A DNA stretch of 64,000 bases from Promethearchaeia archaeon (lineage in GTDB: Archaea; Asgardarchaeota; Lokiarchaeia; Sigyniarchaeales; SOKP01): NCBI GenBank assembly GCA_029856045.1, contig JAHQWG010000016.1, positions 256,001 through 320,000 of the forward strand, written 5' to 3'. A program made the translations under genes and the position numbers. Shown here piece by piece: positions 1 through 64,000 of the stretch (its first letter is position 1; each line of letters begins with the position of its first letter). The notes under the pieces were generated by a model. That model did not search any database and was not told the origin of the DNA. It worked only from the letters and a program-made list of their open reading frames with translations.

Positions 1-2
1 AA

Positions 3-1163
3 ATTACAGCTTGCCTTTTAAAAGATGGAGTTCCTTTTAATTTTTTAAGTTATGGAAAGACAGGAACAGGAAAAACTTCAGTCATAAGGTTTGTTAGCAG
101 GAAACTTGATGAAAAATGTAACGAAATTCAAATAAATAGACCTTGGTGGATTTATAATAATTGTCAGCAAGTTAATACTCCATATAGAATTTTAGCAAAT
201 ATTTTTAATACTCTTTCCACGGAGGAAAAAATCCCGCCAACAGGTTTGCCAAAAGATATAATATTTCAAAAACTCTTAAATTTGTTAGATGATGTTGTTG
301 GAAACTCCGTATGTTTTATTGTTCTGGATGAAATCGATATTTTGATTAAAAAAAAAGGCGGAAATGAAATATTATATGATTTAACTAGATTAAATGAGAA
401 ATATCAATTAAAAAAAAGTAGAGTTTGTTTAATTGGAATATCAAATATCTTAAAATTTAAAAGTTTTCTTGATCCTCGAGTTTTGAGCAGTTTTGGTGGA
501 GAAGAATTAGTCTTTCCTGCCTATAATGCTGAAGAATTGACAGATATTTTACAAGAAAGAGGTGAAATTGCTTTTTTTAAAAATGTGATATCGGAAGAGA
601 CAATTCCATTATGTGCAGCACTTGCGGCAAAAGAACATGGAGATGCTAGAAAAGCTCTACAATTACTTAGGAAAGCAGGTGAATTAGCAGAAAGAAGCCA
701 TAATAAAAAGGTGTCACCAAAATTTGTTTATAAAGCTCAAAAATCTTTAGAACAAGATAATACGGAACAATTCATAGAGAGCTTACCAAAGCAAATTCAA
801 TTAGTTTTATGTTCTATTTTTCTAATTGCAAAACATCTTCCTAACTTAAAAATAATTACTGGTGATATTTATGATGTATATCTTGAAATTTATGAAAAAA
901 TTCCCGGTGTTAAGAAATTAACACGAAGGAGAGTAAGTGATTTAATAAATGAGCTGGCATTAGCAGGTATCATAAAAGCTGAAGTTGTATCGATGGGTTA
1001 CTATGGTCGTTCAAAAATCGTAAAATTAGATATACCATTAGATCAATTATTTAAAATTTTAGAAAAAATTGAAAATATAAAACACATTCTTAATTATAAA
1101 CCTATTATTGCACAAAATGGAAAAGCAAAATTAAAGAAAAATACTTTTAAAAAACTATTTTAA
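3..1163 (+). CDS. cdc6: Orc1/Cdc6 replication initiator, 5' end outside the window
   Basis: The frame is open from base 3 and reads Walker A YGKTGTGKT near base 51, upstream of the ORF-track start at 246. It also has Walker B IVLDEID, the HGDARKAL sensor and a C-terminal wHTH (LTRRRVSDLINEL...YGRSK). Confidence 0.95.
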   Translation: MTACLLKDGVPFNFLSYGKTGTGKTSVIRFVSRKLDEKCNEIQINRPWWIYNNCQQVNTPYRILANIFNTLSTEEKIPPTGLPKDIIFQKLLNLLDDVVGNSVCFIVLDEIDILIKKKGGNEILYDLTRLNEKYQLKKSRVCLIGISNILKFKSFLDPRVLSSFGGEELVFPAYNAEELTDILQERGEIAFFKNVISEETIPLCAALAAKEHGDARKALQLLRKAGELAERSHNKKVSPKFVYKAQKSLEQDNTEQFIESLPKQIQLVLCSIFLIAKHLPNLKIITGDIYDVYLEIYEKIPGVKKLTRRRVSDLINELALAGIIKAEVVSMGYYGRSKIVKLDIPLDQLFKILEKIENIKHILNYKPIIAQNGKAKLKKNTFKKLF

Positions 1164-1837
1164 ATAAATTCCCAATTATCGAGTTCTTCTATAATATTCT
1201 TCAATATCTTTTCAGTTTTTGATTCATTTTCTGAATTTAAAATTAAAAATAATTTAACTAAATGTTTACATAACTTTTTTTGTCTACTCTTGCGAGTTAA
1301 ATAATCATGGCAATCATGAATGATTTTTTTTTTATTTAATTCAACTTCAAATTTATAACGCTTTTCTTTAGTACCACTAACCTCTCCTCTTATTATTCCT
1401 TGATCAATATTAAGTTCACGAAATGTAAAAGAATTTTTAGAAACTGATACTGACCTATTTAGAGTACTTTCATCTGATAATTCTTTTAAAAGCATATTAA
1501 ATGAACCTTTTCTTTCTTTAGAAAGATCTTTCAGACTGATTGCTTTTAAACTAATATTTTCTAGCGCATTTTTCACTTTTTCATTCTCTTTTTTTTGCCA
1601 AGTAATGAAATCTTCTCGTAATTCTTTAGAAAGGAAAATTTTTCCACTTTTTTCAACTAAAAAACCTTTTTTTATTAATTCATTGAATAATTGAACTGAT
1701 TTATTTGGTTTTAAAAGAAATAATTCAAAAGAAATATAATAAATTAGCTCTTCCCTCCCAATTGAAGGAAGATCTAAGCTCCTCCAAATATATATTATCA
1801 ATTCCTTGTGATTTGAAGGTGTTTTATTAATAATCAT
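1160..1837 (-). CDS. SWIM zinc-finger protein with an N-terminal wHTH-like region
   Basis: C-terminal HDCHDY...LCKHL SWIM-like pattern after GEVSG...Y beta strands. Lies 14 bp downstream of DP1 on the same strand. Confidence 0.65.
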   Translation of the reverse strand: MIINKTPSNHKELIIYIWRSLDLPSIGREELIYYISFELFLLKPNKSVQLFNELIKKGFLVEKSGKIFLSKELREDFITWQKKENEKVKNALENISLKAISLKDLSKERKGSFNMLLKELSDESTLNRSVSVSKNSFTFRELNIDQGIIRGEVSGTKEKRYKFEVELNKKKIIHDCHDYLTRKSRQKKLCKHLVKLFLILNSENESKTEKILKNIIEELDNWEFI

Positions 1838-1851
1838 TTTTTTTACACAAA

Positions 1852-3738
1852 TTAGTTATTATCTTTACTATTTAAATTGATTTCTGTTATTTTCCTTTTA
1901 TCTAGCTCAACAATACCAATTCTACCTGGAGTTGGATTGATTCCGAAAGATTCCATATATTTTGTTTTATTTTGAAAGCATCCACTATTTACTAATAAAA
2001 TATTACGATAATTCCCAAAACCACTTACATGAATATGACCGGTATGAAAAATATCAGGAATAGTATCAATTACTAACCAATCTTTTCTCACTGGAGCAAT
2101 TAGATTTTTTCCTCCGTATGAAGGTGCTAAATGTCTAAATCTCAATATTTCTTTCATCGATTTTGTGGGGTGTTCGTGAGATAAACCTGGAATTGACATA
2201 TTAAGATCAATTAAACTGTCACCATGAAATGATAACGTTTTTACGCCTTCAGTTTGAATTAAAACTGGATCTCCCACACAAATAACACCTAAATCAAACA
2301 AACCATCAATATATTTTTTTGGAACAGCGGGTTGAGGTAATGCCTTATGCACGGGCTCATGAGATCCAGGTGAATAAAATATCTTAATATATGATGGGAC
2401 CTCTCTTAATAACTCTGCTGCTTTCTCATATTGTTTATAAATATCTGAAATTTCTAAATTTTCTTTTTGATTGGGATATATCCCAATTCCATCAATTAAA
2501 TCTCCTGCTATCATAATATATTTAATTTTACCTGCAAAATTTCTTGTTTTTTGGTTTCCAAACTCTCCATTCAAAAATTTAATGAATCTTTTCCATAATT
2601 TTGGAATAAATTTTTTACTTCCAATATGCAGATCGGAAATTAATGCAATAGATAAAGGAGTATCAGAATATTCTGGGTTAAAAGAAACTGGTACATCTAT
2701 TTCTGTAAGATTTCGAACAAAAATTATTCCAGGTCTATTATTTTCCCCAGGTCTATAAAAACCTTCGACGTAAATCATTATATCATTTACTAAATAATTC
2801 GTTTTTTGGAACAACTCATAATTAATTGAGTCATTTTTAATTAAAAGATTTATTCGTCCAGTTAAATCCTCAATTTGTATCATTTTATTTTCAGATGATG
2901 TTGTTTTAATGTTTATGATTAATCCTATTACTTTTACCTCGCCTACTTGATTTAACCTTAAAATATTTGCAATATTATTTGCTGCTGAAACATTTTCTCG
3001 TTTTCTCATTAATTTTTTAAATGTACAAAATCTGTCTTTAAAAAGTTCCAAAAAATCTTCGTATTCTCCCGAAGTATGTATCTTTCCATTTGGATCTTTC
3101 AATATCTCATATTTTGCATCATATTCTTTAGCTAACGGACTATAGCTTTTTATACTAGAATAAGTTTGATTTATTTTTATTTTATTAATTTCAACTTTAC
3201 TCTCTTTCATATCATCAATTTTAAGAGAATTTTGTATTTTCGTCTCATAGGCCGATTTAACATCATAATTTTCTGAAAACAAATCGTTTTGATAAATTTC
3301 GGGAGGTGAAATTATTTTTTTAATTTCATTATCTTCTTCCTCACAAGTGGTTTCAAATTCAGCTTTAATGTCGCTACTTTTTTTTTTAATCAAATCCTCT
3401 GAAATGCTTGAAGTTTTCTCAATTTCAACAACTGCTTTATTAATTTCTGATGTTTTTATAATTTTTTTAATTTTTTGATATTGGTTAGTATAATTTGTAA
3501 AAATTTTTGGTCTTTTATTTTCTGGAATTTTTAGTATCTCATCTATTGTAATATGATTGTTAAAAGAAGGTAAGAAACTTGTTTCTTTTATTAAGATATC
3601 AATATTAATATTTGGCTCATCTGACTTCAAAATTAAATTAAATAATTCTGGTGATATGTTAATACCAGATTTTAATAACTTCTTAATCAAGAACTTTCTT
3701 ATCTCTGTTTGATTATGTGGTAAAAGGTTTTCTTCCAT
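1852..3738 (-). CDS. polB: DNA polymerase D small subunit DP1
   Basis: OB fold (IEDLTGRI) and calcineurin-like phosphoesterase motifs SDLHIGS, AGDLIDGIGIYP, FHG, RHLAPSYG and HTGHIH. Confidence 0.95.
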   Translation of the reverse strand: MEENLLPHNQTEIRKFLIKKLLKSGINISPELFNLILKSDEPNINIDILIKETSFLPSFNNHITIDEILKIPENKRPKIFTNYTNQYQKIKKIIKTSEINKAVVEIEKTSSISEDLIKKKSSDIKAEFETTCEEEDNEIKKIISPPEIYQNDLFSENYDVKSAYETKIQNSLKIDDMKESKVEINKIKINQTYSSIKSYSPLAKEYDAKYEILKDPNGKIHTSGEYEDFLELFKDRFCTFKKLMRKRENVSAANNIANILRLNQVGEVKVIGLIINIKTTSSENKMIQIEDLTGRINLLIKNDSINYELFQKTNYLVNDIMIYVEGFYRPGENNRPGIIFVRNLTEIDVPVSFNPEYSDTPLSIALISDLHIGSKKFIPKLWKRFIKFLNGEFGNQKTRNFAGKIKYIMIAGDLIDGIGIYPNQKENLEISDIYKQYEKAAELLREVPSYIKIFYSPGSHEPVHKALPQPAVPKKYIDGLFDLGVICVGDPVLIQTEGVKTLSFHGDSLIDLNMSIPGLSHEHPTKSMKEILRFRHLAPSYGGKNLIAPVRKDWLVIDTIPDIFHTGHIHVSGFGNYRNILLVNSGCFQNKTKYMESFGINPTPGRIGIVELDKRKITEINLNSKDNN

Positions 3739-4073
3739 TCCCTATTAGCAAATCCCATAAATTTTTTAAAATAAAAACTTATTAAATCCAACAATTTTAA
3801 TTCTATTTGAATATTTTTTATATTTTTTTAATAACCTCTTAAGATATAAATAAAAGAAAATAATAAATGAAAACTCCATTTTACTTTATTGATTTTTACA
3901 ATTATTCAAAGAAATATAATAAGATTTTTTCTTTTTTATGAAAAATAATAGCACTGTATATCGCTTTAACAGATATTGAATACCTCCTTAATAATAGGTA
4001 TAAAATATAATATGGTACTATATAATTTTACATTACAAGTTTTACAACTATAAAAAAGAATATTTGGTTTAGT

Positions 4074-7000
4074 ATGGTAGTATTAAGTAAATGGCAAGAA
4101 GAATATTTTAATGAGCTAGAACAACGAGTAAATCAAATTTATGATATTGCAAAAGAAGCGAAAAGTAGGGGGTTAGATCCATCAACAGATGTAGAGTCTC
4201 CTATTGCTAAGGATCTTGCTGGGAGAGTAGAAACTTTAATTGGACCAAAAGGAATTGCTAAACGTCTTAGAGAGTTAAAAGAGAGTGGATTAAATGAAGA
4301 TGAAATTGTATTTGAAATTGCAACAGAAATATTAGATAAAAAATTAGGCAACATTGAATCAAAGGATGAAAGAGTTGATAGAGCAATTAGAGCAGCATTA
4401 GCAATTAAAACACAAGGTGTTGTTTCAGCTCCATTGGAAGGAATTTCAAGAATTCTTATCCGAAAAGACAATTTAGGAAACTCTTATTTATCTTTGTACT
4501 TTGCTGGACCTATACGAGCCGCTGGTGGAACAACAACTGCATTATGCGTATTACTTGCTGATATGGTAAGGAAAAAAATAAATCTACCAAAATATAAGGC
4601 AACTGAGGGAGAAATTGGGCGAATGGTGGAAGAAATAAAACTTTATAATCGAATTTTAAATTTGCAATATCCTGCATCTAATGAGGAAATTAGATTTGCA
4701 GTTAAAAATTTACCAGTAGAAATAAATGGAGATCCAACAGAAAAAGAGGAGGTATCAGCTTTTCGGGATCTCCCTCGAATAGATACTAATAGAATTAGAG
4801 GTGGTGCATGTTTAGTTTTAAATGACGGAATCCTTTTAAAAAAGAGTAAGCTTCAAAAAATTACCAATCAAATGAACTTAATTGGATGGGAATGGCTAGA
4901 TGAGTTAATAAAAATATCTAAATCTAGTGAATCGAAATTTGATAAAGAAATTAAAAAATCTAAACATCAAAAAATAGCAAAAGATGAAAAATTTATTACT
5001 GACATTATCGCTGGAAGGCCAGTCTTTAGTTATCCCTCAGAAACTGGAGGCCATCGAATTCGTTACGGGAGGTCTCGCAATAGTGGATTAGCAGCATGCG
5101 GGATGCATCCAGCAACAATGACACTTTTTGATAATTTTATTGCCATTGGCACTCAAATTAAAATAGAAAGACCCGGAAAAAGTGCCTCTATTGTTCCAGT
5201 TTCTAGTATTGAAACACCAATTGTTTTATTAAAAAATGGAAACGTAGTAAAGATAAAAACCGAATCTATGGCTAATGAATTATATAAAGATATTGAAAAA
5301 ATTCTATTTTTGGGGGATATTCTTATTGGCTATGGAGAATTCGTTGAAAATAATCATATTTTACTTCCATCTGGATATTGTGAAGAATGGTGGGCTCTAG
5401 ATTTAAAGAATTCATTGGAAAAGAATAAAGAAAAAATTAAAAAATTTCCCATTGAGGAAGAGAGATTAAAAACTTTTCATAAAGACTTCTTTAAAAAGAT
5501 ACCATCCGCGGAAGAAGCAATTGCTATTAGTAAAATTCTAAATATTCCACTTCACCCAGTTTATACTGATTTTTGGAATAACTTAACATTAAAAGAAATC
5601 ATCTCATTAAGAAAGTTCTTTATAGATAATTATAAAAATGGAATTTTAACTTTGGATATAATTCCAGAAATTAAATCTATCCTAGAGAAAGCTTTTATCC
5701 CGCATAGAATTATTGACAATAAAATTGTATTTAGCAAGGCAAAAAATAAAATCTATGAGGAAATTTTCGGTTTAAAATCTAAAAAAGATATTGATCTCTC
5801 TAAAATATCAAATATCTTTGACTTATTCAATTCATTATCTGCCATGAAAATCAAAAATATGTGTTACCATTATATAGGATCCCGGATGGGGCGACCAGAA
5901 AAATCTGAAGAAAAAAAAATGAAACCTCCAATTCATGTATTATTTCCCTTAAGTAAAAAAGTAGGCAGCTCTCGTACTATTCAAAAAGCAATTGAATTGG
6001 GTAAGATCAAAATTGATATTTGCAGAAAAAAATGCCCTAACTGTAATACGATTACTATTTTTAATAAATGCAACACATGTGGAACTCACACAAAATTCCA
6101 AAAATTTTGCCCTAATTGCAAGAAATTCGTTGATGCAAAAAATGTATCTTGTCCATATTGCAACGGAATGCTGAAAAACTCAACTCCAGCATTATTCAAT
6201 TTTAAAAAATATATTAATTCAATTATGAAAGAGATAAATCATTCTCTTCCCAATGTCAAGGGTGTATATGGGCTTACAAATTTAATGAAAGTTGCAGAAC
6301 CACTCCAAAAAGGAATCTTGAGAGCATTACACGGAGTTTTTGTATATAAAGATGGCACAATTCGTTATGATGCAACTGATCTCCCATTGACACACTTCAA
6401 ACCAAATGAAATTGGTACTTCTATAAAGAAACTAATTGAATTTGGTTATTTATATGACATTTATGGGAAACCTCTTGAAAACGATGAACAAATTCTTGAA
6501 TTAAAAGTACAAGATATTCTTTTATCTGAACATAGTACAAAATATTTTGTAAAAGTTGCCAATTTTCTTGATGACGAATTGAAAACTTTCTATAATATAA
6601 ATCCATTTTATAATATTAAGAATATTTCTGATTTAATAGGCCAAATCTTTATAGGTTTAGCACCCCATACTTCCGCGGGAATAATTGGGAGAGCTATTGG
6701 CTTTTCATCAGCTAGGGCTATTTACGCACACCCTTTCTGGCATGCTGCGAAACGTCGAAATTGTGATGGGGATGAAGATGGATTGATGCTATTAATGGAT
6801 TGTTTACTTAATTTTTCACTGCATTATCTTCCAAGTAAAATTGGAGGAAAAATGGATGAACCACTTGTTATATCAGTAAGGCTTGACCCAAATGAAATTG
6901 ATTCAGAGGCCCATAACATTGATACTCTTTATCGATATCCCTTAGAATTTTATGAAAGTACAGAGAAATATTTGGATCCTATTGAAATAATAGATAAAAT

Positions 7001-7517
7001 GGAATTGGAAAGTACTCGTCTCGGATCTGAACTCCAATTTGAACAACTTGGATTCACTCATCCCACTGAATCAATTAATGCTGGCCCTCTTACTACGGCT
7101 TATAAATTATATGAAACAATAGATGAAAAAATACATGCTCAATTATATTTGGCAAAAATCATAAAGTCTGTAAATGTCCAAGATGTTGCCAGAAGAATTT
7201 TAAAAACACATTTTACTCCTGATATTCTTGGAAACCTGCGCTCATTCACCAACCAAAACTTTAGGTGTGTTAAATGTAATGAAAAATATAGAACACCACC
7301 TTTATACACAGGCGGTGTATGTAAATGTGGTGGGAATATCATCTTAACAGTGAATCGTGGTGGGATCGAAAAATATATACCCCGATCATTAAAAATAATA
7401 AAAGAATTTGATCTAGATAACTATACTAAACAAAAAATGGAATTAATTGAGTCATACGTAAAATCCGTAGCTAACAATCCAAAAATAAGGCAACATCATT
7501 TATCAGACTTTTTCTAA
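4074..7517 (+). CDS. polC: DNA polymerase D large subunit DP2
   Basis: YFAGPIRAAGGT, RYGRSRNSG, catalytic HAAKRRNCDGDED and CxxC Zn modules. No intein seen. Confidence 0.98.
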   Translation: MVVLSKWQEEYFNELEQRVNQIYDIAKEAKSRGLDPSTDVESPIAKDLAGRVETLIGPKGIAKRLRELKESGLNEDEIVFEIATEILDKKLGNIESKDERVDRAIRAALAIKTQGVVSAPLEGISRILIRKDNLGNSYLSLYFAGPIRAAGGTTTALCVLLADMVRKKINLPKYKATEGEIGRMVEEIKLYNRILNLQYPASNEEIRFAVKNLPVEINGDPTEKEEVSAFRDLPRIDTNRIRGGACLVLNDGILLKKSKLQKITNQMNLIGWEWLDELIKISKSSESKFDKEIKKSKHQKIAKDEKFITDIIAGRPVFSYPSETGGHRIRYGRSRNSGLAACGMHPATMTLFDNFIAIGTQIKIERPGKSASIVPVSSIETPIVLLKNGNVVKIKTESMANELYKDIEKILFLGDILIGYGEFVENNHILLPSGYCEEWWALDLKNSLEKNKEKIKKFPIEEERLKTFHKDFFKKIPSAEEAIAISKILNIPLHPVYTDFWNNLTLKEIISLRKFFIDNYKNGILTLDIIPEIKSILEKAFIPHRIIDNKIVFSKAKNKIYEEIFGLKSKKDIDLSKISNIFDLFNSLSAMKIKNMCYHYIGSRMGRPEKSEEKKMKPPIHVLFPLSKKVGSSRTIQKAIELGKIKIDICRKKCPNCNTITIFNKCNTCGTHTKFQKFCPNCKKFVDAKNVSCPYCNGMLKNSTPALFNFKKYINSIMKEINHSLPNVKGVYGLTNLMKVAEPLQKGILRALHGVFVYKDGTIRYDATDLPLTHFKPNEIGTSIKKLIEFGYLYDIYGKPLENDEQILELKVQDILLSEHSTKYFVKVANFLDDELKTFYNINPFYNIKNISDLIGQIFIGLAPHTSAGIIGRAIGFSSARAIYAHPFWHAAKRRNCDGDEDGLMLLMDCLLNFSLHYLPSKIGGKMDEPLVISVRLDPNEIDSEAHNIDTLYRYPLEFYESTEKYLDPIEIIDKMELESTRLGSELQFEQLGFTHPTESINAGPLTTAYKLYETIDEKIHAQLYLAKIIKSVNVQDVARRILKTHFTPDILGNLRSFTNQNFRCVKCNEKYRTPPLYTGGVCKCGGNIILTVNRGGIEKYIPRSLKIIKEFDLDNYTKQKMELIESYVKSVANNPKIRQHHLSDFF

Positions 7518-7708
7518 TCTTATCCTAAATCAAATTTTTTATTCATTTCTATTAAAATACGATTATAAAAAATCTAAATTAATATTATAATTGATTTTTT
7601 AAATAAGCAAAATTATGTTAAAATTATAAGAAACAGTAAATTTAATTTATATTTTAATTAAGAATCCTTCCAAAAAAATAGTGTTTAAAGAAAGGTATTG
7701 GTTTTAGA

Positions 7709-10108
7709 TTGAGCTCTGAAAACGTACTGAAAAGGACCATCAAGTTAAAAATGGATCTTCTTTCAAGTAATTATGATTTATGCATAGAACGTATTAAATT
7801 CTTTACCGAAATATATAAAGAAAATAAAGAAGACCATGAAATTTTGAAAAGAGCTATGGCACTTGCACACACTTTAAAGAACATGACTATTTTTATTAGA
7901 AATGATGAATTGCTTGTCGGAAATGAAACTAGTAAAAATTTAGGTGAGAAAATCAATCTTGATTTACTTTCCTATGATGATAATTTTAGTAAACGTAGTA
8001 GTATTTTAAAATTCGGAAAAAGAAAACTTCAACCTTTCCAAATTGAAGATCATGAAATTGATGATTTATTAGAGCTTGTTCCATTTTGGAAGGGAAAGGC
8101 TTTATATAGTGATATTATATATCAACGATTGATTGATGAAAAGCTTATCAATAGTACTAGAAAGTTAGCTGCTGTCGCCCCTAATATCGCTATCCAAGTA
8201 GGAACTTCTGAAGGTCATTTATCTGCTGGTTATGAAAAGCTACTAAAACTAGGTTATGCTGGAATTATTAAAGAAGCTGAATCTTATCAAAAACTTTTGG
8301 ATAAGAAAGATAATAAATATAAAGAAAAAAACGATTTTTATGAAGCTGTGAAGATATATTATAAAGCAGCCATTGATTTTTCATTACGTTATTCAGACCT
8401 TGCTTATAAAAAAGTAAATAACGAAAAAAATGACCAGCGAAAAAATGAGCTCGAAATTATTGCAGAAATGATGAAAAAATTTGGTGAAAAACCTCCTGAA
8501 TCCTTCTATGAAGCAATTCAATATATTTGGTTTACTCAAAATATAGCAAACATCATTTATAATCGAAGCGTTGTTGCTTTAGGAAGATTGGATCAAATTT
8601 TATGGCCTTTTTATCAAAAAGATTTAAAAAAAAATAAGATTACTCACGAACTTGCTTTAGAATTAATAGAAGAACTAAATTTAAAATTGACTTGGAATGT
8701 TACAATATTACCCACAGATTATACAATGATTGCCAATGCACTAGGTCAAAATACTCAAACAATAACTATTTCTGGGATGGATAAAAATGGAGCTGATGCT
8801 ACAAATGATCTTTCTTATCTCTTTCTTGAAGCTTATAAGAATTTAAAGATTTTTACTACGGACTTATCAGTGAGAATACACAAAAATACACCAAAAAAAT
8901 TTTTTAAAGAAGTAATAAAAGTTTTCAAATATACTTCAGGAATAGCATTCTATAATGATGATATTATAGTCCCATCATTGGTAAAAGCAGGATATTCTTT
9001 AGAAGATGCTCGAGATTATGTTCTAATTGGATGCGTTGAACCTACTGGTCAAGGTAATAGTTTTGAAGCAACTGCTCGAATGTTTCTGAATTTACCTGGG
9101 GTTTTGGAATTAACTCTGAATAATGGGTATAGTAATATATCAAAAATGGTTGATGGATTACAGACAGGAGATCCAACAATCTTTAAGACTTTTGAAGATC
9201 TTCTAGAAGCCTTTATTCATCAATTAAGATTTAATATAAATAAGTCAGTAAAAATAGCAGAAGTGGGTGATCTTGAAGTAATGAAATATTTTCAAGATCC
9301 ATTCATTTCAGCTACATTAAAAGGATGTATGGAGAGTGGGAAGGATTATGTTTGTGGAGGTGCAAAATATAACTTTTCTTCCATAACTGGGTATGGTTTT
9401 GCAACATTAGTCGATTCATTATATAACATTAAAAAAGTAGTATATGAAGAAAACCTAATTTCGCTTCCTGAATTCATTCAAATTATGAATTCTAATTTTA
9501 AAGATAAAGAATTATTTCGACAAAAATTGATTAATAGCTATAATAAATGGGGTAATGATAAAGATAGTATTGATTCTCTTGCAAAAGAGTTATGGGATTT
9601 GTTTTGCTTTGAAGTTGTTAAACATGTACCTCTCAGAGGAGGTAGATATAATGCTGGAGCATATTCAATGGGTATACATGTTATTGAAGGTTTTTTTACC
9701 AGACCCACTGCTGATGGAAGAAAAGCTATGGAACCGATCTCAAATAGTTTATCTCCCGTAAATAAAGTTGAAAAAAATGGAATTACAGCAATTTTAAATT
9801 CTGTGGCCAAATTGAATTATGATTACGCAACAAATGGAGTTGCAGTAAACATTAGAATTCATCCACAAAATCTTGAAAAGGAGGAAAATGTAGATAAGCT
9901 ATATTTTTTGTTAAAATCCTATTTTGATTCAGGAGGTATGCAAATTCAACCAAATGTAGTTTCAACAGAGACTCTTAAAGATGCTCAGAAACATCCTGAA
10001 AAATATAATGATTTAATCGTTAAAGTAGGTGGATATAATGCAACATTTACTGATCTTGGAGCACCAATTCAAAATGATATAATTGATAGATTAGAAAATG
10101 ACTTTTGA
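7709..10108 (+). CDS. Glycyl radical enzyme (PFL-like family), substrate unknown
   Basis: Cys loop IGCVE, LGRLDQ, TADGR, and C-terminal Gly loop LIVKVGGYN. TTG start. Confidence 0.9.
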   Translation: MSSENVLKRTIKLKMDLLSSNYDLCIERIKFFTEIYKENKEDHEILKRAMALAHTLKNMTIFIRNDELLVGNETSKNLGEKINLDLLSYDDNFSKRSSILKFGKRKLQPFQIEDHEIDDLLELVPFWKGKALYSDIIYQRLIDEKLINSTRKLAAVAPNIAIQVGTSEGHLSAGYEKLLKLGYAGIIKEAESYQKLLDKKDNKYKEKNDFYEAVKIYYKAAIDFSLRYSDLAYKKVNNEKNDQRKNELEIIAEMMKKFGEKPPESFYEAIQYIWFTQNIANIIYNRSVVALGRLDQILWPFYQKDLKKNKITHELALELIEELNLKLTWNVTILPTDYTMIANALGQNTQTITISGMDKNGADATNDLSYLFLEAYKNLKIFTTDLSVRIHKNTPKKFFKEVIKVFKYTSGIAFYNDDIIVPSLVKAGYSLEDARDYVLIGCVEPTGQGNSFEATARMFLNLPGVLELTLNNGYSNISKMVDGLQTGDPTIFKTFEDLLEAFIHQLRFNINKSVKIAEVGDLEVMKYFQDPFISATLKGCMESGKDYVCGGAKYNFSSITGYGFATLVDSLYNIKKVVYEENLISLPEFIQIMNSNFKDKELFRQKLINSYNKWGNDKDSIDSLAKELWDLFCFEVVKHVPLRGGRYNAGAYSMGIHVIEGFFTRPTADGRKAMEPISNSLSPVNKVEKNGITAILNSVAKLNYDYATNGVAVNIRIHPQNLEKEENVDKLYFLLKSYFDSGGMQIQPNVVSTETLKDAQKHPEKYNDLIVKVGGYNATFTDLGAPIQNDIIDRLENDF

Positions 10109-10178
10109 TCAAACTTAAATGAAGAAAATACAATGTTTTGTTTCGTAATTATTTTTTCATAAAATTGGAAAATTAAAA

Positions 10179-10291
10179 TGGTGAAGGAGGGGGGATTCGA
10201 ACCCCCGAAGGCCTACGCCAATGGAGCCTCGGTCCATCACCTCTAATCTCTTGACCTAAGCCAAGATTTGACCATGCTTGGCGACTCCTTC
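10179..10291 (-). tRNA. tRNA-Leu(GAG) with a 25-nt intron at the D-loop/D-stem junction (10243-10267) and encoded CCA
   Basis: Acceptor stem GAAGGAG/CTCCTTC followed by A-CCA, anticodon stem ATGGA/TCCAT, long variable arm, GGGGG-TTCGAAT-CCCCC T arm. The insert forms a bulge-helix-bulge. Confidence 0.9.
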
Positions 10292-10504
10292 TCGATTTAG
10301 AATTTTTTAAAGAAATAAAGTCCAATTAATTATTTTAATAAAAAATTAAAAATTTTTCCAATTTATTAAGAAAAAAGAATATTTAGATTAATATCCGAAT
10401 ATGTTATTAATTTTTATCTAAAAAATTTTTATTAAAGTCTATTATATTTTACTTAATTTTTATTTTATTTACAAATATAACTAAAATTATATTAATTTCA
10501 TGTC

Positions 10505-11512
10505 ATGTCAATAAATAGAAAAAAATTAGAAGCTTTATTAAGATGGTATTTTAATACTGTTGGAGAAGATCTTTTAGCTTCAATAATTGTGGATAGAGAA
10601 GGACTGGTTCTAGCCTCACAATCTCGAGAAGATAAAATTGATGAGGAAATAGTTGGTGGTTTATCTTCACTAATCGAGCCTGTGTTGAAAAGAATTACAC
10701 AAGAATTTAGTTCAGGGAATTTTGGGACAGGAACATTTGATACAGAGGAATATAGACTAATCTTTTGCGAAGCTGGAGAGGATGCTGTTTTTATCTCAAT
10801 CTTGGATGGTATTGCAATGATTGATCCCATTTTTCCCTATGCATATTTAGCTGCAGAAAAAATTGCAAGAATATTTGATGGTCGAGAGGTAAGTCCCGTT
10901 ATACCAAATCTATATAAAAAGGTTGGGTCAGAAAAAATTACAAAAAAAGAAGGAAAAATTCAACAGATTGGCGTGAAATCGGAAGAATATGCTTATAAAT
11001 TAATTCTTGGCGGAGAAGGTGGTGTTGGTAAAACATCTATGGTAATGAGATTTGTTCATGATAATTTCCAAGAAAGTTATAAAGCAACAATAGGCACAAA
11101 CATTATGAAAAAAGAATGTGAATTTATGGATTTGAATACAAAAGTTCGTTTCATCATATGGGATCTTGCAGGACAAGCTCAATTCGCTCGAGTTCGCCAA
11201 ACTTATCTACGAAATTCTGAAGCAGGATTATTAGTATTTGATGTAACGAGAAGAGATACTTTTAATAAAATTAAGAATTGGCATGAAGAAATATTAAAAG
11301 ATTCAAAGAAAACATCATTAGTTTTAGTGGGAAATAAAATTGATTTAATAGACCAGAGAGATGTAACAAAAGAAGAAGGAGAAGCACTAGCAAAAGAATT
11401 GGATCTCTCATATTTTGAAACTTCTGCGAAAGATGGTACTGGGGTAGATGACGCATTTAAAATGCTTGCACTCCAAATGATTGATAAATATATTATCGTT
11501 AAAGAAGTATAG
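10505..11512 (+). CDS. Roadblock/LC7 domain fused to a Rab-like small GTPase
   Basis: N-terminal IIVDREGLVLAS roadblock pattern; G motifs GEGGVGKT, TIG, WDLAGQ, NKID and ETSAK. Confidence 0.88.
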   Translation: MSINRKKLEALLRWYFNTVGEDLLASIIVDREGLVLASQSREDKIDEEIVGGLSSLIEPVLKRITQEFSSGNFGTGTFDTEEYRLIFCEAGEDAVFISILDGIAMIDPIFPYAYLAAEKIARIFDGREVSPVIPNLYKKVGSEKITKKEGKIQQIGVKSEEYAYKLILGGEGGVGKTSMVMRFVHDNFQESYKATIGTNIMKKECEFMDLNTKVRFIIWDLAGQAQFARVRQTYLRNSEAGLLVFDVTRRDTFNKIKNWHEEILKDSKKTSLVLVGNKIDLIDQRDVTKEEGEALAKELDLSYFETSAKDGTGVDDAFKMLALQMIDKYIIVKEV

Positions 11513-11518
11513 TAATAA

Positions 11519-11610
11519 AGCCTCTGGAGAGATTTGAACTCTCGACCTTCTGATTACGATTTCTGTGCTTAATAAGCATATCAGACGCTATACCGCTAAG
11601 CTACAGAGGC
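11519..11610 (-). tRNA. tRNA-Thr(CGT) with a 20-nt intron at position 32/33 (11560-11579)
   Basis: Acceptor stem GCCTCTG/CAGAGGC with U73, anticodon stem TCTGA/TCAGA, T arm GAGAG-TTCAAAT-CTCTC. Removing the BHB intron gives the loop UUCGUAA. Confidence 0.9.
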
Positions 11611-11690
11611 ATTTACATAAATATCTTTAAAAATTAAATAATTATAATTCTATAGTAGTTATAAATTTTTTTTCAGAAAAATACATTTGA

Positions 11691-12731
11691 GTGGCAATGA
11701 AAGGATTAACTCTCAAAGAACTTGGAGAATCGAAAATCATTGAGATTATCGAACAATTGATTTTTGAAAACACCGGTGAAAAAATACAAAATGATGATGC
11801 TTTTTTTATGGATTTGAAAATTAAAGGTAATCTAAATCAAAATTACGTTGTTATTAATACCGATATGCTCGTCTCTACTTCAGATGTTCCCCATCAAATG
11901 ACCCCCTTTCATATCGGACGAAAATCAGTTATTATGAATATTAGTGATCTACTAGTAAAGGGAATCACACCGGTGGCAGTAATTATCTCTTTAGGACTTC
12001 CAAATGATATGATACTAACCGATTTTAAAGAACTTATGATGGGAATTATTGATACTTGTAAAAGATTTAATTTGAAGTATCTAGGAGGAGATCTTAATGA
12101 GACTAAAGATGAAATAATTATTAACCCAACTGTATTCGGATTCGGACAAAAAGATAAAATAATCTACAGAAAAGGAATGAAAATAGGGGATATTTTATGC
12201 ATAAATGGCTGTTTTGGTCTTACTGGAGTTGGATTCAATATTATTTTAAATAAATTAGGAGATTTTTCTGATCCAAATTACAAAATAGCAATCGATTCTG
12301 TTTTAAATCCCTCAATCAGCCATATAGAAGGTAAGATTTTGGCAAAAAACAAATTAGCGACTGCTAGTATCGATTCTTCTGACGGATTGGCAAAATCTCT
12401 AAAAGAACTTACTAAAACAAATAATAATCTTGGTTTTGAAATTAACCTAAATGATGTCCCAACAGAAAAAATTGTTAAAGAATACTCTGAAAAATTTAAT
12501 ATCCCTTTTGAAAAATTAATATTTAATGGTGGGGAAGAATTTATACATCTTTTCACAATTGCCCCCAATAATTTTAATAAAGCCTTACAATTAATTAAAG
12601 ATCAAAATGGGTATCTTATACCAATAGGAAAAGTAATAGCAGAAAATAAAATTTATATTATTAAAGATGATAAAAGAAATGTCCTAAAAGATTTTGGCTA
12701 TGAGCACTTTATAACGGTGCATGAAAAGTAA
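11691..12731 (+). CDS. thiL: Thiamine-monophosphate kinase
   Basis: LGE..II, DDA, TDMLV, NISDL, GGDL, IDSSDGLA, GGEEF, C-terminal GYEHF. Confidence 0.92.
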   Translation: MAMKGLTLKELGESKIIEIIEQLIFENTGEKIQNDDAFFMDLKIKGNLNQNYVVINTDMLVSTSDVPHQMTPFHIGRKSVIMNISDLLVKGITPVAVIISLGLPNDMILTDFKELMMGIIDTCKRFNLKYLGGDLNETKDEIIINPTVFGFGQKDKIIYRKGMKIGDILCINGCFGLTGVGFNIILNKLGDFSDPNYKIAIDSVLNPSISHIEGKILAKNKLATASIDSSDGLAKSLKELTKTNNNLGFEINLNDVPTEKIVKEYSEKFNIPFEKLIFNGGEEFIHLFTIAPNNFNKALQLIKDQNGYLIPIGKVIAENKIYIIKDDKRNVLKDFGYEHFITVHEK

Positions 12732-12810
12732 AGTAATTAATAAAATTTTTATTTTGTTTAATATTATATTGAAATCAAATCTATAACTTCTAAAGAAAAA
12801 AATAATATGA

Positions 12811-12884
12811 GGGCTTGTGGCGCAGTCAGGTAGCGCAACGGGCTTTTAACCCGCAGGTCGGGGGTTCAACTCCCCTCAAGCCCG
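12811..12884 (+). tRNA. tRNA-Lys(TTT)
   Basis: Acceptor stem GGGCTTG/CAAGCCC, D stem GCGC/GCGC, anticodon loop CTTTTAA, GGGGG-TTCAACT-CCCCT T arm. Confidence 0.93.
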
Positions 12885-12969
12885 CTTAAAATCATCCTCC
12901 TAATTTAAAAAATAGACTTTCTCATGTCGATAAATTAATTAAATCATTATAATTTAAACAATAATAAGC

Positions 12970-13950
12970 ATGAAATTTCAAGATCAGCTCTTAATTAAAT
13001 CAGAATCACCAATAAACGAAGATTATAGTTGTAGACCTGAAGATCGGGATATCGAAACCTATATAAACTATGGAATTATTAATCTTGATAAACCAAAAGG
13101 ACCTACAAGCCATGAAGTGGTAACTTGGGTAAGAAAAATCTTAGGAGTGCAAAAAACTGGGCATGGTGGGACTCTCGACCCGAAAGTCACCGGGATATTG
13201 CCTTGTGCTATAGGTAAATCAACAAAAGCAGTCTCATACTTATTAAATTCAAAAAAAGAATATGTTTGTGTCATTTTCTTTCATTCTCCCATTTCAGAAA
13301 GACAAATTAGAAACTTATTTTCATTATTCACTGGAAAAATATATCAAAGACCTCCCTTAAAATCCTCTGTTGCGAGAAAATTACGGGTTCGGGAAATTTA
13401 TTATAATAAAATTTTGGAAATTCAAGGTCAATATGTTTTATTTAGAGTTGGTTGCCAAGCTGGCACCTATATTAGAAAATTATGTTTTGATCTTGGAGAA
13501 GCATTATGTAGCGGAGCCCATATGGTTGAGTTAAGAAGGACAAAATCTAGTGTTTTTGAAGAAAATAAAATATTAATTACCCTACAAAATTTAAAGGATG
13601 CAGTCACAATTTTTAGAGAGGAAGGAGATGAATATTATTTACGAAAAGTTATTCAACCTCTCGAGATAATCACTGAATCTTTTCCAAAAATATTCGTAAG
13701 AGATAGTGCTGTTGATGCACTATGTCATGGAGCAAATTTAACATCTCCGGGTATCTTATATGTTGATGCCTCAATTCAAAAAGGTACTGTAGTTGCTATC
13801 ATGACCCAAAAAAAAGAATTGATTGCTTTTGGAACAGCCTTAAAAAGTGGGATGAAAATTTATAAAGCAAATTCAGGTATAATGGTAAAAATCAATAGAG
13901 TCTTTATGAAAAGAAGAACTTACCCACGATGGACGGAATTCAAAAAATGA
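12970..13950 (+). CDS. cbf5: H/ACA pseudouridine synthase Cbf5 (TruB family with PUA domain)
   Basis: NLDKPKGPTSHEV, GHGGTLDPKVTG, AGTYIRKLC, DSAVDALCHGA. Confidence 0.96.
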   Translation: MKFQDQLLIKSESPINEDYSCRPEDRDIETYINYGIINLDKPKGPTSHEVVTWVRKILGVQKTGHGGTLDPKVTGILPCAIGKSTKAVSYLLNSKKEYVCVIFFHSPISERQIRNLFSLFTGKIYQRPPLKSSVARKLRVREIYYNKILEIQGQYVLFRVGCQAGTYIRKLCFDLGEALCSGAHMVELRRTKSSVFEENKILITLQNLKDAVTIFREEGDEYYLRKVIQPLEIITESFPKIFVRDSAVDALCHGANLTSPGILYVDASIQKGTVVAIMTQKKELIAFGTALKSGMKIYKANSGIMVKINRVFMKRRTYPRWTEFKK

Positions 13951-14573
13951 AAGATATAAATAATTCTCATTATTTTTCTAAATCCCCTCATTCAATCTTA
14001 AAAACTTATTCAATTTCAGAAAGTTTACGAGGACATTTGTATATATTTAAAACTTCCTCAGGGATTTTTAGCCATCGAAAAATTGATCTTGGAACGAAAA
14101 CATTTATAAAATACATGAAAATACCACCTAAAAATGCCTTACTTTTAGATATGGGATGTGGATATGGACCAATAGGTATTGTATTAGCGAAAGAAAATCC
14201 AGAAAGTACCATATACATGATCGATATAAACAGTAGGGCAATTTGGTGTGCTAGAGAAAATGTTAAAATTAATCATGTTAAAAATGTCAAAATCTTTAAT
14301 AATTCTTATTTTGACCCTATAAAATCTGAAAATTTAAAATTTGATGGGATTTATTCAAATCCTCCTTTAAAAAAAGGCAAAAAAGAGTTTTTAAATTTTT
14401 GTTATTTAATCCCTAATTATTTAAGAAAAGGAGGTACTTTTCAATTTGTTATAAGAAGAACAATTGGTGCAAAAAATATATTTGAAATTCTCTCAGATAC
14501 ACTCTCCGATATGGAAATAGAAATAAAATTTAAAAGAAGTGGTTATTGGATCTTTTTTTTAAAAAAAGGTTAG
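13947..14573 (+). CDS. Class I SAM methyltransferase (RsmC/MTS-like)
   Basis: SHYFS, GIFS...DLGT, LDMGCGYGPIG, SNPP. The ATG at 13947 overlaps the cbf5 stop; the track's start at 13929 is an alternative. Confidence 0.85.
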   Translation: MKDINNSHYFSKSPHSILKTYSISESLRGHLYIFKTSSGIFSHRKIDLGTKTFIKYMKIPPKNALLLDMGCGYGPIGIVLAKENPESTIYMIDINSRAIWCARENVKINHVKNVKIFNNSYFDPIKSENLKFDGIYSNPPLKKGKKEFLNFCYLIPNYLRKGGTFQFVIRRTIGAKNIFEILSDTLSDMEIEIKFKRSGYWIFFLKKG

Positions 14574-14650
14574 GGAAAGGAAAAATTTTTTAGATAAGGA
14601 TTATTTCAAAAATTATAAGACTATTTCTCTATTAAATTAAGTGATATCTT

Positions 14651-14908
14651 TTGGCTAAAAAAAAACTAGACGTCCTAAGGCACAACTTAGTCCCTAAACA
14701 CATCATATTAACAAAAGAGCAAACTAAAGATTTATTAAATAAGTATAAGATTAGAGTTGTTGACTTACCTCGCATTTTAAACTCAGATCCTGCTATTTTT
14801 TCAATTGGAGCAAAAGAGGGCGATATTGTCAAAATTTTAAGAAAATCCCACACAACCTTAGATGAAATTGAATATTATAGGTATGTAACTAAAGAAAAAA
14901 CTAGTTAA
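14651..14908 (+). CDS. rpoH: RNA polymerase subunit Rpo5 (RpoH)
   Basis: HNLVPKH, LPRI..SDP, GDIVKI.RKS, YYRYV. Confidence 0.96.
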   Translation: MAKKKLDVLRHNLVPKHIILTKEQTKDLLNKYKIRVVDLPRILNSDPAIFSIGAKEGDIVKILRKSHTTLDEIEYYRYVTKEKTS

Positions 14909-14966
14909 TATATAAATCTAAAATCTTAAATCAAGATTATTGTAAAATAAACTGCGTGAAGAAATA

Positions 14967-17900
14967 TTGAGTTTGGAAGAAAATTATTTAATAACCAATG
15001 AAGATGCTTGGTTAATTTTAAAAAATTTATTTAAAGAAAAAGGTTTAGTCCGTCAGCACTTAGATTCATATAATGATTTTATTGAGCATCAAATGCAAGA
15101 TATTGTAGAAGAGAGTTCTCAAGTGATACCTGATATCCCCGGATTTAAAATTAAATTCAATAAAATCCATGTTGGTCTCCCCATGATTAGGGAGGCTGAC
15201 GGTGCTACAAAAGAAATAACTCCTATGGAAGCTAGAATTAGAGAATTAAGTTACGCTGGTGATATTCATCTTGATATGATTCCAATTACCATTGATGAGA
15301 GAACTCAAAGAGAAGAACCTCAAGAAACGATAAAAATTTATATAGGCAAGCTTCCGATTATGTTAAAAAGTTGTCGTTGTCCCCTTCGAGAACTGACGGC
15401 TCAAGAGCTCATAAACAGAGGTGAAGATCCACTTGATCCGGGAGGTTATTTTGTTATAAATGGTACTGAAAGAGTATTAGTGACTCAAGAAGATCTTGCA
15501 CCAAACAGAATTTTAGCAGAAGTATCAAGTAAAAGCTCAAGCGCAACCCACCAAGCAAAAGTTTTTTCTACCAAGAATGGTTTTAGAGCACCTGTAACAA
15601 TTGAACGAAAAAAAGATGGAAATTTAAGAGTGTCTTTTCCTTCTGTACCAGGAAAGATACCATTAGCAATTCTTATGCGTGCTTTAGGACTTAAATCGGA
15701 TCGTGAAATTTTTGAAGCTATTTCTGAGAATTCGGAGATACAAAAAGAGTTAATTCCAGTAATAGATGTTGCATCAGAAATACAAGTTCATCAAGATCCA
15801 GAAAAATCTCTTCAAAATGCATTAGATTATATAGGAAAAAGAGTTGCGGTAGGACAAACAAAAGATTATCGTATTAAACGAGCTTGTCAAGTATTGGATA
15901 GATATTTATTACCACATATTGGTAATGAACAAAGCGATCGAATTAAAAAGGCATATTACCTTGGTCAGATGAGTCAGAAAGTTATGGAACTTTCATTAGG
16001 ATTGAGAGAACCTGATGATAAAGATCATTATGCAAATAAACGCCTTAAACTTGCGGGAGAATTATTTACTTCTTTATTTAGGGTTGCTTTTTTGAATTTA
16101 GTTAAAGATATTAAATATCAATTAGAAAGAATTGCGGTTCGAGGAAGAGCACCCAATATTAAAACTGCCGTAAGAGCAGATGTGATCTCTGAAAGAATTA
16201 GGCATGCGCTCGCCACAGGAAATTGGGTTGGTGGAAAAGCTGGGGTTAGCCAATTACTGAATCGAACTAATCATGTTGCTTCTCTGAGCCATCTTAGAAG
16301 AGTCGTCTCGCCTTTAAGTCGAAGTCAACCCCATTTTGAAGCACGAGATCTACATCCTACACAATGGGGGAAAATCTGTCCCAGCGAAACACCAGAAGGT
16401 CCTAATTGTGGCTTAGTTAAAAATTTAGCACTGGCATCAATAATTTCCGTAGGGACGGATGAAGAGATTATAGAACATATTTTAATTGATTTAGGCGTTA
16501 TCCCAATTGATGAGGTAAAAAACATAAAAGGAAATAAAATTAAAATATTTTTAAATGGAAGACTAATTGGAATTCATCAAAAACATAATCCATTAATAAG
16601 ACAAATAAGAGAAAAGAGAAGAAGAGGCGAAATTGACCAAACCGTTAATATTGCTTATTATAATGATTCAAATGAAATCCAAATAAATTGTGATGGTGGC
16701 AGAGCTACCCGACCATTATTTGTAATAAAGAATAGTGAAGTTTTAATAACTGAAGAAGACATAGAAAAATTGAAGAATGGAAAATATCAATGGTCTGATT
16801 TAATTGAGAAAGGCGTAATTGAATATTTAGATGCTGAAGAAGAAGAAAATGCACTTATTGCCATGTTCCAAGATGATCTAACTTTAGAACATACCCATTT
16901 AGAAATCTCACCTGCTGCAATCTTGGGTATATGTGCTTCAATTATTCCATTTCCAGAACATAATCAATCCCCAAGAAATACTTATGAAGCTGGAATGGTA
17001 AAACAAGCATTGGGTTTATTCTCAGCAAATCTTCACATAAGACTTGACACTAGAGGCCACACTCTACATTACCCTCAGATGCCATTAGTTAAAACTCATC
17101 CTATGGATATTATAGGTTTTGATAAACGTCCTGCTGGTCAAAACTTTGTTATTGCAATGATGTCTTATGAAGGATTCAATATTGAAGACGCTTTAATAAT
17201 CAATAAAGCATCTATTGAGAGAGGTCTTGCACGCAGTCATTTCTTTCGCACTTATGATGGAGAGGAGAGAAAGTACCCTGGCGGCGAGCTAGATAAATTT
17301 GAGATACCTGAAAGGGGAGTTAGGGGTTTTAAATCCGCAGAATCATACAGATTTCTCTCAGAATTCGATGGAATTATCGAACCAGAAACTCAAGTTGATG
17401 GTGGCGATGTATTAATTGGAAGGACTTCTCCGCCAAGATTCATAAAGTCTTATGGAGAGTTCGATTTATCTCAACCTAATCGCAGAGAAACTTCAATTAA
17501 TATGCGGCACAGTGAGAAGGGAATCGTAGACACTATCATCATTTCTGAAACAGTTGACGGAAATAAACTCGTAAAAATCAAAGTTAGGGATCTTCGGATT
17601 CCAGAATTGGGAGATAAATTTTCATCAAGACATGGTCAGAAAGGTGTTATTGGGTTAGTTGCAGCTCAAGAAGATTTACCATTTTCAGCAGACGGCATAA
17701 TTCCTGATATGATAATTAACCCTCATGCAATGCCAAGTAGGATGACATTAGGACAACTTTTTGAAGGTATTAGCGGGAAAATCGCATGTACTACTGGAAA
17801 AATCGGTGACGCAACAGCATTTGAGTGGAAGAATATTACTGAGTTACAGGAGTTATTATTGAAAGCTGGATTTGAGTTTAACGGGCGGGAGACACTATAT

Positions 17901-18347
17901 AACGGTATTACAGGTGAGAAATATGAAGTAGGTATTTATTGTGCACCAATTTATTATCAAAAATTGTATCATCTTGTTGCTGATAAAATTCACGCAAGAG
18001 CCCGAGGACCCGTGCAAATTTTGACCAGACAACCAACAGAAGGTCGTGCAAGAGAAGGAGGGCTAAGATTTGGCGAAATGGAGAGGGATTGTCTTATTGG
18101 ACATGGAAGTGCTCTACTTCTTAAAGAGAGATTATTAGATGAATCCGATAAAACAGTTGTATTAATATGTGAACGGTGTGGATTGCTTGCTGTATATGAC
18201 CGGAATCGTGACATGACTTATTGTCCAATTTGCGGGCAAGGCACTAAAATTTCAAGAGTAGTTTGTAGTTATGCTTTCAAATTATTAGTGCAGGAAATGA
18301 TGAGTCTTGGATTAGCCCCTAGATTAAAGTTAAAGGATAAAGTCTAA
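14967..18347 (+). CDS. rpoB: RNA polymerase subunit Rpo2 (unsplit RpoB)
   Basis: GLVRQHLDSYN, ETPEGPNCGLVKN, GDKFSSRHGQKG, GGLRFGEMERDC. Confidence 0.99.
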   Translation: MSLEENYLITNEDAWLILKNLFKEKGLVRQHLDSYNDFIEHQMQDIVEESSQVIPDIPGFKIKFNKIHVGLPMIREADGATKEITPMEARIRELSYAGDIHLDMIPITIDERTQREEPQETIKIYIGKLPIMLKSCRCPLRELTAQELINRGEDPLDPGGYFVINGTERVLVTQEDLAPNRILAEVSSKSSSATHQAKVFSTKNGFRAPVTIERKKDGNLRVSFPSVPGKIPLAILMRALGLKSDREIFEAISENSEIQKELIPVIDVASEIQVHQDPEKSLQNALDYIGKRVAVGQTKDYRIKRACQVLDRYLLPHIGNEQSDRIKKAYYLGQMSQKVMELSLGLREPDDKDHYANKRLKLAGELFTSLFRVAFLNLVKDIKYQLERIAVRGRAPNIKTAVRADVISERIRHALATGNWVGGKAGVSQLLNRTNHVASLSHLRRVVSPLSRSQPHFEARDLHPTQWGKICPSETPEGPNCGLVKNLALASIISVGTDEEIIEHILIDLGVIPIDEVKNIKGNKIKIFLNGRLIGIHQKHNPLIRQIREKRRRGEIDQTVNIAYYNDSNEIQINCDGGRATRPLFVIKNSEVLITEEDIEKLKNGKYQWSDLIEKGVIEYLDAEEEENALIAMFQDDLTLEHTHLEISPAAILGICASIIPFPEHNQSPRNTYEAGMVKQALGLFSANLHIRLDTRGHTLHYPQMPLVKTHPMDIIGFDKRPAGQNFVIAMMSYEGFNIEDALIINKASIERGLARSHFFRTYDGEERKYPGGELDKFEIPERGVRGFKSAESYRFLSEFDGIIEPETQVDGGDVLIGRTSPPRFIKSYGEFDLSQPNRRETSINMRHSEKGIVDTIIISETVDGNKLVKIKVRDLRIPELGDKFSSRHGQKGVIGLVAAQEDLPFSADGIIPDMIINPHAMPSRMTLGQLFEGISGKIACTTGKIGDATAFEWKNITELQELLLKAGFEFNGRETLYNGITGEKYEVGIYCAPIYYQKLYHLVADKIHARARGPVQILTRQPTEGRAREGGLRFGEMERDCLIGHGSALLLKERLLDESDKTVVLICERCGLLAVYDRNRDMTYCPICGQGTKISRVVCSYAFKLLVQEMMSLGLAPRLKLKDKV

Positions 18348-18482
18348 TAATTTTATTTTTGCTTTATTTTCCGTAATATCTAATCCTAAAAAAAAGAGAA
18401 TAAAAGACTGTTTTAATTTTTTTTAATTTTAAGTATTAAGGTTATTTTTAAAATTATAAAATGAGAATGAGTTGTGATATAA

Positions 18483-19343
18483 ATGAATAAAAAACAATTA
18501 TTTGGACAACGTGATTCTTTTCAAGAAACAAGAGTAAATGAAAATTACAAAAATCTTTCTTTTACAATAATTTTAGTGCAACCAGAACATTCTGGCAATA
18601 TTGGGAGCATCGCAAGGGTTATGCGCAATTTTGATTTTTTTAATTTAGTTGTTTTTAATCCCATTGAGCGTGAAGAACATATCCTTAGTTATGAAACACG
18701 GGGCTTCGCAATGCATGGTAAGGAAATTCTTCTAAATTCTGAAATTGTTGAGATTGGACCACCAAAATATCATACTTCTGAATTAAAAAATTATTTAAAA
18801 AAATTTGATTTAATTATTGCGACCACTGCTAGTGGTATGCGTTATACAAATCTTAGAAGATTAACAATATTCCCTGAAGACTTTTCCCTTCCTCTATCAA
18901 AAAAACCTCTCAATATTGCAATTTTATTTGGAAAAGAATCAAGGGGATTAACAAATGAGGAGATCAGTTTGGCTGATATTCTTTTAAGAATTCCAGCTAG
19001 TAATACCTATCCTACTTTAAATCTTTCTCATGCTGTAGGTATTATTTTATATGAATTTTATAAAAAAATAAATATTATAAATATTGGCAGAGGAAATAAA
19101 CCAGTATTATTAGCTAATAAGCAAGATCGCCTTATTATTTATAAAATCATAAGAAATTTAATAAAGCAAATAAAAGTCAGAACTCATAAAAAAGAAAAGG
19201 TATTTTATGCATTTAAAAACGTATTTGAAAGAGCAATCATGTCAAAAAAGGAATTAAATTTTATTCTAGGACTTTTTTCCAAATTAAATTCTATTATGAA
19301 TCACCTAAATATGGAAAAAAAAAAAAAGGAAATTTTGAAATGA
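18483..19343 (+). CDS. trmJ: SPOUT tRNA methyltransferase, TrmJ family
   Basis: LVQPEHSGNIGSIARVMRNF, FGKESRGLTNEEI, YPTLNLSHAVGIILYE. Confidence 0.9.
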   Translation: MNKKQLFGQRDSFQETRVNENYKNLSFTIILVQPEHSGNIGSIARVMRNFDFFNLVVFNPIEREEHILSYETRGFAMHGKEILLNSEIVEIGPPKYHTSELKNYLKKFDLIIATTASGMRYTNLRRLTIFPEDFSLPLSKKPLNIAILFGKESRGLTNEEISLADILLRIPASNTYPTLNLSHAVGIILYEFYKKINIINIGRGNKPVLLANKQDRLIIYKIIRNLIKQIKVRTHKKEKVFYAFKNVFERAIMSKKELNFILGLFSKLNSIMNHLNMEKKKKEILK

Positions 19344-19347
19344 TATG

Positions 19348-19791
19348 TTACAATCCGACACCTGTATAATTATATAACTCAGGGAGGACACAGTATATTA
19401 AAAACAAGAAAAAGAATGTTATCAGAGATATCCATATTGAATGCTCCCAGGAATCAGTGATCAAGAATTTCACTAATAAAAATAAAAAGAGAAAAGCTAT
19501 AACAGGTGCTAATTGTACTAGAAAATTTTGTCCTGATGGATATATTGCGGTTCGAAGTCCTGCCAATAAATCTCCAATCACGCCTAAGACCGTAGTAATC
19601 GCCCCAACGACAAGTGGAATGATCAAAACCATAATAAAGGCGATTAATAAAATCATCCATTTCTTATCAGATGCCCGTAATTTAGAATCAACTAATCTTA
19701 CAGCGATATATAAAATCAAAGCGACAATAACTGTTGCTAACACAAGCCAAATAATATACCATATAGTAGCTTCACTTATTTGAAACAGCAT
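19348..19791 (-). CDS. Multi-pass membrane protein, function unknown
   Basis: 147 aa with about four hydrophobic helices. Confidence 0.7.
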   Translation of the reverse strand: MLFQISEATIWYIIWLVLATVIVALILYIAVRLVDSKLRASDKKWMILLIAFIMVLIIPLVVGAITTVLGVIGDLLAGLRTAIYPSGQNFLVQLAPVIAFLFLFLLVKFLITDSWEHSIWISLITFFFLFLIYCVLPELYNYTGVGL

Positions 19792-19918
19792 TTAAGTTCA
19801 CTATTATTTTTAGAATTTATATATACATAATATCCATTGAAACTTTAAATTTCATACTATTTTTAATAAATTAAAATAAAAATTGACTAATTATTTCTAT
19901 TTAAAAATAAGTTTCACT

Positions 19919-20107
19919 TTATATACCAAAATTAACTAGGAAGAAGTGAATCCCAAAACCCAAACTAATTGAAGAAACAACTATGGTAATAATATATAAT
20001 TTAATAGAAACTTCTGTACTATATTTAACATATAAAACCAGAACACCCAAAAAACCAATACCAATTATAATTAAAATCCAAGCCCATACGTAAATTTGAA
20101 TTATCAT
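19919..20107 (-). CDS. Small 2-TM protein, Ost5/TMEM258-like
   Basis: 62 aa with two TM helices. The C-terminal SSISLGFGIHFFLVNFGI resembles the xSLFxGFGxLFLLLxxGIYV pattern of TMEM258/Ost5 as I recall it. Confidence 0.55.
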   Translation of the reverse strand: MIIQIYVWAWILIIIGIGFLGVLVLYVKYSTEVSIKLYIITIVVSSISLGFGIHFFLVNFGI

Positions 20108-20277
20108 TATATCATCATTGATTAAAAAAGATATGAAATAAGTATTATATCTATTTTTAATTTTTCAATTATATTAATTTTTTTTTATTCTTTAAAAGTT
20201 CAATAAAAGATAAAAATCAAATATTTTAAATTTCTATTTTATATTATTTCATAAGAATAATTTGAGGTTTAATTTAT

Positions 20278-21057
20278 TTGCATTTTATTACATCTATACT
20301 TCAAAATTCAATGCTGAAAAATCCAGCAGAAGATTATAAGGAAATCCACAAACATTTTACAAGATATTCTAAAGGAGAATTTACTGGACCAGTAATGAAA
20401 GTTAGATTCTCAGCTAATAAAATAACATTATCTGGGAGTTTTGAATATGAGGATTTTATCCAAGAATATGTAGTTTCCGTAATACCCGATAATGAAATTG
20501 AAGTGAAATTGGACATCCTTGCTGGGTCAGATTTAAGTGCAGTTTTTCCAAAGTTAGGTTTAGATTGGCAATTGAAAAAATCAACAGGAGAAATTAAAAA
20601 TTTTAAGGGTACATTTCAAGAAAAATTCTTTAAATCAAGATTTCTTGAGGTAATAAAAGAACTGAATAAATTTAGTTATTATTTTATCAATTTTAATGAT
20701 CAACAAGGATTTTCTGTAAAATGTAAAACAAAACCACCGCAACCATCTAAAAAAAAAATAACTGATAAAGAATTTGAAAAATTAACTAAATTTTGTATTG
20801 GTACAGTAAAAAACACAAAAAAAAATCAAAAGATTTTATATGAAAAATTAATCCCAGATTTTGAAGATAAAATACCTGAAACAATTAAAATAATTAAATT
20901 AATTAATATATATAAATTCAATAATATTATCATTCCTAAAGGCCTAAAAAACACCATTTTGATAAGACTTAAAGCAATAAGAGAAGGAAAATTAGTGAGA
21001 ACTATTGAAATTAATAATGATATGGAATATGAAAATTCATTAACTTTCTCAGTATAA
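20278..21057 (+). CDS. Conserved archaeal hypothetical protein
   Basis: HKHFTRYSKGEF N-terminal motif, IRLKAIREGK C-terminal motif, TTG start with GAGGT upstream. Confidence 0.65.
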   Translation: MHFITSILQNSMLKNPAEDYKEIHKHFTRYSKGEFTGPVMKVRFSANKITLSGSFEYEDFIQEYVVSVIPDNEIEVKLDILAGSDLSAVFPKLGLDWQLKKSTGEIKNFKGTFQEKFFKSRFLEVIKELNKFSYYFINFNDQQGFSVKCKTKPPQPSKKKITDKEFEKLTKFCIGTVKNTKKNQKILYEKLIPDFEDKIPETIKIIKLINIYKFNNIIIPKGLKNTILIRLKAIREGKLVRTIEINNDMEYENSLTFSV

Positions 21058-21209
21058 ATTATTTTTTATAAAGCTAAAGGAATTTTAATAATTAAATTAA
21101 CTTAAAAATCACTTTCGATCAATACTGAAATTGTATATTTTAAATAAATTTTAATTTTAGTAAATATTTACAAATATATTATTTATTTCCTAAAAGTTAG
21201 TGATTTCTT

Positions 21210-21788
21210 ATCTCTGAACTTAAACCCTTATTAAAATCATTTTTATTTGTGATTGGAGGCAATATTTGCATTGAAGTCGCAAAAGAGTTATTGAATTCAA
21301 AAAATAAAGAAATAACCGATGATATAATAACGGAAAACATAAAGAAAAGAATTCAAGATATAAATATTGATTTTGAACCGGATGATGAGGAAAAATTAAA
21401 GTTAAATACGGTTCGAAAAACATTATATAAATTATATTCAGCAAAATTAGCTCAATTTAGAAGAGTGAGGGATAAGAATACAGGTTGGTTTATCTATTAT
21501 TGGTGGCATGATTTTGATAAGCTAAATGAGATTTTACTTGAAAAAGAGCAAAAAATAATAAGTAAATTAAGGGATCGATTAAGATATGAGTTAAATAATT
21601 ATTTTTTTATTTGTGAAAATTGTAGAAAACCTGAAACTCGGTTTATTTTTGATGACGCTGTAGATTTAAATTTCAAATGCCCTGTTGATGGTTGCGGAGG
21701 TAATTTAGTTGCAGATGAAAACAAAAAAATAATTGATTTCTTAAAGGAAAAAATAGTTACACTTCAAGAAACAATAAAAAATTTTTAA
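21210..21788 (+). CDS. tfe: Transcription factor E (TFIIE-alpha)
   Basis: LNTVRKTLYKLY, RVRDKNTGWFIYYW and a Zn ribbon (CENC...CPVDGCG). The track starts at GTG 21249, but the frame is open back to ATC 21210. Confidence 0.9.
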   Translation: MSELKPLLKSFLFVIGGNICIEVAKELLNSKNKEITDDIITENIKKRIQDINIDFEPDDEEKLKLNTVRKTLYKLYSAKLAQFRRVRDKNTGWFIYYWWHDFDKLNEILLEKEQKIISKLRDRLRYELNNYFFICENCRKPETRFIFDDAVDLNFKCPVDGCGGNLVADENKKIIDFLKEKIVTLQETIKNF

Positions 21789-21794
21789 CTCATA

Positions 21795-22343
21795 TTAATT
21801 CTTCTTCTTCCTTACTGTAATCATATCTCCTAATGTCGTTGGAGCCTTTTTTTGTTGAATATATCTTCTATAGTCATTCTCATCTTCTTTCTTTTTTTCA
21901 ATGAGCTTAATATTGTAAGTCTTTTCAATCTTTTTAGCTAATGAGATTGTTGGGATTCTTTTTCCGTTTTCAAGGCTTCGGATTAAAGATTCTTTCTCAT
22001 GTAATTTTAAAGCGAATTTTTCTTGAGTTAATTTATATCTTTCTCGTGCTTTTTTAATTTTAGTCGCGAAATTCCTGACAATTTGTAGATCTGACTCATC
22101 ATCTTTTTTTACACTTGGTTTCGCTATATAAGGGATAATTCCCGATTTACGCTTTACCGGTTTTTTATAAAAGATTTTTGATTGAGTTTTTGAAGAGGAA
22201 GTTATTGAAGTTTTTTGTCCTAAATTTGAACATGATTGACACACTGTGACTTTAACACCCTCAACAACAATATTAATGGGTTTCCCCCAAATTATGCCTC
22301 CACAAATTGAACATTCTGGATAATTTTGCTTTTTATGGGACAT
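21795..22343 (-). CDS. mbf1: Archaeal multiprotein bridging factor aMBF1
   Basis: N-terminal CxxC...CxxC ribbon, HTH (IKKARE...TQEKFA...LENGK.IP) and C-terminal TLGD. Confidence 0.9.
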   Translation of the reverse strand: MSHKKQNYPECSICGGIIWGKPINIVVEGVKVTVCQSCSNLGQKTSITSSSKTQSKIFYKKPVKRKSGIIPYIAKPSVKKDDESDLQIVRNFATKIKKARERYKLTQEKFALKLHEKESLIRSLENGKRIPTISLAKKIEKTYNIKLIEKKKEDENDYRRYIQQKKAPTTLGDMITVRKKKN

Positions 22344-22582
22344 TATATTTTCTTATATTATTAGAAATAAAAAAAATTTATGTATAAATTTACTAAAAAT
22401 ATTTTTATTGTAATAAAATTTCAAGATATTGAATTTCTTTTTATCCAATAATTACAATTAAATAAATTTTAAATAACATTATCGTCATTTTCTTATATCT
22501 GATAATAATATTTTATATAATCATCAAATTTAAATTTTCTAAATATATATTTAGTCATAATAAAAAAGAATGAAAAACATTA

Positions 22583-23797
22583 ATGCCCGCTATTAAAGAA
22601 AAAAATAAAAAAGAGGATCTCAAAGAAGGAGAGTATTTAGTCACTTATACACGACACCTTGAAAAACGACTAAGAAGTCTAGAGACTGAAAAACAATTAT
22701 TAGACGCAGAACGACTAAGATTAGAACAAGAACTTCATAGTTTAAGAAATGAAATAGATAGACTTAGAGAACCGCCTTTAGTTACCGCTACTGTTATTGA
22801 TGTGCTTGATGAAAAAAAGGGAAGAGCGGTAGTAAAAAGCTCAACAGGTCCAAGTTTTGTAGTTAATTCAAGTCGAAAAGTTAAAGGCCAAAAAATAGAA
22901 TCGGGTATGAGGGTCGCACTGAATCAACGTACGTTTGCAATTATGGAGATTTTACCTGCAAAGTTAGATCCATTTGTTAAAGGTATGGAAGTGATTGATT
23001 CCATTCCAGATATTTCATATGAAGATGTTGGAGGTTTAGAGGAACAAATACAAGAAATTCGAGAAACCGTCGAATTACCATTAAAGAAACCAGAATTATT
23101 TGAAAGAATTGGAATTGAACCTCCTAAGGGAGTATTATTATTTGGAGCTCCTGGTACTGGTAAAACATTGGTAGCAAAGGCTGTAGCGCATGAAACCCAA
23201 GCTAGATTTATCAGAATTATTGGTTCTGAGTTAGTTCAAAAGTTTATTGGAGAAGGTGCACGTTTAGTTAGAGAGATATTTCAACTGGCTAAAGAAAAAG
23301 CACCATCAATTATCTTTATTGATGAATTAGATGCGATTGGATCAAAACGATTACAAATTGCCACTTCGGGAGATAGAGAGGTTCAACGAACATTAATGCA
23401 ACTTCTCAGTGAGATGGATGGATTTGACCAAAGAGGGGATGTTAAAATTATTGGTGCTACTAATAGACCTGATATATTAGACCCTGCTCTATTAAGACCT
23501 GGTAGATTTGATCGATTAATAGATTTTCCAATTCCTGGATGGCAAGGAAGAGAGTGTATTTTTAAGATTCATATGAGAGGGATGAATATTGACAAATCTA
23601 ACTTTAATTTAAATCGTCTAGTAGATATGACAAAAGGAGCTACAGGAGCAGATATAAAGGCAATATGTTCTGAAGCGGGTATGTTTGCTATTAGGAGAGA
23701 AGCAGATAATATATCCTTTAAGGACTTTTTAGAAGCTACTAATAAAGTTTTAGGAAAAATGAAAGAAAAAAGTATGGAATCTAAGCTTTACTCTTAA
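22583..23797 (+). CDS. pan: Proteasome-activating nucleotidase PAN
   Basis: N-terminal coiled coil and OB fold, [29 protein letters not shown], and a C-terminal HbYX-type LYS. Confidence 0.96.
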
Positions 23798-24022
23798 TTT
23801 CAAAATTATTTCTTTTTTGTGATAAATTTTATTTTGTTATTCATTTCTATTTTATAAAGTCAAAAAAGAGAGAGAAGGAAAAAAAGAAAGAATAAGAAAT
23901 ATTATTGATAAAATGGAAATATTATAATATCTATTAAAAAACCTTTTTTTAAAAAAAAAGTAATGATATTAACCTATAAGATAATTCAATAAAAATATAC
24001 CAGAAAATATAGTAGTTAAATA

Positions 24023-24499
24023 TTGCAGAACGAAGAAATTGCGTTCCGAAAAGTTAGATCGTTATCAGATTTTATTTTCGGTAAAGAAATTACAAATCTT
24101 TTTTTTAATGATGAAAGTAATTGTAAAATGGAAAGATCCAAGAAAACAAAAAAAATTAAATTTATTTATCATAACAATAATCTTTTATTTATTTTAAGAC
24201 CAACTTCCGGGTATTTTGCTCTAACTTTATATTCCGCTCAAAAAATAATTGATCATATACCTCCTCCTAAATTGAGAGTGATTGTACAAAATGATGTTTC
24301 GGAATTTATAAAAAAGGGGAGGAATGTTTTTTGTAAACATATAATAGAGATTGATACTAACTTAAGACCAAATGATGAGGTTATTGCTGTTAATGAAAAT
24401 GATAAATTATTAGGAATTGGAAAATTGAAGCTACCAGTTGATTATCTCTTATCATTTGATAAAGGCGTTGGAATAAAAATTAGAAAAGGAAATAAATAA
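24023..24499 (+). CDS. PUA-domain protein similar to the archaeosine TGT C-terminus
   Basis: RSKKTKKIK, GRNVFCKH, LRPNDEV.AVNEND.LLGIG, GVGIKIRKG. Confidence 0.82.
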   Translation: MQNEEIAFRKVRSLSDFIFGKEITNLFFNDESNCKMERSKKTKKIKFIYHNNNLLFILRPTSGYFALTLYSAQKIIDHIPPPKLRVIVQNDVSEFIKKGRNVFCKHIIEIDTNLRPNDEVIAVNENDKLLGIGKLKLPVDYLLSFDKGVGIKIRKGNK

Positions 24500-24558
24500 A
24501 ATAATATCTCACATTAAATGTAGTAATTAATATCAGAAAGAATTTTTGGTGATTTTTT

Positions 24559-25047
24559 TTGGTTAAAGTTCCAAAAGATCTTCAGAAAAAAAAGAAAGAT
24601 GTTCCTAAAAGACCACAACCTAAAATTGCAAGAAAAGGAGAGCAATCTTTAGGGTCAAGGGCCATGAGAAGAAAAATGGAGCAACAAGGAATCTCTATGG
24701 ACCCAATAGATGTGAATAGAGTAATTTTTGAGTTAGCAGATAAAACTATGGTGATAGAGCAACCAGAAGTCTTCTTAATGAAACAGATGGGGCAAGAAAT
24801 ATATCAAGTTATGGGAACGGCAGAAGAAAAAACAATTGGTATTTCAAGCGTAGAATCAGTTCAAATTGCAGATTCAACTGAAAAGGAAGAAATTACTGAT
24901 GAAGAATTAAAGCCAGAAATTACAGAAAATGACATACAACTTGTCGCCGCACAAGCAAATGTTTCATTAAAAGAAGCTGAAGCAGCATTAAAAGATTCTA
25001 ATGGTAATATCGCTCAAGCAATTATTTTTTTGAAAAATAGACCTTAA
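24559..25047 (+). CDS. nac: Nascent polypeptide-associated complex protein
   Basis: RRKMEQQGI NAC domain and UBA-like DIQLVAAQANVS...GNIAQAI. Confidence 0.92.
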   Translation: MVKVPKDLQKKKKDVPKRPQPKIARKGEQSLGSRAMRRKMEQQGISMDPIDVNRVIFELADKTMVIEQPEVFLMKQMGQEIYQVMGTAEEKTIGISSVESVQIADSTEKEEITDEELKPEITENDIQLVAAQANVSLKEAEAALKDSNGNIAQAIIFLKNRP

Positions 25048-25118
25048 TTAATTACCAAAAATTAAAGTAAGATAATATATTTTTTATGATATAAATTTTC
25101 AATAAAACCTATTAATCG

Positions 25119-25499
25119 TTGAAAATGTCTAAAAAAGAAAAAAAGAAACCATCTGCGCTACCTGAGCTACCCGATTTAGATAAAAAATTTTTAGATATAA
25201 TTCAATTTACAGGTTGGATCTCGCTCCTAATTGGTGGATCTCTGCTTATTTTAAATCTATATCTCGCTTTTATTGATGAAAACCATATAATAACAATAGG
25301 GGCCATTGAAATAGGGATTTCTAGAACTTCAGTTGTTATAATGATCTTTAGCATTACAACAACGGTTTTTTGTTTTGGCATAGTTGATCTATTAAGAAGT
25401 GATCTCTCAAAAAAGAGACAATATTTTATGTCTTGGTTAATTGGAGAATTCCTATTAGCTATGTTTGGAGTCTTCTCTTTAGCAGTATATCAATGGTAA
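25119..25499 (+). CDS. Membrane protein (about 3 TM), function unknown
   Basis: Three hydrophobic segments, C-terminal YQW. Confidence 0.65.
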   Translation: MKMSKKEKKKPSALPELPDLDKKFLDIIQFTGWISLLIGGSLLILNLYLAFIDENHIITIGAIEIGISRTSVVIMIFSITTTVFCFGIVDLLRSDLSKKRQYFMSWLIGEFLLAMFGVFSLAVYQW

Positions 25500-25527
25500 C
25501 TCTGAGTTCTTAATCTAAATTTCTATT

Positions 25528-25884
25528 TTAGACATATTCTTCCCTATAAGGGGAAAATGCTTCAATTACTTCAGCTTCTTCTAATATAAATGCCCCATGT
25601 TTTTGATTAGAATTAAAAATGTAGGAATCTCCCTTTTTTGTTATAAATTGCTCCATTTTTCCCCCTTCTTCTATTTCAAACCTTATCTTTCCTCTTAAAA
25701 CAAAACCTGTTTGACTCGATATATGAGTATGAATTGGAATTGTAAAATTTTTCTCTAATAAAAATTGGCAAAGCATTATGTTTTCATTGAAAACTAAAGT
25801 CTTTCTATATATACCATCTAACATTTTAACAAATTTTGTCTCTTCTAACCCGATTTTAAACTTCTCACTCAAAATATAAAGCAC
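25528..25884 (-). CDS. Cupin-domain protein
   Basis: PIHTH..SQ.G.VL.G, GDSY...N..HG, FSP.REEY. Confidence 0.8.
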   Translation of the reverse strand: MLYILSEKFKIGLEETKFVKMLDGIYRKTLVFNENIMLCQFLLEKNFTIPIHTHISSQTGFVLRGKIRFEIEEGGKMEQFITKKGDSYIFNSNQKHGAFILEEAEVIEAFSPYREEYV

Positions 25885-26388
25885 CTAAACAATACATATT
25901 TTTTTACAATCAAATTAGAAAATTTATTTCTTTAAATATGACAGTTTTATTTTTACTATTATTATAATTTTCTGAATTTCAAAATCAATTCTCAAAAAGA
26001 ATTTAAAAATTAGAAAGTCAGCAAACTCTCTCAAAATAAACGACATAAAAAATAATATAATAAAAATTTAAAATATTTAGAAATCTCTCAATTTAATATA
26101 TCAAATCATAATATAATCAATCAATAAATATCTAAGCGCACATTAATAAATTTTCTTATGGTGGTAATAATTTTTTTAAAAAATAAAAAAAACATTAATT
26201 TTTTATATCTAAAAAATAAATTATTAATTCAATTGTATCAAATTATTCTAACAGAGGGAAACGGAGAGGTGCCGACAAAATACGACAAAAAGAATCACTT
26301 ATTTCGAACTAAACTCTTTTCTTTTAGGAAAAAAATATCCAACCCTTAAAAACAAGTATTAAAAATAATTTTAAAAAAATGAATAATT

Positions 26389-28551
26389 ATGGTCATTACA
26401 ATACAAGATAAAGATTTAAAAGATTCGAAAGAAAAAAATGCTAAAAAAAATCAACATCGCATTTGGTATATTAAAAATCTTCTTCCAAAAGTCTATCAGT
26501 CTAAAGGAGATGTAGTTAATTTTGATCCCATTAAGATTGAAGAAAGTATTATCAAAGAAACTAGCATGGATATAGAAGAAGCGAAAAAAGTAACTGAAAA
26601 AGTAGTTAGAAGAATCATTTCATCAACTATAAAGTTTCTCTCAGGGCCACATATTAGAGAATTAGTATGTTCCGTTTTGTCTGAACAAGGTTTTGAAAAT
26701 GAAAGAAAACTTTATACAAGAATCGGTATGCCTCTTATGGATTATGAGCGACTCTTATATAAAGGAACTAAAGAAAATGCAAATCAATTTTCTAATCCAG
26801 AATCAATTCATAATTGGAGTGCTGATAGTTTAGCCGAAGAATACGCACTCTTAAGATTACTTACTACAGAACAATCCCATGCACATTTATCTGGAGATAT
26901 CCACGTTCATATGCTGAGATATTTCGATTTGCGTCCTTTCTGCCAAGAATGGGACCTAAGATTAATTTTAAAGTATGGACTTCCCCCAACAAAAACGTGG
27001 AGCCACTCAGCTTGCTCAGGACCCGCGAAATCTGCTATGGTTGCAATGTTACATGCAGCAAAATGGTTGGGAATAGTACAGGGTGAGTTTAGTGGTGGTC
27101 AGGGTTATGATAATTTCACTACAATGATTGCACCATATATTTCAGGTTTAAATGAGAAAGATATAAAACAGGCGGCCCAATGTTTTGTTTTTGAAACAAA
27201 TCAAATTTTTGCTGCACGAGGAGGTCAAGTTCCATTTACCTCTATATCATGCACACCCACTGTGCCTAAAATATTAGAAGAAATAAACGCAATTGGTATA
27301 GGTGGAAAGGTTGTTGGTAAATATGGTGACTTCAAAGATGAAACCCTAAAATTATTCAATGCTTTAACTGAGATCTATTACGAAGGGGATGGCTTTGGAA
27401 AACTATTTGCATTTCCAAAACATGAAATAAAATTGAAAAAAGAATGGATGATAAAATATGAAGATGCCTATTTAAAACTAATGGAAGAAACTGCTAAATT
27501 TGGAACGCCATACTTTCTAAATACTTGCGCTGATTGGCTTCCCGATGAAATACACAGCCAATGTTGTAGAATAATATTAACTCCCGATGGTATGAGAAAA
27601 ACATGTGATGATCCTGATGCTTTTGATTGGACAAAATCATACATGAATATGGGCTCGCTTCAAAGTATTTCTGTTAATTTACCCAGGGTGGCTTATCAGT
27701 CAAATGGTGATGATGATAAATTATTCGAAATATTGGGTGATCGTCTTAACATGATGAAAGACATAAATCTTATTAAGCTTAATATTCTTGAACAAAGGTT
27801 AAAGGATCGGCAATTACCACTTTGTGCAAGTGTAGTTGATGGAAACCAATTACTTGATATGAGAAAACAAAGCCTCTCAATTGGTTTTGTGGGATTAAAT
27901 GAAATGGTTCAATATCATACCGGACAAGAATTACATGAATCAGATACAGCTTTTAATTTTGGAAAACGAGTTCTTCAATTTCTGTCAGACAGAACGGAAG
28001 AATTTAAATACCATCCCCATAACACTCAAAAAATTAAATTTAGCTTATGGGAACAACCAGCTGAGCATTGTTCAACTAGATTTGCTCTTTTAGACCTAAA
28101 ACATTATAAAAACAAAGTCATATATTGTGGAACTAAAAATTCTCCATATTATACAAATAGTAGTCATCTAAATTATGATGCTGACATTCCTCTTTTCGAA
28201 AGAATCCTAAAACAAGCTGAATTTCACCCCATTATTAAAGGTGGAGTAATTACTCATTTATGGATGGGCGAGCAAAAACCTGATCCAGAGGATATTTGGC
28301 AAATGACGAAAAAAATCGCCTTTAACACCAATACAGCTTATTTTGCTTATACTTTTGATTTTTCTTATTGTACAAAATGCGGACTTTTTATTCAAGGAGT
28401 TCATGATGAATGCAGTAATCCAAGATGTGATGGTAAGGGGAAAGATATTGAAGTTTATTCAAGGGTTACCGGGTATTATTCTCGTGTGGACCGTTGGAAT
28501 AAAGGTAAGGCACAAGAATTCAAAGATAGAAAACGATATGGTCTTGTTTAA
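26389..28551 (+). CDS. nrdD: Class III (anaerobic) ribonucleotide reductase
   Basis: ATP cone, ENAN, SQCCR, PAE, YYTNS, Zn site and Gly-radical motif YSRVTGYY. Confidence 0.95.
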   Translation: MVITIQDKDLKDSKEKNAKKNQHRIWYIKNLLPKVYQSKGDVVNFDPIKIEESIIKETSMDIEEAKKVTEKVVRRIISSTIKFLSGPHIRELVCSVLSEQGFENERKLYTRIGMPLMDYERLLYKGTKENANQFSNPESIHNWSADSLAEEYALLRLLTTEQSHAHLSGDIHVHMLRYFDLRPFCQEWDLRLILKYGLPPTKTWSHSACSGPAKSAMVAMLHAAKWLGIVQGEFSGGQGYDNFTTMIAPYISGLNEKDIKQAAQCFVFETNQIFAARGGQVPFTSISCTPTVPKILEEINAIGIGGKVVGKYGDFKDETLKLFNALTEIYYEGDGFGKLFAFPKHEIKLKKEWMIKYEDAYLKLMEETAKFGTPYFLNTCADWLPDEIHSQCCRIILTPDGMRKTCDDPDAFDWTKSYMNMGSLQSISVNLPRVAYQSNGDDDKLFEILGDRLNMMKDINLIKLNILEQRLKDRQLPLCASVVDGNQLLDMRKQSLSIGFVGLNEMVQYHTGQELHESDTAFNFGKRVLQFLSDRTEEFKYHPHNTQKIKFSLWEQPAEHCSTRFALLDLKHYKNKVIYCGTKNSPYYTNSSHLNYDADIPLFERILKQAEFHPIIKGGVITHLWMGEQKPDPEDIWQMTKKIAFNTNTAYFAYTFDFSYCTKCGLFIQGVHDECSNPRCDGKGKDIEVYSRVTGYYSRVDRWNKGKAQEFKDRKRYGLV

Positions 28552-28646
28552 TTTTTTTTATCTTTTTTCTCCAATTCTATTTATATTCTTAATAAAAAAT
28601 TATAATCATACCTAATTTTTTTAAAATTCCAATAACTTAATTATAT

Positions 28647-28982
28647 ATGAGCTCATTTTTCAAAGATTTGACCATTTCAAACCTTCAAAAAGAAATTGAT
28701 AATTGGATTATCAATGAAGGTGGCGGATATTGGCCACCGTTTTCAATGTTAGCTGCTATTCTTGAAGAGTTGGGTGAGGTTTCGCGTGAAATTAATATTA
28801 TAGAAAAAATTAAACCCCCCAAACCTGATCAGGTTAAGGGAGATCTGGGCATGGAATTAGCAGATCTAGTTATTGCAATAATATGTACTGCTAATTATTA
28901 TAAAATTGATTTGGCTGAAAAATTAATCGAAAAAATAAAGCAAATAAAAATTAGAGACAAAAATAGATTTATTAAAATATAA
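28647..28982 (+). CDS. MazG-like NTP pyrophosphohydrolase
   Basis: GYW.P, EELGEVSRE, ELADL, RDKNRF. Confidence 0.85.
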   Translation: MSSFFKDLTISNLQKEIDNWIINEGGGYWPPFSMLAAILEELGEVSREINIIEKIKPPKPDQVKGDLGMELADLVIAIICTANYYKIDLAEKLIEKIKQIKIRDKNRFIKI

Positions 28983-28999
28983 GAAAATAATTGATTAAT

Positions 29000-30400
29000 T
29001 TATTCAATCATTTTACAGATATTTTCAATTTTCGCTACGGTCTCATCAACTATTTCATTTGTATGTTGTATACAAGTATAAAATCTACTCCCCGCAACTG
29101 AAATTATATTTTCGCAAACTAATGCCGCACCTAAATGCTCCATAAATTCCTTACGTTCCCTTATTTGACCAAAATGCTTAGGGTTATCCATATCTAAATT
29201 CATTACAGCGGATGTATGCATATGAACCGTGGCATTGAAATTATAGGAAATCCATGGTAAATTATATTTTTTAAATATTTCATTTAATCCATTTGCCAAC
29301 CAAGTTCCTATTTTTCCTGCCTTCTCAGTAGCATTAGTTTCCTCAACAAATTTTATTGCCCAGTATGCTGCTGCACAAGTTAATGGGTTTGCAGCAAGAG
29401 TTCCACCACAATATGCCCTTTTTCTACCACCGCCCACTCCTGCAGCGATATATTGCATAACATCTGCTCGACCACCAATTGCGGCAGCAGATGGGTATCC
29501 ATGCCCCACAATTTTACCAAATATAGAGATATCGGGATTAATCCCATAATATGCCTGACCACCGCCCATATGTAATCTAAAAGCACAAACAACTTCATCA
29601 AATATCAATAAAGCTCCATTTTCATGACACAGTTCTTCCACTTCTTTATTAAATCCAGGTCTTACGGGATTTGCTCCACTCTCTGGACCCATAGGTTCGA
29701 GTAATACTGCCGCTATTTTCTTCTTCTCTTTAAATAATTGTTTTAATGCTTCAATATCATTTGGCTTGACAGACTCTATAAATTTAAACACCGGTTTTGG
29801 AATTCCATGTGATTCTAAAGTTTTTGTACCAGGAATATGCAAATCATAAACTAATTGATCACTCCATCCATGATAACCTCCACCTATTTTAATAACCCAT
29901 TTCCTGCCAGTAAAAATCCGAGCTACTCTTATTGCTAACATGTCAGCCTCAGTACCTGATTGTAACCATCTAATATTTTCGCAAGAAGGAAAGTGCTTTT
30001 GTAAAGCTTCTGCAGCTAAAATCTCATATTCATTAGTGATTCCATGACAAGATCCTATTTCTTTAATAACTTCGATAATCTTTTCTGTATGAGGTGGATA
30101 ATTATGTCCTAAAATGGTTGGACCCCCATTCATAAGGAAATCTACTAATTTAACATCATCAACAGTCCACATATAACATCCATCAACTCTCTTGGATGCT
30201 AATGGAAATGGAAAATTAAATGCAAGATTATGCTCCACACCACCCGGAATGATTTTTCGGGCTCTATCATATAACTCCTTTGATTTTTTATGTGTTTCTG
30301 TATACTTTTTAACTATTTCTTTTAATTTATCTGGCTTAAATTTCCTTAAAGGATTATTAACTAAACCTTTTATTCCTTCCATTATTTCATTATAATTCAT
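29000..30400 (-). CDS. Class III PLP aminotransferase (GSA-aminomutase-like)
   Basis: SGTEA, GGYHGWSD, LIFDEV, FGK (PLP Lys), GGTLAANP. Confidence 0.85.
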   Translation of the reverse strand: MNYNEIMEGIKGLVNNPLRKFKPDKLKEIVKKYTETHKKSKELYDRARKIIPGGVEHNLAFNFPFPLASKRVDGCYMWTVDDVKLVDFLMNGGPTILGHNYPPHTEKIIEVIKEIGSCHGITNEYEILAAEALQKHFPSCENIRWLQSGTEADMLAIRVARIFTGRKWVIKIGGGYHGWSDQLVYDLHIPGTKTLESHGIPKPVFKFIESVKPNDIEALKQLFKEKKKIAAVLLEPMGPESGANPVRPGFNKEVEELCHENGALLIFDEVVCAFRLHMGGGQAYYGINPDISIFGKIVGHGYPSAAAIGGRADVMQYIAAGVGGGRKRAYCGGTLAANPLTCAAAYWAIKFVEETNATEKAGKIGTWLANGLNEIFKKYNLPWISYNFNATVHMHTSAVMNLDMDNPKHFGQIRERKEFMEHLGAALVCENIISVAGSRFYTCIQHTNEIVDETVAKIENICKMIE

Positions 30401-30526
30401 ATTTCATTAATCACTTTCACTAATTTTGAAAAGCCTTTGACAATGTGCTTTTTATTTAATAATATTTAAAAAATTAAGACAAAATATTAATTTAAGCAAA
30501 AAACATTTTTAATAAGAACTTAAAAT

Positions 30527-32116
30527 GTGCTAAGAATGAATGAAGAAAAATATATCCTTGCTCATGATCATGGGACTTCTGGAAGTAAAGCTGCAATAGT
30601 ATCAACCCATGGAGAAGTTCTTGGTTTTGAATTCGAAGAAGTTCCATTATTTTTACCCAGTGCGGGAGCAGCCGAGCAGAACCCAGATGATTGGTGGAAT
30701 GCAATGAAAAAATCTATTACAAGGGTGTTGGATAAAAACTTGGTACCAATTGATGATATAGTTGGATTTTGTAATACTAGCCAATGGAGCGGAACTGTTC
30801 CAGTTGATAAAGATGGAAATCACTTAATGAACGCAATTATATGGATGGATACAAGAGGGGCGCCTTATGTAGAAAAATTCTATAAAGGAATTTTAAAAGT
30901 GGGCGGATTAAATATAATAAAAGCATTAAAATGGGTTAAAATAACTGGAGGTGCGCTAAGTACAACTGGGAAGGATTCCATTGCTCATATTTTATTTTTA
31001 AAAAATGAGCACCCTGATATTTATAATAAAACCTTTAAATTCCTAGAACCTCAAGATTACATTAATTTAAAACTTACAGGTAAATTCGCCGCTTCTACTT
31101 GTTCTATCCAAGTTCATTGGATTACAGATATAAGGGATATTAATAATGTTGTTTATCATGATGGACTCATAAAAAAATTAAAACTTAATAGAGATCAATA
31201 TCCAGATCTAAAATTAACAACTGATATTTTGGGAACTATTAATAAAGAGGTAGCAGATGAGTTTGGTTTAAATGAGGATGTCAAAGTTATTATGGGTGCC
31301 CCAGACATCTCTTCAGCAGCAGTAGGTTCAGGAGCAGTTAGGGATTATGAAGGACATATCTACCTTGGAACATCATCATGGTGTGTATGTCATGTACCAT
31401 TTAAAAAGACAGATCTATTTCATAATATGGCCAGCCTAGTCTCCGCAATTCCAGGAAGATATTTGTTTACAAACGAGCAAGAAATTGCTGGAGGATGCCT
31501 TTCATTTATGAGAGATAATATATTATATCATCAAGATGAGCTACTTCTTGAAGAGAAAGTTCCGGATGTTTATAAAATATTTGATAGAATTGTAGAGAAG
31601 GTGGAACCTGGAAGTAATAAACTAATTTTTACTCCATGGTTATATGGAGAGCGATCTCCTATTGATGATCATACAATTAGAGGGGGACTTCATAATCTCT
31701 CATTGGAAACGCATAGAGAGCATATGATAAGAGCAATATTTGAAGGAGTTGCTTATAATTCCAGATGGATATCTCAATATGTCGAGAAAAATATTAAACG
31801 CCCCTTAAATCCAATAAATTTAATTGGAGGTGGCGCAAATAGCAATATATGGTGTCAAATTTATGCTGACGTTCTTAATAGAACAATTAGACAGGTTGAG
31901 AATCCAATTGAAGCAAATGCACGAGGAGCTGCTTTTATTGGATCAGTTGGACTAGGATACATTACTTTTGATGAAATTCCAAAATATATTAAATATTCAA
32001 ATATCTATGAACCTAATCCCGCAAACACAAAGATCTACGATGATCTATTCCAAGAATTTATCACTATTTATAATAATAATAAAAAAATGTACAAGCGTTT
32101 AAACAAATTTCATTAA
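30527..32116 (+). CDS. FGGY-family carbohydrate kinase (xylulokinase-like)
   Basis: DHGTSGSK, AEQNPDDWW, IWMDTR, YLGTSSW, GERSP, GGGANS. Confidence 0.9.
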   Translation: MLRMNEEKYILAHDHGTSGSKAAIVSTHGEVLGFEFEEVPLFLPSAGAAEQNPDDWWNAMKKSITRVLDKNLVPIDDIVGFCNTSQWSGTVPVDKDGNHLMNAIIWMDTRGAPYVEKFYKGILKVGGLNIIKALKWVKITGGALSTTGKDSIAHILFLKNEHPDIYNKTFKFLEPQDYINLKLTGKFAASTCSIQVHWITDIRDINNVVYHDGLIKKLKLNRDQYPDLKLTTDILGTINKEVADEFGLNEDVKVIMGAPDISSAAVGSGAVRDYEGHIYLGTSSWCVCHVPFKKTDLFHNMASLVSAIPGRYLFTNEQEIAGGCLSFMRDNILYHQDELLLEEKVPDVYKIFDRIVEKVEPGSNKLIFTPWLYGERSPIDDHTIRGGLHNLSLETHREHMIRAIFEGVAYNSRWISQYVEKNIKRPLNPINLIGGGANSNIWCQIYADVLNRTIRQVENPIEANARGAAFIGSVGLGYITFDEIPKYIKYSNIYEPNPANTKIYDDLFQEFITIYNNNKKMYKRLNKFH

Positions 32117-32143
32117 TTTTATTTAAATCTTTATTATTAGAAA

Positions 32144-33328
32144 TTGACATACATGAAAGATATTGAAAAATCAAAAGAAAAAATTATCGAAGAATTGGAA
32201 AAAAGACTCTCCAAAGATTTAACTTATGATTCTGGATTTATATTGGGTTCTATGTGCACTGAACCCTTGAAATTTGCAACTGAAATTTATACAAAATATA
32301 TTACTAAAAATCTTGGAGACCCGGGGTTATTCCCAGGAACAATGGAACTAGAAAATGAAATAATTCAAGAGATGGGAGGTTTATTTGGATGTCGGAATGT
32401 TTTAGGAACTATAACAACTGGTGGAACTGAGTCTAATATAATTGCTATGAGAATTGCAAGAAACTTGTTTAAAAATAAAAAAAATCCAGAATTCATTGTT
32501 CCTGCATCAGCGCATATTTCATTTGATAAAGGTGCAGAATTATTAAAAATTGCCCTAAAAAAAGCAAAATTAAAGAAAGATTTTTCCTTGGATTTAAATC
32601 ATCTTTCATCTCTTATATCCGAAAATACGATTGGTCTTGTAGGTGTAGCTGGAACAACTTCATTAGGTTTAATTGATCCTATCGATAAACTCGCAAATAT
32701 ATCAGAAGAAAATAATTTATTTCTACATGTGGATGCCGCATTTGGTGGCTTTGTCCTTCCTTTTTTAAAAGAATTGGGATATAAAATCCCAAGCTGGGAT
32801 TTTTCAATAAAAAATGTATTATCAATAACTGCAGATCCTCATAAAATGGGCTTAGTTCCTATTCCAAGTGGAGGTTTTCTAATAAAACCATCATCATTTT
32901 ATGAAGAATTTGGATATGAAATCCCTTATCTTGCAGGTGGGGGGTTCAAACATTTTAATATTATTGGAACTCGAATAGGAGCTTCAGCAATCGCGTTTTG
33001 GGCTTTATGGAACTATTTAGGAAGGGAAGGATATAAAAATATAGTAAAGGAATGTATGGAAACAACATTTTATTTCATGAAAAGAATCGATGAAATATCC
33101 GGCATCAAGGTTGTTGTTAAACCAATTATGAATATTATCGGAATAACTACAGAGAATGGTGAAAATATTAAAATCATCGATAAGGAATTAAGAAAAAAAA
33201 AATGGAAGCTAGGTTTATTTAATAATTTAAAAATATTGCGAGCAGTAATTATGCCACACGTAAAAAAAGAGCATATCGATAAATTTTGCATTGATTTAGA
33301 ACTAATCACGAAAAAATTATTCAATTAA
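32144..33328 (+). CDS. mfnA: Tyrosine/aspartate decarboxylase MfnA (group II PLP)
   Basis: ILGSMCT.P, NLGDPGLFPGT, GGTESN, HVDAAFGG, ADPHKMG. Confidence 0.88.
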   Translation: MTYMKDIEKSKEKIIEELEKRLSKDLTYDSGFILGSMCTEPLKFATEIYTKYITKNLGDPGLFPGTMELENEIIQEMGGLFGCRNVLGTITTGGTESNIIAMRIARNLFKNKKNPEFIVPASAHISFDKGAELLKIALKKAKLKKDFSLDLNHLSSLISENTIGLVGVAGTTSLGLIDPIDKLANISEENNLFLHVDAAFGGFVLPFLKELGYKIPSWDFSIKNVLSITADPHKMGLVPIPSGGFLIKPSSFYEEFGYEIPYLAGGGFKHFNIIGTRIGASAIAFWALWNYLGREGYKNIVKECMETTFYFMKRIDEISGIKVVVKPIMNIIGITTENGENIKIIDKELRKKKWKLGLFNNLKILRAVIMPHVKKEHIDKFCIDLELITKKLFN

Positions 33329-33583
33329 CCTAATTCTTTCCATGAGTCAATAAGAGTATTTTCTTTCTTACTTTCCAGATACTTCAGAAATTATATTTAA
33401 TCTTTTTAAAAATAAGATGATCTGATTTATTTTCCTTTTCAAAAACAAATATTTAATCTTGCTTATTCTATTTTAAATTATTTTTTTAATAATATCTTTT
33501 GAAATTTATCATTTATAAATACAAAATTTTATTTATAAGAATTACAAATTTATTTTCATTGAACTACCATTGAAAAATTAAAA

Positions 33584-34564
33584 ATGGCTAAAAAAAAAGA
33601 AAAACTTTCTGCAAAGATAAAAACTTCACGGTATTGGACAAAGACATGTTCTAATCCAAAATGTAATTTTGAATACCCTAATTGGTTTACTAGCTGTCCA
33701 AAATGCCATACACCATGGACACAATCAACATCCACAGATATTAATAAATTTGATAAAATACCATCTAAAAAAACAATTAAAATTGTAGTTAAAATTACTG
33801 ATGAATCTCCAGAAAATCCTATTGTTTATGTAAGACTTAGATTTACAGCTGATGGAGGAAATTCTTGGTTTCAAGTACCTATGGAAAAACATCAAGATTT
33901 TTATCTTTCAGAAATCGAAGAAATGCCTTTAGGATCAAAAGTAATATATTATATTGAAGCAGAAGATGCTTCTGGTGAAATTTACATTGAAAATAATGAC
34001 GGAAAATATTTTGCCTATTATGTTGAGCCTCAACCAGCTGTAAAACAAAACACAGTTAAAGATCAGAAAAAAATTGGACAAGCACCATTCGAAGGGGAAG
34101 TCTTGGATAAACCATTTCTCTATGAAAGTCAAAATCTTAAAAAAACTATTAATGCACTTGAAAAAAAAACTCAACAAATATTTTCACAAATACAAACACA
34201 AAGCAAACCCCCTCAAGAAGAAGTGATTTTTCAAGATAAATCTCAACCTCAACCTGTAAAAAAAGGAAGCCCCCTTCATCCCGTAAAGGTTCCACAAAAA
34301 GGTAGTCCCATAAAAAAAAGCCAAGTTCAACCTGTAAAGATTCCTCAAAAAAATAATTCGGTTCAAGCTCCACCTCAACAAGAAATCATAAAACAAAAAT
34401 TACAAGAACCAAAACAACCAAAAATTCAAAATAATGAATTAACTATATTCGGGAAACCACAACGAAAAATTGATGAAAATCTTAAAGTGTGTCCGAATTG
34501 CCAAAGTAAAATTAAATCTATTTGGACTTCATGTCCAATATGCGGATATAGAGAGACAAGTTAA
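33584..34564 (+). CDS. Protein with an N-terminal Zn ribbon, an Ig/CBM-like beta domain, a Q/P/K-rich linker and a C-terminal Zn ribbon
   Basis: CSNPKC...CPKC; F..DGG..W..VPM...YYIEA.D...NN.G..F; CPNC...CPICG. Confidence 0.6.
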   Translation: MAKKKEKLSAKIKTSRYWTKTCSNPKCNFEYPNWFTSCPKCHTPWTQSTSTDINKFDKIPSKKTIKIVVKITDESPENPIVYVRLRFTADGGNSWFQVPMEKHQDFYLSEIEEMPLGSKVIYYIEAEDASGEIYIENNDGKYFAYYVEPQPAVKQNTVKDQKKIGQAPFEGEVLDKPFLYESQNLKKTINALEKKTQQIFSQIQTQSKPPQEEVIFQDKSQPQPVKKGSPLHPVKVPQKGSPIKKSQVQPVKIPQKNNSVQAPPQQEIIKQKLQEPKQPKIQNNELTIFGKPQRKIDENLKVCPNCQSKIKSIWTSCPICGYRETS

Positions 34565-34577
34565 TTAAACTAATGGA

Positions 34578-35996
34578 TTAAAGCTTTGCTCCGCAACGAT
34601 TGCAAAATTTATATGCCTTAGATAGAACAGCTCCACAATGCTGACATATGATCATCTCTTTCTTTCTTACTTTTTCCTTTTCACTCTTTTTTTCTTTCTC
34701 TTTGGATTTTTTCTTTTCCTTATGTTTTTTCTTAATTTCTTCTGCATTGGGAATTACTCTTAATGTTGCATCTGAAATAGGAGTAGATGGCTCTTTTTTC
34801 TCAGACATAAATGGAATAAAATTACCAATTGATTCTGGAGCTCCCTCAATTTCTCCTTTCTTTTTGCTTGCTTCACTTAACGTTTGAAAAAAATCCCCTT
34901 TAGAAGAATTTTCTTGAGGTAAATATTGCGTTAAGGAAGGGCTTTTTGATGGTTCTAATTCTGAAAATAAAATTGGTTTATAATTTTCTGCTTTTGGTGA
35001 TTCTGACTTAGGAATTAGTTGTTCAGACTCGTCTTGTTTAGGTGGTTTTGGTGCAGGAGATATTGGTTGAAAACCAGGAGGAGGTGGAACAGGTTTTGGA
35101 GTTTTTTCTGAAAATGGTACTCCTTTAGGAGTAAAAGTCTCTTGTTCGAAAGCAGCTGGAGAAATAGCATCTTTTGGAATTTCTTGAGTCGGAGACATCT
35201 TAATTGCAGGTTCAGGAACAGGTGGTGCAGAAAATGCGGGTTCAGGTTCTGGTTCAGGTTCAGGTTCAGGTTCAGGAACAGGTGGTGCAGAAAATGCGGG
35301 TTCAGGTTCAGGAACAGGTGGTGCAGAAAATGCGGGTTCAGGTTCAGGTTCAGGAACAGATGGTGCAGAAAATACGGGTTCAGGTTCAGGAATAGATTTT
35401 GGGTGCATTGCTATCATCCCTGGTTTTAATAATTCTTTTTGACCAAGCAATTCTTGTGGAACTTCAAGTCCCATCATTAAATAAGCTAGAATCGCGAAAC
35501 AGTCACTCACATTTTCTCCTGATTTTGCACTAGTTTCTAAATAATAAAACTTAAATTTTTGTGAAAATAACTCTATATCGCTTTCACTGACTGCTCTTTC
35601 ATTAATTAAATCACTTTTATTACCAATAAGTAACATGGGAATATCGCTTTTAGAATTTGATTTAATTTCTTCAATCCAATTTGGTAAATGTTCGAAACTT
35701 TCAATATTGGTTAGATCAAAAACTAATAACGCACCTAATGCTCCTCGATAATACATTGGTCGCACTGAAGAAAATCGTTCCTGACCTCCAGTATCCCATA
35801 ATTGAAGTTTACATTTTTTAATACCCTCTAAAGTTTGAATCTCTATAGTCTTTATATGAAAATCGACGCCTATCGTCAATTTATAATCCTGTTCGAAGAA
35901 ACCTTTAGTAAAACGTATTGTAAGTGCGGTTTTTCCTACACCTCCGTCGCCTGTAACAATAGCCTTAAAAAGGAAATCATATTCAGTAGCTGACAT
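34578..35996 (-). CDS. Rab-like GTPase with a Pro/Glu-rich repeat linker, a basic stretch and a C-terminal Zn ribbon
   Basis: GDGGVGKT, TIGVDF, LWDTGGQERF, YYRGA, NKSD, ETSAK; C-terminal CQHCG...FCNRCG. Confidence 0.9.
   Translation of the reverse strand: MSATEYDFLFKAIVTGDGGVGKTALTIRFTKGFFEQDYKLTIGVDFHIKTIEIQTLEGIKKCKLQLWDTGGQERFSSVRPMYYRGALGALLVFDLTNIESFEHLPNWIEEIKSNSKSDIPMLLIGNKSDLINERAVSESDIELFSQKFKFYYLETSAKSGENVSDCFAILAYLMMGLEVPQELLGQKELLKPGMIAMHPKSIPEPEPVFSAPSVPEPEPEPAFSAPPVPEPEPAFSAPPVPEPEPEPEPEPEPAFSAPPVPEPAIKMSPTQEIPKDAISPAAFEQETFTPKGVPFSEKTPKPVPPPPGFQPISPAPKPPKQDESEQLIPKSESPKAENYKPILFSELEPSKSPSLTQYLPQENSSKGDFFQTLSEASKKKGEIEGAPESIGNFIPFMSEKKEPSTPISDATLRVIPNAEEIKKKHKEKKKSKEKEKKSEKEKVRKKEMIICQHCGAVLSKAYKFCNRCGAKL
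35209..35391. repeat. Coding tandem repeat: four GG(A/T)ACAG(G/A)TGGTGCAGAAAAT(G/A)CG-type units separated by variable GGTTCA hexamer runs
   Basis: Visible directly in the sequence; on the minus strand it encodes (PE)n-P(A/V)FSAP(P/S)V four times. Confidence 0.9.
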
Positions 35997-36497
35997 TTTA
36001 TAATTCTTCCTCCAAAAACATAATATTATTTCCTAAACAAATCATAATCTTAAAAAACGACAATTTAAGAAAAATTAAATTTAAATGATATTTCGTTCAT
36101 TTTAATGTTAAAAATATTTACTATGATATTTACTATGTAATATATCACATGTATGAATTTATATTTTAATATTCTTATTTACAAAAAAAAATGAAATCTT
36201 ATACACAACTCGTGTCTCTTTATATTAAATTTTAATTTTAATATAACCAAAGATAAAAATATTCCTTTAATTTGATTTAATTAAATTTTTTCTTTTCTAC
36301 ACCCTTCTTAATTTTTAATTCTTTTTGGATATTTTTCAAAATGAAAGTATTTTAAAGTAGTGATAAAATTACTAAAACTAAAATATTTGATTTATTAAAA
36401 ATCATAAAATTGAAAATAATAAAATTATTATTTAGAACTGATAAGATTTTATTGATAACTTTATTTTTTAAATGGAATAAAATGGTTTTTTATAAAA

Positions 36498-37835
36498 ATG
36501 ATAAGAAAAAATAATGCACCCGTATTACAAATAGCTCTTGACTTAGTAAATTTACATAGAGCTTTACAAATAGCAGAAGAAGCAATCAAAGGAGGAGTAA
36601 ATTGGATTGAAGCCGGAACTCCACTTATCAAATCCGAAGGCATGAACGCTGTAAGAAAATTAAAAGAGAAGTTTCCTAACCATACAATTGTAGCAGATAT
36701 GAAGACTGTAGATGGAGGTTCTGCAGAAATAGAAATAGCTGCTAAGGCAGGAGCTGGAGTTGTCCTCATGTTAGGAGTAAGTGATAATACATCAATCCGT
36801 GAAGCAATTCTTGCCGGTAAGAAATATGGTGTTAAAATTGGATGTGATTTGATTGATATTGATGAAGAAAAATTTATAGAAAGGGCGTTAGAATTAGAAG
36901 AAATGGGCGTGGATATCATTTGTGTACATGTGGGTGTTGACCAGCAAATGATCTATGGTGGTAAGAAGACTATCGAATTAACAAGAAAAGTTGCGGAAAG
37001 ATTAAATCCAACAACTCTTGTTGCAACCGCTGGAGGATTAAATAGTGAGACTGCTAATGAAGCAAGAGAAGCTGGAGCAGATATTATAATTGTTGGAGGT
37101 GCTTTATATAAAGCAAAAAGTCCTGAAGAATCTGCAAGAACAATTTTGAAAGCAATCAATGAAGCCAAATCTATCAAAACTGATTTATTCAAAAAATATA
37201 GTGAAGAAGAATTATATAAAGTTTTTATGAAAGTATCCACGCCAAATGTTTCAGATGCGATGCATAGAGAAGGAGAAATGCAAGGATTATTCCCCATTTG
37301 GATTGGAACTGATAAAGAACCATTAAAATTTGCAGGTAAAGCTGTTACAGTTCGAGCATATAACGGAGATTGGTCCAAGCCCGTGGAAGCTATTGATGTT
37401 GCACAAGAAGGAGAAGTTATTGTTATTGATGCTTGTGAAGGAAAAGATGCAGTTTGGGGTGAACTTGCATCATGGAGTTGTAAACAAAAAGGAATCGCTG
37501 CAGTAGTTATTGATGGTGCGATAAGAGATGTTGATGATATAAGAGAAATAAAATTCCCCGCATTTGCTAGATATATAACACCCACTGCTGGAGAACCACG
37601 AGGTATGGGAGAAATTAACACATCAATTGAATGTGGAAACCAAAAAATTGAGGCTGGAGATTGGATCATTGGTGATCAATCCGGAGTTGTAGTAGTTCCT
37701 AAATATAAAGCAAAGGAAATTGCAAATAGAGCTATTGATGTGTTAGAAAAAGAAAACCGAATCAGAGAAGAAATTCAGCGAGGTTCTACTTTATCGAAAG
37801 TAATAAAACTTAAAAAATGGGAAAAATTTGGCTGA
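36498..37835 (+). CDS. hxlA: 3-hexulose-6-phosphate synthase fused to an RraA/HMG-aldolase (MenG-like) domain
   Basis: LQIALD, IEAGTPLIK.EG, ADMKTVDGG, HVGVDQQ; then STPNVSDA, AVWGELA, IDGAIRD, GD..G. Confidence 0.88.
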   Translation: MIRKNNAPVLQIALDLVNLHRALQIAEEAIKGGVNWIEAGTPLIKSEGMNAVRKLKEKFPNHTIVADMKTVDGGSAEIEIAAKAGAGVVLMLGVSDNTSIREAILAGKKYGVKIGCDLIDIDEEKFIERALELEEMGVDIICVHVGVDQQMIYGGKKTIELTRKVAERLNPTTLVATAGGLNSETANEAREAGADIIIVGGALYKAKSPEESARTILKAINEAKSIKTDLFKKYSEEELYKVFMKVSTPNVSDAMHREGEMQGLFPIWIGTDKEPLKFAGKAVTVRAYNGDWSKPVEAIDVAQEGEVIVIDACEGKDAVWGELASWSCKQKGIAAVVIDGAIRDVDDIREIKFPAFARYITPTAGEPRGMGEINTSIECGNQKIEAGDWIIGDQSGVVVVPKYKAKEIANRAIDVLEKENRIREEIQRGSTLSKVIKLKKWEKFG

Positions 37836-37856
37836 AAACATCTTTAAATAATTAGA

Positions 37857-38813
37857 TTAAAAGATTATCTTTTTTACTTCTTCTAAAAGAGTTGGTAAAT
37901 TAGATTTGATTAAATCGACATTTCCTTCTTCCCTAGTTGATTTTAAGCTTAAAAATAACCGTATTGTTTTTTTCTCACCTTTTGTTGGATGAATTATGAA
38001 GGTTTTAACATATGTGAAATTATCCTTGAAAAAATCTAACTTCTCATCAATTTTAACTTTATTATTTATTAAAGCTTGAAAAAATTCGAGATCTTCATTT
38101 AGTTTAGGTATTATTTTTATATCATACTCTTTTAAATCAATTACATCCTTATAATAATCGGAAATAATCAATCCTTTATGAGAGAATAATAAAACATAAT
38201 CGCAAGAGAAATTTTCTGCGAATTCTTTTAATTTATTATCCGCACTTTCTAAAAAAAGAATTTTATTCAAAGAAGAGGATAATGCTTTTGTGAGAGAGTA
38301 AATATTATAAATAGATGTATCGAAAAATCGAAAATTCATTTTAGGATTTGATTTTTGAATTAAATCTACTAACATTCTTTTCCTTTCTTTGAACTCTTCA
38401 AGGTTTTTATAATTGGGATCGAATTTATGAAAACAAATATTTATCTCATTATTATATTCCAGGTTTCGAAAAATATTTAATAATTCATGTAAATAATTAA
38501 CAGAAGTTTCGAAACGCATTTCATCTTGGATATCAATTAAATATAATATTGCATCAGTATCCTCAAAATATATAGGGTGATTTACGTAAATATTTCTAAA
38601 TTTCTCTTGTCCTCCCATATCCCATAAATTCAATTGATGTTTTCTTAAGATTATGCAAGTAGAATAATCTATCTTAATGGTTGGTTTTAAGTCTTCAATC
38701 TTCTCCCAGAAATTATATTTCTTCCTTATCGCAATTAAATAACTGGACTTTCCTGCATTATCTAATCCTGAAAGAATGATCTTATATTCCTTCAAATCAC
38801 TATGTTGCGCCAT
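37857..38813 (-). CDS. Rag/Gtr-like (Arf-related) GTPase with a C-terminal roadblock-like domain
   Basis: GLDNAGKS, WDMGGQ, HKFD, DTSIY; C-terminal YVLLFSHKGLIISD. Confidence 0.78.
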   Translation of the reverse strand: MAQHSDLKEYKIILSGLDNAGKSSYLIAIRKKYNFWEKIEDLKPTIKIDYSTCIILRKHQLNLWDMGGQEKFRNIYVNHPIYFEDTDAILYLIDIQDEMRFETSVNYLHELLNIFRNLEYNNEINICFHKFDPNYKNLEEFKERKRMLVDLIQKSNPKMNFRFFDTSIYNIYSLTKALSSSLNKILFLESADNKLKEFAENFSCDYVLLFSHKGLIISDYYKDVIDLKEYDIKIIPKLNEDLEFFQALINNKVKIDEKLDFFKDNFTYVKTFIIHPTKGEKKTIRLFLSLKSTREEGNVDLIKSNLPTLLEEVKKIIF

Positions 38814-38903
38814 TTTTTAAAACATCTTGAATTTTTCATAAAATATTTTTATAATTTAATTAAGTATAATGAAATAAATAATGATATATATTTTATTATT
38901 TAA

Positions 38904-39884
38904 ATGGCTGATTTTATTGGCATTTTATTGACAATTGACGCAATCTTTTCATGGGCTTTTGCCAGTTTAGTATATAAATTCGGCTTACAAAAAATAGAAG
39001 CTCCGCAAGCTCTTTTACCTAGGTTATTATTTGTTTCCCTCTTTACTTTTGTTATATCCTTGTTCTTTGGAAATTATTTCATATTCACTGGATTGAATTT
39101 TCAACAATTAATGGATTATTTTATCGCTTGTATTATTTCTGGAGCTACCGTTACAATTGGAGATCTTCTATATTTTCATTCATTAAAAAAAATTGATGCT
39201 TCTCGAGCTTATCCCCTAAGTTCATTATCTTTAGTTTTTGTTTATCCATTCGCAGCAATCTTTTTTGGAGAAATAATCACATTTTCAATTATGATAGGGG
39301 GCATTATTATTTTAATAGGTGCTTTTTTTTTAAGTTCAAAAGATATCCCTAAGAATGAAATATTAAGCTCAAATAATGTAAATAAAAACTCTAATAACCT
39401 AGAAAATAAAATCGAAGTAAAACAAAAATTATCTGAAGATTTATTCATAGGAGTAATTTTAGCTTTGTGTACGGCATTCTTCTGGGCTTTAGCAATTATT
39501 TCATTCAATCAAGCCAGAATTCTCGCAAACGGAGAAGTTTTTGCTACAAATTTTTTTCGAATTATAAGCGCAACAATATTCATTTCCATACTAGGAATGT
39601 TTAAACACAAATATTATGAAGGATTTAAAAAAGAAAATAGAATCCATGTAAAATATTTTATTTATATAGCTATTGCTGGCTCATTATCTTTGGGTTTTGC
39701 AGATTCATTGTTCTATAAAGCGGCTGAAATAAATGGATTAATATTAACTTCTACAATAACTGCAAGCACACCTTTAATTCAACAACTTGCCTCAGTTTTA
39801 ATATTAAAAGAAAAATTTCGTAAGAGATTTTTAATTGCCGTAATACTAATTATTTTAGGAAATTACATTATAATTTTCTTATAA
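38904..39884 (+). CDS. DMT/EamA family transporter
   Basis: Two repeats of about five TM helices, each ending in F/L-x-E (FFGE, ILKE). Confidence 0.85.
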   Translation: MADFIGILLTIDAIFSWAFASLVYKFGLQKIEAPQALLPRLLFVSLFTFVISLFFGNYFIFTGLNFQQLMDYFIACIISGATVTIGDLLYFHSLKKIDASRAYPLSSLSLVFVYPFAAIFFGEIITFSIMIGGIIILIGAFFLSSKDIPKNEILSSNNVNKNSNNLENKIEVKQKLSEDLFIGVILALCTAFFWALAIISFNQARILANGEVFATNFFRIISATIFISILGMFKHKYYEGFKKENRIHVKYFIYIAIAGSLSLGFADSLFYKAAEINGLILTSTITASTPLIQQLASVLILKEKFRKRFLIAVILIILGNYIIIFL

Positions 39885-39908
39885 AAGATTGATAATATTT
39901 TTTTAATT

Positions 39909-40343
39909 ATGAGTGAAAAAGGCTATAAATTTCTCGACCATATCTCAGACGTCCAAGTTAATTGTTGGGGTTTAGATCTAAAAGAAGCGTTTTCACAAGC
40001 AGCACTAAGTTTATTTGATACGATTACAGACATCAGAAAAATTGATAAGAAAATCTCAAAATCGATTCAAATTACAGCAGAGGATAAAGAGTCCCTACTA
40101 TTTGATTTCTTAAGTGAATTTTTATATATTTTTGATACTGAAAACCTGATTTTTTCCGAGATTAAAGTGATTAATATTGATGAAAGTCATGATGGATATA
40201 TGCTAAATGCCCAAGTAATAGGTGATTTTTTTGATTTGAAAAAGCATTCAAGCGGAATAGAAGTTAAAGCAATAACGTATTCATACATGAAAATTGAAGA
40301 AAAAAAAAATAAAACAATAATTGAAGTAATTTTTGATATCTAA
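39909..40343 (+). CDS. Archease
   Basis: YKFLDHISD, EVKAITY, C-terminal FDI. Confidence 0.93.
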   Translation: MSEKGYKFLDHISDVQVNCWGLDLKEAFSQAALSLFDTITDIRKIDKKISKSIQITAEDKESLLFDFLSEFLYIFDTENLIFSEIKVINIDESHDGYMLNAQVIGDFFDLKKHSSGIEVKAITYSYMKIEEKKNKTIIEVIFDI

Positions 40344-41812
40344 CCTTTGACTACGCCTATAGGAACTAATCTTACAATCTTTTTGACTATTCCAAGATCA
40401 TGACTAACTTGAACGACCTGATCGATATTCTTATAAGCGCCGGGTGCTTCTTCTGCTAAAACTTTCATTGAAGCTGCTTCAACTGTAATTCCATGTCTAG
40501 CCAGATCATCCTTGATTTTTTCGCCCCAGAATTTTTTCTTCGCTTTTGATCTAGATAATTGCCGACCAGCTCCATGTGCGGTTGATCCGAAAGATAACTC
40601 CATAGCCTTTGGTCCTCCAACACATAAATAACTTGCTGAACCCATAGTGCCTGGGATCAAAACCGGTTGCCCCACTGCTTTATATTCTTCGGGAATTTGG
40701 GGATGACCGGGAGGAAAGGCTCTTGTTGCACCTTTTCTGTGAATATTTAATTTCATTTTCTTACCATTAATTTCATGCTCTTCAATTTTTAAAATGTTAT
40801 GACAAACATCGTATATTAAATTTAATCCAAGTTCTATCGGATCTTTTTTTAAAATTTCCTTAAATGATTCCCTAACCCAATGTGTAATTAATTGACGATT
40901 ATTCCACGCAAAATTGGCAGCACAAGCCATCCCACTTAAATAATCTTTTGCTTCTGGTGTATCTGCCTTAAGATAAGCAAGCTCCCTATCAGGAACTACA
41001 ATTCCATATTTCTGCATAGCCTTATCAAATATTCTTAAATAATCTGTTGCAATTTGATGCCCCATTGCTCTCGAGCCAGTGTGCACCATCACTGTAACTT
41101 GCCCTTTTTCTTCTATCCCCAATATTTTTGCAATAGATGCATCATAAATTTCATTTACTTCCTGAATTTCTACAAAATGATTTCCAGATCCCAATGAGCC
41201 GATTTGGCGGATTCCCCTCTCCTTAGCTCTTCTTGAAACCTTGTTAGAATCGGCTCCCTTCATACATCCATTTTCTTCACAAAATTTTCTATCCTCTGGG
41301 TATCCATATCCATTTTCTATCGCCCAGTTCACACCATTTTCTAAAGCTTTATCTAAATGATCATAATTAATATTTAATTTTCCTTTGGAACCCAATCCAC
41401 TCGGAACATTTTTGAAAAGAGATTTAACCAAATGTGGTAATGCATTTCTTATTTCTTCCCTTTTTAGATCTGTGCGGAGGAGTCTGACCCCGCAATTAAT
41501 GTCATACCCAACACCACCAGGTGAAACCGCCCCCGTTTCTGCATCTGTTCCAGCAACGCCGCCGATACAGAAGCCATAACCTTGATGTGCATCACTTAAA
41601 GCAATAACATGTTTTACTATTCCATCTAAACATGCTACATTAGTTATTTGATCAAGAGTTTTATCTTTCCTTATATTTTCCATTAAAAAATCATTTGCAT
41701 AAACTATTGCAGGCACTTTCATTTGAAATTTTTTTGTTTCGCCGTATATTCTAGAAAATTTTGCTTGAGGAGATATTAAAAAAATATTTTCTGAAATTTT
41801 TTTTATGTCCAT
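40340..41812 (-). CDS. rtcB: RNA-splicing ligase RtcB
   Basis: DAHQGYG, GYDINCG, GSGNHF, HTGSR, HRKGATR, HGAGR, EEAPGAYK. Confidence 0.97.
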   Translation of the reverse strand: MDIKKISENIFLISPQAKFSRIYGETKKFQMKVPAIVYANDFLMENIRKDKTLDQITNVACLDGIVKHVIALSDAHQGYGFCIGGVAGTDAETGAVSPGGVGYDINCGVRLLRTDLKREEIRNALPHLVKSLFKNVPSGLGSKGKLNINYDHLDKALENGVNWAIENGYGYPEDRKFCEENGCMKGADSNKVSRRAKERGIRQIGSLGSGNHFVEIQEVNEIYDASIAKILGIEEKGQVTVMVHTGSRAMGHQIATDYLRIFDKAMQKYGIVVPDRELAYLKADTPEAKDYLSGMACAANFAWNNRQLITHWVRESFKEILKKDPIELGLNLIYDVCHNILKIEEHEINGKKMKLNIHRKGATRAFPPGHPQIPEEYKAVGQPVLIPGTMGSASYLCVGGPKAMELSFGSTAHGAGRQLSRSKAKKKFWGEKIKDDLARHGITVEAASMKVLAEEAPGAYKNIDQVVQVSHDLGIVKKIVRLVPIGVVKG

Positions 41813-42087
41813 AATAAGTTTATAAGATTAAAAAACATAAAAAAATTCTTTATAAAATAAAAAAAAAATCCATCTTTTTCTTAATTCATAGGAATTTAAT
41901 CCCTATTGAAAAAAAAATCTTAAAAAAATCTTAGTACAGCATGGTATTACTTCATTATTTCCTCACAAAATAAAGATTTAAAGAATATATGAATAAAATA
42001 TTTTTTTAAATACAATTATAAATACAATTTTTTATTAATTATTTAAAAATAAATGAAGTTATTTTCTAGTTTATAGGTGTATCTAAC

Positions 42088-42825
42088 ATAATTCATAGTT
42101 TCTATTTAATCCATCAACTTACGGGAATCTGCATGATTTATAGGAAATATGGAGCAATTGAATTAAATCAAGATCTAGTTTCGGGGTTTCTAACTGCTCT
42201 AAAAGATTTCGCAAGCGAGATAAGTAAAGGTAAGGGGCAACTCAAGATTGTAGACATGCGACTCTTCAACCTAATCCTTGTTTTTAAAGCAGGAGTCTTA
42301 GTGGTGGTTGCAGCTGATAAAAATGATTCTAGAGAAATCGCTCAAGCGAGACTTGAAGAAATAGTAGATGTTTTTATGGAAAAATATTCTGAATACATAG
42401 GTGAAGATAATTGGACAGGAGATATTCGTATATTTAAAGGATTTGAAACAATTATTGATAAAATTCTCGAAGTTGGAAAGGCAAGTGAAGTCCCAATTAG
42501 AATTCCCATTTTAAAAATATATAAGAAAGATTATGAAAAATCTCAAAAAAAGATAGCCAAAAAAGGGTTAATTCTTCAAGAAGTAGATTTTAGATCAACT
42601 ATTGAAGGAACTTACAAACCTGAATGGACCTCAAAGAGATTACCTAAACAAGTTGTGAGTCAAGGAATGCTTTCAGAACAAGAATATGAAATTTCCCATC
42701 TATGCGACGGATTTCATACTTTAGAAAAAATTGCAGAAGAAGCGGGTATTCCAGAAAACGATATAGGGTTAATTATTGATGAATTAGATGAGCTTGGATT
42801 GCTAGAATTTATAATAATTCAGTAA
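42088..42825 (+). CDS. Longin-domain protein with a C-terminal winged helix
   Basis: The frame extends upstream of ATG 42133 as (I)IHSFYLIHQLTGICMIYRKY, the first longin beta-hairpin. It also has DLVSGFLTAL..F and a C-terminal CDGFHTLEKIAEE...LDELGLL. Confidence 0.72.
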   Translation: MIHSFYLIHQLTGICMIYRKYGAIELNQDLVSGFLTALKDFASEISKGKGQLKIVDMRLFNLILVFKAGVLVVVAADKNDSREIAQARLEEIVDVFMEKYSEYIGEDNWTGDIRIFKGFETIIDKILEVGKASEVPIRIPILKIYKKDYEKSQKKIAKKGLILQEVDFRSTIEGTYKPEWTSKRLPKQVVSQGMLSEQEYEISHLCDGFHTLEKIAEEAGIPENDIGLIIDELDELGLLEFIIIQ

Positions 42826-42934
42826 TTATTAATAATTTTTCAAAGTTTGAACTAAATCTATTTTTTATCCTAAAATTTTTAAATTTCATACTTCTTAAAT
42901 TATTTAAAACTTATATTAAGAAGAGATTATAAAA

Positions 42935-43252
42935 ATGACGTATATGATTTTCATCTCAACTGTACCTAATCTTGAAGAAGGAAAGAAAATTGCACGTTTT
43001 CTAGTAGAACAAAAAATTATTGCATGCTGTAATATCATTTCTAATGTGATTTCAATATATGAATGGGAGGAAAAAATTGAGGAAGGCAATGAACTTTTAT
43101 TAATCATTAAAACCAAAAAAGAAAACAGTAAAAAATTAATTGATATTATAAATAGCATACATAGCTATGAAGTTTCTGAATGTATAGGTTTTGATATTAC
43201 AGAAGGATCAAAGAAATATTTAGATTGGATGGATAAAATAATAAAGATTTAA
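42935..43252 (+). CDS. cutA: CutA divalent cation tolerance protein
   Basis: ACCNI...SIYEWE, IKT, HSYEV.EC, YLDW. Confidence 0.92.
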   Translation: MTYMIFISTVPNLEEGKKIARFLVEQKIIACCNIISNVISIYEWEEKIEEGNELLLIIKTKKENSKKLIDIINSIHSYEVSECIGFDITEGSKKYLDWMDKIIKI

Positions 43253-43260
43253 TATATCTT

Positions 43261-44100
43261 ATGCAAGTTCATTGGATTTTTCAAATTGATTGGTTTTTTT
43301 GGGGCACAATTATTATTATCTTATTAATTATTTTCCTAATCTCAGTTAAAATTTTTAAGAATACACATCGTTGGAGAAATTTTTTATCGAATCCTTTGAT
43401 TATGGTAAAAAAAAACAAGAATTTTGAAATTCAATGTGGAGAACAAGAAATTTTTAAAATTTCATTCACATTATTTGAATCTATAATCACTGATGTTGCT
43501 GATAATAAAGATAAAAAGACTTCAAATCTTCTGATTATTCTCAAGAAGAGGAGATATAATACATATCCATTTGCAGAAGCTCTTGCTTCAATCGATCTTA
43601 AGGTAATTTTTATAGATTTCAAAAAAATTAGGAAAATTGAAGGTAAAAAACTAGTTAAGATAAAAATTAGTGGGTTATTAATTGATAAAATTTCAAAAGC
43701 GATTTATATTCATTTTGTTAAATTAGGAGATATTCCTAAGTACCAAAAAATTGTCTTTCTCTTTCCTAATCTTACTAATCATTTTTTAAAAATCTCTACA
43801 TTAACAAATCTTTTTGACAAATTTTTTCTGATATTAAGTAATTTTTCAGCGAATTATGAGATTTTAAAGAACTTTTTAAATCAAGACATAATTGACATAA
43901 AGAATCTTTATTTTATTATCCCATTAAAGAGATTCTTAAAAAAAAATGAAGATCAATTGAATAAAATTAATAGATTAAAAGAGAATTATAAAATACACGA
44001 AAAAAATTTTTTAATTCTTGAAAACTCTTTTAAATCGTTAAAAAATTATGAAACAATCATTATTGGCTTTATTTTAAATAATATTTTTAAAAAACAATAA
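43261..44100 (+). CDS. Hypothetical protein with an N-terminal TM anchor
   Basis: 279-aa ORF inside a tightly packed run of genes, with one N-terminal hydrophobic helix. Confidence 0.55.
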   Translation: MQVHWIFQIDWFFWGTIIIILLIIFLISVKIFKNTHRWRNFLSNPLIMVKKNKNFEIQCGEQEIFKISFTLFESIITDVADNKDKKTSNLLIILKKRRYNTYPFAEALASIDLKVIFIDFKKIRKIEGKKLVKIKISGLLIDKISKAIYIHFVKLGDIPKYQKIVFLFPNLTNHFLKISTLTNLFDKFFLILSNFSANYEILKNFLNQDIIDIKNLYFIIPLKRFLKKNEDQLNKINRLKENYKIHEKNFLILENSFKSLKNYETIIIGFILNNIFKKQ

Positions 44101-44121
44101 GTATTAACTAAAAAATGTTCG

Positions 44122-44829
44122 ATGACAAAAGAAAAGATTTCGATGGAATATTCAAATAAGGTTATTTATGATAAAAACCATTGGGATATATTAACTCATA
44201 AACGAGATCGAGCAAAAAAGATTTTATCCATGTTTTATAAAGAAGGTTTAAACCCTTTGGTGTTTGGGAGTTTAGCACGGGGAGATGTGAAAAAGAGTAG
44301 TGATATAGATATAATTTTTCCCGATAAAACTCCTACATATAAATTAGAGATTATTATTGAAAAAAATGGAGAATATATTATTGCTAAGGACATAATTCAA
44401 GCAACTCCAGGAGACACAATCAAGGCAAATATTTATATATCCGAGCAAGAATGTTTAACAGTTCCTTTAACGAAATTCATGAAAAAATCTTTTCAATTCT
44501 ATCAATTTGGTGGTTGTCTTGATTTAGATCAGCTTTTAAAAAATGAAAGGGTTCCAGGCATAGACAAAAATTTAATATTAAAGATACCATCCAAATATGG
44601 CCATAATGAGCTTGATCTTAAAAATAATGAATTATTTACTTCGAAATTATTAAATATTGATATGGAATTTATACTTCAAAGAATACGTGTTTTAACTAGA
44701 AGGGATAAAGTTGGCAGAACTGGAGTTTTCCTACATGAAAAATTAAATTTAGAGGATAATTTTGAAAAAGTGTTAAAGAATATTAGTGATCGAAATTCTC
44801 TTGTGAGAAGGATACTTATGAAAGACTGA
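44122..44829 (+). CDS. Archaeal Pol-beta-type nucleotidyltransferase
   Basis: FGSLARGDV..SDID, IQATP, RVPGIDK, RRDKVGRTGVF. Confidence 0.85.
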   Translation: MTKEKISMEYSNKVIYDKNHWDILTHKRDRAKKILSMFYKEGLNPLVFGSLARGDVKKSSDIDIIFPDKTPTYKLEIIIEKNGEYIIAKDIIQATPGDTIKANIYISEQECLTVPLTKFMKKSFQFYQFGGCLDLDQLLKNERVPGIDKNLILKIPSKYGHNELDLKNNELFTSKLLNIDMEFILQRIRVLTRRDKVGRTGVFLHEKLNLEDNFEKVLKNISDRNSLVRRILMKD

Positions 44830-44841
44830 GGTTAAATAAAA

Positions 44842-45972
44842 TTGACACGAGCAGAATTATTTAGAACTAAAGGTGAATCTTATTTTATTCGTGGGATTCC
44901 TAAGGGATGTAAATATTGTATAAAAGGACAAAAGGTCGTTCTATTCCTTAATGGAATTTGTCAGAAACCTGATCATTGTTCTTGGTATTGTCCTATCTCA
45001 GAAGAAAGAAAAAATAAAGAAATAACATACGCTGATGAAATTCAGGTTAAAGATTCTAAAGATTTATTAAAAGAAATTAATCTTGTAAAAGCCAAAGGTG
45101 TTTCAATAACTGGTGGAGAACCTCTTGCCCCTAATAATATAAATCAGACCCTGGATTACATAATTTTTTTAAAAAAAGAAATGGGATCTGATTTTCATAT
45201 ACATCTATATACCAATGGAATTAATTTTAATGAGCAATTAGCGCAAAAATTATCATTGGTAGGATTAGATGAGATAAGATTTCATCCTTCTAAGGAGAAT
45301 TGGATTAATATTAAATATGCGTTATATAAAGGTATGTCTGTGGGTGCAGAAGTTCCGGTAATTCCTGATAAAAAGAATTTGAAAACTCTAAAAGAATTTA
45401 TCTATTTTGTAGATAATCTTAATTGTGATTTTATCAATTTAAATGAATTTGAAATGTGTTTTCCAAATAGTGAATCTCTTAAATCTAAAGGATTTTTATT
45501 GAAAGAAGGAACAATGGCATCTGTTAAAAAAAGCGAAGAATCAGCTCTCAAACTAATTGAAAATGTAGCAAAAAAAACAAAGTTAAATCTTCACTATTGC
45601 CCTATTATTTTAAAGGATCATTATCAATTAAAAAATCGATATAAACGGAGAGCAAGAAGTATTAAGGCACCCTATGAAGTAGTTAATAATGCAGGTCTTC
45701 TTATTTATGCACAAATTGAAGGTACAGCAGTATCTCTAAGGGAGTTTAGCGATAATGTCATATCAAAATTAAACTTACCTGAAAGTCTCTTTTCTTTTAA
45801 AGAATCAAAAATTAATTTACCATGGTATATTCCAATTCACCAAAAATTTGTTGGAGAATTAAAAAAATACGAATTAGAGTGCTACATTATTGAAGGAACA
45901 CCATTTCGCGACAAATATTTTCAAATAACTGAGAAAACACCAATAAGCTTAATTAATATTATTAAAGAATGA
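44842..45972 (+). CDS. Radical SAM protein (COG2108-like)
   Basis: PKGCKYC..G.K.VLF.G, CQKPDHCSWYC, ITGGEP, HLYT, LDEIRFHP, NLNEFE. Confidence 0.85.
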   Translation: MTRAELFRTKGESYFIRGIPKGCKYCIKGQKVVLFLNGICQKPDHCSWYCPISEERKNKEITYADEIQVKDSKDLLKEINLVKAKGVSITGGEPLAPNNINQTLDYIIFLKKEMGSDFHIHLYTNGINFNEQLAQKLSLVGLDEIRFHPSKENWINIKYALYKGMSVGAEVPVIPDKKNLKTLKEFIYFVDNLNCDFINLNEFEMCFPNSESLKSKGFLLKEGTMASVKKSEESALKLIENVAKKTKLNLHYCPIILKDHYQLKNRYKRRARSIKAPYEVVNNAGLLIYAQIEGTAVSLREFSDNVISKLNLPESLFSFKESKINLPWYIPIHQKFVGELKKYELECYIIEGTPFRDKYFQITEKTPISLINIIKE

Positions 45973-46454
45973 TATATTTATTAGTAAAGTTGCTCTTGAA
46001 ATTGACATTATCGATGATTATAAAAGATGTTACAAATAAAGATATAGAGGAGATCTCTTATTTAGAAGAAAAAATATTTGGAATAGATGCATTTTCTACG
46101 GATCTTCTAAAAAAATTACTAAATAATAAATTATTGTTCATAAAATTAGTTAATGAAACTGAAAAAATCCTTGGATTTTCTATTTCTATTGAGGGTTCTA
46201 AAAATCAAGCAAATATAATTAATTTTTTAATAATAGAAGAGTATCAACATCAAGGATTAGGCTCCTTTCTATTAAAAAGGACATTAAAAGAAATAAAAAA
46301 TAAAAATAAATTTAAATCAATTATTCTAAATGTAAAAATTGACAATGATGTCGCAATTCATTTATATGAAAAGTATGGTTTTAAAGTAATCAAAATAATT
46401 GATAACTATTATGAATCTGGAGCCTCATCAAATTTGATGAAACTTAAGTTGTAG
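45969..46454 (+). CDS. GNAT N-acetyltransferase (RimI/Ard1-like)
   Basis: YQHQGLGS.LL, N..AI.LYEK.GF, YY. The true start may be later, near 46014. Confidence 0.85.
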   Translation: MIYLLVKLLLKLTLSMIIKDVTNKDIEEISYLEEKIFGIDAFSTDLLKKLLNNKLLFIKLVNETEKILGFSISIEGSKNQANIINFLIIEEYQHQGLGSFLLKRTLKEIKNKNKFKSIILNVKIDNDVAIHLYEKYGFKVIKIIDNYYESGASSNLMKLKL

Positions 46455-46539
46455 TTGGTTTAAAAATATCTAGATAATTATAAATATACCGATTTTGTAT
46501 TATCATAATATATAAAGTATAGATATAGGGATAAGGAAA

Positions 46540-46692
46540 ATGCCACAACTTGATGATGAGTTAAAGAAAGCTATTAAAGAGGGTAAAACATTAAGCCCTG
46601 TCGACCAAACAGAAGTAGACAGGATAAAAGCCGAACGCGAAAAAAGAAAGCAAGAACTGGAAAAAGTCAAAGAGTCTTTAGAAAAGAAATAA
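46540..46692 (+). CDS. Small 50-aa protein, missing from the ORF track; WH2-like N-terminus and charged helix
   Basis: An ATG...TAA frame reading MPQLDDELKKAIKEGKTLSPVDQTEVDRIKAEREKRKQELEKVKESLEKK. Purine-rich AGGGATAAGGA lies upstream, GC content is higher than the flanks, and T-rich sequence follows. Confidence 0.7.
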   Translation: MPQLDDELKKAIKEGKTLSPVDQTEVDRIKAEREKRKQELEKVKESLEKK

Positions 46693-46788
46693 TCTTATTT
46701 TAATTATTTTTTTCCTCACTTTTTTTTTAAAATATTCATTATATTCCTAGATGAATAAATTTAACCTTTAGGAGCTTGATAAATTCTT

Positions 46789-47856
46789 TTGAAAATTAAG
46801 TATTTCGACGATAAGAAAGGAGAATTAAAAGTTCAAATAGAATGTTTAAATGATCTTTGGATCTTATTTAATGTAATTTACAAGGATGATAAAACTATAT
46901 CGAGAACTACAAGACGTATTATTCTTAGAGAAGGTGATTCTGGAGATCGCAAACCTATGATCTTAACTCTTGAAGTAAAAGACGTAGCATTTCATGAATA
47001 TTCTAATCGTCTGAGGATTAAGGGAATTATTTTATCTGGACCTGAAGATTTAATTTCTTTTGGCTCTTATCACACTTTCAATGTTTCTGTTGGCTCTATA
47101 ATAACTATTATTAAAAAGAAATGGATGAAACAAGATTTAAGTCGAATAGAAAAAAGTTCAAAGGTTCAAAGCTTTCGAATCCTTATTATCGCTATTGAAT
47201 CAGGATTAGCAACGGTTGCAATTATTTCGGATTATAGTCAAAAAATAATAACCAGTATTAAGCATAACATCCCTGGAAAAAGATATGAAAAAACACTAAG
47301 AAATAAAGAAATTGGGGAATTTTTTGGAAAAATTGACACAATTATTGCAGATAATTTAGAGCGAATTGATATAAACTTAATTATTATTACTGGTCCTGGA
47401 GGCTTTAAAGAAAAATATGCAGATATATTAGAAAAAAGTCGTCCAAATTTGGCTCAAAAAATTAAAATCATTAATTCTAGTTCCGCAACCTTCAGCGCAA
47501 TAAAGGAAGTTATAAAATCAAAAGAATTAGAAAAAATTAAAAAAACTTCACGAATAGTTTATGAAACTAATCTAATGGATAAATTTATAGAACAATTAGG
47601 GAAAGATACTAAATTGGTATCTTATGGTTGGGATCATATAAAAAATGCAGCTTCAATGGGTGCGATTGATATACTACTAATTTCTGATAAATTATTAAGA
47701 GGTCTTTCATTTGATAAACGATCAGAACTTGAAGATACATTAAATATAATTGAAAAAAAAAACGGGAAAATAGAAATTTTTAGTAGTGAGCATTCTGCTG
47801 GAGAACAATTAATCAGTTTCGGAAGTATTGTTGCTATATTAAGATATAAAATTTAA
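46789..47856 (+). CDS. pelA: Pelota (ribosome rescue factor)
   Basis: DLW.L, TTRR, FHEYSNRLRIKG, GSYHT, IPGKR, SSEH.AGEQL, AILRY. Confidence 0.93.
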   Translation: MKIKYFDDKKGELKVQIECLNDLWILFNVIYKDDKTISRTTRRIILREGDSGDRKPMILTLEVKDVAFHEYSNRLRIKGIILSGPEDLISFGSYHTFNVSVGSIITIIKKKWMKQDLSRIEKSSKVQSFRILIIAIESGLATVAIISDYSQKIITSIKHNIPGKRYEKTLRNKEIGEFFGKIDTIIADNLERIDINLIIITGPGGFKEKYADILEKSRPNLAQKIKIINSSSATFSAIKEVIKSKELEKIKKTSRIVYETNLMDKFIEQLGKDTKLVSYGWDHIKNAASMGAIDILLISDKLLRGLSFDKRSELEDTLNIIEKKNGKIEIFSSEHSAGEQLISFGSIVAILRYKI

Positions 47857-47882
47857 ATTAAATTTAAAAAAAGATTTGTACC

Positions 47883-48911
47883 ATGCCTTCTGAGATAATT
47901 TATGTGGATAGTAGCTCTGAAATTCCCCTATATGGGTTAGATTTTATCGGAATAATAGACCGTGGTACAAATATTTTAGAAATCAAACCTCTAACTCAGT
48001 GTAATCTTATTTGCAAATATTGTTTTGTAAGTGCTGGAGATTATATCACTAATTTTATAGTCGATGTTAATTATTTAATTGAAAAAATTGTCCCTCTAAT
48101 CGAAATCAAGGGAAAAAACGATATAGAAATACATATCGCACCATACGGAGAAATCTTACTATATAAGGATTTAATTAAGCTAATTAAAAAATTAAAATTA
48201 ATAGATGGAATATACAAAATTTCTATGCAAACTAATGGGCTATTATTGAGTAAAGAAAGCATCATTGAGCTTGAAAAAGCTGGACTTTCTCAAATTAATA
48301 TCAGTCTAAATACACTTGATCAAGATAAAGCAGAATATTTAAGTAATTATAAAGGATATCAACTCCAACACCTTTTGACTATGATTGATTTTCTTATGGA
48401 ATCCAAAATTGATCTTGTTATTGCCCCCGTTTGGATTCCTAAGGTAAATGATCAAGATATCGAAGAATTAATTCGGTTTGTACAGAATTACCAGGATAAA
48501 ATAGATACTCCTAATAAAATTCGAATTGGAATTCAAAAATACTTAATTTATAAAACTGGAAGGAGAATAAAAAAAATTAGACCTAAAAGTTGGGGTTTTT
48601 TTTACAAACAGTTGAATACTTTAGAAAAGAAGCACAACATGAAATTAAAATTAGGACCTAAAGATTTTGGAATTCATAAACGACAATGTCTATCTCTTCC
48701 AATTCAAAAGGGAAATTTAGTTAAAAGCCAAATAATTTCTATAGGTAGATGGGATTCTGAATTCATTGCAAAATTTGATGATAATTGGGGCATCAAAATT
48801 CTATTAAATAAAACCCAAAAAAATATCCCACTAATTGGAAAGAAAATTGATACAAAGATCATCAAATCAAAACGAGAAGAAAATTTATTAACGGGAATTA
48901 TTGAGAATTAG
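47883..48911 (+). CDS. Radical SAM protein (COG2100-like)
   Basis: IPL.G..FIGIIDRGTN, CNLICKYC, SMQTNG, IAPVWIP.VND. Confidence 0.85.
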   Translation: MPSEIIYVDSSSEIPLYGLDFIGIIDRGTNILEIKPLTQCNLICKYCFVSAGDYITNFIVDVNYLIEKIVPLIEIKGKNDIEIHIAPYGEILLYKDLIKLIKKLKLIDGIYKISMQTNGLLLSKESIIELEKAGLSQINISLNTLDQDKAEYLSNYKGYQLQHLLTMIDFLMESKIDLVIAPVWIPKVNDQDIEELIRFVQNYQDKIDTPNKIRIGIQKYLIYKTGRRIKKIRPKSWGFFYKQLNTLEKKHNMKLKLGPKDFGIHKRQCLSLPIQKGNLVKSQIISIGRWDSEFIAKFDDNWGIKILLNKTQKNIPLIGKKIDTKIIKSKREENLLTGIIEN

Positions 48912-48997
48912 CCTAAATATTAGTAAATTTTTAAATTTTTAAAAAATATTATAATAAAAATAAAAAAATAAAACAATAAAAAAAAGGGGAAATCAAA

Positions 48998-49618
48998 ATG
49001 ACGATATTGACACCCGAGGATGAGATAGATTTAGCAAAATTTGAAGTGGAACTCGTAAAGAATTGGAATAAAATGATTGGCTCTCAAAAGAGTGTTACAG
49101 CAGCTCATATGAGATTATCTAACCTTATTATCAAAGAAAATTCTGCACGAGAAATTTTTTTAAGAACTGCTAGAGATGTGTATAAACAAATGAAAGTACT
49201 AGCAAGAGAAAAAATGTCTAATATCGATGAGGATGATGAGAAAATAATTCAAAAAATAATTCATGATAATGAACAAATATTTGAAAATAATAAAAAATTT
49301 CTTAACGCTATAAAAGATCTAGGATTACAAAGAGAATATTTACATAAAGAATTTCAAGAATTAACTGAAGCATTAAAGGAGGTATCTTCAAAAAGAAAAG
49401 CGGTTGTTAATAAAGCTTTAAAAATCGAAATATCTAAGAATAAATTAATTGAAGGAGAGAAACTTGAAATGATGGATCAAGAATTTAAAGATATACAAAA
49501 GGAGTTTGACAGATCTAAAGGACGTTTTTTGAAAAAAGTTGAACATATCGAATCAACGAGGAATGAAGTTAATTCTTTATGGAATAAACTAAAAGATTCT
49601 ATTATGGGATTTGACTGA
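48998..49618 (+). CDS. All-helical coiled-coil protein, possibly BAR-like
   Basis: 206 aa, only one Pro (near the N-terminus), heptad patterns throughout. Confidence 0.55.
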   Translation: MTILTPEDEIDLAKFEVELVKNWNKMIGSQKSVTAAHMRLSNLIIKENSAREIFLRTARDVYKQMKVLAREKMSNIDEDDEKIIQKIIHDNEQIFENNKKFLNAIKDLGLQREYLHKEFQELTEALKEVSSKRKAVVNKALKIEISKNKLIEGEKLEMMDQEFKDIQKEFDRSKGRFLKKVEHIESTRNEVNSLWNKLKDSIMGFD

Positions 49619-49741
49619 ATTAAAAAAAAAATATCTAAATTTAAAATATTAGTATAGAATAATTGAAAAATAAAAAGGTAAATAATTAAAAATAAATATT
49701 TAATCGATTATAATTAAATAGAAAAATTTTTTTCTTAGGGG

Positions 49742-50158
49742 ATGATAAAAATAGCCGAAGAATTTAATTCAATGTTAGCTGCAACCCGGAAAGCACCACT
49801 TGATGAGAAACTCAAAGGACTTGCAGATATTATTGAAAGTATAATGCAAATTTTGTTAAAAATTCCTAATTTAGTAGATCAAAGCTTAACTGTTATAAAT
49901 TCAAGAATCTCTTCAATTGAAGGAAAGGTCACTTCATTGGAAACAAAAGTTGGTCAAGGAGCTACGGCTGTATCGGCAGAAGCTGGAAGTCTGGCTCGAT
50001 CCCCAGTAACTCCACCACCTCCGCCAGGAACACCTCCACCACCTCCGGGACGCCCACCTGCTGGACCTCAACCAGCGAGAGCAGCTAATCCAGTCTCTCT
50101 ACGCGGAGCAATCATGGGGGAATTGAAGGAGTTATTTTCAAAAAGAAAAAAAATATAA
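49742..50158 (+). CDS. Protein with a coiled coil, polyproline tracts and a C-terminal amphipathic basic helix
   Basis: INSRISSIEGKVTSLETKV; TPPPPPGTPPPPPGRPP; SLRGAIMGELKELFSKRKKI. Confidence 0.75.
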   Translation: MIKIAEEFNSMLAATRKAPLDEKLKGLADIIESIMQILLKIPNLVDQSLTVINSRISSIEGKVTSLETKVGQGATAVSAEAGSLARSPVTPPPPPGTPPPPPGRPPAGPQPARAANPVSLRGAIMGELKELFSKRKKI

Positions 50159-50446
50159 TAATTTTATATATTTAAACCTTAACGAAACATCTATTTCATA
50201 CAATTTGATTCTCGAATAATAAAATTTAATATTTAATTTTGTTTCGTTTTACTGATAAAATAAAATAAAAAATATAGTTTTATTTCTTTCAAATCGCGAA
50301 ATAATTACTCATTTCAGATATTTTTTTTAAAGATTAAAAAATGATTACTTTAAATTAGTTTTAATATTTTAAATAAGATTTTAGTTATCATTAATGTTTT
50401 AAATAAGATTTTCATTAATATTTTAACAAAATTTATAAAGTAGAAT

Positions 50447-52213
50447 ATGACTGGAAATACAAAATCAGTAAAGGTAATACATGATTCTCAGAGGAAAGTT
50501 CTAGAAATAGTATCATTATTACGAGTGATGAATAATTACTATGGAAAAAAGAAGGATATTCAAAAGAAAATGAAACCAATTGTTTTAAAAAGATTTAAAA
50601 AGAGTATAAAAGAATTAAAAGAAAATTCAGATTGGTTATTTTCTGTTCCGAGCACATTAGACTCTTTAAATATAGAATTTATGAAAAAAAATGATGCTTT
50701 TCGATTTCCCGATGCAATCCATTTGTTTGAGGCATGGATGAATCTTGGGATGGATGCTGTTTTTCCAAGAGTTGCATTTAACTTTGATTTTCCAGGGGTA
50801 TTACCAAATGAAAGAAAAAGGTCTGTATTTCAGTTTATTTACAATTTTTCTCGTGGTTTTGGTTTTCCAATCATTTTTAATCCCACATTTTATGAACATA
50901 ATATAGGTTTATTGAGATTTCTTAATCCATTATTAAAATGGGGTTATACTGTTTTTCACAAAGTAAATCAAGCAAATTCTCTTGTTGAAAAACGTTTCAA
51001 TTTAAATAGACATCATCCTGGAGAATTTGAATCTGTGATGATTTCAGAATTTAAAGATGGATTTAAAGGAGTTGACACACTTTTACATGGATATAAAATA
51101 AAAAAACCAAAATTAATCGGAAATTATGATGATTTAAATCAAGCCTTAGAAAATGTTGTATTTTCTTATTCAATAGGAGATCATGCAATGAGTATTATAA
51201 AATATAGAGGACAAGAAGTTAAAGAAATCCCACTTATTGATAATGATTTTATTAAAAAAAAATATGATATTGATTTTTACCCTTATATCAAAAAATTAAT
51301 CTCAACTAATAACGCTATTACTCAAAGAATTAAAGAATTAAGAAAGGAAATCACAGAAAAATTAAAGGAATTTTCACTTATTGATAAAATAAGATTTAGA
51401 TTAAGGAAAGGTAAAGTTATTCCTTTATCTAAAGACGTGCAAAAAGTTAAAGATATTGAGTTAAAAAAAAATATCTTAGATAAAATTAGACAAAAATTAT
51501 GGACTACTCCATTATATACTCATACAGTTCATTCACCTAAACAATATAAGCTCAGTTACACTCAGGAGGAAAATGATTTAGATGAATTAGAACAAGAAGA
51601 ATCTGATTCAATCTTGTTAAAATTAGTAAGAAAATATGGAAAAAAATATAAAATCGAGTTCAATGAAGAAAATATCATTAAAAAGCTTGAGGAATTAAGA
51701 GATGACATGGCAAAGATGTGGCTATATTTTAAAGAAAGACATCTTAATTATGCAAAAAGAAAAATGATAAAAATTACTTCAATTTCCGTTAATGATTCTA
51801 ATTATAGAGAAAAAATTTTAAAATTAGTAGATGAATTAATACCAATTATAACAATTCATGAGATTTTTATACGACCTTTATCAGATTCTGTTTATCCCGA
51901 ATCCATTCCACAAACTCAAAAAATGTGGTCTTATCTCGCAACATTCTTAAGTTCTAAGTATAATTTAATGGGTGTTAACTTAATAAAAACCTTCAATCGA
52001 ATAGCATATTATAGATGGGCTTATTTTTTCAAAAAGAAAAATATGAAATTTGAACATTTTTTTGATTATTTCGTAAAAATACCAATTTGGGAAAATATCC
52101 CAGATGAAATTATGAATTGTTTTAAATCTTATCCAAATGAAAAGATTATCTTCGTTAAAAGCCCAAAACAATCAATAAGAAATAGAGTTTCTAAATTAAA
52201 AGAAAAATTTTAA
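50447..52213 (+). CDS. Large hypothetical protein (588 aa)
   Basis: Long ORF with no motif I recognise. Confidence 0.6.
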   Translation: MTGNTKSVKVIHDSQRKVLEIVSLLRVMNNYYGKKKDIQKKMKPIVLKRFKKSIKELKENSDWLFSVPSTLDSLNIEFMKKNDAFRFPDAIHLFEAWMNLGMDAVFPRVAFNFDFPGVLPNERKRSVFQFIYNFSRGFGFPIIFNPTFYEHNIGLLRFLNPLLKWGYTVFHKVNQANSLVEKRFNLNRHHPGEFESVMISEFKDGFKGVDTLLHGYKIKKPKLIGNYDDLNQALENVVFSYSIGDHAMSIIKYRGQEVKEIPLIDNDFIKKKYDIDFYPYIKKLISTNNAITQRIKELRKEITEKLKEFSLIDKIRFRLRKGKVIPLSKDVQKVKDIELKKNILDKIRQKLWTTPLYTHTVHSPKQYKLSYTQEENDLDELEQEESDSILLKLVRKYGKKYKIEFNEENIIKKLEELRDDMAKMWLYFKERHLNYAKRKMIKITSISVNDSNYREKILKLVDELIPIITIHEIFIRPLSDSVYPESIPQTQKMWSYLATFLSSKYNLMGVNLIKTFNRIAYYRWAYFFKKKNMKFEHFFDYFVKIPIWENIPDEIMNCFKSYPNEKIIFVKSPKQSIRNRVSKLKEKF

Positions 52214-52217
52214 AAGA

Positions 52218-52949
52218 TTACCACTCTAGGAATCCTGGGTCATCAAATACCTCTTCAAGCGTTTTATCTTTTGCTAACTTTTCTTCTCCTTCTATTTCTT
52301 CTTTAAAATCAACACCATAATCTTCTTGTTTTATTTTTTCACGTAATTCTCTTTCTAAAAGTATAAAGTGTGCTGCCTCATCTCTCCATTTATTAGATTC
52401 TTCTAGTAATTCTTTCTCTCCTGTTGAAATATATTCCTTAGATAATTCTGCCGCTTTCATTTTTGTAATATCTGATAGAAGTGAATAAGTTAAAGCTAAT
52501 TCACTCCAGTTTTTCTCTTTTTCATGTTCTTTTATATTTCCCTTTAAACGATGATATTCTTGATCTTTAAAATATAAATCAATAAATGATCCATAAAAAT
52601 CTACAGCAGCTTCAATAGAACGGGCTAAAACCTCTTTTTGTAATCCGCAAGTTCCGCATTTAACTTCAACCAAATTGACAATTTTATCCTTTAATTCAAC
52701 TTTCTTTATTTTTCCGCCACAAATAGAGCAGTTTTTTACATTTTCTCCGTTTATATCATATAAATCATTTGCTGAGCGTAAGTACACCTCCCATTCTAGC
52801 CCACAATCAACACATTTTATAGAATATGCAATTAGTTTGATCTTCTTCTCTATTTTAACTGATTTAGCCCCGCACTCAGGGCATGTAAAAATTTTTGGCA
52901 GTTTGCGGATTTTTCGATAAACCTTCTTTCTTTTCTTCCTTCGACCCAT
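52218..52949 (-). CDS. elf1: Transcription elongation factor Elf1, extended
   Basis: MGRRKKR...LPKIFTCPECG...C..CG...VD.Y..FID, with four extra Cys and an acidic helical tail of about 110 aa. Confidence 0.8.
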   Translation of the reverse strand: MGRRKKRKKVYRKIRKLPKIFTCPECGAKSVKIEKKIKLIAYSIKCVDCGLEWEVYLRSANDLYDINGENVKNCSICGGKIKKVELKDKIVNLVEVKCGTCGLQKEVLARSIEAAVDFYGSFIDLYFKDQEYHRLKGNIKEHEKEKNWSELALTYSLLSDITKMKAAELSKEYISTGEKELLEESNKWRDEAAHFILLERELREKIKQEDYGVDFKEEIEGEEKLAKDKTLEEVFDDPGFLEW

Positions 52950-53167
52950 AAAATTTCCCGTCTTTGTAATATTTGTTATTTTTCTTTTAATTTTTAATAA
53001 TTTTTAAGAGTAAAAAATTTTTCTCTTTTTAATTTACCCATTTCCCGTAAAACAGAAAAATTTTTATGTTATGGTATAATAATTTTATTATCTCTTTTTA
53101 ATTATCTTATTGGAATAGATTACATTGATTAGATCATATCATTTAATACCATATAAATTAAAGTAGG

Positions 53168-54274
53168 TTGGAAGAAATGGAACAGCATAAGCAATTATCC
53201 ATTGAATTAGATAAAAATCTTATAAATAAAGTATTTGAAAATGTAGAGATGCGCTATATTCTATTATATCTTTACATAGTTCGAAATGATATGTTAAAAA
53301 ATTTATCAGATGAATCTTGGCTCCATTCATTTAAAAGATTAATGAATTTGGATGAAATTCTCAAAAGCGATTTGGAATTATATTCAAATAAAGAACTGAC
53401 CGAAATATTAATAGATTTAGGAATAATTAAAAATTTAAGATCTTTAAAAGAACTGGAAAAGAAAGAAGATGATTTTTTAATTAAAACTTTAGAACCAATA
53501 AGAATCGAAGATAATAAGATAATTGTTCCAGAAAATACATTATTTCCTATTATCTCAAAAAAATTTCCATTTCTAACAAAACGAAATTTTCACTATGCCA
53601 TCTCAAGGTTAAAAGGTATAATGTGCGAAAATAGCGATGTAATTCATCCTTTTCTATTTGAAATTGGTAAGGAAAATTATTTATTAGCAGACGATCTATA
53701 TGAAATTTTAGATGATTTAGGAAATCCATATCAAACAATAAAGGTCGAAATCACTATTAGTGAATTTTATAACAGGTTTAAAGAATTATTAGAAAAAGTC
53801 TCGATTTTCTTAGAACTATATGATCCTTTATTAAATAAAAAATCAAATCTCAGAATTATCAAAGAGGCAATAGACAATAATAAAGTCATTCTTGAATTTA
53901 TGCAAGAAAAGGTAAAAAAATTGCCTGCTAAATTTGATCTGGAGGATGTAGTAGATAAAGAAAATGAAATTTTTAAAAAATGGCATTCTATACTTATAAA
54001 TTTACTTAAAAAACGGAATAGATTAAATGAAATTGATGAAGAATTAAGTAAAATTAAAAATTACTATTCTGGAAAGGGAAAAAAATATACCTATTTAGAA
54101 TTTATTACTAAAATATCATACAATGAAGATAATATCTTAAACCAAATTAAAGATAGACTGATAGAATTAAGAGAAGAATTAGTAAATATCAAAAAAGAAG
54201 TATCTAAATTTGAAAAAAATGAAATAAAACTGCTTAATTTAGATTATGAACGATTTAGAATTATAAATGAATAA
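53168..54274 (+). CDS. Hypothetical protein (possible wHTH plus coiled coil), gene 1 of the cluster
   Basis: 368 aa with a C-terminal coiled coil; TTG start after AGTAGG. Confidence 0.6.
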   Translation: MEEMEQHKQLSIELDKNLINKVFENVEMRYILLYLYIVRNDMLKNLSDESWLHSFKRLMNLDEILKSDLELYSNKELTEILIDLGIIKNLRSLKELEKKEDDFLIKTLEPIRIEDNKIIVPENTLFPIISKKFPFLTKRNFHYAISRLKGIMCENSDVIHPFLFEIGKENYLLADDLYEILDDLGNPYQTIKVEITISEFYNRFKELLEKVSIFLELYDPLLNKKSNLRIIKEAIDNNKVILEFMQEKVKKLPAKFDLEDVVDKENEIFKKWHSILINLLKKRNRLNEIDEELSKIKNYYSGKGKKYTYLEFITKISYNEDNILNQIKDRLIELREELVNIKKEVSKFEKNEIKLLNLDYERFRIINE

Positions 54275-54290
54275 ATAAGGAAGGTGCCCG

Positions 54291-55262
54291 ATTATTAACT
54301 GCCCTGTATGTAACGTTGAGATGGAACAACTCGTTCAAGAAATATTTCAATGTCCAAAGTGTAAAAAAATTATTAAAGGACAGATTAAAGAAATTAAAAA
54401 AAAGAAAGAAGTTGCTGTTGGAGAAATTCAAGAAGGAGATTATTTTCATAACAACGCTAGTTTAAATAAGAAATATGAAATTTGTGAAAAAGGAATTACA
54501 ATATCTAAATCTCCAAATAGGTGGGTGGCAGCATTACTCTGTCATAGCTCCTATTTAAGCAGCTCTAAATATATCAGACTTAGTTGGTGGAAAAAGGAAA
54601 TAAATACACATGCAGGCTTTTTCAAAATAACTGAATCTATAGTATTGGATAATTTAATCAAATCCTTAAAAAAAATAAATTCTTCATTTGATGAGTATTG
54701 GGGTAATTTTAAAGGATTTGAAAAAAAAAAAATAGAAACAGAAGAAAAAGCAATTCAAAATGAGCGTCTAAAAATTCTAAAGTATAGAATTCTCGAAAAT
54801 AAAATTTGCCCGAATTGTAGTAAAAAATTATCATTAAGTAAAAGAAAAACACATTATGAATGTGAACACTGTGGCGAGATCATCATCTTGGAATCTCATA
54901 ATGAACCTATTTTTAATATTGATCCTAAAGATCTCTCATTAGAATTCTCAACAAATTTTCCTATCAACTTTTACCTCCCCGTAGCGGGTATTACTATAGA
55001 ATGGTTAATGAGTTTATGGAAAGCTATAGTTGTTATATATTCAAAAGATAACCCCAATAAGAAATGGTTAAGATTCTATGCTTGGGAAAGGAATTTGCAA
55101 CAACTGCTAAAATACGGATATTATGAAGCCGGTGATGGAGGACAATTATCTTGGACTACAAAAAAAGGAACAGGCTCACCTAATATTTTTGATAAATCAG
55201 AAGTCCCTATTCTAATAGATGCTCTAAAAAAGCTTCAGAAAGAAATAGGTTGGGTTAAATAA
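54291..55262 (+). CDS. Zn-ribbon protein with two related PC4-like segments
   Basis: The upstream in-frame CPVC pairs with CPKC; a second ribbon is CPNC...CEHC. Repeated W.A.......K.(I/L)R..WW/YAW segments, each followed by L...LKK. Confidence 0.6.
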   Translation: MINCPVCNVEMEQLVQEIFQCPKCKKIIKGQIKEIKKKKEVAVGEIQEGDYFHNNASLNKKYEICEKGITISKSPNRWVAALLCHSSYLSSSKYIRLSWWKKEINTHAGFFKITESIVLDNLIKSLKKINSSFDEYWGNFKGFEKKKIETEEKAIQNERLKILKYRILENKICPNCSKKLSLSKRKTHYECEHCGEIIILESHNEPIFNIDPKDLSLEFSTNFPINFYLPVAGITIEWLMSLWKAIVVIYSKDNPNKKWLRFYAWERNLQQLLKYGYYEAGDGGQLSWTTKKGTGSPNIFDKSEVPILIDALKKLQKEIGWVK

Positions 55263-55302
55263 GATATAAATTTATACAAAAGATTATGATGTGATTGAAT
55301 AA

Positions 55303-56445
55303 ATGAGTGGAATCGATAATCTTGAATGGGAAAAATTGTTGACTGAATTCTCTAAAAATGTTGATAAATCTCTCAAGAAACTTGAAGAAAGAGATATTGA
55401 TAATATTCCTGGTGCTAAACAAGCCTTGGTTGAGAGATTACGAGTTATGAGAGATTATTTTCCACAAAATAACGGAGATCTCTTTATAAAATCAATTAAT
55501 GAGAAAATTCAAAATGCATTTTTCCCAAAAACCAAAGATCTAGCTGAAGCATTTGAGCTAATTTTAAAGTCACGCTCTCATGATCAAGATTTTATAATAA
55601 ATGAATTAATTAATGGTTTTATATCATCAAGAAGCAAAACAATTGCTTTAAATGTTCAAGGAACTGTTATTGATAGAATGGTTGAGGCATTTAGTAAAGG
55701 ACCGGATTTTCAAATTGTAGATCATCAATTCTATGCAATGTTTTCCGACCCCAATAAAGCACGCAAATATGTAAAAGAAAGTTTGCAAGACCTTGTGGAT
55801 TTATTTGGTTTAGAAGCGAAAGAATTAATTGTTGAAAAAGATAAAAGGAAAAGCGAGCGAAAAGTTTATACTTTTTACACGTTTCCCGAAAAAATATTAG
55901 AAATTTTAGAAGGTGAATATGTTGATACTGATGATGTACTCGGAGAAAAAAGGGTTTCAGAAAAATTCGATAAAACAGTTTTCATATCTTTGTTTTTAGC
56001 CAATATATCAGTTCACAGAGATGATTTAAAGAAAATAGGTGGAGTATATACTATAAACGGCATCTGTAGCATATTTAGTTTAATTCTTTTGATCTCGCTT
56101 ATGCCTAAATTGGAGGTAAATGAGACCAATCCAGTCTTAAGAGACCCAACTTATAACCCTGAGACAATGAGTATTATTCCAAAATCATGGATGATGAAGG
56201 AAATTCTGTTGGATTTATTGGAACCCCTAATAAATATTGTAGCATATAGATTGGGTGGCGGAGAATGGTTAAAATCGGTTGAAACCTCTGAGGTTAAAAA
56301 AAAGATACACAATCAAATACGGTTTCTTATCAAAGACGTAAATAAATGGGTATACGGACAGTTAACAAGAGTGGAAATTCCCATATTCATTGAAATCTCC
56401 AATATTTTCGCTGAGGTATTGATTGACTATTCTACAGGGGAGTAA
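55303..56445 (+). CDS. Hypothetical protein, gene 3 of the cluster
   Basis: 380-aa, mostly helical ORF. Confidence 0.6.
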   Translation: MSGIDNLEWEKLLTEFSKNVDKSLKKLEERDIDNIPGAKQALVERLRVMRDYFPQNNGDLFIKSINEKIQNAFFPKTKDLAEAFELILKSRSHDQDFIINELINGFISSRSKTIALNVQGTVIDRMVEAFSKGPDFQIVDHQFYAMFSDPNKARKYVKESLQDLVDLFGLEAKELIVEKDKRKSERKVYTFYTFPEKILEILEGEYVDTDDVLGEKRVSEKFDKTVFISLFLANISVHRDDLKKIGGVYTINGICSIFSLILLISLMPKLEVNETNPVLRDPTYNPETMSIIPKSWMMKEILLDLLEPLINIVAYRLGGGEWLKSVETSEVKKKIHNQIRFLIKDVNKWVYGQLTRVEIPIFIEISNIFAEVLIDYSTGE

Positions 56446-56471
56446 AATTAAATACTTAGGGGGAAATTAAT

Positions 56472-57740
56472 ATGGTTAGAGAAAGATGGACAGACATTTT
56501 AGCTAGATACTTAACATATTTAAGTCATCTGGTTCCAATTCTCAAAGAAACAAAGAAAACTGTCCAAAATATGAGTTTGGAAGTGATGATGGACGTAAAG
56601 ATTTTTGATAAGATTAAAATGGACGAAGAAAAACGATTAGTGAAGAAAGTGAGGGCTTTATCCGAATTCTCGGCATATTATAGAGGTGAAGTATTTGAAA
56701 ATATAAAAAATTTTATATACAAATATGCTGAGGATTTAGAACCTATAGATATTAAAGATTATCTAATTGAATTTTTTGATGAATGCATAAGTGCTTTAGA
56801 AATATTAATGAATGTTACAAACCCAGATCAAAAAAAATTAAATTCCACATATTTATATCTTCTTTACAAATATTTAGAAGATCTTTTATTACCTATAGGT
56901 AAAAATTTTGAAGAAATTTACATGAAGTTGAATAAAACATCAAAAAATTGGCATGAATGTCAAAGGTATATGATGATTCCTCATACATATTATAGGGAAA
57001 CTGTGGATAACCCCGATTTCTTCGAAATTCCCGGTATTTCTCCAAAATTATACCAAATAATTAATAATATAACCTCTTTATACAACTTGGATCCTAATTA
57101 TTATCCGTGTCCTGAAGATTCTAACATAGAAATTCCAGTAGTCTTGATTGAAGATGTTTTTGAAGCATTTATTGATAATATTGCTCATGAAGAGCAAGAA
57201 GCAGTTGAAAAAATTTGTGAACGTTTAGGATTAAGAGTTCTAGATGGGATTTTTCTTGCTCCCAAGTATGATTTTATAGATGTTCTAATTAAACTTGATT
57301 TCCTTAGAGAGAATAAACAATCTGATGGCAAGATTAGATTAATACCTCAATTCAGTAATGAAACTTTAATTTTAAGTTATCTAGCGTTCGTTTCTTTCCG
57401 TCGAGGTTTTTTATCTAAAGAATTAATTAATTGGATTTCTATGACATTTGCGTTCATTATTTTTTCAACGATTTTAAAATCTCAATTAAGTGATCATAAT
57501 ATTTTCTATCCTATTTTTACTGGTTTGAAAACTCAAGAAAAAGTAATACCTTATATGATGAAACTTCTATGCTTTAATAATTATTTGAAATTAGATAGGA
57601 TGAAAATACGAGATTCTGTCCAGTACAGAAAAGAAATTTTTAATTTTGCAGGATCTAGCATAGATTGCATTAAGCAATTAATTTTAGATTTAAGTGAATA
57701 TTTAAAAGAAATAAAAAAAAAAAAAAAAGAAGGGGTGTAA
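56472..57740 (+). CDS. Hypothetical protein, gene 4 of the cluster
   Basis: 422-aa ORF with AGGGGGA upstream. Confidence 0.6.
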   Translation: MVRERWTDILARYLTYLSHLVPILKETKKTVQNMSLEVMMDVKIFDKIKMDEEKRLVKKVRALSEFSAYYRGEVFENIKNFIYKYAEDLEPIDIKDYLIEFFDECISALEILMNVTNPDQKKLNSTYLYLLYKYLEDLLLPIGKNFEEIYMKLNKTSKNWHECQRYMMIPHTYYRETVDNPDFFEIPGISPKLYQIINNITSLYNLDPNYYPCPEDSNIEIPVVLIEDVFEAFIDNIAHEEQEAVEKICERLGLRVLDGIFLAPKYDFIDVLIKLDFLRENKQSDGKIRLIPQFSNETLILSYLAFVSFRRGFLSKELINWISMTFAFIIFSTILKSQLSDHNIFYPIFTGLKTQEKVIPYMMKLLCFNNYLKLDRMKIRDSVQYRKEIFNFAGSSIDCIKQLILDLSEYLKEIKKKKKEGV

Positions 57741-57746
57741 GAAAAA

Positions 57747-58823
57747 ATTACATATTCAGATGATGAAATTAAAGAAAGGCTTGATAAGTATGGAACGGTT
57801 TATTTACCAAATGAAATTATAGAGAATGTTGATGATATTTTAGGAAATGAGATTCTAAAGGAAAGGCTTGAAGATTTTTTCAGTTCCTTAAAAAAATATA
57901 GTGAAGTTGTTGAAAAATTAAAAAAGACTAAATTAGTCCCAAATTTAACTGTCCTCCTATATGGACCACCTGGAACTGGAAAAACTTCTTTAGCTCGAGC
58001 ATTTGCAAAGGAATTTGATATCCCATTGTGTGTAGTAGAGTCTGACAGATTAGTTTCTGCATTATTAGGCGATACCGTTAAAAATATTAGAAAAGTTGTG
58101 GAATTATCAGCTCAGATTGCGGAAGAAAATGGAGCTTTTATATTGTTTTTTGATGAAATTGATGCAATTGCATCCGAAAGATCGAATATTCACGAAGTAG
58201 GCGAAATTAAAAGAGCTGTAATATCTTTCTTACAAATAATTGATAAAATAAACTACTTTGGAACACCATTAGCAATTTTAGGTGCTACTAACCATCAAGA
58301 CCAATTAGATTCTGCAATTTGGAGGAGATTCACATTTCATTTGAAATTTGATTTTCCTACATTTCATCTCAGGAAGAAAATAATTGAGGCTTTTATTAAT
58401 AAAATTAGTAACGCAAAAATTGGAGTAGATGATGTAATTCTTGTTAGTTTAAACAAAGAATATGCATTATTAAAATCTAAGGAAGAAAAATTAAAGCCTA
58501 TAGTAAGAAATGAAAAATATTCACAAGATTTGGATGAATTGTGGAATGATAAAAAAATTATCGAGAATAGAGGAATTTTATTTTTAACGCGTGGATACAC
58601 AGGTGCAGATTTAGAGCGTGGAGTGAGAGTTGCTCTGTTTAAAGCATTAAAAAATGACATTTTAACCTATGAAAATTTTACCCATTCCTTAGAATTAGTA
58701 GGAGGTACTAAAATCCATGTTGAACAACAATATTTTTTGAGTGTTTCTGAAAGGAAATCTTCCAGGGATAAAAAAATATCAAGAATAAACAACAACAATC
58801 TGGAAGGTCCTCGTGAAATTTAA
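57747..58823 (+). CDS. AAA+ ATPase; the real N-terminus lies upstream of the track start
   Basis: In-frame Walker A YGPPGTGKT near 57960 precedes the track's TTG at 58026. Also has FFDEID and ATNHQDQLDSAIWRRF. Confidence 0.88.
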   Translation: MTYSDDEIKERLDKYGTVYLPNEIIENVDDILGNEILKERLEDFFSSLKKYSEVVEKLKKTKLVPNLTVLLYGPPGTGKTSLARAFAKEFDIPLCVVESDRLVSALLGDTVKNIRKVVELSAQIAEENGAFILFFDEIDAIASERSNIHEVGEIKRAVISFLQIIDKINYFGTPLAILGATNHQDQLDSAIWRRFTFHLKFDFPTFHLRKKIIEAFINKISNAKIGVDDVILVSLNKEYALLKSKEEKLKPIVRNEKYSQDLDELWNDKKIIENRGILFLTRGYTGADLERGVRVALFKALKNDILTYENFTHSLELVGGTKIHVEQQYFLSVSERKSSRDKKISRINNNNLEGPREI

Positions 58824-58884
58824 TAATTAATTTTTTTAAAAATCTCCTATTGATTATATAAAAATACAAGTAAAAAATCGAAAG

Positions 58885-59952
58885 ATGGAATCAGAGAACA
58901 TAATCTTTTCTGCAGAAAGAATAAAAGGATTAACTAATCCTATTGATAAAATTCGAGGAAAATTAAATTTAATTAATAAATTATATCTCAATTATAAAGA
59001 AACTCTAAAAAATTTACTTAAAAAACCCAATCTAATAGAGAATGATAGAATAAAATTCTTTAATGATTTAGATAACACATTAGAAGAAATATATTCAAAA
59101 TTATCCAAAAACTCTGAACTTAACTTAGAAAATTGGTTGTCAATTAAAGATTTACTTTTATCTGAATATATTCTTTCAATAAAAAACATTTTAACAGAAA
59201 AAAAAATTTCTCAAGATTCTCTTAAAAAAGTTGGTATTTCATTAATTAAAAACAAGAAAGTATCATCTTTTTTAGAAAAAACAAGTTTTATTTTTTCACT
59301 CGATGTTGATTTTTGGGAATCAATAGTTAATTCATTAAAAAATAACCCTGATTTTCTAAAAACCCTAAATAAAATAAAAAAATTTTGTCAAAATGAGAGG
59401 GAACGAATATTAAATATTGAACTAAATAAAATTCCTAAAAACATCGACTATAAAATTATCAATGAGTTTAAAAAAGAATTCAGAAAAAACAAAATTTCTT
59501 TTAAAGAATTCATGATAACTTCAGAATCCAGATTTCCTAAAACTAAATTTGCCACCCAAAAGATTACTTTAGACACAAAAAAGAAAAAGAATGAACTTGA
59601 TATATTAAAAGAAAAACAAGAGACACGATTCAAATCTTATGATAAATTATTTACTCTTTCCGAAGATGAATTTCAAAGATTAAAACGTAAAAAAAAAAGA
59701 AAAAAATTAGATTCTTTATCTAAATTAGAAAAAAAAGAATACCCTCCTGATGATAAAAAAAAGGAGAAGGACAAGAAAGAAGAATCAACCCAAACCACAA
59801 AACAAGATATATTTAGTAGAGATATAATAGAAAATAATGAAGCTGATATCGATCCTTTAGAAGTTATTAGAAAAAGAAAGCAAAAAAAGGAAGAAGAATT
59901 TGAAAAACACTTAAATAAAATTCAAAAAAAAAATAAAAGAGGTTCAAACTAA
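58885..59952 (+). CDS. Hypothetical helical protein with a charged low-complexity tail
   Basis: 355 aa with a K/E-rich C-terminus. Confidence 0.55.
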   Translation: MESENIIFSAERIKGLTNPIDKIRGKLNLINKLYLNYKETLKNLLKKPNLIENDRIKFFNDLDNTLEEIYSKLSKNSELNLENWLSIKDLLLSEYILSIKNILTEKKISQDSLKKVGISLIKNKKVSSFLEKTSFIFSLDVDFWESIVNSLKNNPDFLKTLNKIKKFCQNERERILNIELNKIPKNIDYKIINEFKKEFRKNKISFKEFMITSESRFPKTKFATQKITLDTKKKKNELDILKEKQETRFKSYDKLFTLSEDEFQRLKRKKKRKKLDSLSKLEKKEYPPDDKKKEKDKKEESTQTTKQDIFSRDIIENNEADIDPLEVIRKRKQKKEEEFEKHLNKIQKKNKRGSN

Positions 59953-61514
59953 TTAATTCTGGTTCATTTGTAATAAAAATAAAAGATTTTTCAGTGGAAA
60001 TTAAAAATAAATTTAATATTATTCAAGGCAAATTTCTTTCTCAGGATTTAAATCAACTTCAATTGGGCAATTATATCCACCTTCTTGATGATGTTCCAAA
60101 AATAAGCTTAGAAAAGTTACTGATTTTATATAAAAATAATTCAAAAGGACAGAAAAATCTAATTGACAATATTAATTTTATTGAATTTATAGCAAAATAT
60201 ACTCAAATAACTCAAAAAGATATTAAATTTTTAGATAAATATATCTCTTTTTTAGAAAGTTGTATTTCACTATTAAGATTAAACCAGCTCAATCTTGAAA
60301 AAAAAAAATTAAAAACCGAACTAAAAATTGCCCAAGAAAGAAATAAATCAGCAGAAATTTCTACTAAAATAACTCTATTAAATAAATTAAACGAATCAAT
60401 TAAAGAATACAACACTAGATTAAAACTTTTTGAAGAGGATTTTTTACCCATCAAAAATCAAAAAAAAATGCTTGAAGACAAACTTGGGAATTTAAAAAAA
60501 ACACAAATTGAATTTAGAAAAGAACAAAAGGATATTTTTAATAAGATTAATATTCTTACTCGAGAAGAAGAGAGCCAAAACAATGATCAAAATGAAAAAA
60601 TTGAGACCCTAAGGAAAAATGCTAAAATTCTAAGAGATAAAATTGATGATATCAAGCAAAAAATTGAAAATTCCCAATATAAATTAAATCAGAATTTGCC
60701 GAAATTTAAAGAATTTGATAAAATTTATCATAACCTAAAAGAAAATCTTGAAATTGATAAGAAAAAAATGAGAAATCTTCGAATAGAATTAGAAGAAGTT
60801 ATTGATTTAAATAAATTGGATGAATTAACAGAATCTGGTTTAAAAGAACTATCTTATATAAGACCGATAAGCTTAATCAAATCAAATATTGATAACATCA
60901 CTAATGAAATAATAAAAATTGAAAGTTTCAATCAAAAGTATTTTAAAAATAAAAATAATCTCTTAATAAAAGATTTAAAGATGTTTAAATCCAATTTAGA
61001 CAACTTTTTTTCGAATCAGTTGGAAGAATTCGATAGTAATGAGCTTGAAAGCAAAATAAAATCTTTAAAGAAATTAGGTATTTGGCTATATAAATTCCAA
61101 AAATTACTAAATGAATTTTTGGAAACGATTAATTTAAAAATCTCTATTGATTTTTTTTTAAATTTGACACCAAATTTTGCTAAAAATAGTCAGATTATTA
61201 TAAATTTCAAACGTTTTAAAGAAGAAGCTATCATTTATGATAATTTAACTACTCCTGAGAAGGTATTTTTTATAATATGTTTTTACTTAACCATTGAAAG
61301 TCTTAAAAATAAAAGAAACATCATTTTCACAAATCTTATAATACCTGAGGATTATAACAAAAAAGGTTCTATTTTTAGAACTTTAACAAAAATTATGCCT
61401 ATTTTTAATGAAAGTCCAGATTTAAAGGAGAAATCATTAACTTTTCTAATTTCTGGATTCAAACTAACAAAAGATATCAAAAATGTTCAAATATATAATA
61501 TAAATAATACTTAA
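59952..61514 (+). CDS. SMC/Rad50-like coiled-coil protein with degenerate ATPase head motifs
   Basis: N-terminal IKIKDF..VEIKNKFNIIQG, a long coiled coil, and C-terminal NLTTPEK.FF..C..L.I, NIIFTNL and SLTFLISG. The track starts at GTG 59994. Confidence 0.6.
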   Translation: MNSGSFVIKIKDFSVEIKNKFNIIQGKFLSQDLNQLQLGNYIHLLDDVPKISLEKLLILYKNNSKGQKNLIDNINFIEFIAKYTQITQKDIKFLDKYISFLESCISLLRLNQLNLEKKKLKTELKIAQERNKSAEISTKITLLNKLNESIKEYNTRLKLFEEDFLPIKNQKKMLEDKLGNLKKTQIEFRKEQKDIFNKINILTREEESQNNDQNEKIETLRKNAKILRDKIDDIKQKIENSQYKLNQNLPKFKEFDKIYHNLKENLEIDKKKMRNLRIELEEVIDLNKLDELTESGLKELSYIRPISLIKSNIDNITNEIIKIESFNQKYFKNKNNLLIKDLKMFKSNLDNFFSNQLEEFDSNELESKIKSLKKLGIWLYKFQKLLNEFLETINLKISIDFFLNLTPNFAKNSQIIINFKRFKEEAIIYDNLTTPEKVFFIICFYLTIESLKNKRNIIFTNLIIPEDYNKKGSIFRTLTKIMPIFNESPDLKEKSLTFLISGFKLTKDIKNVQIYNINNT

Positions 61515-62045
61515 TTGAGAAAGAGAACAATGAACAATCCAAATATAAACAATATTGATAATTTAGTGAAAAAATTTTGTAAAATTTTTCTCATTAATGA
61601 AAAAAAAATGATAAGGGAAAGAGATCTTATTGAAATGTGCTCAAATCCAGAAAATTTTGATAATATTATTAAAAAAGTATATAATAATCTAAATAATATT
61701 GGATTTGAATTAGTTAAAACCTCGTACCTAGAAGAAAAATATTATATATTAACAACTGAAGGTAAAGAAAAAGCCTTATCTCCTATTCTTTATGGAATTC
61801 TCACATTAATCGTTGCTTTAAATAATGAAATAGGTGAAAATTTAAATTATTTCGAGTTAAAAAATATTCTAAAAGATGTATGGGAAAATGTTGAATATTT
61901 AATAAAAAATAATTATTTAGCTCAAATAAAGAGTAGAGATCATCATCTAATTAAAATTACTCCTATAGGTAAAGGTGTTTTAAAAAATATAATTTCTGAA
62001 ATTAATTTAAAAAAAATTTTAGAAATTTTTGAAAAGACAAATTAA
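61515..62045 (+). CDS. Tandem winged-helix protein, KITE (NSE3/MAGE/ScpB/MukE)-like
   Basis: IRERDL, FDNIIKKV...L..IGFELV....YYIL, GILTLIVAL, YLIKNNYL, ITPIG. Confidence 0.6.
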   Translation: MRKRTMNNPNINNIDNLVKKFCKIFLINEKKMIRERDLIEMCSNPENFDNIIKKVYNNLNNIGFELVKTSYLEEKYYILTTEGKEKALSPILYGILTLIVALNNEIGENLNYFELKNILKDVWENVEYLIKNNYLAQIKSRDHHLIKITPIGKGVLKNIISEINLKKILEIFEKTN

Positions 62046-62482
62046 ATACTCTTACCTTCCTTAAGATCAAGGACAAATTGTTCAGAAATCTTCTGTATTC
62101 TTTCTGCTGAGGGCCCTTCCCCAATCACTTCGATTTTTCCATCTTGTTCCTTAACCTTTATTTTCCCATTTAGAATACTTATTATAGATAATTCACTTTG
62201 ATAATCAACATGTCCTTTAGGGAATATTTTAGCAATTCGATCTGCCAATGCTTCCATAGGAAACGGCTCTTCTTCCACTGTAATCATTTTCCATACACCT
62301 GAATGCATAATAACCTTAGGAATTACTGCTCCTTTCTCGTTTTTAGCATTCTCAATTATAATATCACCAGAATCGGAAACACCTTTAAGAGTTCCCACAA
62401 AAAATTTATCATCAGATATATGAATTTTTACAAGTGCATCCAATAGATTACCAAGTTCTTGATTATAATTTCTTAGCATCAT
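62042..62482 (-). CDS. Sm-like protein with a C-terminal domain (SmAP3-type)
   Basis: ELGNLLD..V.I.....F.GTL.G....DIIIENA Sm fold, followed by IFP..V.Y...I.ILN...V.GEGP.AER. Confidence 0.8.
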   Translation of the reverse strand: MMLRNYNQELGNLLDALVKIHISDDKFFVGTLKGVSDSGDIIIENAKNEKGAVIPKVIMHSGVWKMITVEEEPFPMEALADRIAKIFPKGHVDYQSELSIISILNGKIKVKEQDGKIEVIGEGPSAERIQKISEQFVLDLKEGKSI

Positions 62483-62591
62483 AACAATTTATTCTAAGTT
62501 TTATTACAATTTATTCTTTTCTACTTTATGTTATATCGAAAGGAAAGGTAATCTCCCAAAATTCCTCCAAATGCAGTGAATTTCTAAAAAT

Positions 62592-63542
62592 TTAATCGAA
62601 TTGTCGAGAACGAAATTTAGAATAGTATATCAAATATGATGCTAAAATCCCCCCCAACTCACTGCAATAGATAACTATGTATATTGGACCATATAAAAAT
62701 CCAAATATTAAACCAGGAATTAATCTTATTAAGACTAAGAATATTAATAGTATTTTTCCTGACATTCTTACTGGAAAAAAGAAAACTAATAAAGTAAATT
62801 GCCTGTTCAAATTAGGAAATACAAGAAAAGATATTATACCTAAAATTGCGCTCCATCCTAATCCGATAGAATAATAAATGGAATCAATTTCATTTAAAGG
62901 ATAAAGGGGCACTAATAGGAATCTAAATAAAAGAAAAATCAAACCGGCTAAAAGTCCAGAAAAAATATATAATCCCAATAATAATTTGGTTCCGTACATT
63001 TGTTCAATAGTTCTAGCCATATTATATAGAAAAACAATCATAATAAATAAAAAAAATATCCCCAAAAATCCCTCAGCATAAACAATAAAGAGAGCCGTAA
63101 AAAATGTATGAAAATAATAATTTAAAACACCATATCCACTTAAATTTAGATATTGTGGTAAAAAAATTGCAATAATAGACATTATAACAAGTGTTATTAT
63201 GATAAAATTAGTTCCATTCATTTGGTTTGATCTCAAAAAGGAAAGAGGTGTTGTTTTCATTCTTTTTTTATGTTCTTTTTCTCTTTTTTTGAAAATCTTT
63301 CTTATCTCCTTCTCACTTAAATATTCACCTTCCTTATATAGTCTTTCTGGAGAAATATCTTTTTTTAATGAAATTTCTTTGGAAGTTATTGGAATTTCAC
63401 TAAATTTTGGTACATGTTTTAGCTCAAATGTACATTCGTGATTCTCAGGCAAGCGATGTTTTTTGCAGAAGTGATTTCCACAATATCTACATTTAAATGG
63501 AAGGTAAGGAATATCCTCCTCGCAATATGAGCATTTTACCAA
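62592..63542 (-). CDS. AN1 zinc finger fused to a rhomboid-like membrane domain
   Basis: CSYC...[20 protein letters not shown], about six TM helices, IEQMYG, ELGG. Confidence 0.8.
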
Positions 63543-63583
63543 TTTTTTTCACCATTTAAAGTACTCATTAATAAATTATACTA

Positions 63584-64000
63584 TTAACTACCAAAATATG
63601 CAAAATGAAGTTCCGGGGTATATACTATACTAAACACAACAATTGCTAGTATCCCGAGAGCAACAACTAAAAATATCCAGACTTCTTTTTTCCACTTAAA
63701 TATATTAGCCCCATCTAAAATACCTATTGGAATTAAATTAAAAAGCCCCAATTGTGCATTGAAAAATGCAGCTAAGGCAACAAGCATATTTAAAGGATAT
63801 ATTGGAATATATAATGATGATATAAATAAAATTAAGCCGTAGATCAAGTTAACAAGTGGACCAGCCATTTTACATTTTCCTGTTCTGTCACTTATTTCTT
63901 CTAATCCCAAAACAACTACAGCGCCGGGTAAAGCTAAACTGGGAAAATTTATCCCTCCCATTAATGTAAAAATACCCATGATTAAACCAAATGATGTTAA
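63584..64000 (-). CDS. Site-2 protease (M50), 5' part outside the window
   Basis: PGAV, AGPLVN and FNLIPIGILDG motifs. Confidence 0.85.
   Translation of the reverse strand, partial: LTSFGLIMGIFTLMGGINFPSLALPGAVVVLGLEEISDRTGKCKMAGPLVNLIYGLILFISSLYIPIYPLNMLVALAAFFNAQLGLFNLIPIGILDGANIFKWKKEVWIFLVVALGILAIVVFSIVYTPELHFAYFGS

What the first reader, a model, noticed from the sequence alone, without database searches (positions are those of the whole stretch)
21199..59954. Recurrent non-canonical ATT/ATA/ATC start codons behind Shine-Dalgarno motifs
Seen in five genes: coding sequence continues upstream of the first ATG/GTG/TTG to an ATH codon a few bases after an SD-like motif. AAA ATPase: ATT 57747 after GAAGGGGTG, otherwise Walker A is lost. 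Zn-ribbon gene: ATT 54291 after GGAAGGTG, restoring CPVC. Longin gene: ATA 42088 after AGGTG, restoring the first strands. SMC-like gene: ATT 59952 after GAGGT, overlapping the upstream stop as TAATT. TFE: ATC 21210 after AGTGA, the weakest case. Many core genes (rpoH, rpoB, nac, pelota) also appear to start with TTG. Inference: start-codon stringency is relaxed in this lineage, so standard gene callers will truncate proteins.
Basis: partly seen in the sequence, partly recalled or inferred. Interest (0 to 1): 0.72.

Follow-up and report, generated by a model that had tools for sequence, protein, structure and literature searches.

The report
Genes starting at ATT/ATA/ATC codons
In this uncultured Loki-type Asgard archaeon and its relatives, a few percent of ordinary genes most likely begin translation at ATT, ATA or ATC placed seven bases behind a ribosome-binding site, so public gene calls cut these proteins short.

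Summary
Confirmed. All five genes have an in-frame stop 2-6 codons upstream of the proposed ATH and no ATG/GTG/TTG before essential conserved sequence. In orthologues from up to 30 related Promethearchaeota genomes, the same aligned codon is ATG, TTG or GTG in some genera and ATT/ATA/ATC in others. This excludes assembly error and downstream starts.

One correction: the Zn-ribbon gene more likely starts at the second ATT (54294).

The habit is genome-wide and rule-like. Among in-frame codons upstream of the first canonical start and exactly 7 nt after GGTG, 34 of 45 are ATH (background 15%; out of frame 1 of 51). Of 14 homology-defined ATH starts, 13 have a strong Shine-Dalgarno, against 17% of ATG genes.

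My estimate is at least 45-50 genes, possibly 100-150 (2-5%). The signal appears in low-GC families f1 and f2 and not in a 54%-GC relative.

aIF1, the start-codon fidelity factor, itself starts at ATA here and at ATT/ATC in the rest of the family. Its loop 1 is unchanged.

Public databases hold the truncated proteins. The TTG starts of rpoH, rpoB, NAC and pelota are also supported.

No protein-level evidence exists. This scan had already reached the same reading on other pieces of this genome. I found no published description.

The parts
21199..21203 (+). SD-like AGTGA of TFE; its TGA (21201-21203) is the in-frame stop that closes the frame upstream
   Evidence: duplex dG -5.6; 7 nt from the G of GTG to ATC
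21210..21788 (+). TFE (TFIIE-alpha family) gene starting at ATC 21210
   Evidence: Pfam PF02002, 7.9e-14. The aligned codon is ATA/ATC in the genus, ATT in 7 other genera, TTG in 3 and ATG in 1. It is ATT in family f2 genus g14, with the first canonical codon 48-84 codons later.
42075..42079 (+). SD AGGTG of the longin-like gene
   Evidence: dG -8.9; 8 nt spacer
42088..42825 (+). Longin/roadblock-like gene starting at ATA 42088
   Evidence: The aligned codon is ATG in 3 genera, TTG in 5, and ATC/ATA in 3. The Pfam Longin hit is weak. The truncated 230-aa form is on public record.
54279..54286 (+). SD GGAAGGTG of the Zn-ribbon gene
   Evidence: dG about -10
54294..55262 (+). Zn-ribbon (CPVC...CPKC) gene, most likely starting at the second ATT (54294; 54291 not excluded)
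   Evidence: ATT AAC TGC CCT aligns with ATG/TTG AAA TGT CCT in 10 other genera. The truncated 313-aa form is on public record.
57729..57737 (+). SD GAAGGGGTG of the AAA ATPase gene, inside the end of the upstream gene
   Evidence: dG -8.9; 9 nt spacer
57747..58823 (+). AAA+ ATPase gene starting at ATT 57747
   Evidence: Pfam AAA at residues 69-202. The first canonical codon is 93 codons in. The aligned codon is ATT in 4 congeners plus 2 genera, ATA in 1, TTG in 2 and ATG in 1 of family f1; G016 has ATG one codon later and G008 has ATG further upstream. It is ATG in 3 f2 genomes; G026 has ATG further upstream.
59939..59943 (+). SD GAGGT of the SMC-like gene
   Evidence: dG -7.2
59952..61514 (+). 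Coiled-coil 'SMC-like' gene (no Pfam family) starting at ATT 59952, overlapping the upstream TAA
   Evidence: ATT is conserved in the genus. GTG 59994 is GTA in G001. Four other genera have no canonical codon for 26-92 codons.
14651..14908 (+). rpoH starting at TTG
   Evidence: Pfam PF01191. Orthologues have TTG/GTG/ATG at the aligned codon.
14967..18347 (+). rpoB starting at TTG
24559..25047 (+). NAC starting at TTG
   Evidence: orthologues have ATG/GTG at the aligned codon
46789..47856 (+). pelota starting at TTG
   Evidence: orthologues have TTG/GTG/ATG

Best explanation
These genes are translated from near-cognate AUU, AUA or AUC start codons. A strong Shine-Dalgarno element, pairing with the 16S 3' end ...GGAUCACCUCCU, holds the 30S subunit so that the codon about 7 nt after the G of GGUG sits in the P site. 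There Met-tRNAi (anticodon CAU) is accepted despite the third-position mismatch.

Shown here:
- no canonical start is available in any of the five genes;
- the ATH aligns with the ATG/TTG/GTG of orthologues;
- the SD is strong and its spacing fixed;
- the ATH excess is frame-specific and genome-wide;
- the pattern is present in two low-GC families of the order.

Inferred, not shown:
- that the first residue is Met;
- that these starts are weaker than AUG;
- that their use reflects a low or self-limited level of aIF1, whose own gene starts at AUA/AUU in this family;
- that A+T mutation pressure (29% GC) feeds ATG-to-ATH changes, which are tolerated only where the SD is strong.
For: Sequence: in-frame stops lie 2-6 codons upstream, with no ATG/GTG/TTG before conserved or essential residues.

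Orthologues: the aligned codon switches among ATG, TTG, GTG and ATH for all five genes, and ATH is conserved in 3-4 independent same-genus assemblies.

Unbiased window survey: 5 of about 56 complete genes.

Broader homology sample: about 13 credible cases among 219 informative genes, of which 8 lie outside the window. Examples are an AOR-like gene (ATA), an OFOR gamma-like gene (ATT; ATA in G008) and an SDR (ATT, equal to ATG in G014).

SD anchor: 16S tail; G-rich peak with the G of GGTG at -8 before confident ATG starts.

Spacing test: 34 of 45 in-frame codons 7 nt after GGTG are ATH, against a 14.7% background (p = 9e-18), and 1 of 51 out of frame. The total excess is about 45-50 genes.

SD strength: 13 of 14 homology-defined ATH starts have SD duplex dG of -6 or lower, against 17% of first-ATG ORFs.

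aIF1: starts at ATA in G000 and at ATT/ATC/ATA in all 17 family-f1 genomes holding the gene.

Initiator tRNA: ordinary, with CAU anticodon, A1:U72 and a GGG:CCC anticodon stem.

Literature: S. solfataricus aIF1 discriminates against AUU in vitro (PMC4705826).
Against: The SD signal is weak genome-wide: only 13-17% of ATG genes have a strong SD. SD-only counts therefore miss any ATH starts that lack an SD, and the true number is uncertain (45 to about 150).

aIF1 loop 1 (RKWGR/K) is identical in ATH-using and non-using relatives, so no factor change explains relaxed stringency.

G024 has an ATA-started aIF1 but only 2 credible non-canonical starts among 150 genes by homology. The aIF1 start codon therefore does not simply predict genome-wide use.

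tRNA detection was incomplete: 25-33 tRNAs were found. A special initiator cannot be excluded.

The exact start of the SMC-like gene outside the genus is not resolved.
Confidence: 0.85

Rival explanations
1. The genes really start at the first downstream ATG/GTG/TTG, as public gene calls have it, and the upstream in-frame sequence is untranslated leader.
For: Public gene calls use these starts. The SMC-like and TFE genes have a GTG only 13-14 codons downstream.
Against: The upstream residues are conserved as protein across genera at 55-65% identity. The truncated AAA ATPase would lack Walker A, and the truncated Zn-ribbon protein would lack CPVC. The downstream canonical codons are not conserved: GTA/GTC in congeners, and none for 48-220 codons in several relatives.
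Confidence: 0.02
2. The ATH codons are sequencing or assembly errors for ATG.
For: None found. The genome is a 55-contig metagenome assembly, and one site lies next to an A18 run.
Against: The same ATH occurs in 3-4 independently assembled congeners and in other genera. The frame-specific excess involves dozens of genes.
Confidence: 0.01
3. For operon-internal genes (Zn-ribbon, AAA, SMC-like), translation restarts by termination-reinitiation coupling. The ribosome that ends the upstream gene resumes nearby with little codon selectivity, so ATH is incidental.
For: These three genes lie in one conserved, tightly packed cluster. Upstream stops lie 0-20 nt before the ATH, and one overlaps it as TAATT.
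Against: TFE, the longin-like gene and aIF1 stand behind intergenic regions and follow the same rule. The codon at 7 nt is ATH in 34 of 45 cases, not random. Orthologues carry ATG/TTG at that very codon. Coupling may assist but does not replace codon recognition.
Confidence: 0.07
4. A dedicated initiator-like tRNA (for example with an AUH-reading anticodon or a modified C34) reads these codons, rather than mismatch pairing by the ordinary Met-tRNAi.
For: Only 25-33 tRNA genes could be detected, because many carry introns. The tRNA set is therefore not fully known.
Against: The one initiator found is standard (CAU, A1:U72, GGG:CCC stem). Free switching between ATG, TTG, GTG and ATH at one codon among close relatives fits a single tolerant initiator.
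Confidence: 0.04

Closest known systems
Bacterial near-cognate AUU starts behind an SD (E. coli infC and pcnB); infC autoregulation by IF3 (Butler et al. 1987, as cited in PMC4705826)
   Same: An AUU start at normal SD spacing is read by the ordinary initiator. The fidelity factor's own gene uses the weak codon: aIF1 here (ATA/ATT), IF3 there.
   Different: In E. coli this is a handful of genes. Here it is about 2-5% of genes, includes AUA and AUC, and follows a sharp GGUG-7 nt rule. The factor is aIF1 (SUI1 fold), unrelated to IF3. Feedback has not been shown.
Eukaryotic eIF1 autoregulation through a poor-context AUG, and near-cognate initiation set by eIF1 level (PMC4705826)
   Same: The homologous factor (eIF1/aIF1) polices codon-anticodon pairing, and its own mRNA carries a weak initiation site.
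   Different: Eukaryotes scan and use Kozak context. Here the site is fixed by an SD, and the weak feature is the codon itself.
Alternative initiation codons of NCBI genetic code table 11, and AUA/AUU starts of mitochondria (own knowledge)
   Same: ATT, ATC and ATA are formally allowed starts. A+T-rich mitochondrial genomes use them often.
   Different: There is no sign of a code change here. The frequency in a free-living archaeon is far above what annotation pipelines assume.
Near-cognate alternative initiation sites seen by ribosome profiling in Haloferax volcanii (PMC7261190)
   Same: This is also an archaeon; about 30% of putative alternative initiation sites were near-cognate codons.
   Different: Those sites were set aside as possible false positives, and they are extra sites. 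Here ATH is the only possible start of conserved, full-length core genes.

Membership tests
SD-dependent near-cognate (AUH) initiation, infC/pcnB type | No ATG/GTG/TTG between the upstream in-frame stop and conserved, required N-terminal sequence | tested here: met
SD-dependent near-cognate (AUH) initiation, infC/pcnB type | SD complementary to the 16S 3' end at the same spacing as for canonical starts | tested here: met
   (peak at 7-8 nt for both ATH and canonical starts)
SD-dependent near-cognate (AUH) initiation, infC/pcnB type | The orthologous codon is a canonical start in relatives | tested here: met
SD-dependent near-cognate (AUH) initiation, infC/pcnB type | The protein N-terminus maps to the AUH codon and carries Met | not testable with these tools
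Fidelity-factor autoregulation through its own weak start (infC / eIF1 type) | The factor gene starts at a weak site that is conserved | tested here: met
   aIF1 starts at ATT/ATC/ATA in all 17 f1 genomes with the gene and in f2 genus g17. The first canonical codon lies 54-137 codons downstream in many.
Fidelity-factor autoregulation through its own weak start (infC / eIF1 type) | Expression from the weak start rises when the factor is scarce | not testable with these tools
   This needs genetics or in vitro translation.
Genetic-code change (AUA = Met, mitochondrial type) | Internal AUA codons align with Met in orthologues | not tested
   Not examined systematically. The alignments seen show ATA/ATT at Ile/Val/Leu positions.

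The most novel reading that the evidence does not exclude
AUH start codons form a stringency-tuned regulon in Loki-type Asgard archaea. aIF1, itself AUH-initiated, would set a homeostatic level of start-codon discrimination. The output of some 50-150 SD-anchored AUH genes would then rise and fall together with aIF1 availability; these include the general transcription factor TFE and operon-internal subunits. [quoted passage not shown]
Probability: 0.25. Interest if true: 0.85.

Novelty: new variant of a known kind. Interest (0 to 1): 0.7.

Why it matters
Annotation: public protein sets for these Asgard genomes hold truncated versions of several percent of genes. These include eukaryote-like signature proteins, so domains, signal peptides and catalytic motifs are lost (shown for two genes). 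A simple rule (GGTG, 7 nt, in-frame ATH, no upstream canonical codon) would recover many of them.

Biology: archaea are thought to start at AUG/GUG/UUG, and eukaryotes are strict for AUG. Frequent AUH initiation, together with an AUH-started aIF1, in the lineage nearest to eukaryotes makes the evolution of start-codon stringency and of eIF1-type feedback testable. Cultured relatives exist and one complete relative genome shows the same pattern.

Tried and rejected
- Tally of triplets after any 4-mer SD motif across the genome: swamped by in-gene occurrences and 3-periodicity, so uninformative.
- Distribution of the distance from the upstream stop to the first canonical start, against a 3'-flank control: the control was unsuitable.
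- Duplex-energy comparison of ATH against other codons in the pre-canonical zone: only about 2-fold, and confounded by coding content. Replaced by the exact-spacing, frame-controlled test.
- aragorn and Rfam tRNA searches: incomplete, because of intron-rich tRNAs.
- aIF1 loop-1 comparison: no lineage-specific change.
- Many automatically flagged 'upstream homology' cases were discarded on inspection. Reasons were spurious ORFs inside an rRNA region of C27, antisense ORFs, overlap with the conserved end of an upstream gene, low-complexity matches, and one selenocysteine TGA.
- Readthrough fusion of the AAA gene with the upstream same-frame gene: rejected, because relatives have different or double stops there.
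- Literature searches for Asgard/Loki non-canonical starts returned nothing relevant.
Full report
WHAT THE WINDOW IS. The window is G000:C27:256001-320000 of a 3.34-Mb, 55-contig genome with 29.4% GC. Close relatives in public records are titled Promethearchaeota or Promethearchaeia MAGs, that is Loki-type Asgard archaea. The genome search supplied 30 relatives: family f1 (18 genomes, 13 genera, including the window's genus g1) and families f2, f3 and f4 of the same order.

THE FIVE SITES. The frame is closed by an in-frame stop 2-6 codons upstream of the proposed ATH. No ATG/GTG/TTG lies between that stop and sequence the protein needs.
- AAA ATPase: the first canonical codon (TTG 58026) is 93 codons in, beyond Walker A. 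Pfam places the AAA domain at residues 69-202 of the ATT-started protein.
- Zn-ribbon gene: the first ATG removes the first CxxC.

ORTHOLOGUES. I located orthologues in the relatives by six-frame search and read their codons around the aligned N-terminus.
- AAA ATPase, codon aligned to ATT 57747: ATT in three congeners, TTG in the fourth, TTG in G011, ATG in G018, ATT in G006 and G005, ATA in G007. G016 has ATG one codon later, and G008 has ATG further upstream. In family f2 it is ATG in G030, G024 and G028; G026 has ATG further upstream.
- Zn-ribbon gene: ATG or TTG in ten other genera aligns with the second ATT (54294; ATT AAC TGC CCT against ATG AAA TGT CCT). This codon lies 7 nt after GGTG, so I move the start by one codon.
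- Longin-like gene, codon aligned to ATA 42088: ATG in three genera, TTG in five, ATC or ATA in three.
The downstream GTG 21249 is GTA or GTC in two congeners. In f2 genus g14, including the single-contig genome G026, TFE reads AAGGTGA-CCATCG-ATT with no canonical codon for 84 codons.
- SMC-like gene: ATT 59952 is conserved in the genus and GTG 59994 is GTA in G001. N-termini of other genera are too diverged to align codon for codon, but four have no canonical codon for 26-92 codons.

These results exclude assembly error (independent assemblies agree) and downstream starts.

HOW COMMON IN THE WINDOW. I compared all 58 window ORFs of at least 70 codons with syntenic DNA from seven other genera. 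Only the same five have alignments running 9 or more residues upstream of the first canonical codon. That is 5 of about 56 complete genes.

HOW COMMON IN THE GENOME. I used two independent routes.

(a) Homology. I compared 2,807 non-overlapping ORFs of at least 100 codons with about 770 kb from seven f1 genera.
- 219 ORFs were informative and 32 were flagged.
- After reading each one, eight credible cases remained outside the window. They include an AOR-like gene (ATA, 64 codons before the first canonical codon; the G014 orthologue also lacks a canonical start), an OFOR gamma-like gene (ATT; ATA in G008), an SDR whose ATT equals ATG in G014, and a second longin-like gene whose ATA equals ATG in two genera.
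- The rest were artefacts, listed under Tried and rejected.
- The resulting rate is about 5%, with a wide interval.

(b) SD anchoring. The 16S rRNA ends ...GGATCACCTCCT. Confident ATG starts show a G-rich peak with GGTG ending at -8.
- I took in-frame codons at least three codons upstream of the first canonical start and tabulated them by distance from an upstream GGTG. At exactly 7 nt, 34 of 45 are ATH (16 ATA, 16 ATT, 2 ATC). The background share at other distances is 14.7% (Fisher p = 9e-18). At 8 nt, 14 of 44 are ATH.
- The abundant control codons AAA, AAT, TTA, TTT, TAT and GAA show no peak.
- Out-of-frame triplets at the same distance are ATH in 1 of 51 cases, so the signal belongs to the long ORF.
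- Canonical first starts peak at the same 7-8 nt.
- Adding other SD variants, the excess is about 45-50 genes. This is a lower bound, because it needs an exact motif and at least three lost codons.

Together the two routes give at least 45-50 and perhaps 100-150 genes (2-5%).

MECHANISTIC CLUE. I chose 14 ATH starts by homology rather than by SD, although in one case SD spacing decided between two nearby ATH codons. Of these, 13 have an SD duplex energy of -6 kcal/mol or lower. The figure is 17% for first-ATG ORFs and 8% for interior codons (binomial about 2e-9). The GGTG-to-ATH spacer is 7 nt in most. ATH initiation therefore looks conditional on a strong, correctly spaced SD, whereas most ATG genes here have a weak SD or none.

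FIDELITY FACTOR.
- The only SUI1 gene in G000 (C27:190844-191059) has its Zn knuckle and SUI1 domain preceded by AAGGTAGTG-9 nt-ATA. In congener G003 the GTG inside that SD is absent and a stop lies upstream, leaving ATA as the only start.
- In every other f1 genome holding the gene the start is ATT (ATC in G009) behind a conserved AAGGTTGTGA. The next canonical codon is often 54-137 codons away.
- f2 genus g17 uses ATA. f2 genera g14, g20 and g21 and family f4 use TTG or ATG.
- Loop 1 (RKWGR/K; R31, Y32 and K34 in P. abyssi, PMC6237735) is the same in all of them, so the protein itself is not visibly altered.
- S. solfataricus aIF1 rejects AUU in vitro (PMC4705826). A weak start on the aIF1 gene recalls infC and eIF1 feedback, but nothing here shows feedback.
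- G024 has an ATA-started aIF1 yet few ATH genes by homology (2 of 150).

PHYLOGENETIC SPREAD.
- By reverse homology, credible non-canonical starts are 7 of 165 in G014 and 3 of about 91 in G008 (both f1), 2 of 150 in G024 and 0 of 66 in G026 (both f2), and 0 of 47 in G027 (f4, 54% GC).
- By the GGTG+7 test on 400-kb samples, ATH is 4 of 7 in G024, 2 of 2 in G026 and 1 of 26 in G027.
- The habit is thus present in both low-GC families and was not seen in the GC-rich one. Samples are small.
- CTG may also serve: the G028 Zn-ribbon gene has CTG where G024 has TTG.

CONSEQUENCES. The exact truncated proteins are on record in NCBI, JGI/IMG, ENA and Logan, including for the window's own contig. These are the 313-aa form from ATG 54321 and the 230-aa form from ATG 42133. 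Some are named only 'hypothetical protein'.

TTG CLAIM. rpoH, rpoB, NAC and pelota (Pfam) start at TTG codons that align with TTG/GTG/ATG in other genera. Genome-wide, the first canonical codon is ATG in 69% of ORFs, TTG in 22% and GTG in 9.5% (these starts are not validated).

PRIOR KNOWLEDGE. Full-text searches for non-canonical or ATT starts in Asgard, Loki or Prometheoarchaeum found nothing on this. H. volcanii ribosome profiling noted near-cognate alternative sites but set them aside. Earlier notes of this scan on other pieces of the same genome reached the same reading, with 40-60 genes genome-wide. Notes on other genomes report the AUU-started aIF1. My counts came from different tests and agree with theirs.

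LIMITS. There is no protein or footprint evidence and no read-level check. The tRNA inventory is incomplete. The upper estimate rests on a modest homology sample.

VERDICT. It is a new, rule-like variant of near-cognate initiation.

Noticed in passing
G000 contig C27:190726-191115 (outside the window): The only aIF1/SUI1 gene starts at ATA (C27:190766) behind AAGGTAGTG. In all other family-f1 genomes holding the gene it starts at ATT/ATC behind a conserved AAGGTTGTGA. It starts at TTG/ATG in f2 genera g14, g20 and g21 and in family f4.
   Followed up: yes
window 53168-62045: A conserved, tightly packed eight-gene cluster holds three of the five ATH-start genes. Its order is: unknown, Zn-ribbon, unknown, unknown, AAA ATPase, unknown, coiled-coil 'SMC-like', small gene. 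It is syntenic across f1 and partly f2. Most members have no Pfam family. The AAA ATPase matches the PADLOC IetA models at 3e-60.
   Followed up: partly
G000 contig C32, minus strand, TGA at about 31013-31015 (plus coordinates): In an HdrA-like gene, an in-frame TGA is flanked by conserved protein on both sides (...DRVVVSA-TGA-TPITHQPVFH...), and the TGA is kept in G014. This is a likely selenocysteine codon. A tRNA-Sec lies at C1:2264-2356.
   Followed up: partly
G028:C19 (locus L172), Zn-ribbon orthologue: CTG stands where the congener G024 has TTG, and the next canonical codon is about 30 codons downstream. This suggests that CTG is also used as a start in the order.
   Followed up: no
G000 contig C27, about 249-252 kb, just upstream of the window: Several G+C-rich 'ORFs' are conserved at the nucleotide level across genera and look like spurious frames inside a large rRNA gene. 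The 16S 3' end is far away at C27:177724, so the rRNA genes appear unlinked.
   Followed up: no
G022:C364 (locus L179), TFE orthologue: A run of about 13 A just after the expected GGTGA-N6-ATT start puts the ATT out of frame. This is probably a homopolymer length error in that assembly.
   Followed up: no
whole genome G000: Only 25-33 tRNA genes are detectable with Rfam or aragorn, many with introns. The initiator tRNA (C27:220557-220656, minus strand) carries a 21-nt intron 3' of the anticodon.
   Followed up: partly

Follow-up and report, generated by a model that had tools for sequence, protein, structure and literature searches.

The window analysed is a 64,000-nucleotide stretch of the genome of a Promethearchaeia archaeon, in which eight ORFs, g1 to g8, follow each other on the + strand with gaps of 0–61 nt, taking the start of g5 at the ATT codon at 57747 (Table 1). 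This agrees with a sequence-only reading of the region, which had described eight co-directional genes with gaps of about 60 bp or less, bounded by a divergent elf1 gene and a convergent SmAP3 gene; both flanking genes were confirmed, the latter through a weak match. The Sm-like gene overlaps the stop codon of g8 by 4 nt, and the first base of g8 comes immediately after the stop codon of g7.

Table 1. Genes of the cluster and of its two flanks, with positions counted from the first letter of the window.
Feature	Coordinates	Strand	Description
elf1-like Zn-ribbon gene (flank)	52218..52949	-	divergent from g1; PF05129 E 2.5e-16
g1	53168..54274	+	368 aa, ORF
g2	54321..55262	+	313 aa, Zn-ribbon protein
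g3	55303..56445	+	380 aa, orphan family
g4	56472..57740	+	422 aa, orphan family
g5 (AAA)	57747..58823	+	~358 aa, classic-clade AAA+ ATPase, probable ATT start
g6	58885..59952	+	355 aa, helical N-terminal part, Lys/Arg-rich region
g7	59973 or 59994..61514	+	~506-513 aa, predicted ATPase-dead mini-SMC
g8	61515..62045	+	176 aa, tandem winged-helix KITE-like (predicted)
Sm-like (SmAP3-type) gene (flank)	62042..62482	-	convergent with g8; Lsm_C E 4.4e-5, weak and below cut-off

The frame of g5 is open from 57741 and contains no ATG, GTG or TTG ahead of position 58026, and the conserved N-terminal sequence, (M/I/L)TYSDDEIKERLGKYG, runs from the ATT onward. The TAA stop of g4 lies two codons upstream of this start in the identical frame, and the C-terminal end of g4 is a poly-Lys tail, the product of an A17 run. 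In the case of g7, the frame is open from 59937, with ATA 59973 and GTG 59994 as candidate starts.

A comparison of gene order across Asgard genomes, proposed in the sequence-only reading as a check on its cluster, revealed strong synteny. The order up-gene/elf1(-)/g1–g8/Sm(-)/down-gene is repeated at loci of no fewer than 13 genera in the family of the window's genome (f1), and elf1(-)/g1–g8 was also found in a second family of the same order (f2), a recurrence that is far beyond chance. The elf1 gene adjoins g1 in both families; the Sm-like gene adjoins g8 in the f1 loci and is separated from it by extra genes in f2. The g3 profile had matches in 52 of 54 f1 genomes and four of five f2 genomes (136 matching places across the genome collection), and the g4 profile in 110 of 126 f1 genomes, 10 of 13 from f2, and none of 11 from elsewhere in the class. 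The cluster occurs in single copy, and dN/dS values of 0.13–0.33 over all eight genes, obtained from one same-genus comparison, indicate purifying selection, with g6–g8 diverging faster than g1–g5.

Insertions of 2–9 kb interrupt the cluster in four genomes, between g2 and g3 (G011 and G139), between g3 and g4 (G019), and between g5 and g6 (G014, where an insertion of 8.4 kb parts the two genes and both parts are retained); co-transcription is therefore not obligatory. Genes neighbouring the cluster are likewise syntenic within f1, so that synteny is a weaker proof of function in this family. In f2 the outer flanks are lost, yet the pairing of AAA genes with SMC-like/KITE genes persists. Within one f2 genus, G028 carries the common version of the cluster described here (type A), G032 carries a second version (type B, see below), and no cluster was found in G025, a variability with which an accessory or defence role also fits.

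The AAA+ ATPase expected in the cluster was borne out by g5, whose catalytic motifs are all intact: Walker A GPPGTGKT, Walker B FFDEID, sensor-1 TNH, the arginine pair WRRF, and sensor-2 GYTGxDxxR. The truncated ORF matched PF00004 (E 8e-14), and GPPGTGKT, DE, TNH, RR, and GxDxxR are invariant in an alignment of type A and type B proteins (A13), which places g5 among the classic-clade AAA+ ATPases. The pore-loop position is occupied by LLG, without an aromatic residue, and the C-terminal tail is GP(P/R)EI. The closest models were those of IetA/IteA (PADLOC IetA, 3.1e-60; NCBIfam IteA, 184.8 bits), and a phage family without assigned function was also matched. The IetAS anti-phage system is composed of the AAA+ ATPase IetA and the protease IetS. 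Membership of g5 in this system was rejected, as its score falls well short of the 510 bits that NCBIfam requires of an equivalog, no IetS-like or other protease domain was found in the cluster, and the partner genes are wholly different.

In the AF2 model of g7 (pLDDT 84.6), a beta lobe at the N-terminus and a head lobe at the C-terminus are linked by an antiparallel coiled coil, each arm of which measures ~140 residues and whose apex carries a variable loop but no hinge; this corresponds to a predicted bipartite ABC-type head whose lobes are bridged by the long coiled coil. The leading Foldseek matches were all Rad50, Smc, Smc5/6, LmuB, JetC or MukB proteins (E 1.7e-7 to 1e-3), with Rad50 at the top, in agreement with the SMC-like protein claimed for the cluster, and hhalign against a profile of type-B SMCs gave a probability of 93% (E 3.3e-7), with LTTPEK of g7 aligned on SxGQKQ. 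Across 18 orthologs (alignment A1), g7 is devoid of Walker A, signature motif, Walker B, and H-loop, for which TLILGKF replaces Walker A, LTTPEK replaces LSGGxK, IIFSNL replaces hhhhDE, and FIIS(N/G) stands at the place of the H-loop. The hinge or Zn hook is absent too, the model having at residues 198–203 a short loop of variable length with no conserved Cys pair, and PF06470 matches only two genes of the window's genome, g7 not among them. These degenerate motifs upheld the proposal that the SMC-like arm is ATPase-dead, and the predicted fold supports the identification of g7 as an SMC/Rad50-type protein.

Two winged-helix (WH) domains in tandem, as in KITE proteins, are predicted in the AF2 model of g8 (pLDDT 81.6). 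The best Foldseek matches of this KITE-like protein, already suspected as such from the sequence, were MAGE-G1/Nse3 (1.3e-5), Nse3 7dg2_C (TMq 0.54), archaeal ScpB (2.2e-4), and Nse1, followed further down by JetB and MukE, and a wide VIA-align search retrieved MAGEG1 (Z 9.8, rmsd 16.9, 148 aligned) and Nse1 (Z 9.7, rmsd 4.0, 151 aligned). By sequence, g8 had no match to the ScpB family and was related to the last gene of the type-B clusters (hhalign probability 97.6%, E 2.7e-12). The suggestion that g1 or another of the helical proteins could be the kleisin found no support: none was identified, g1 has no detectable kleisin feature, and neither g1 nor the 18 orthologs of g6 matched kleisin families or a PDB sequence. 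Among three type-B proteins named Y, one matched Nse4_C, weakly (E 1.4e-3). As no kleisin was identified, a ring-type SMC mechanism cannot be assumed.

Regarding the remaining genes, g1 had no match in Pfam, NCBIfam, PADLOC or PHROG and no sequence relative in the PDB. Its N-terminal half is conserved, with invariant H7, D15, R39-N40-D41, C153, and H160, its C-terminal part has a helical appearance, and its orthologs share 45–51% identity between genera; divergent homologs occupy the first position of the type-B clusters. The Zn-ribbon protein of the sequence-only reading was recovered in g2, with an N-terminal CPxC and a C4 ribbon (C163, C166, C181, C184), the family matches being weak and the cysteines invariant in alignment A7. 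Each Cys motif is followed by a Trp-rich segment (RLSWWKK and WLRFYWW, respectively). The 314 homologs of g2 came from Promethearchaeota MAGs and metagenomes, their source names, wherever these described a function, being "hypothetical protein" or automatic Zn-ribbon labels, and a g2 homolog adjoins type-B clusters as well. The proteins g3, one of the two most conserved of the cluster, and g4 have mean column identities of 80% and 79%, and their profiles cross-match; judged by these profiles, g3 is a distant paralog of g4. For g3, only 41 clusters were matched among 1.84 billion representatives, with no sequence relative in the PDB, and for g4 no lead was obtained from the PDB or the Atlas. 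Finally, g6, also present in f2, is rich in Lys/Arg over one region (EFxRxxRKKxRxKL) and has DPLExIRERK as a conserved motif (alignment A5); it showed no family or PDB match except coiled-coil noise and no match to proteins X and Y of the type-B clusters, and by sequence comparison it is specific to the type-A version.

Type-B clusters are rare, independent, and highly diverged (23–47% identity, 25–40% GC among the six: L060 in G032, plus L154, L067, L068, L064, and L156), and they contain g1-g3-g4-AAA beside an SMC of 1000–1200 aa with invariant GRNGSGKS, SxGQKQ, and IDEFD motifs. After the SMC, L060, L067, and L154 encode proteins X and Y as well as a KITE homologous to g8. The SMC of G032 obtained its best PDB-sequence scores with Smc5 and Smc6. 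In this genome, the type-B cassette occupies the type-A position and has next to it a g2 that resembles the type-A one and a remnant of g8, which suggests that both versions are interchangeable. Since the AAA module is shared with clusters whose SMC is full-length and retains its motifs, it is, on this comparison of sequences, an ancestral partner of the SMC ring and not a substitute for a lost SMC ATPase. Of the earlier reading, the pairing of a separate AAA+ motor with an ATPase-dead SMC-like arm stood. Elsewhere, the window's genome encodes a canonical SMC, with hinge, and ScpB, along with a second SMC recognised by the profile of type-B SMCs.

SMC-kleisin-KITE operons related to SMC5/6 have been described in archaea (Yoshinaga & Inagaki 2021, PMC8665677), and additional Asgard-only KITE paralogs have been reported to co-localise with extra SMC and kleisin genes in a preprint that never uses the term AAA in its main text (bioRxiv 10.1101/2024.01.07.573240). 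The cluster resembles such operons, and eukaryotic Smc5/6-Nse1-Nse3-Nse4, in having an SMC-fold protein beside an Nse1/Nse3-like tandem-WH KITE, the part that g8 matches. The type-B clusters come much closer to them than type A, their full-length SMC scoring best against Smc5/Smc6 and being profile-homologous to g7 and to the second SMC of the genome. The cluster differs from them in its hinge-less SMC of ~510 aa without Walker A, Walker B or signature motif, in having no recognisable kleisin, and in five extra fixed partners, g1–g4 and the AAA+ protein. The likeness to Smc-ScpAB consists of a head-coiled-coil SMC and a KITE of ~170 aa, with archaeal ScpB among the Foldseek matches of g8, whereas an ScpA-like gene, an SMC ATPase, and a hinge are missing and g8 falls outside the ScpB family. 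Wadjet (JetABCD)/MksBEFG and Lamassu (LmuABC) also combine an SMC-family protein with small partners, and JetC, JetB, MukB, MukE, and LmuB appeared among the structural matches of g7 and g8. Membership in Wadjet or Lamassu was nonetheless rejected: PADLOC gave no JetA/B/C/D or LmuA/C match in the eight proteins, its LmuB matches were weak and none fell on g7 (g2, E 0.094; AAA, 0.0011), and the cluster differs in having no Toprim nuclease or effector, a dead SMC ATPase, and a near-universal presence in its lineage. In the archaeal herA-mre11-rad50-nurA operon, an SMC-like coiled-coil protein is encoded with a separate hexameric ATPase, as g7 is with g5; however, HerA is not a classic-clade AAA+ protein, Rad50 has a working ATPase and carries a zinc hook, and no Mre11 or NurA nuclease domains were found in the cluster.

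The cluster is a real, conserved, and undescribed variant of an SMC-KITE system; a literature search returned no description of an AAA-linked cluster or of a dead mini-SMC. Our preferred explanation, to which we give somewhat better than even chances, is that of a conserved, vertically inherited operon-like unit, the remodelled descendant of an SMC5/6-type SMC-KITE system permanently coupled to a g1–g4/AAA+ module. A role in anti-virus or anti-plasmid defence, in the manner of Wadjet, Lamassu, and eukaryotic Smc5/6 restriction, with the mini-SMC/KITE as sensor and the IetA-like AAA+ protein as trigger or executor, seems unlikely. Several defence systems are headed by SMC-family proteins, and the anti-phage and phage-family matches of the AAA protein, the presence of LmuB and JetC among those of g7, the faster evolution of g6–g8, the replacement of type A by type B in G032 within a genus of varying content, and the foreign DNA inserted in four genomes all go in this direction. 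Nevertheless, the eight genes yielded no effector domain, whether nuclease, protease or other, IetS is missing, PADLOC support among these genes is limited to the AAA besides the weak LmuB match of g2, and g3 and g4 are conserved at ~80% per column. Moreover, defence systems are typically patchy, whereas the cluster is near-universal, single-copy, and fixed in position across the whole family.

It is quite improbable that two unrelated modules, a g1–g5 AAA+ machine and a relic g6–g8 SMC-KITE, are merely neighbours with no joint function, as could be argued from the insertion in G014 without loss of either part, from the different evolutionary rates on both sides of it, and from the synteny of the flanking genes within f1. 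Against this, g1/g3/g4/AAA are paired with an SMC in all six very divergent type-B clusters, three of them with a homologous KITE, and the pairing survives in f2 despite the lost outer flanks; a shared function is likely because such repeated linkage is hard to explain otherwise. That g7 could be a functionless, decaying pseudo-SMC carried along by its neighbours would account for the loss of all its ATPase motifs and hinge and for its being the fastest-diverging gene of the cluster (26–35% identity between genera), but this is very improbable, as its reading frame has stayed open in nearly every genome, its dN/dS is 0.32, its fold is predicted with confidence, and LTTPEK, YNK(R/K)GSxxRT, and a conserved Pro and Ser remain invariant or nearly so.

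According to the explanation that we prefer, the remodelled SMC-KITE descendant, the SMC subunit of type A would have shrunk to a hinge-less head and coiled coil of ~510 aa without ATP-binding motif, with retention of the KITE, loss of proteins X and Y, which the full-size version has and which may include a kleisin, and placement of g6 as a new basic helical protein ahead of the mini-SMC. The mini-SMC and the KITE, probably together with g6, would form a passive DNA-binding clamp or scaffold, and the sole ATP-driven part would be a putative AAA+ hexamer that, guided by g3 and g4, would remodel, load or release this scaffold or its DNA-bound targets, with g1 and g2 possibly acting in the recognition of nucleic acids or targets. 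By analogy with Smc5/6, a role in DNA maintenance or in the control of extrachromosomal DNA would be more likely than one in bulk chromosome condensation. A further and rather doubtful proposal is that the AAA+ hexamer with g3/g4 would serve SMC5/6-type complexes as an ATP-driven machine devoted to their loading, unloading or recycling, one whose origin in Asgard archaea predates the loss of the SMC motor, the energy of the type-A clamp being wholly external; if true, this would be an SMC-family complex functioning without ATP hydrolysis by the SMC. The host range of the unit covers one order of Loki-type (Promethearchaeia) Asgard archaea.

The genome that carries the window (G000; 3.34 Mb, Asgard, with a low GC content of about 26%), the window being part of its contig C27, encodes eight adjacent genes on the plus strand: g1 (368 aa), g2 (a Zn-ribbon protein), the orphan families g3 and g4, the AAA+ ATPase g5, the basic helical protein g6, g7 (a mini-SMC of ~510 aa) and the KITE-like g8 (176 aa). 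They are flanked, as the sequence-only reading had stated, by elf1 on the minus strand and by a convergent Sm-like gene, the latter with a weak family match. The central observation of that reading, an ATPase-dead SMC-like protein beside a KITE-like one, was upheld at fold level, as both structure models matched the expected folds in Foldseek searches and g7 has lost the ATPase motifs.

When compared with SMC models, the sequence of g7 returned coiled-coil noise only. Modelled with AlphaFold2 on the basis of 18 orthologs (pLDDT 84.6), the protein showed a beta lobe at the N-terminus, a pair of long antiparallel helical arms connected via a short loop and an alpha/beta lobe at the C-terminus, with neither hinge nor zinc hook. 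Foldseek returned 40 matches at E <= 1e-3, nearly all of them SMC-type heads (Rad50, Smc, Smc5/6, Lamassu LmuB, JetC, MukB, cohesin and condensin). A VIA-align search with the g7 model was dominated by the coiled coil (PI3K p85 iSH2, chemoreceptors) and was uninformative on the head. In the alignment, the catalytic motifs were absent in every ortholog, and the residues found at the corresponding positions are listed in the table. The model of g8 (pLDDT 81.6) presented a tandem pair of winged helices, with best Foldseek matches to MAGE-G1/Nse3, to Nse3 and Nse1 of the Nse1-Nse3-Nse4 complex, to several MAGE proteins and to archaeal ScpB; JetB and MukE appeared at lower ranks. In a search independent of Foldseek, the two top matches were MAGEG1 (Z 9.8, rmsd 16.9, 148 aligned) and Nse1 (Z 9.7, rmsd 4.0, 151 aligned). 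An assignment of g8 to ESCRT-II/Vps25 was considered and rejected, given that ESCRT-II matches rank below those to KITE proteins and that the neighbouring gene is an SMC.

Location of the cluster, residues at the catalytic positions of g7, and profile comparisons with the sister clusters (type B)
Feature	Position	Strand	Observation
Eight-gene cluster	53168-62045	+	Filled by eight ORFs
g7, Walker A position			TLILGKF
g7, LSGGxK signature position			LTTPEK
g7, Walker B hhhhDE position			IIFSNL
g7, H-loop position			FIIS(N/G)
g7 vs type-B SMC			hhalign probability 93%, E 3.3e-7 (small alignments); LTTPEK aligned on signature motif
g8 vs last type-B gene			hhalign probability 97.6%, E 2.7e-12 (small alignments)

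Within the window's family (f1), the g7 protein was present in 22 of 24 further genomes, spanning 13 genera, and tblastn of all the genes against 18 fetched loci revealed an identical order throughout: upstream gene, elf1 (minus), g1 to g8, Sm (minus), downstream gene. Loci from a second family of the same order (f2) retained elf1 (minus) and g1 to g8 with different outer flanks. Loss of the cluster in genomes G024 and G090 was considered and rejected: in each, the flanking gene sits at the end of a contig, which in G024 stops inside elf1, and these apparent absences are probably assembly gaps. In profile searches, g4 was matched in 110 of 126 f1 genomes and 10 of 13 f2 genomes, with no match in 11 genomes that represent five further families of the class; a broader g3 profile matched in 52/54 f1 genomes, 4/5 f2 genomes and 0/191 genomes in another 26 families of the phylum. 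With the window's own genus left aside, identities (tblastn) ranged from 45 to 68% for g1-g5 and from 26 to 49% for g6-g8. Against a congener, dN/dS was 0.13-0.23 for g1-g5 and 0.32-0.33 for g6-g8, a rough estimate from a single pair.

Four genomes carried insertions of 2-9 kb between cluster genes (g2/g3, g3/g4 or g5/g6): about 8.4 kb between g5 and g6 in locus L053 (G014), 8.8 kb between g3 and g4 in L054 (G019), and 1.8 and 2.9 kb between g2 and g3 in L024 (G011) and L051 (G139), respectively. The cluster copy of G014 has diverged further than that of its congener. As for database labels, a contig named 'Candidatus Nanopelagicaceae bacterium' (L078, DATKTW010000134.1) encodes a g3 64% identical to that of the window and is probably a mis-binned Asgard contig. 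In addition, several MAGs with Thor-, Hermod-, Hod- or Odinarchaeota in their titles (L083, L086, L109, L135) contain f1-like copies about 62% identical, and their names look unreliable.

Distant relatives of g3 were found in similarly built but rarer clusters (type B, as opposed to the mini-SMC version, type A), in which g1-g3-g4-AAA are followed by an SMC of 1000-1200 aa and, where the contig continues past it, by proteins X and Y (about 280-320 aa each) and a 160-190-aa protein. A g2 homolog lies near the type-B clusters in L060, L068 and L154. In the complete f2 genome G032, a type-B cassette occupies the locus where its relatives carry type A (L060, G032:C1:1130000-1149999), in inverted orientation and with the order g1'-g3'-g4'-AAA'-SMC (1057 aa)-X-Y-KITE, lying between a g2 that resembles the type-A one and what is left (60 residues) of a type-A g8; this looks like a cassette exchange. 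Type-B SMCs retain GRNGSGKS, SxGQKQ and IDEFD together with a hinge-like segment; compared with all PDB sequences, the G032 SMC gave yeast Smc5 and Smc6 as top matches, narrowly ahead of prokaryotic Smc. The two types were linked by hhalign comparison of profiles built on small alignments, single-sequence queries from G032 being too insensitive. We infer that type A descends from a type-B-like ancestor, because the origin of an active ATPase from a dead one is implausible; the AAA module would therefore be older than the loss of the SMC motor.

Genome G000 also encodes a canonical hinge-bearing SMC adjoining an ScpB gene, with a further ScpB match elsewhere, and, on contig C41, a second full-length SMC with a match to the type-B SMC profile (probability 99.8%). 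Therefore, the eight-gene cluster is an additional SMC-derived system and not the condensin of the cell. Contig C41 ends just after the second SMC, before any kleisin or KITE gene. Upstream of this SMC (L158, G000:C41:112000-120727) we found a gene for a 438-aa protein that resembles an AAA lid only faintly and, beyond it, one for an Eco57I/TaqI-type DNA methyltransferase. Archaeal 'SMC5/6-related' SMCs were defined by Yoshinaga and Inagaki (PMC8665677). Two complete SMC-kleisin-KITE operons have been described in TACK and Asgard archaea, along with additional KITE paralogs, confined to Asgard archaea and close to Nse3, which co-localise with other SMC and kleisin genes (10.1101/2024.01.07.573240); the main text of that work contains neither the term AAA nor any truncated, motif-less SMC. 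Our literature search returned no description of the eight-gene cluster.

The AAA+ protein g5 belongs to the classic clade and is nearest to models of the anti-phage IetA/IteA (PADLOC 3.1e-60; NCBIfam 184.8 bits vs a cut-off of 510), well ahead of Cdc48, PAN and CdvC. The AAA proteins of all cluster versions share invariant Walker A, Walker B, sensor-1, arginine-pair and sensor-2 motifs, and the presumed pore-loop 1 of g5 is LLG, without an aromatic residue. The C-terminal tail of the f1 AAA proteins is a conserved GP(P/R)EI, which does not occur in type B (alignment A13) and may be a docking motif. In the same alignment, about 35 residues are inserted into the lid region of the type-A proteins (window 58600-58823, at the C-terminus of g5).

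The sequence-only reading had left the choice between chromosome organisation, segregation and defence. The cluster may act in defence or in the control of plasmids, and the nearest models of g5 are anti-phage ones; yet the cluster differs from IetAS in that neither an IetS-like protease nor any other effector domain was found in it. SMC complexes are thought to work through their own ATPase cycle, and an SMC-KITE pair that is strongly conserved, has no motor and always has its genes beside that of an intact AAA+ protein would be a chromosome machine powered in a different way. In such a machine, the products of g1 to g8 would form one complex, with the mini-SMC/KITE part binding DNA passively, the AAA+ protein together with g3 and g4 remodelling or loading that part, and g1 and g2 recognising nucleic acid. 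Asgard archaea are the archaeal lineage closest to eukaryotes; since, in addition, the KITE is most similar to Nse1 and Nse3/MAGE and the full-size sister clusters to Smc5/6, the system bears on the origin of the Smc5/6 complex and of the subunits accessory to it. As members of the group are now culturable, the question is testable.

A kleisin was searched for among the remaining products. No kleisin family was matched by a Pfam scan of all the g6 orthologs, hhalign gave no match between g6 and the type-B proteins X and Y, and a weak Nse4_C match appeared in one of three type-B Y proteins only. Complex prediction with four chains (the N-terminal part of g7, its C-terminal part, g8, and g6 as the partner) scored the same as a control with one kept chain swapped. 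Profiles of g1, g3, g4, g6, g7, g8 and protein Y gave nothing, or coiled-coil noise only, against PDB sequences, the g2 profile gave Zn-ribbon matches only, and the ESM Atlas gave no usable match for g4 and g6. For the 314 g2 homologs found, the source names that describe a function were all either an automatic Zn-ribbon label or 'hypothetical protein'. With 41 clusters out of 1.84 billion representatives, the g3 family is very small. Genes of g3 are matched by the g4 profile and vice versa (L064 4714-9328; L156 2098-7047), which suggests that g3 and g4 are distantly related paralogs; in some clusters, a third member lies upstream. These four or five orphan families (g1-g4, g6) are new targets for structure determination.

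Finally, the first apparent start of g5, at 58026, would mean a gap of 285 nt after g4. However, the frame is open from 57741, directly behind the g4 TAA stop, and orthologs keep an N-terminus, (M/I/L)TYSDDEIKERLGKYG, that in the window falls on ATT 57747 and in a congener on TTG. The corresponding window segment (57738-57749) contains no ATG, GTG or TTG, orthologs having ATG or TTG at the ATT of the window; a non-canonical start of g5 is therefore likely, which would bring all gaps within the cluster to 0-61 nt. Ile codons were also observed at this position in several other genomes (L021, L026, L029, L032, L034, L038). The start of g7 is uncertain, because its frame is open from 59937 and conservation begins about seven codons ahead of GTG 59994; in many g7 orthologs, no canonical start codon lies close to the conserved first strand. 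Across the cluster, translational coupling or non-canonical starts seem to be frequent. At the 3' end of g4 (window 57713-57740), an uninterrupted run of 17 A encodes a poly-Lys tail followed by GTG TAA, and g5 resumes in the frame of g4 two codons past this stop. A programmed g4-g5 read-through fusion was rejected as unlikely, since the common frame is not kept in other genera, and the 17-A homopolymer could be prone to sequencing errors or slippage.
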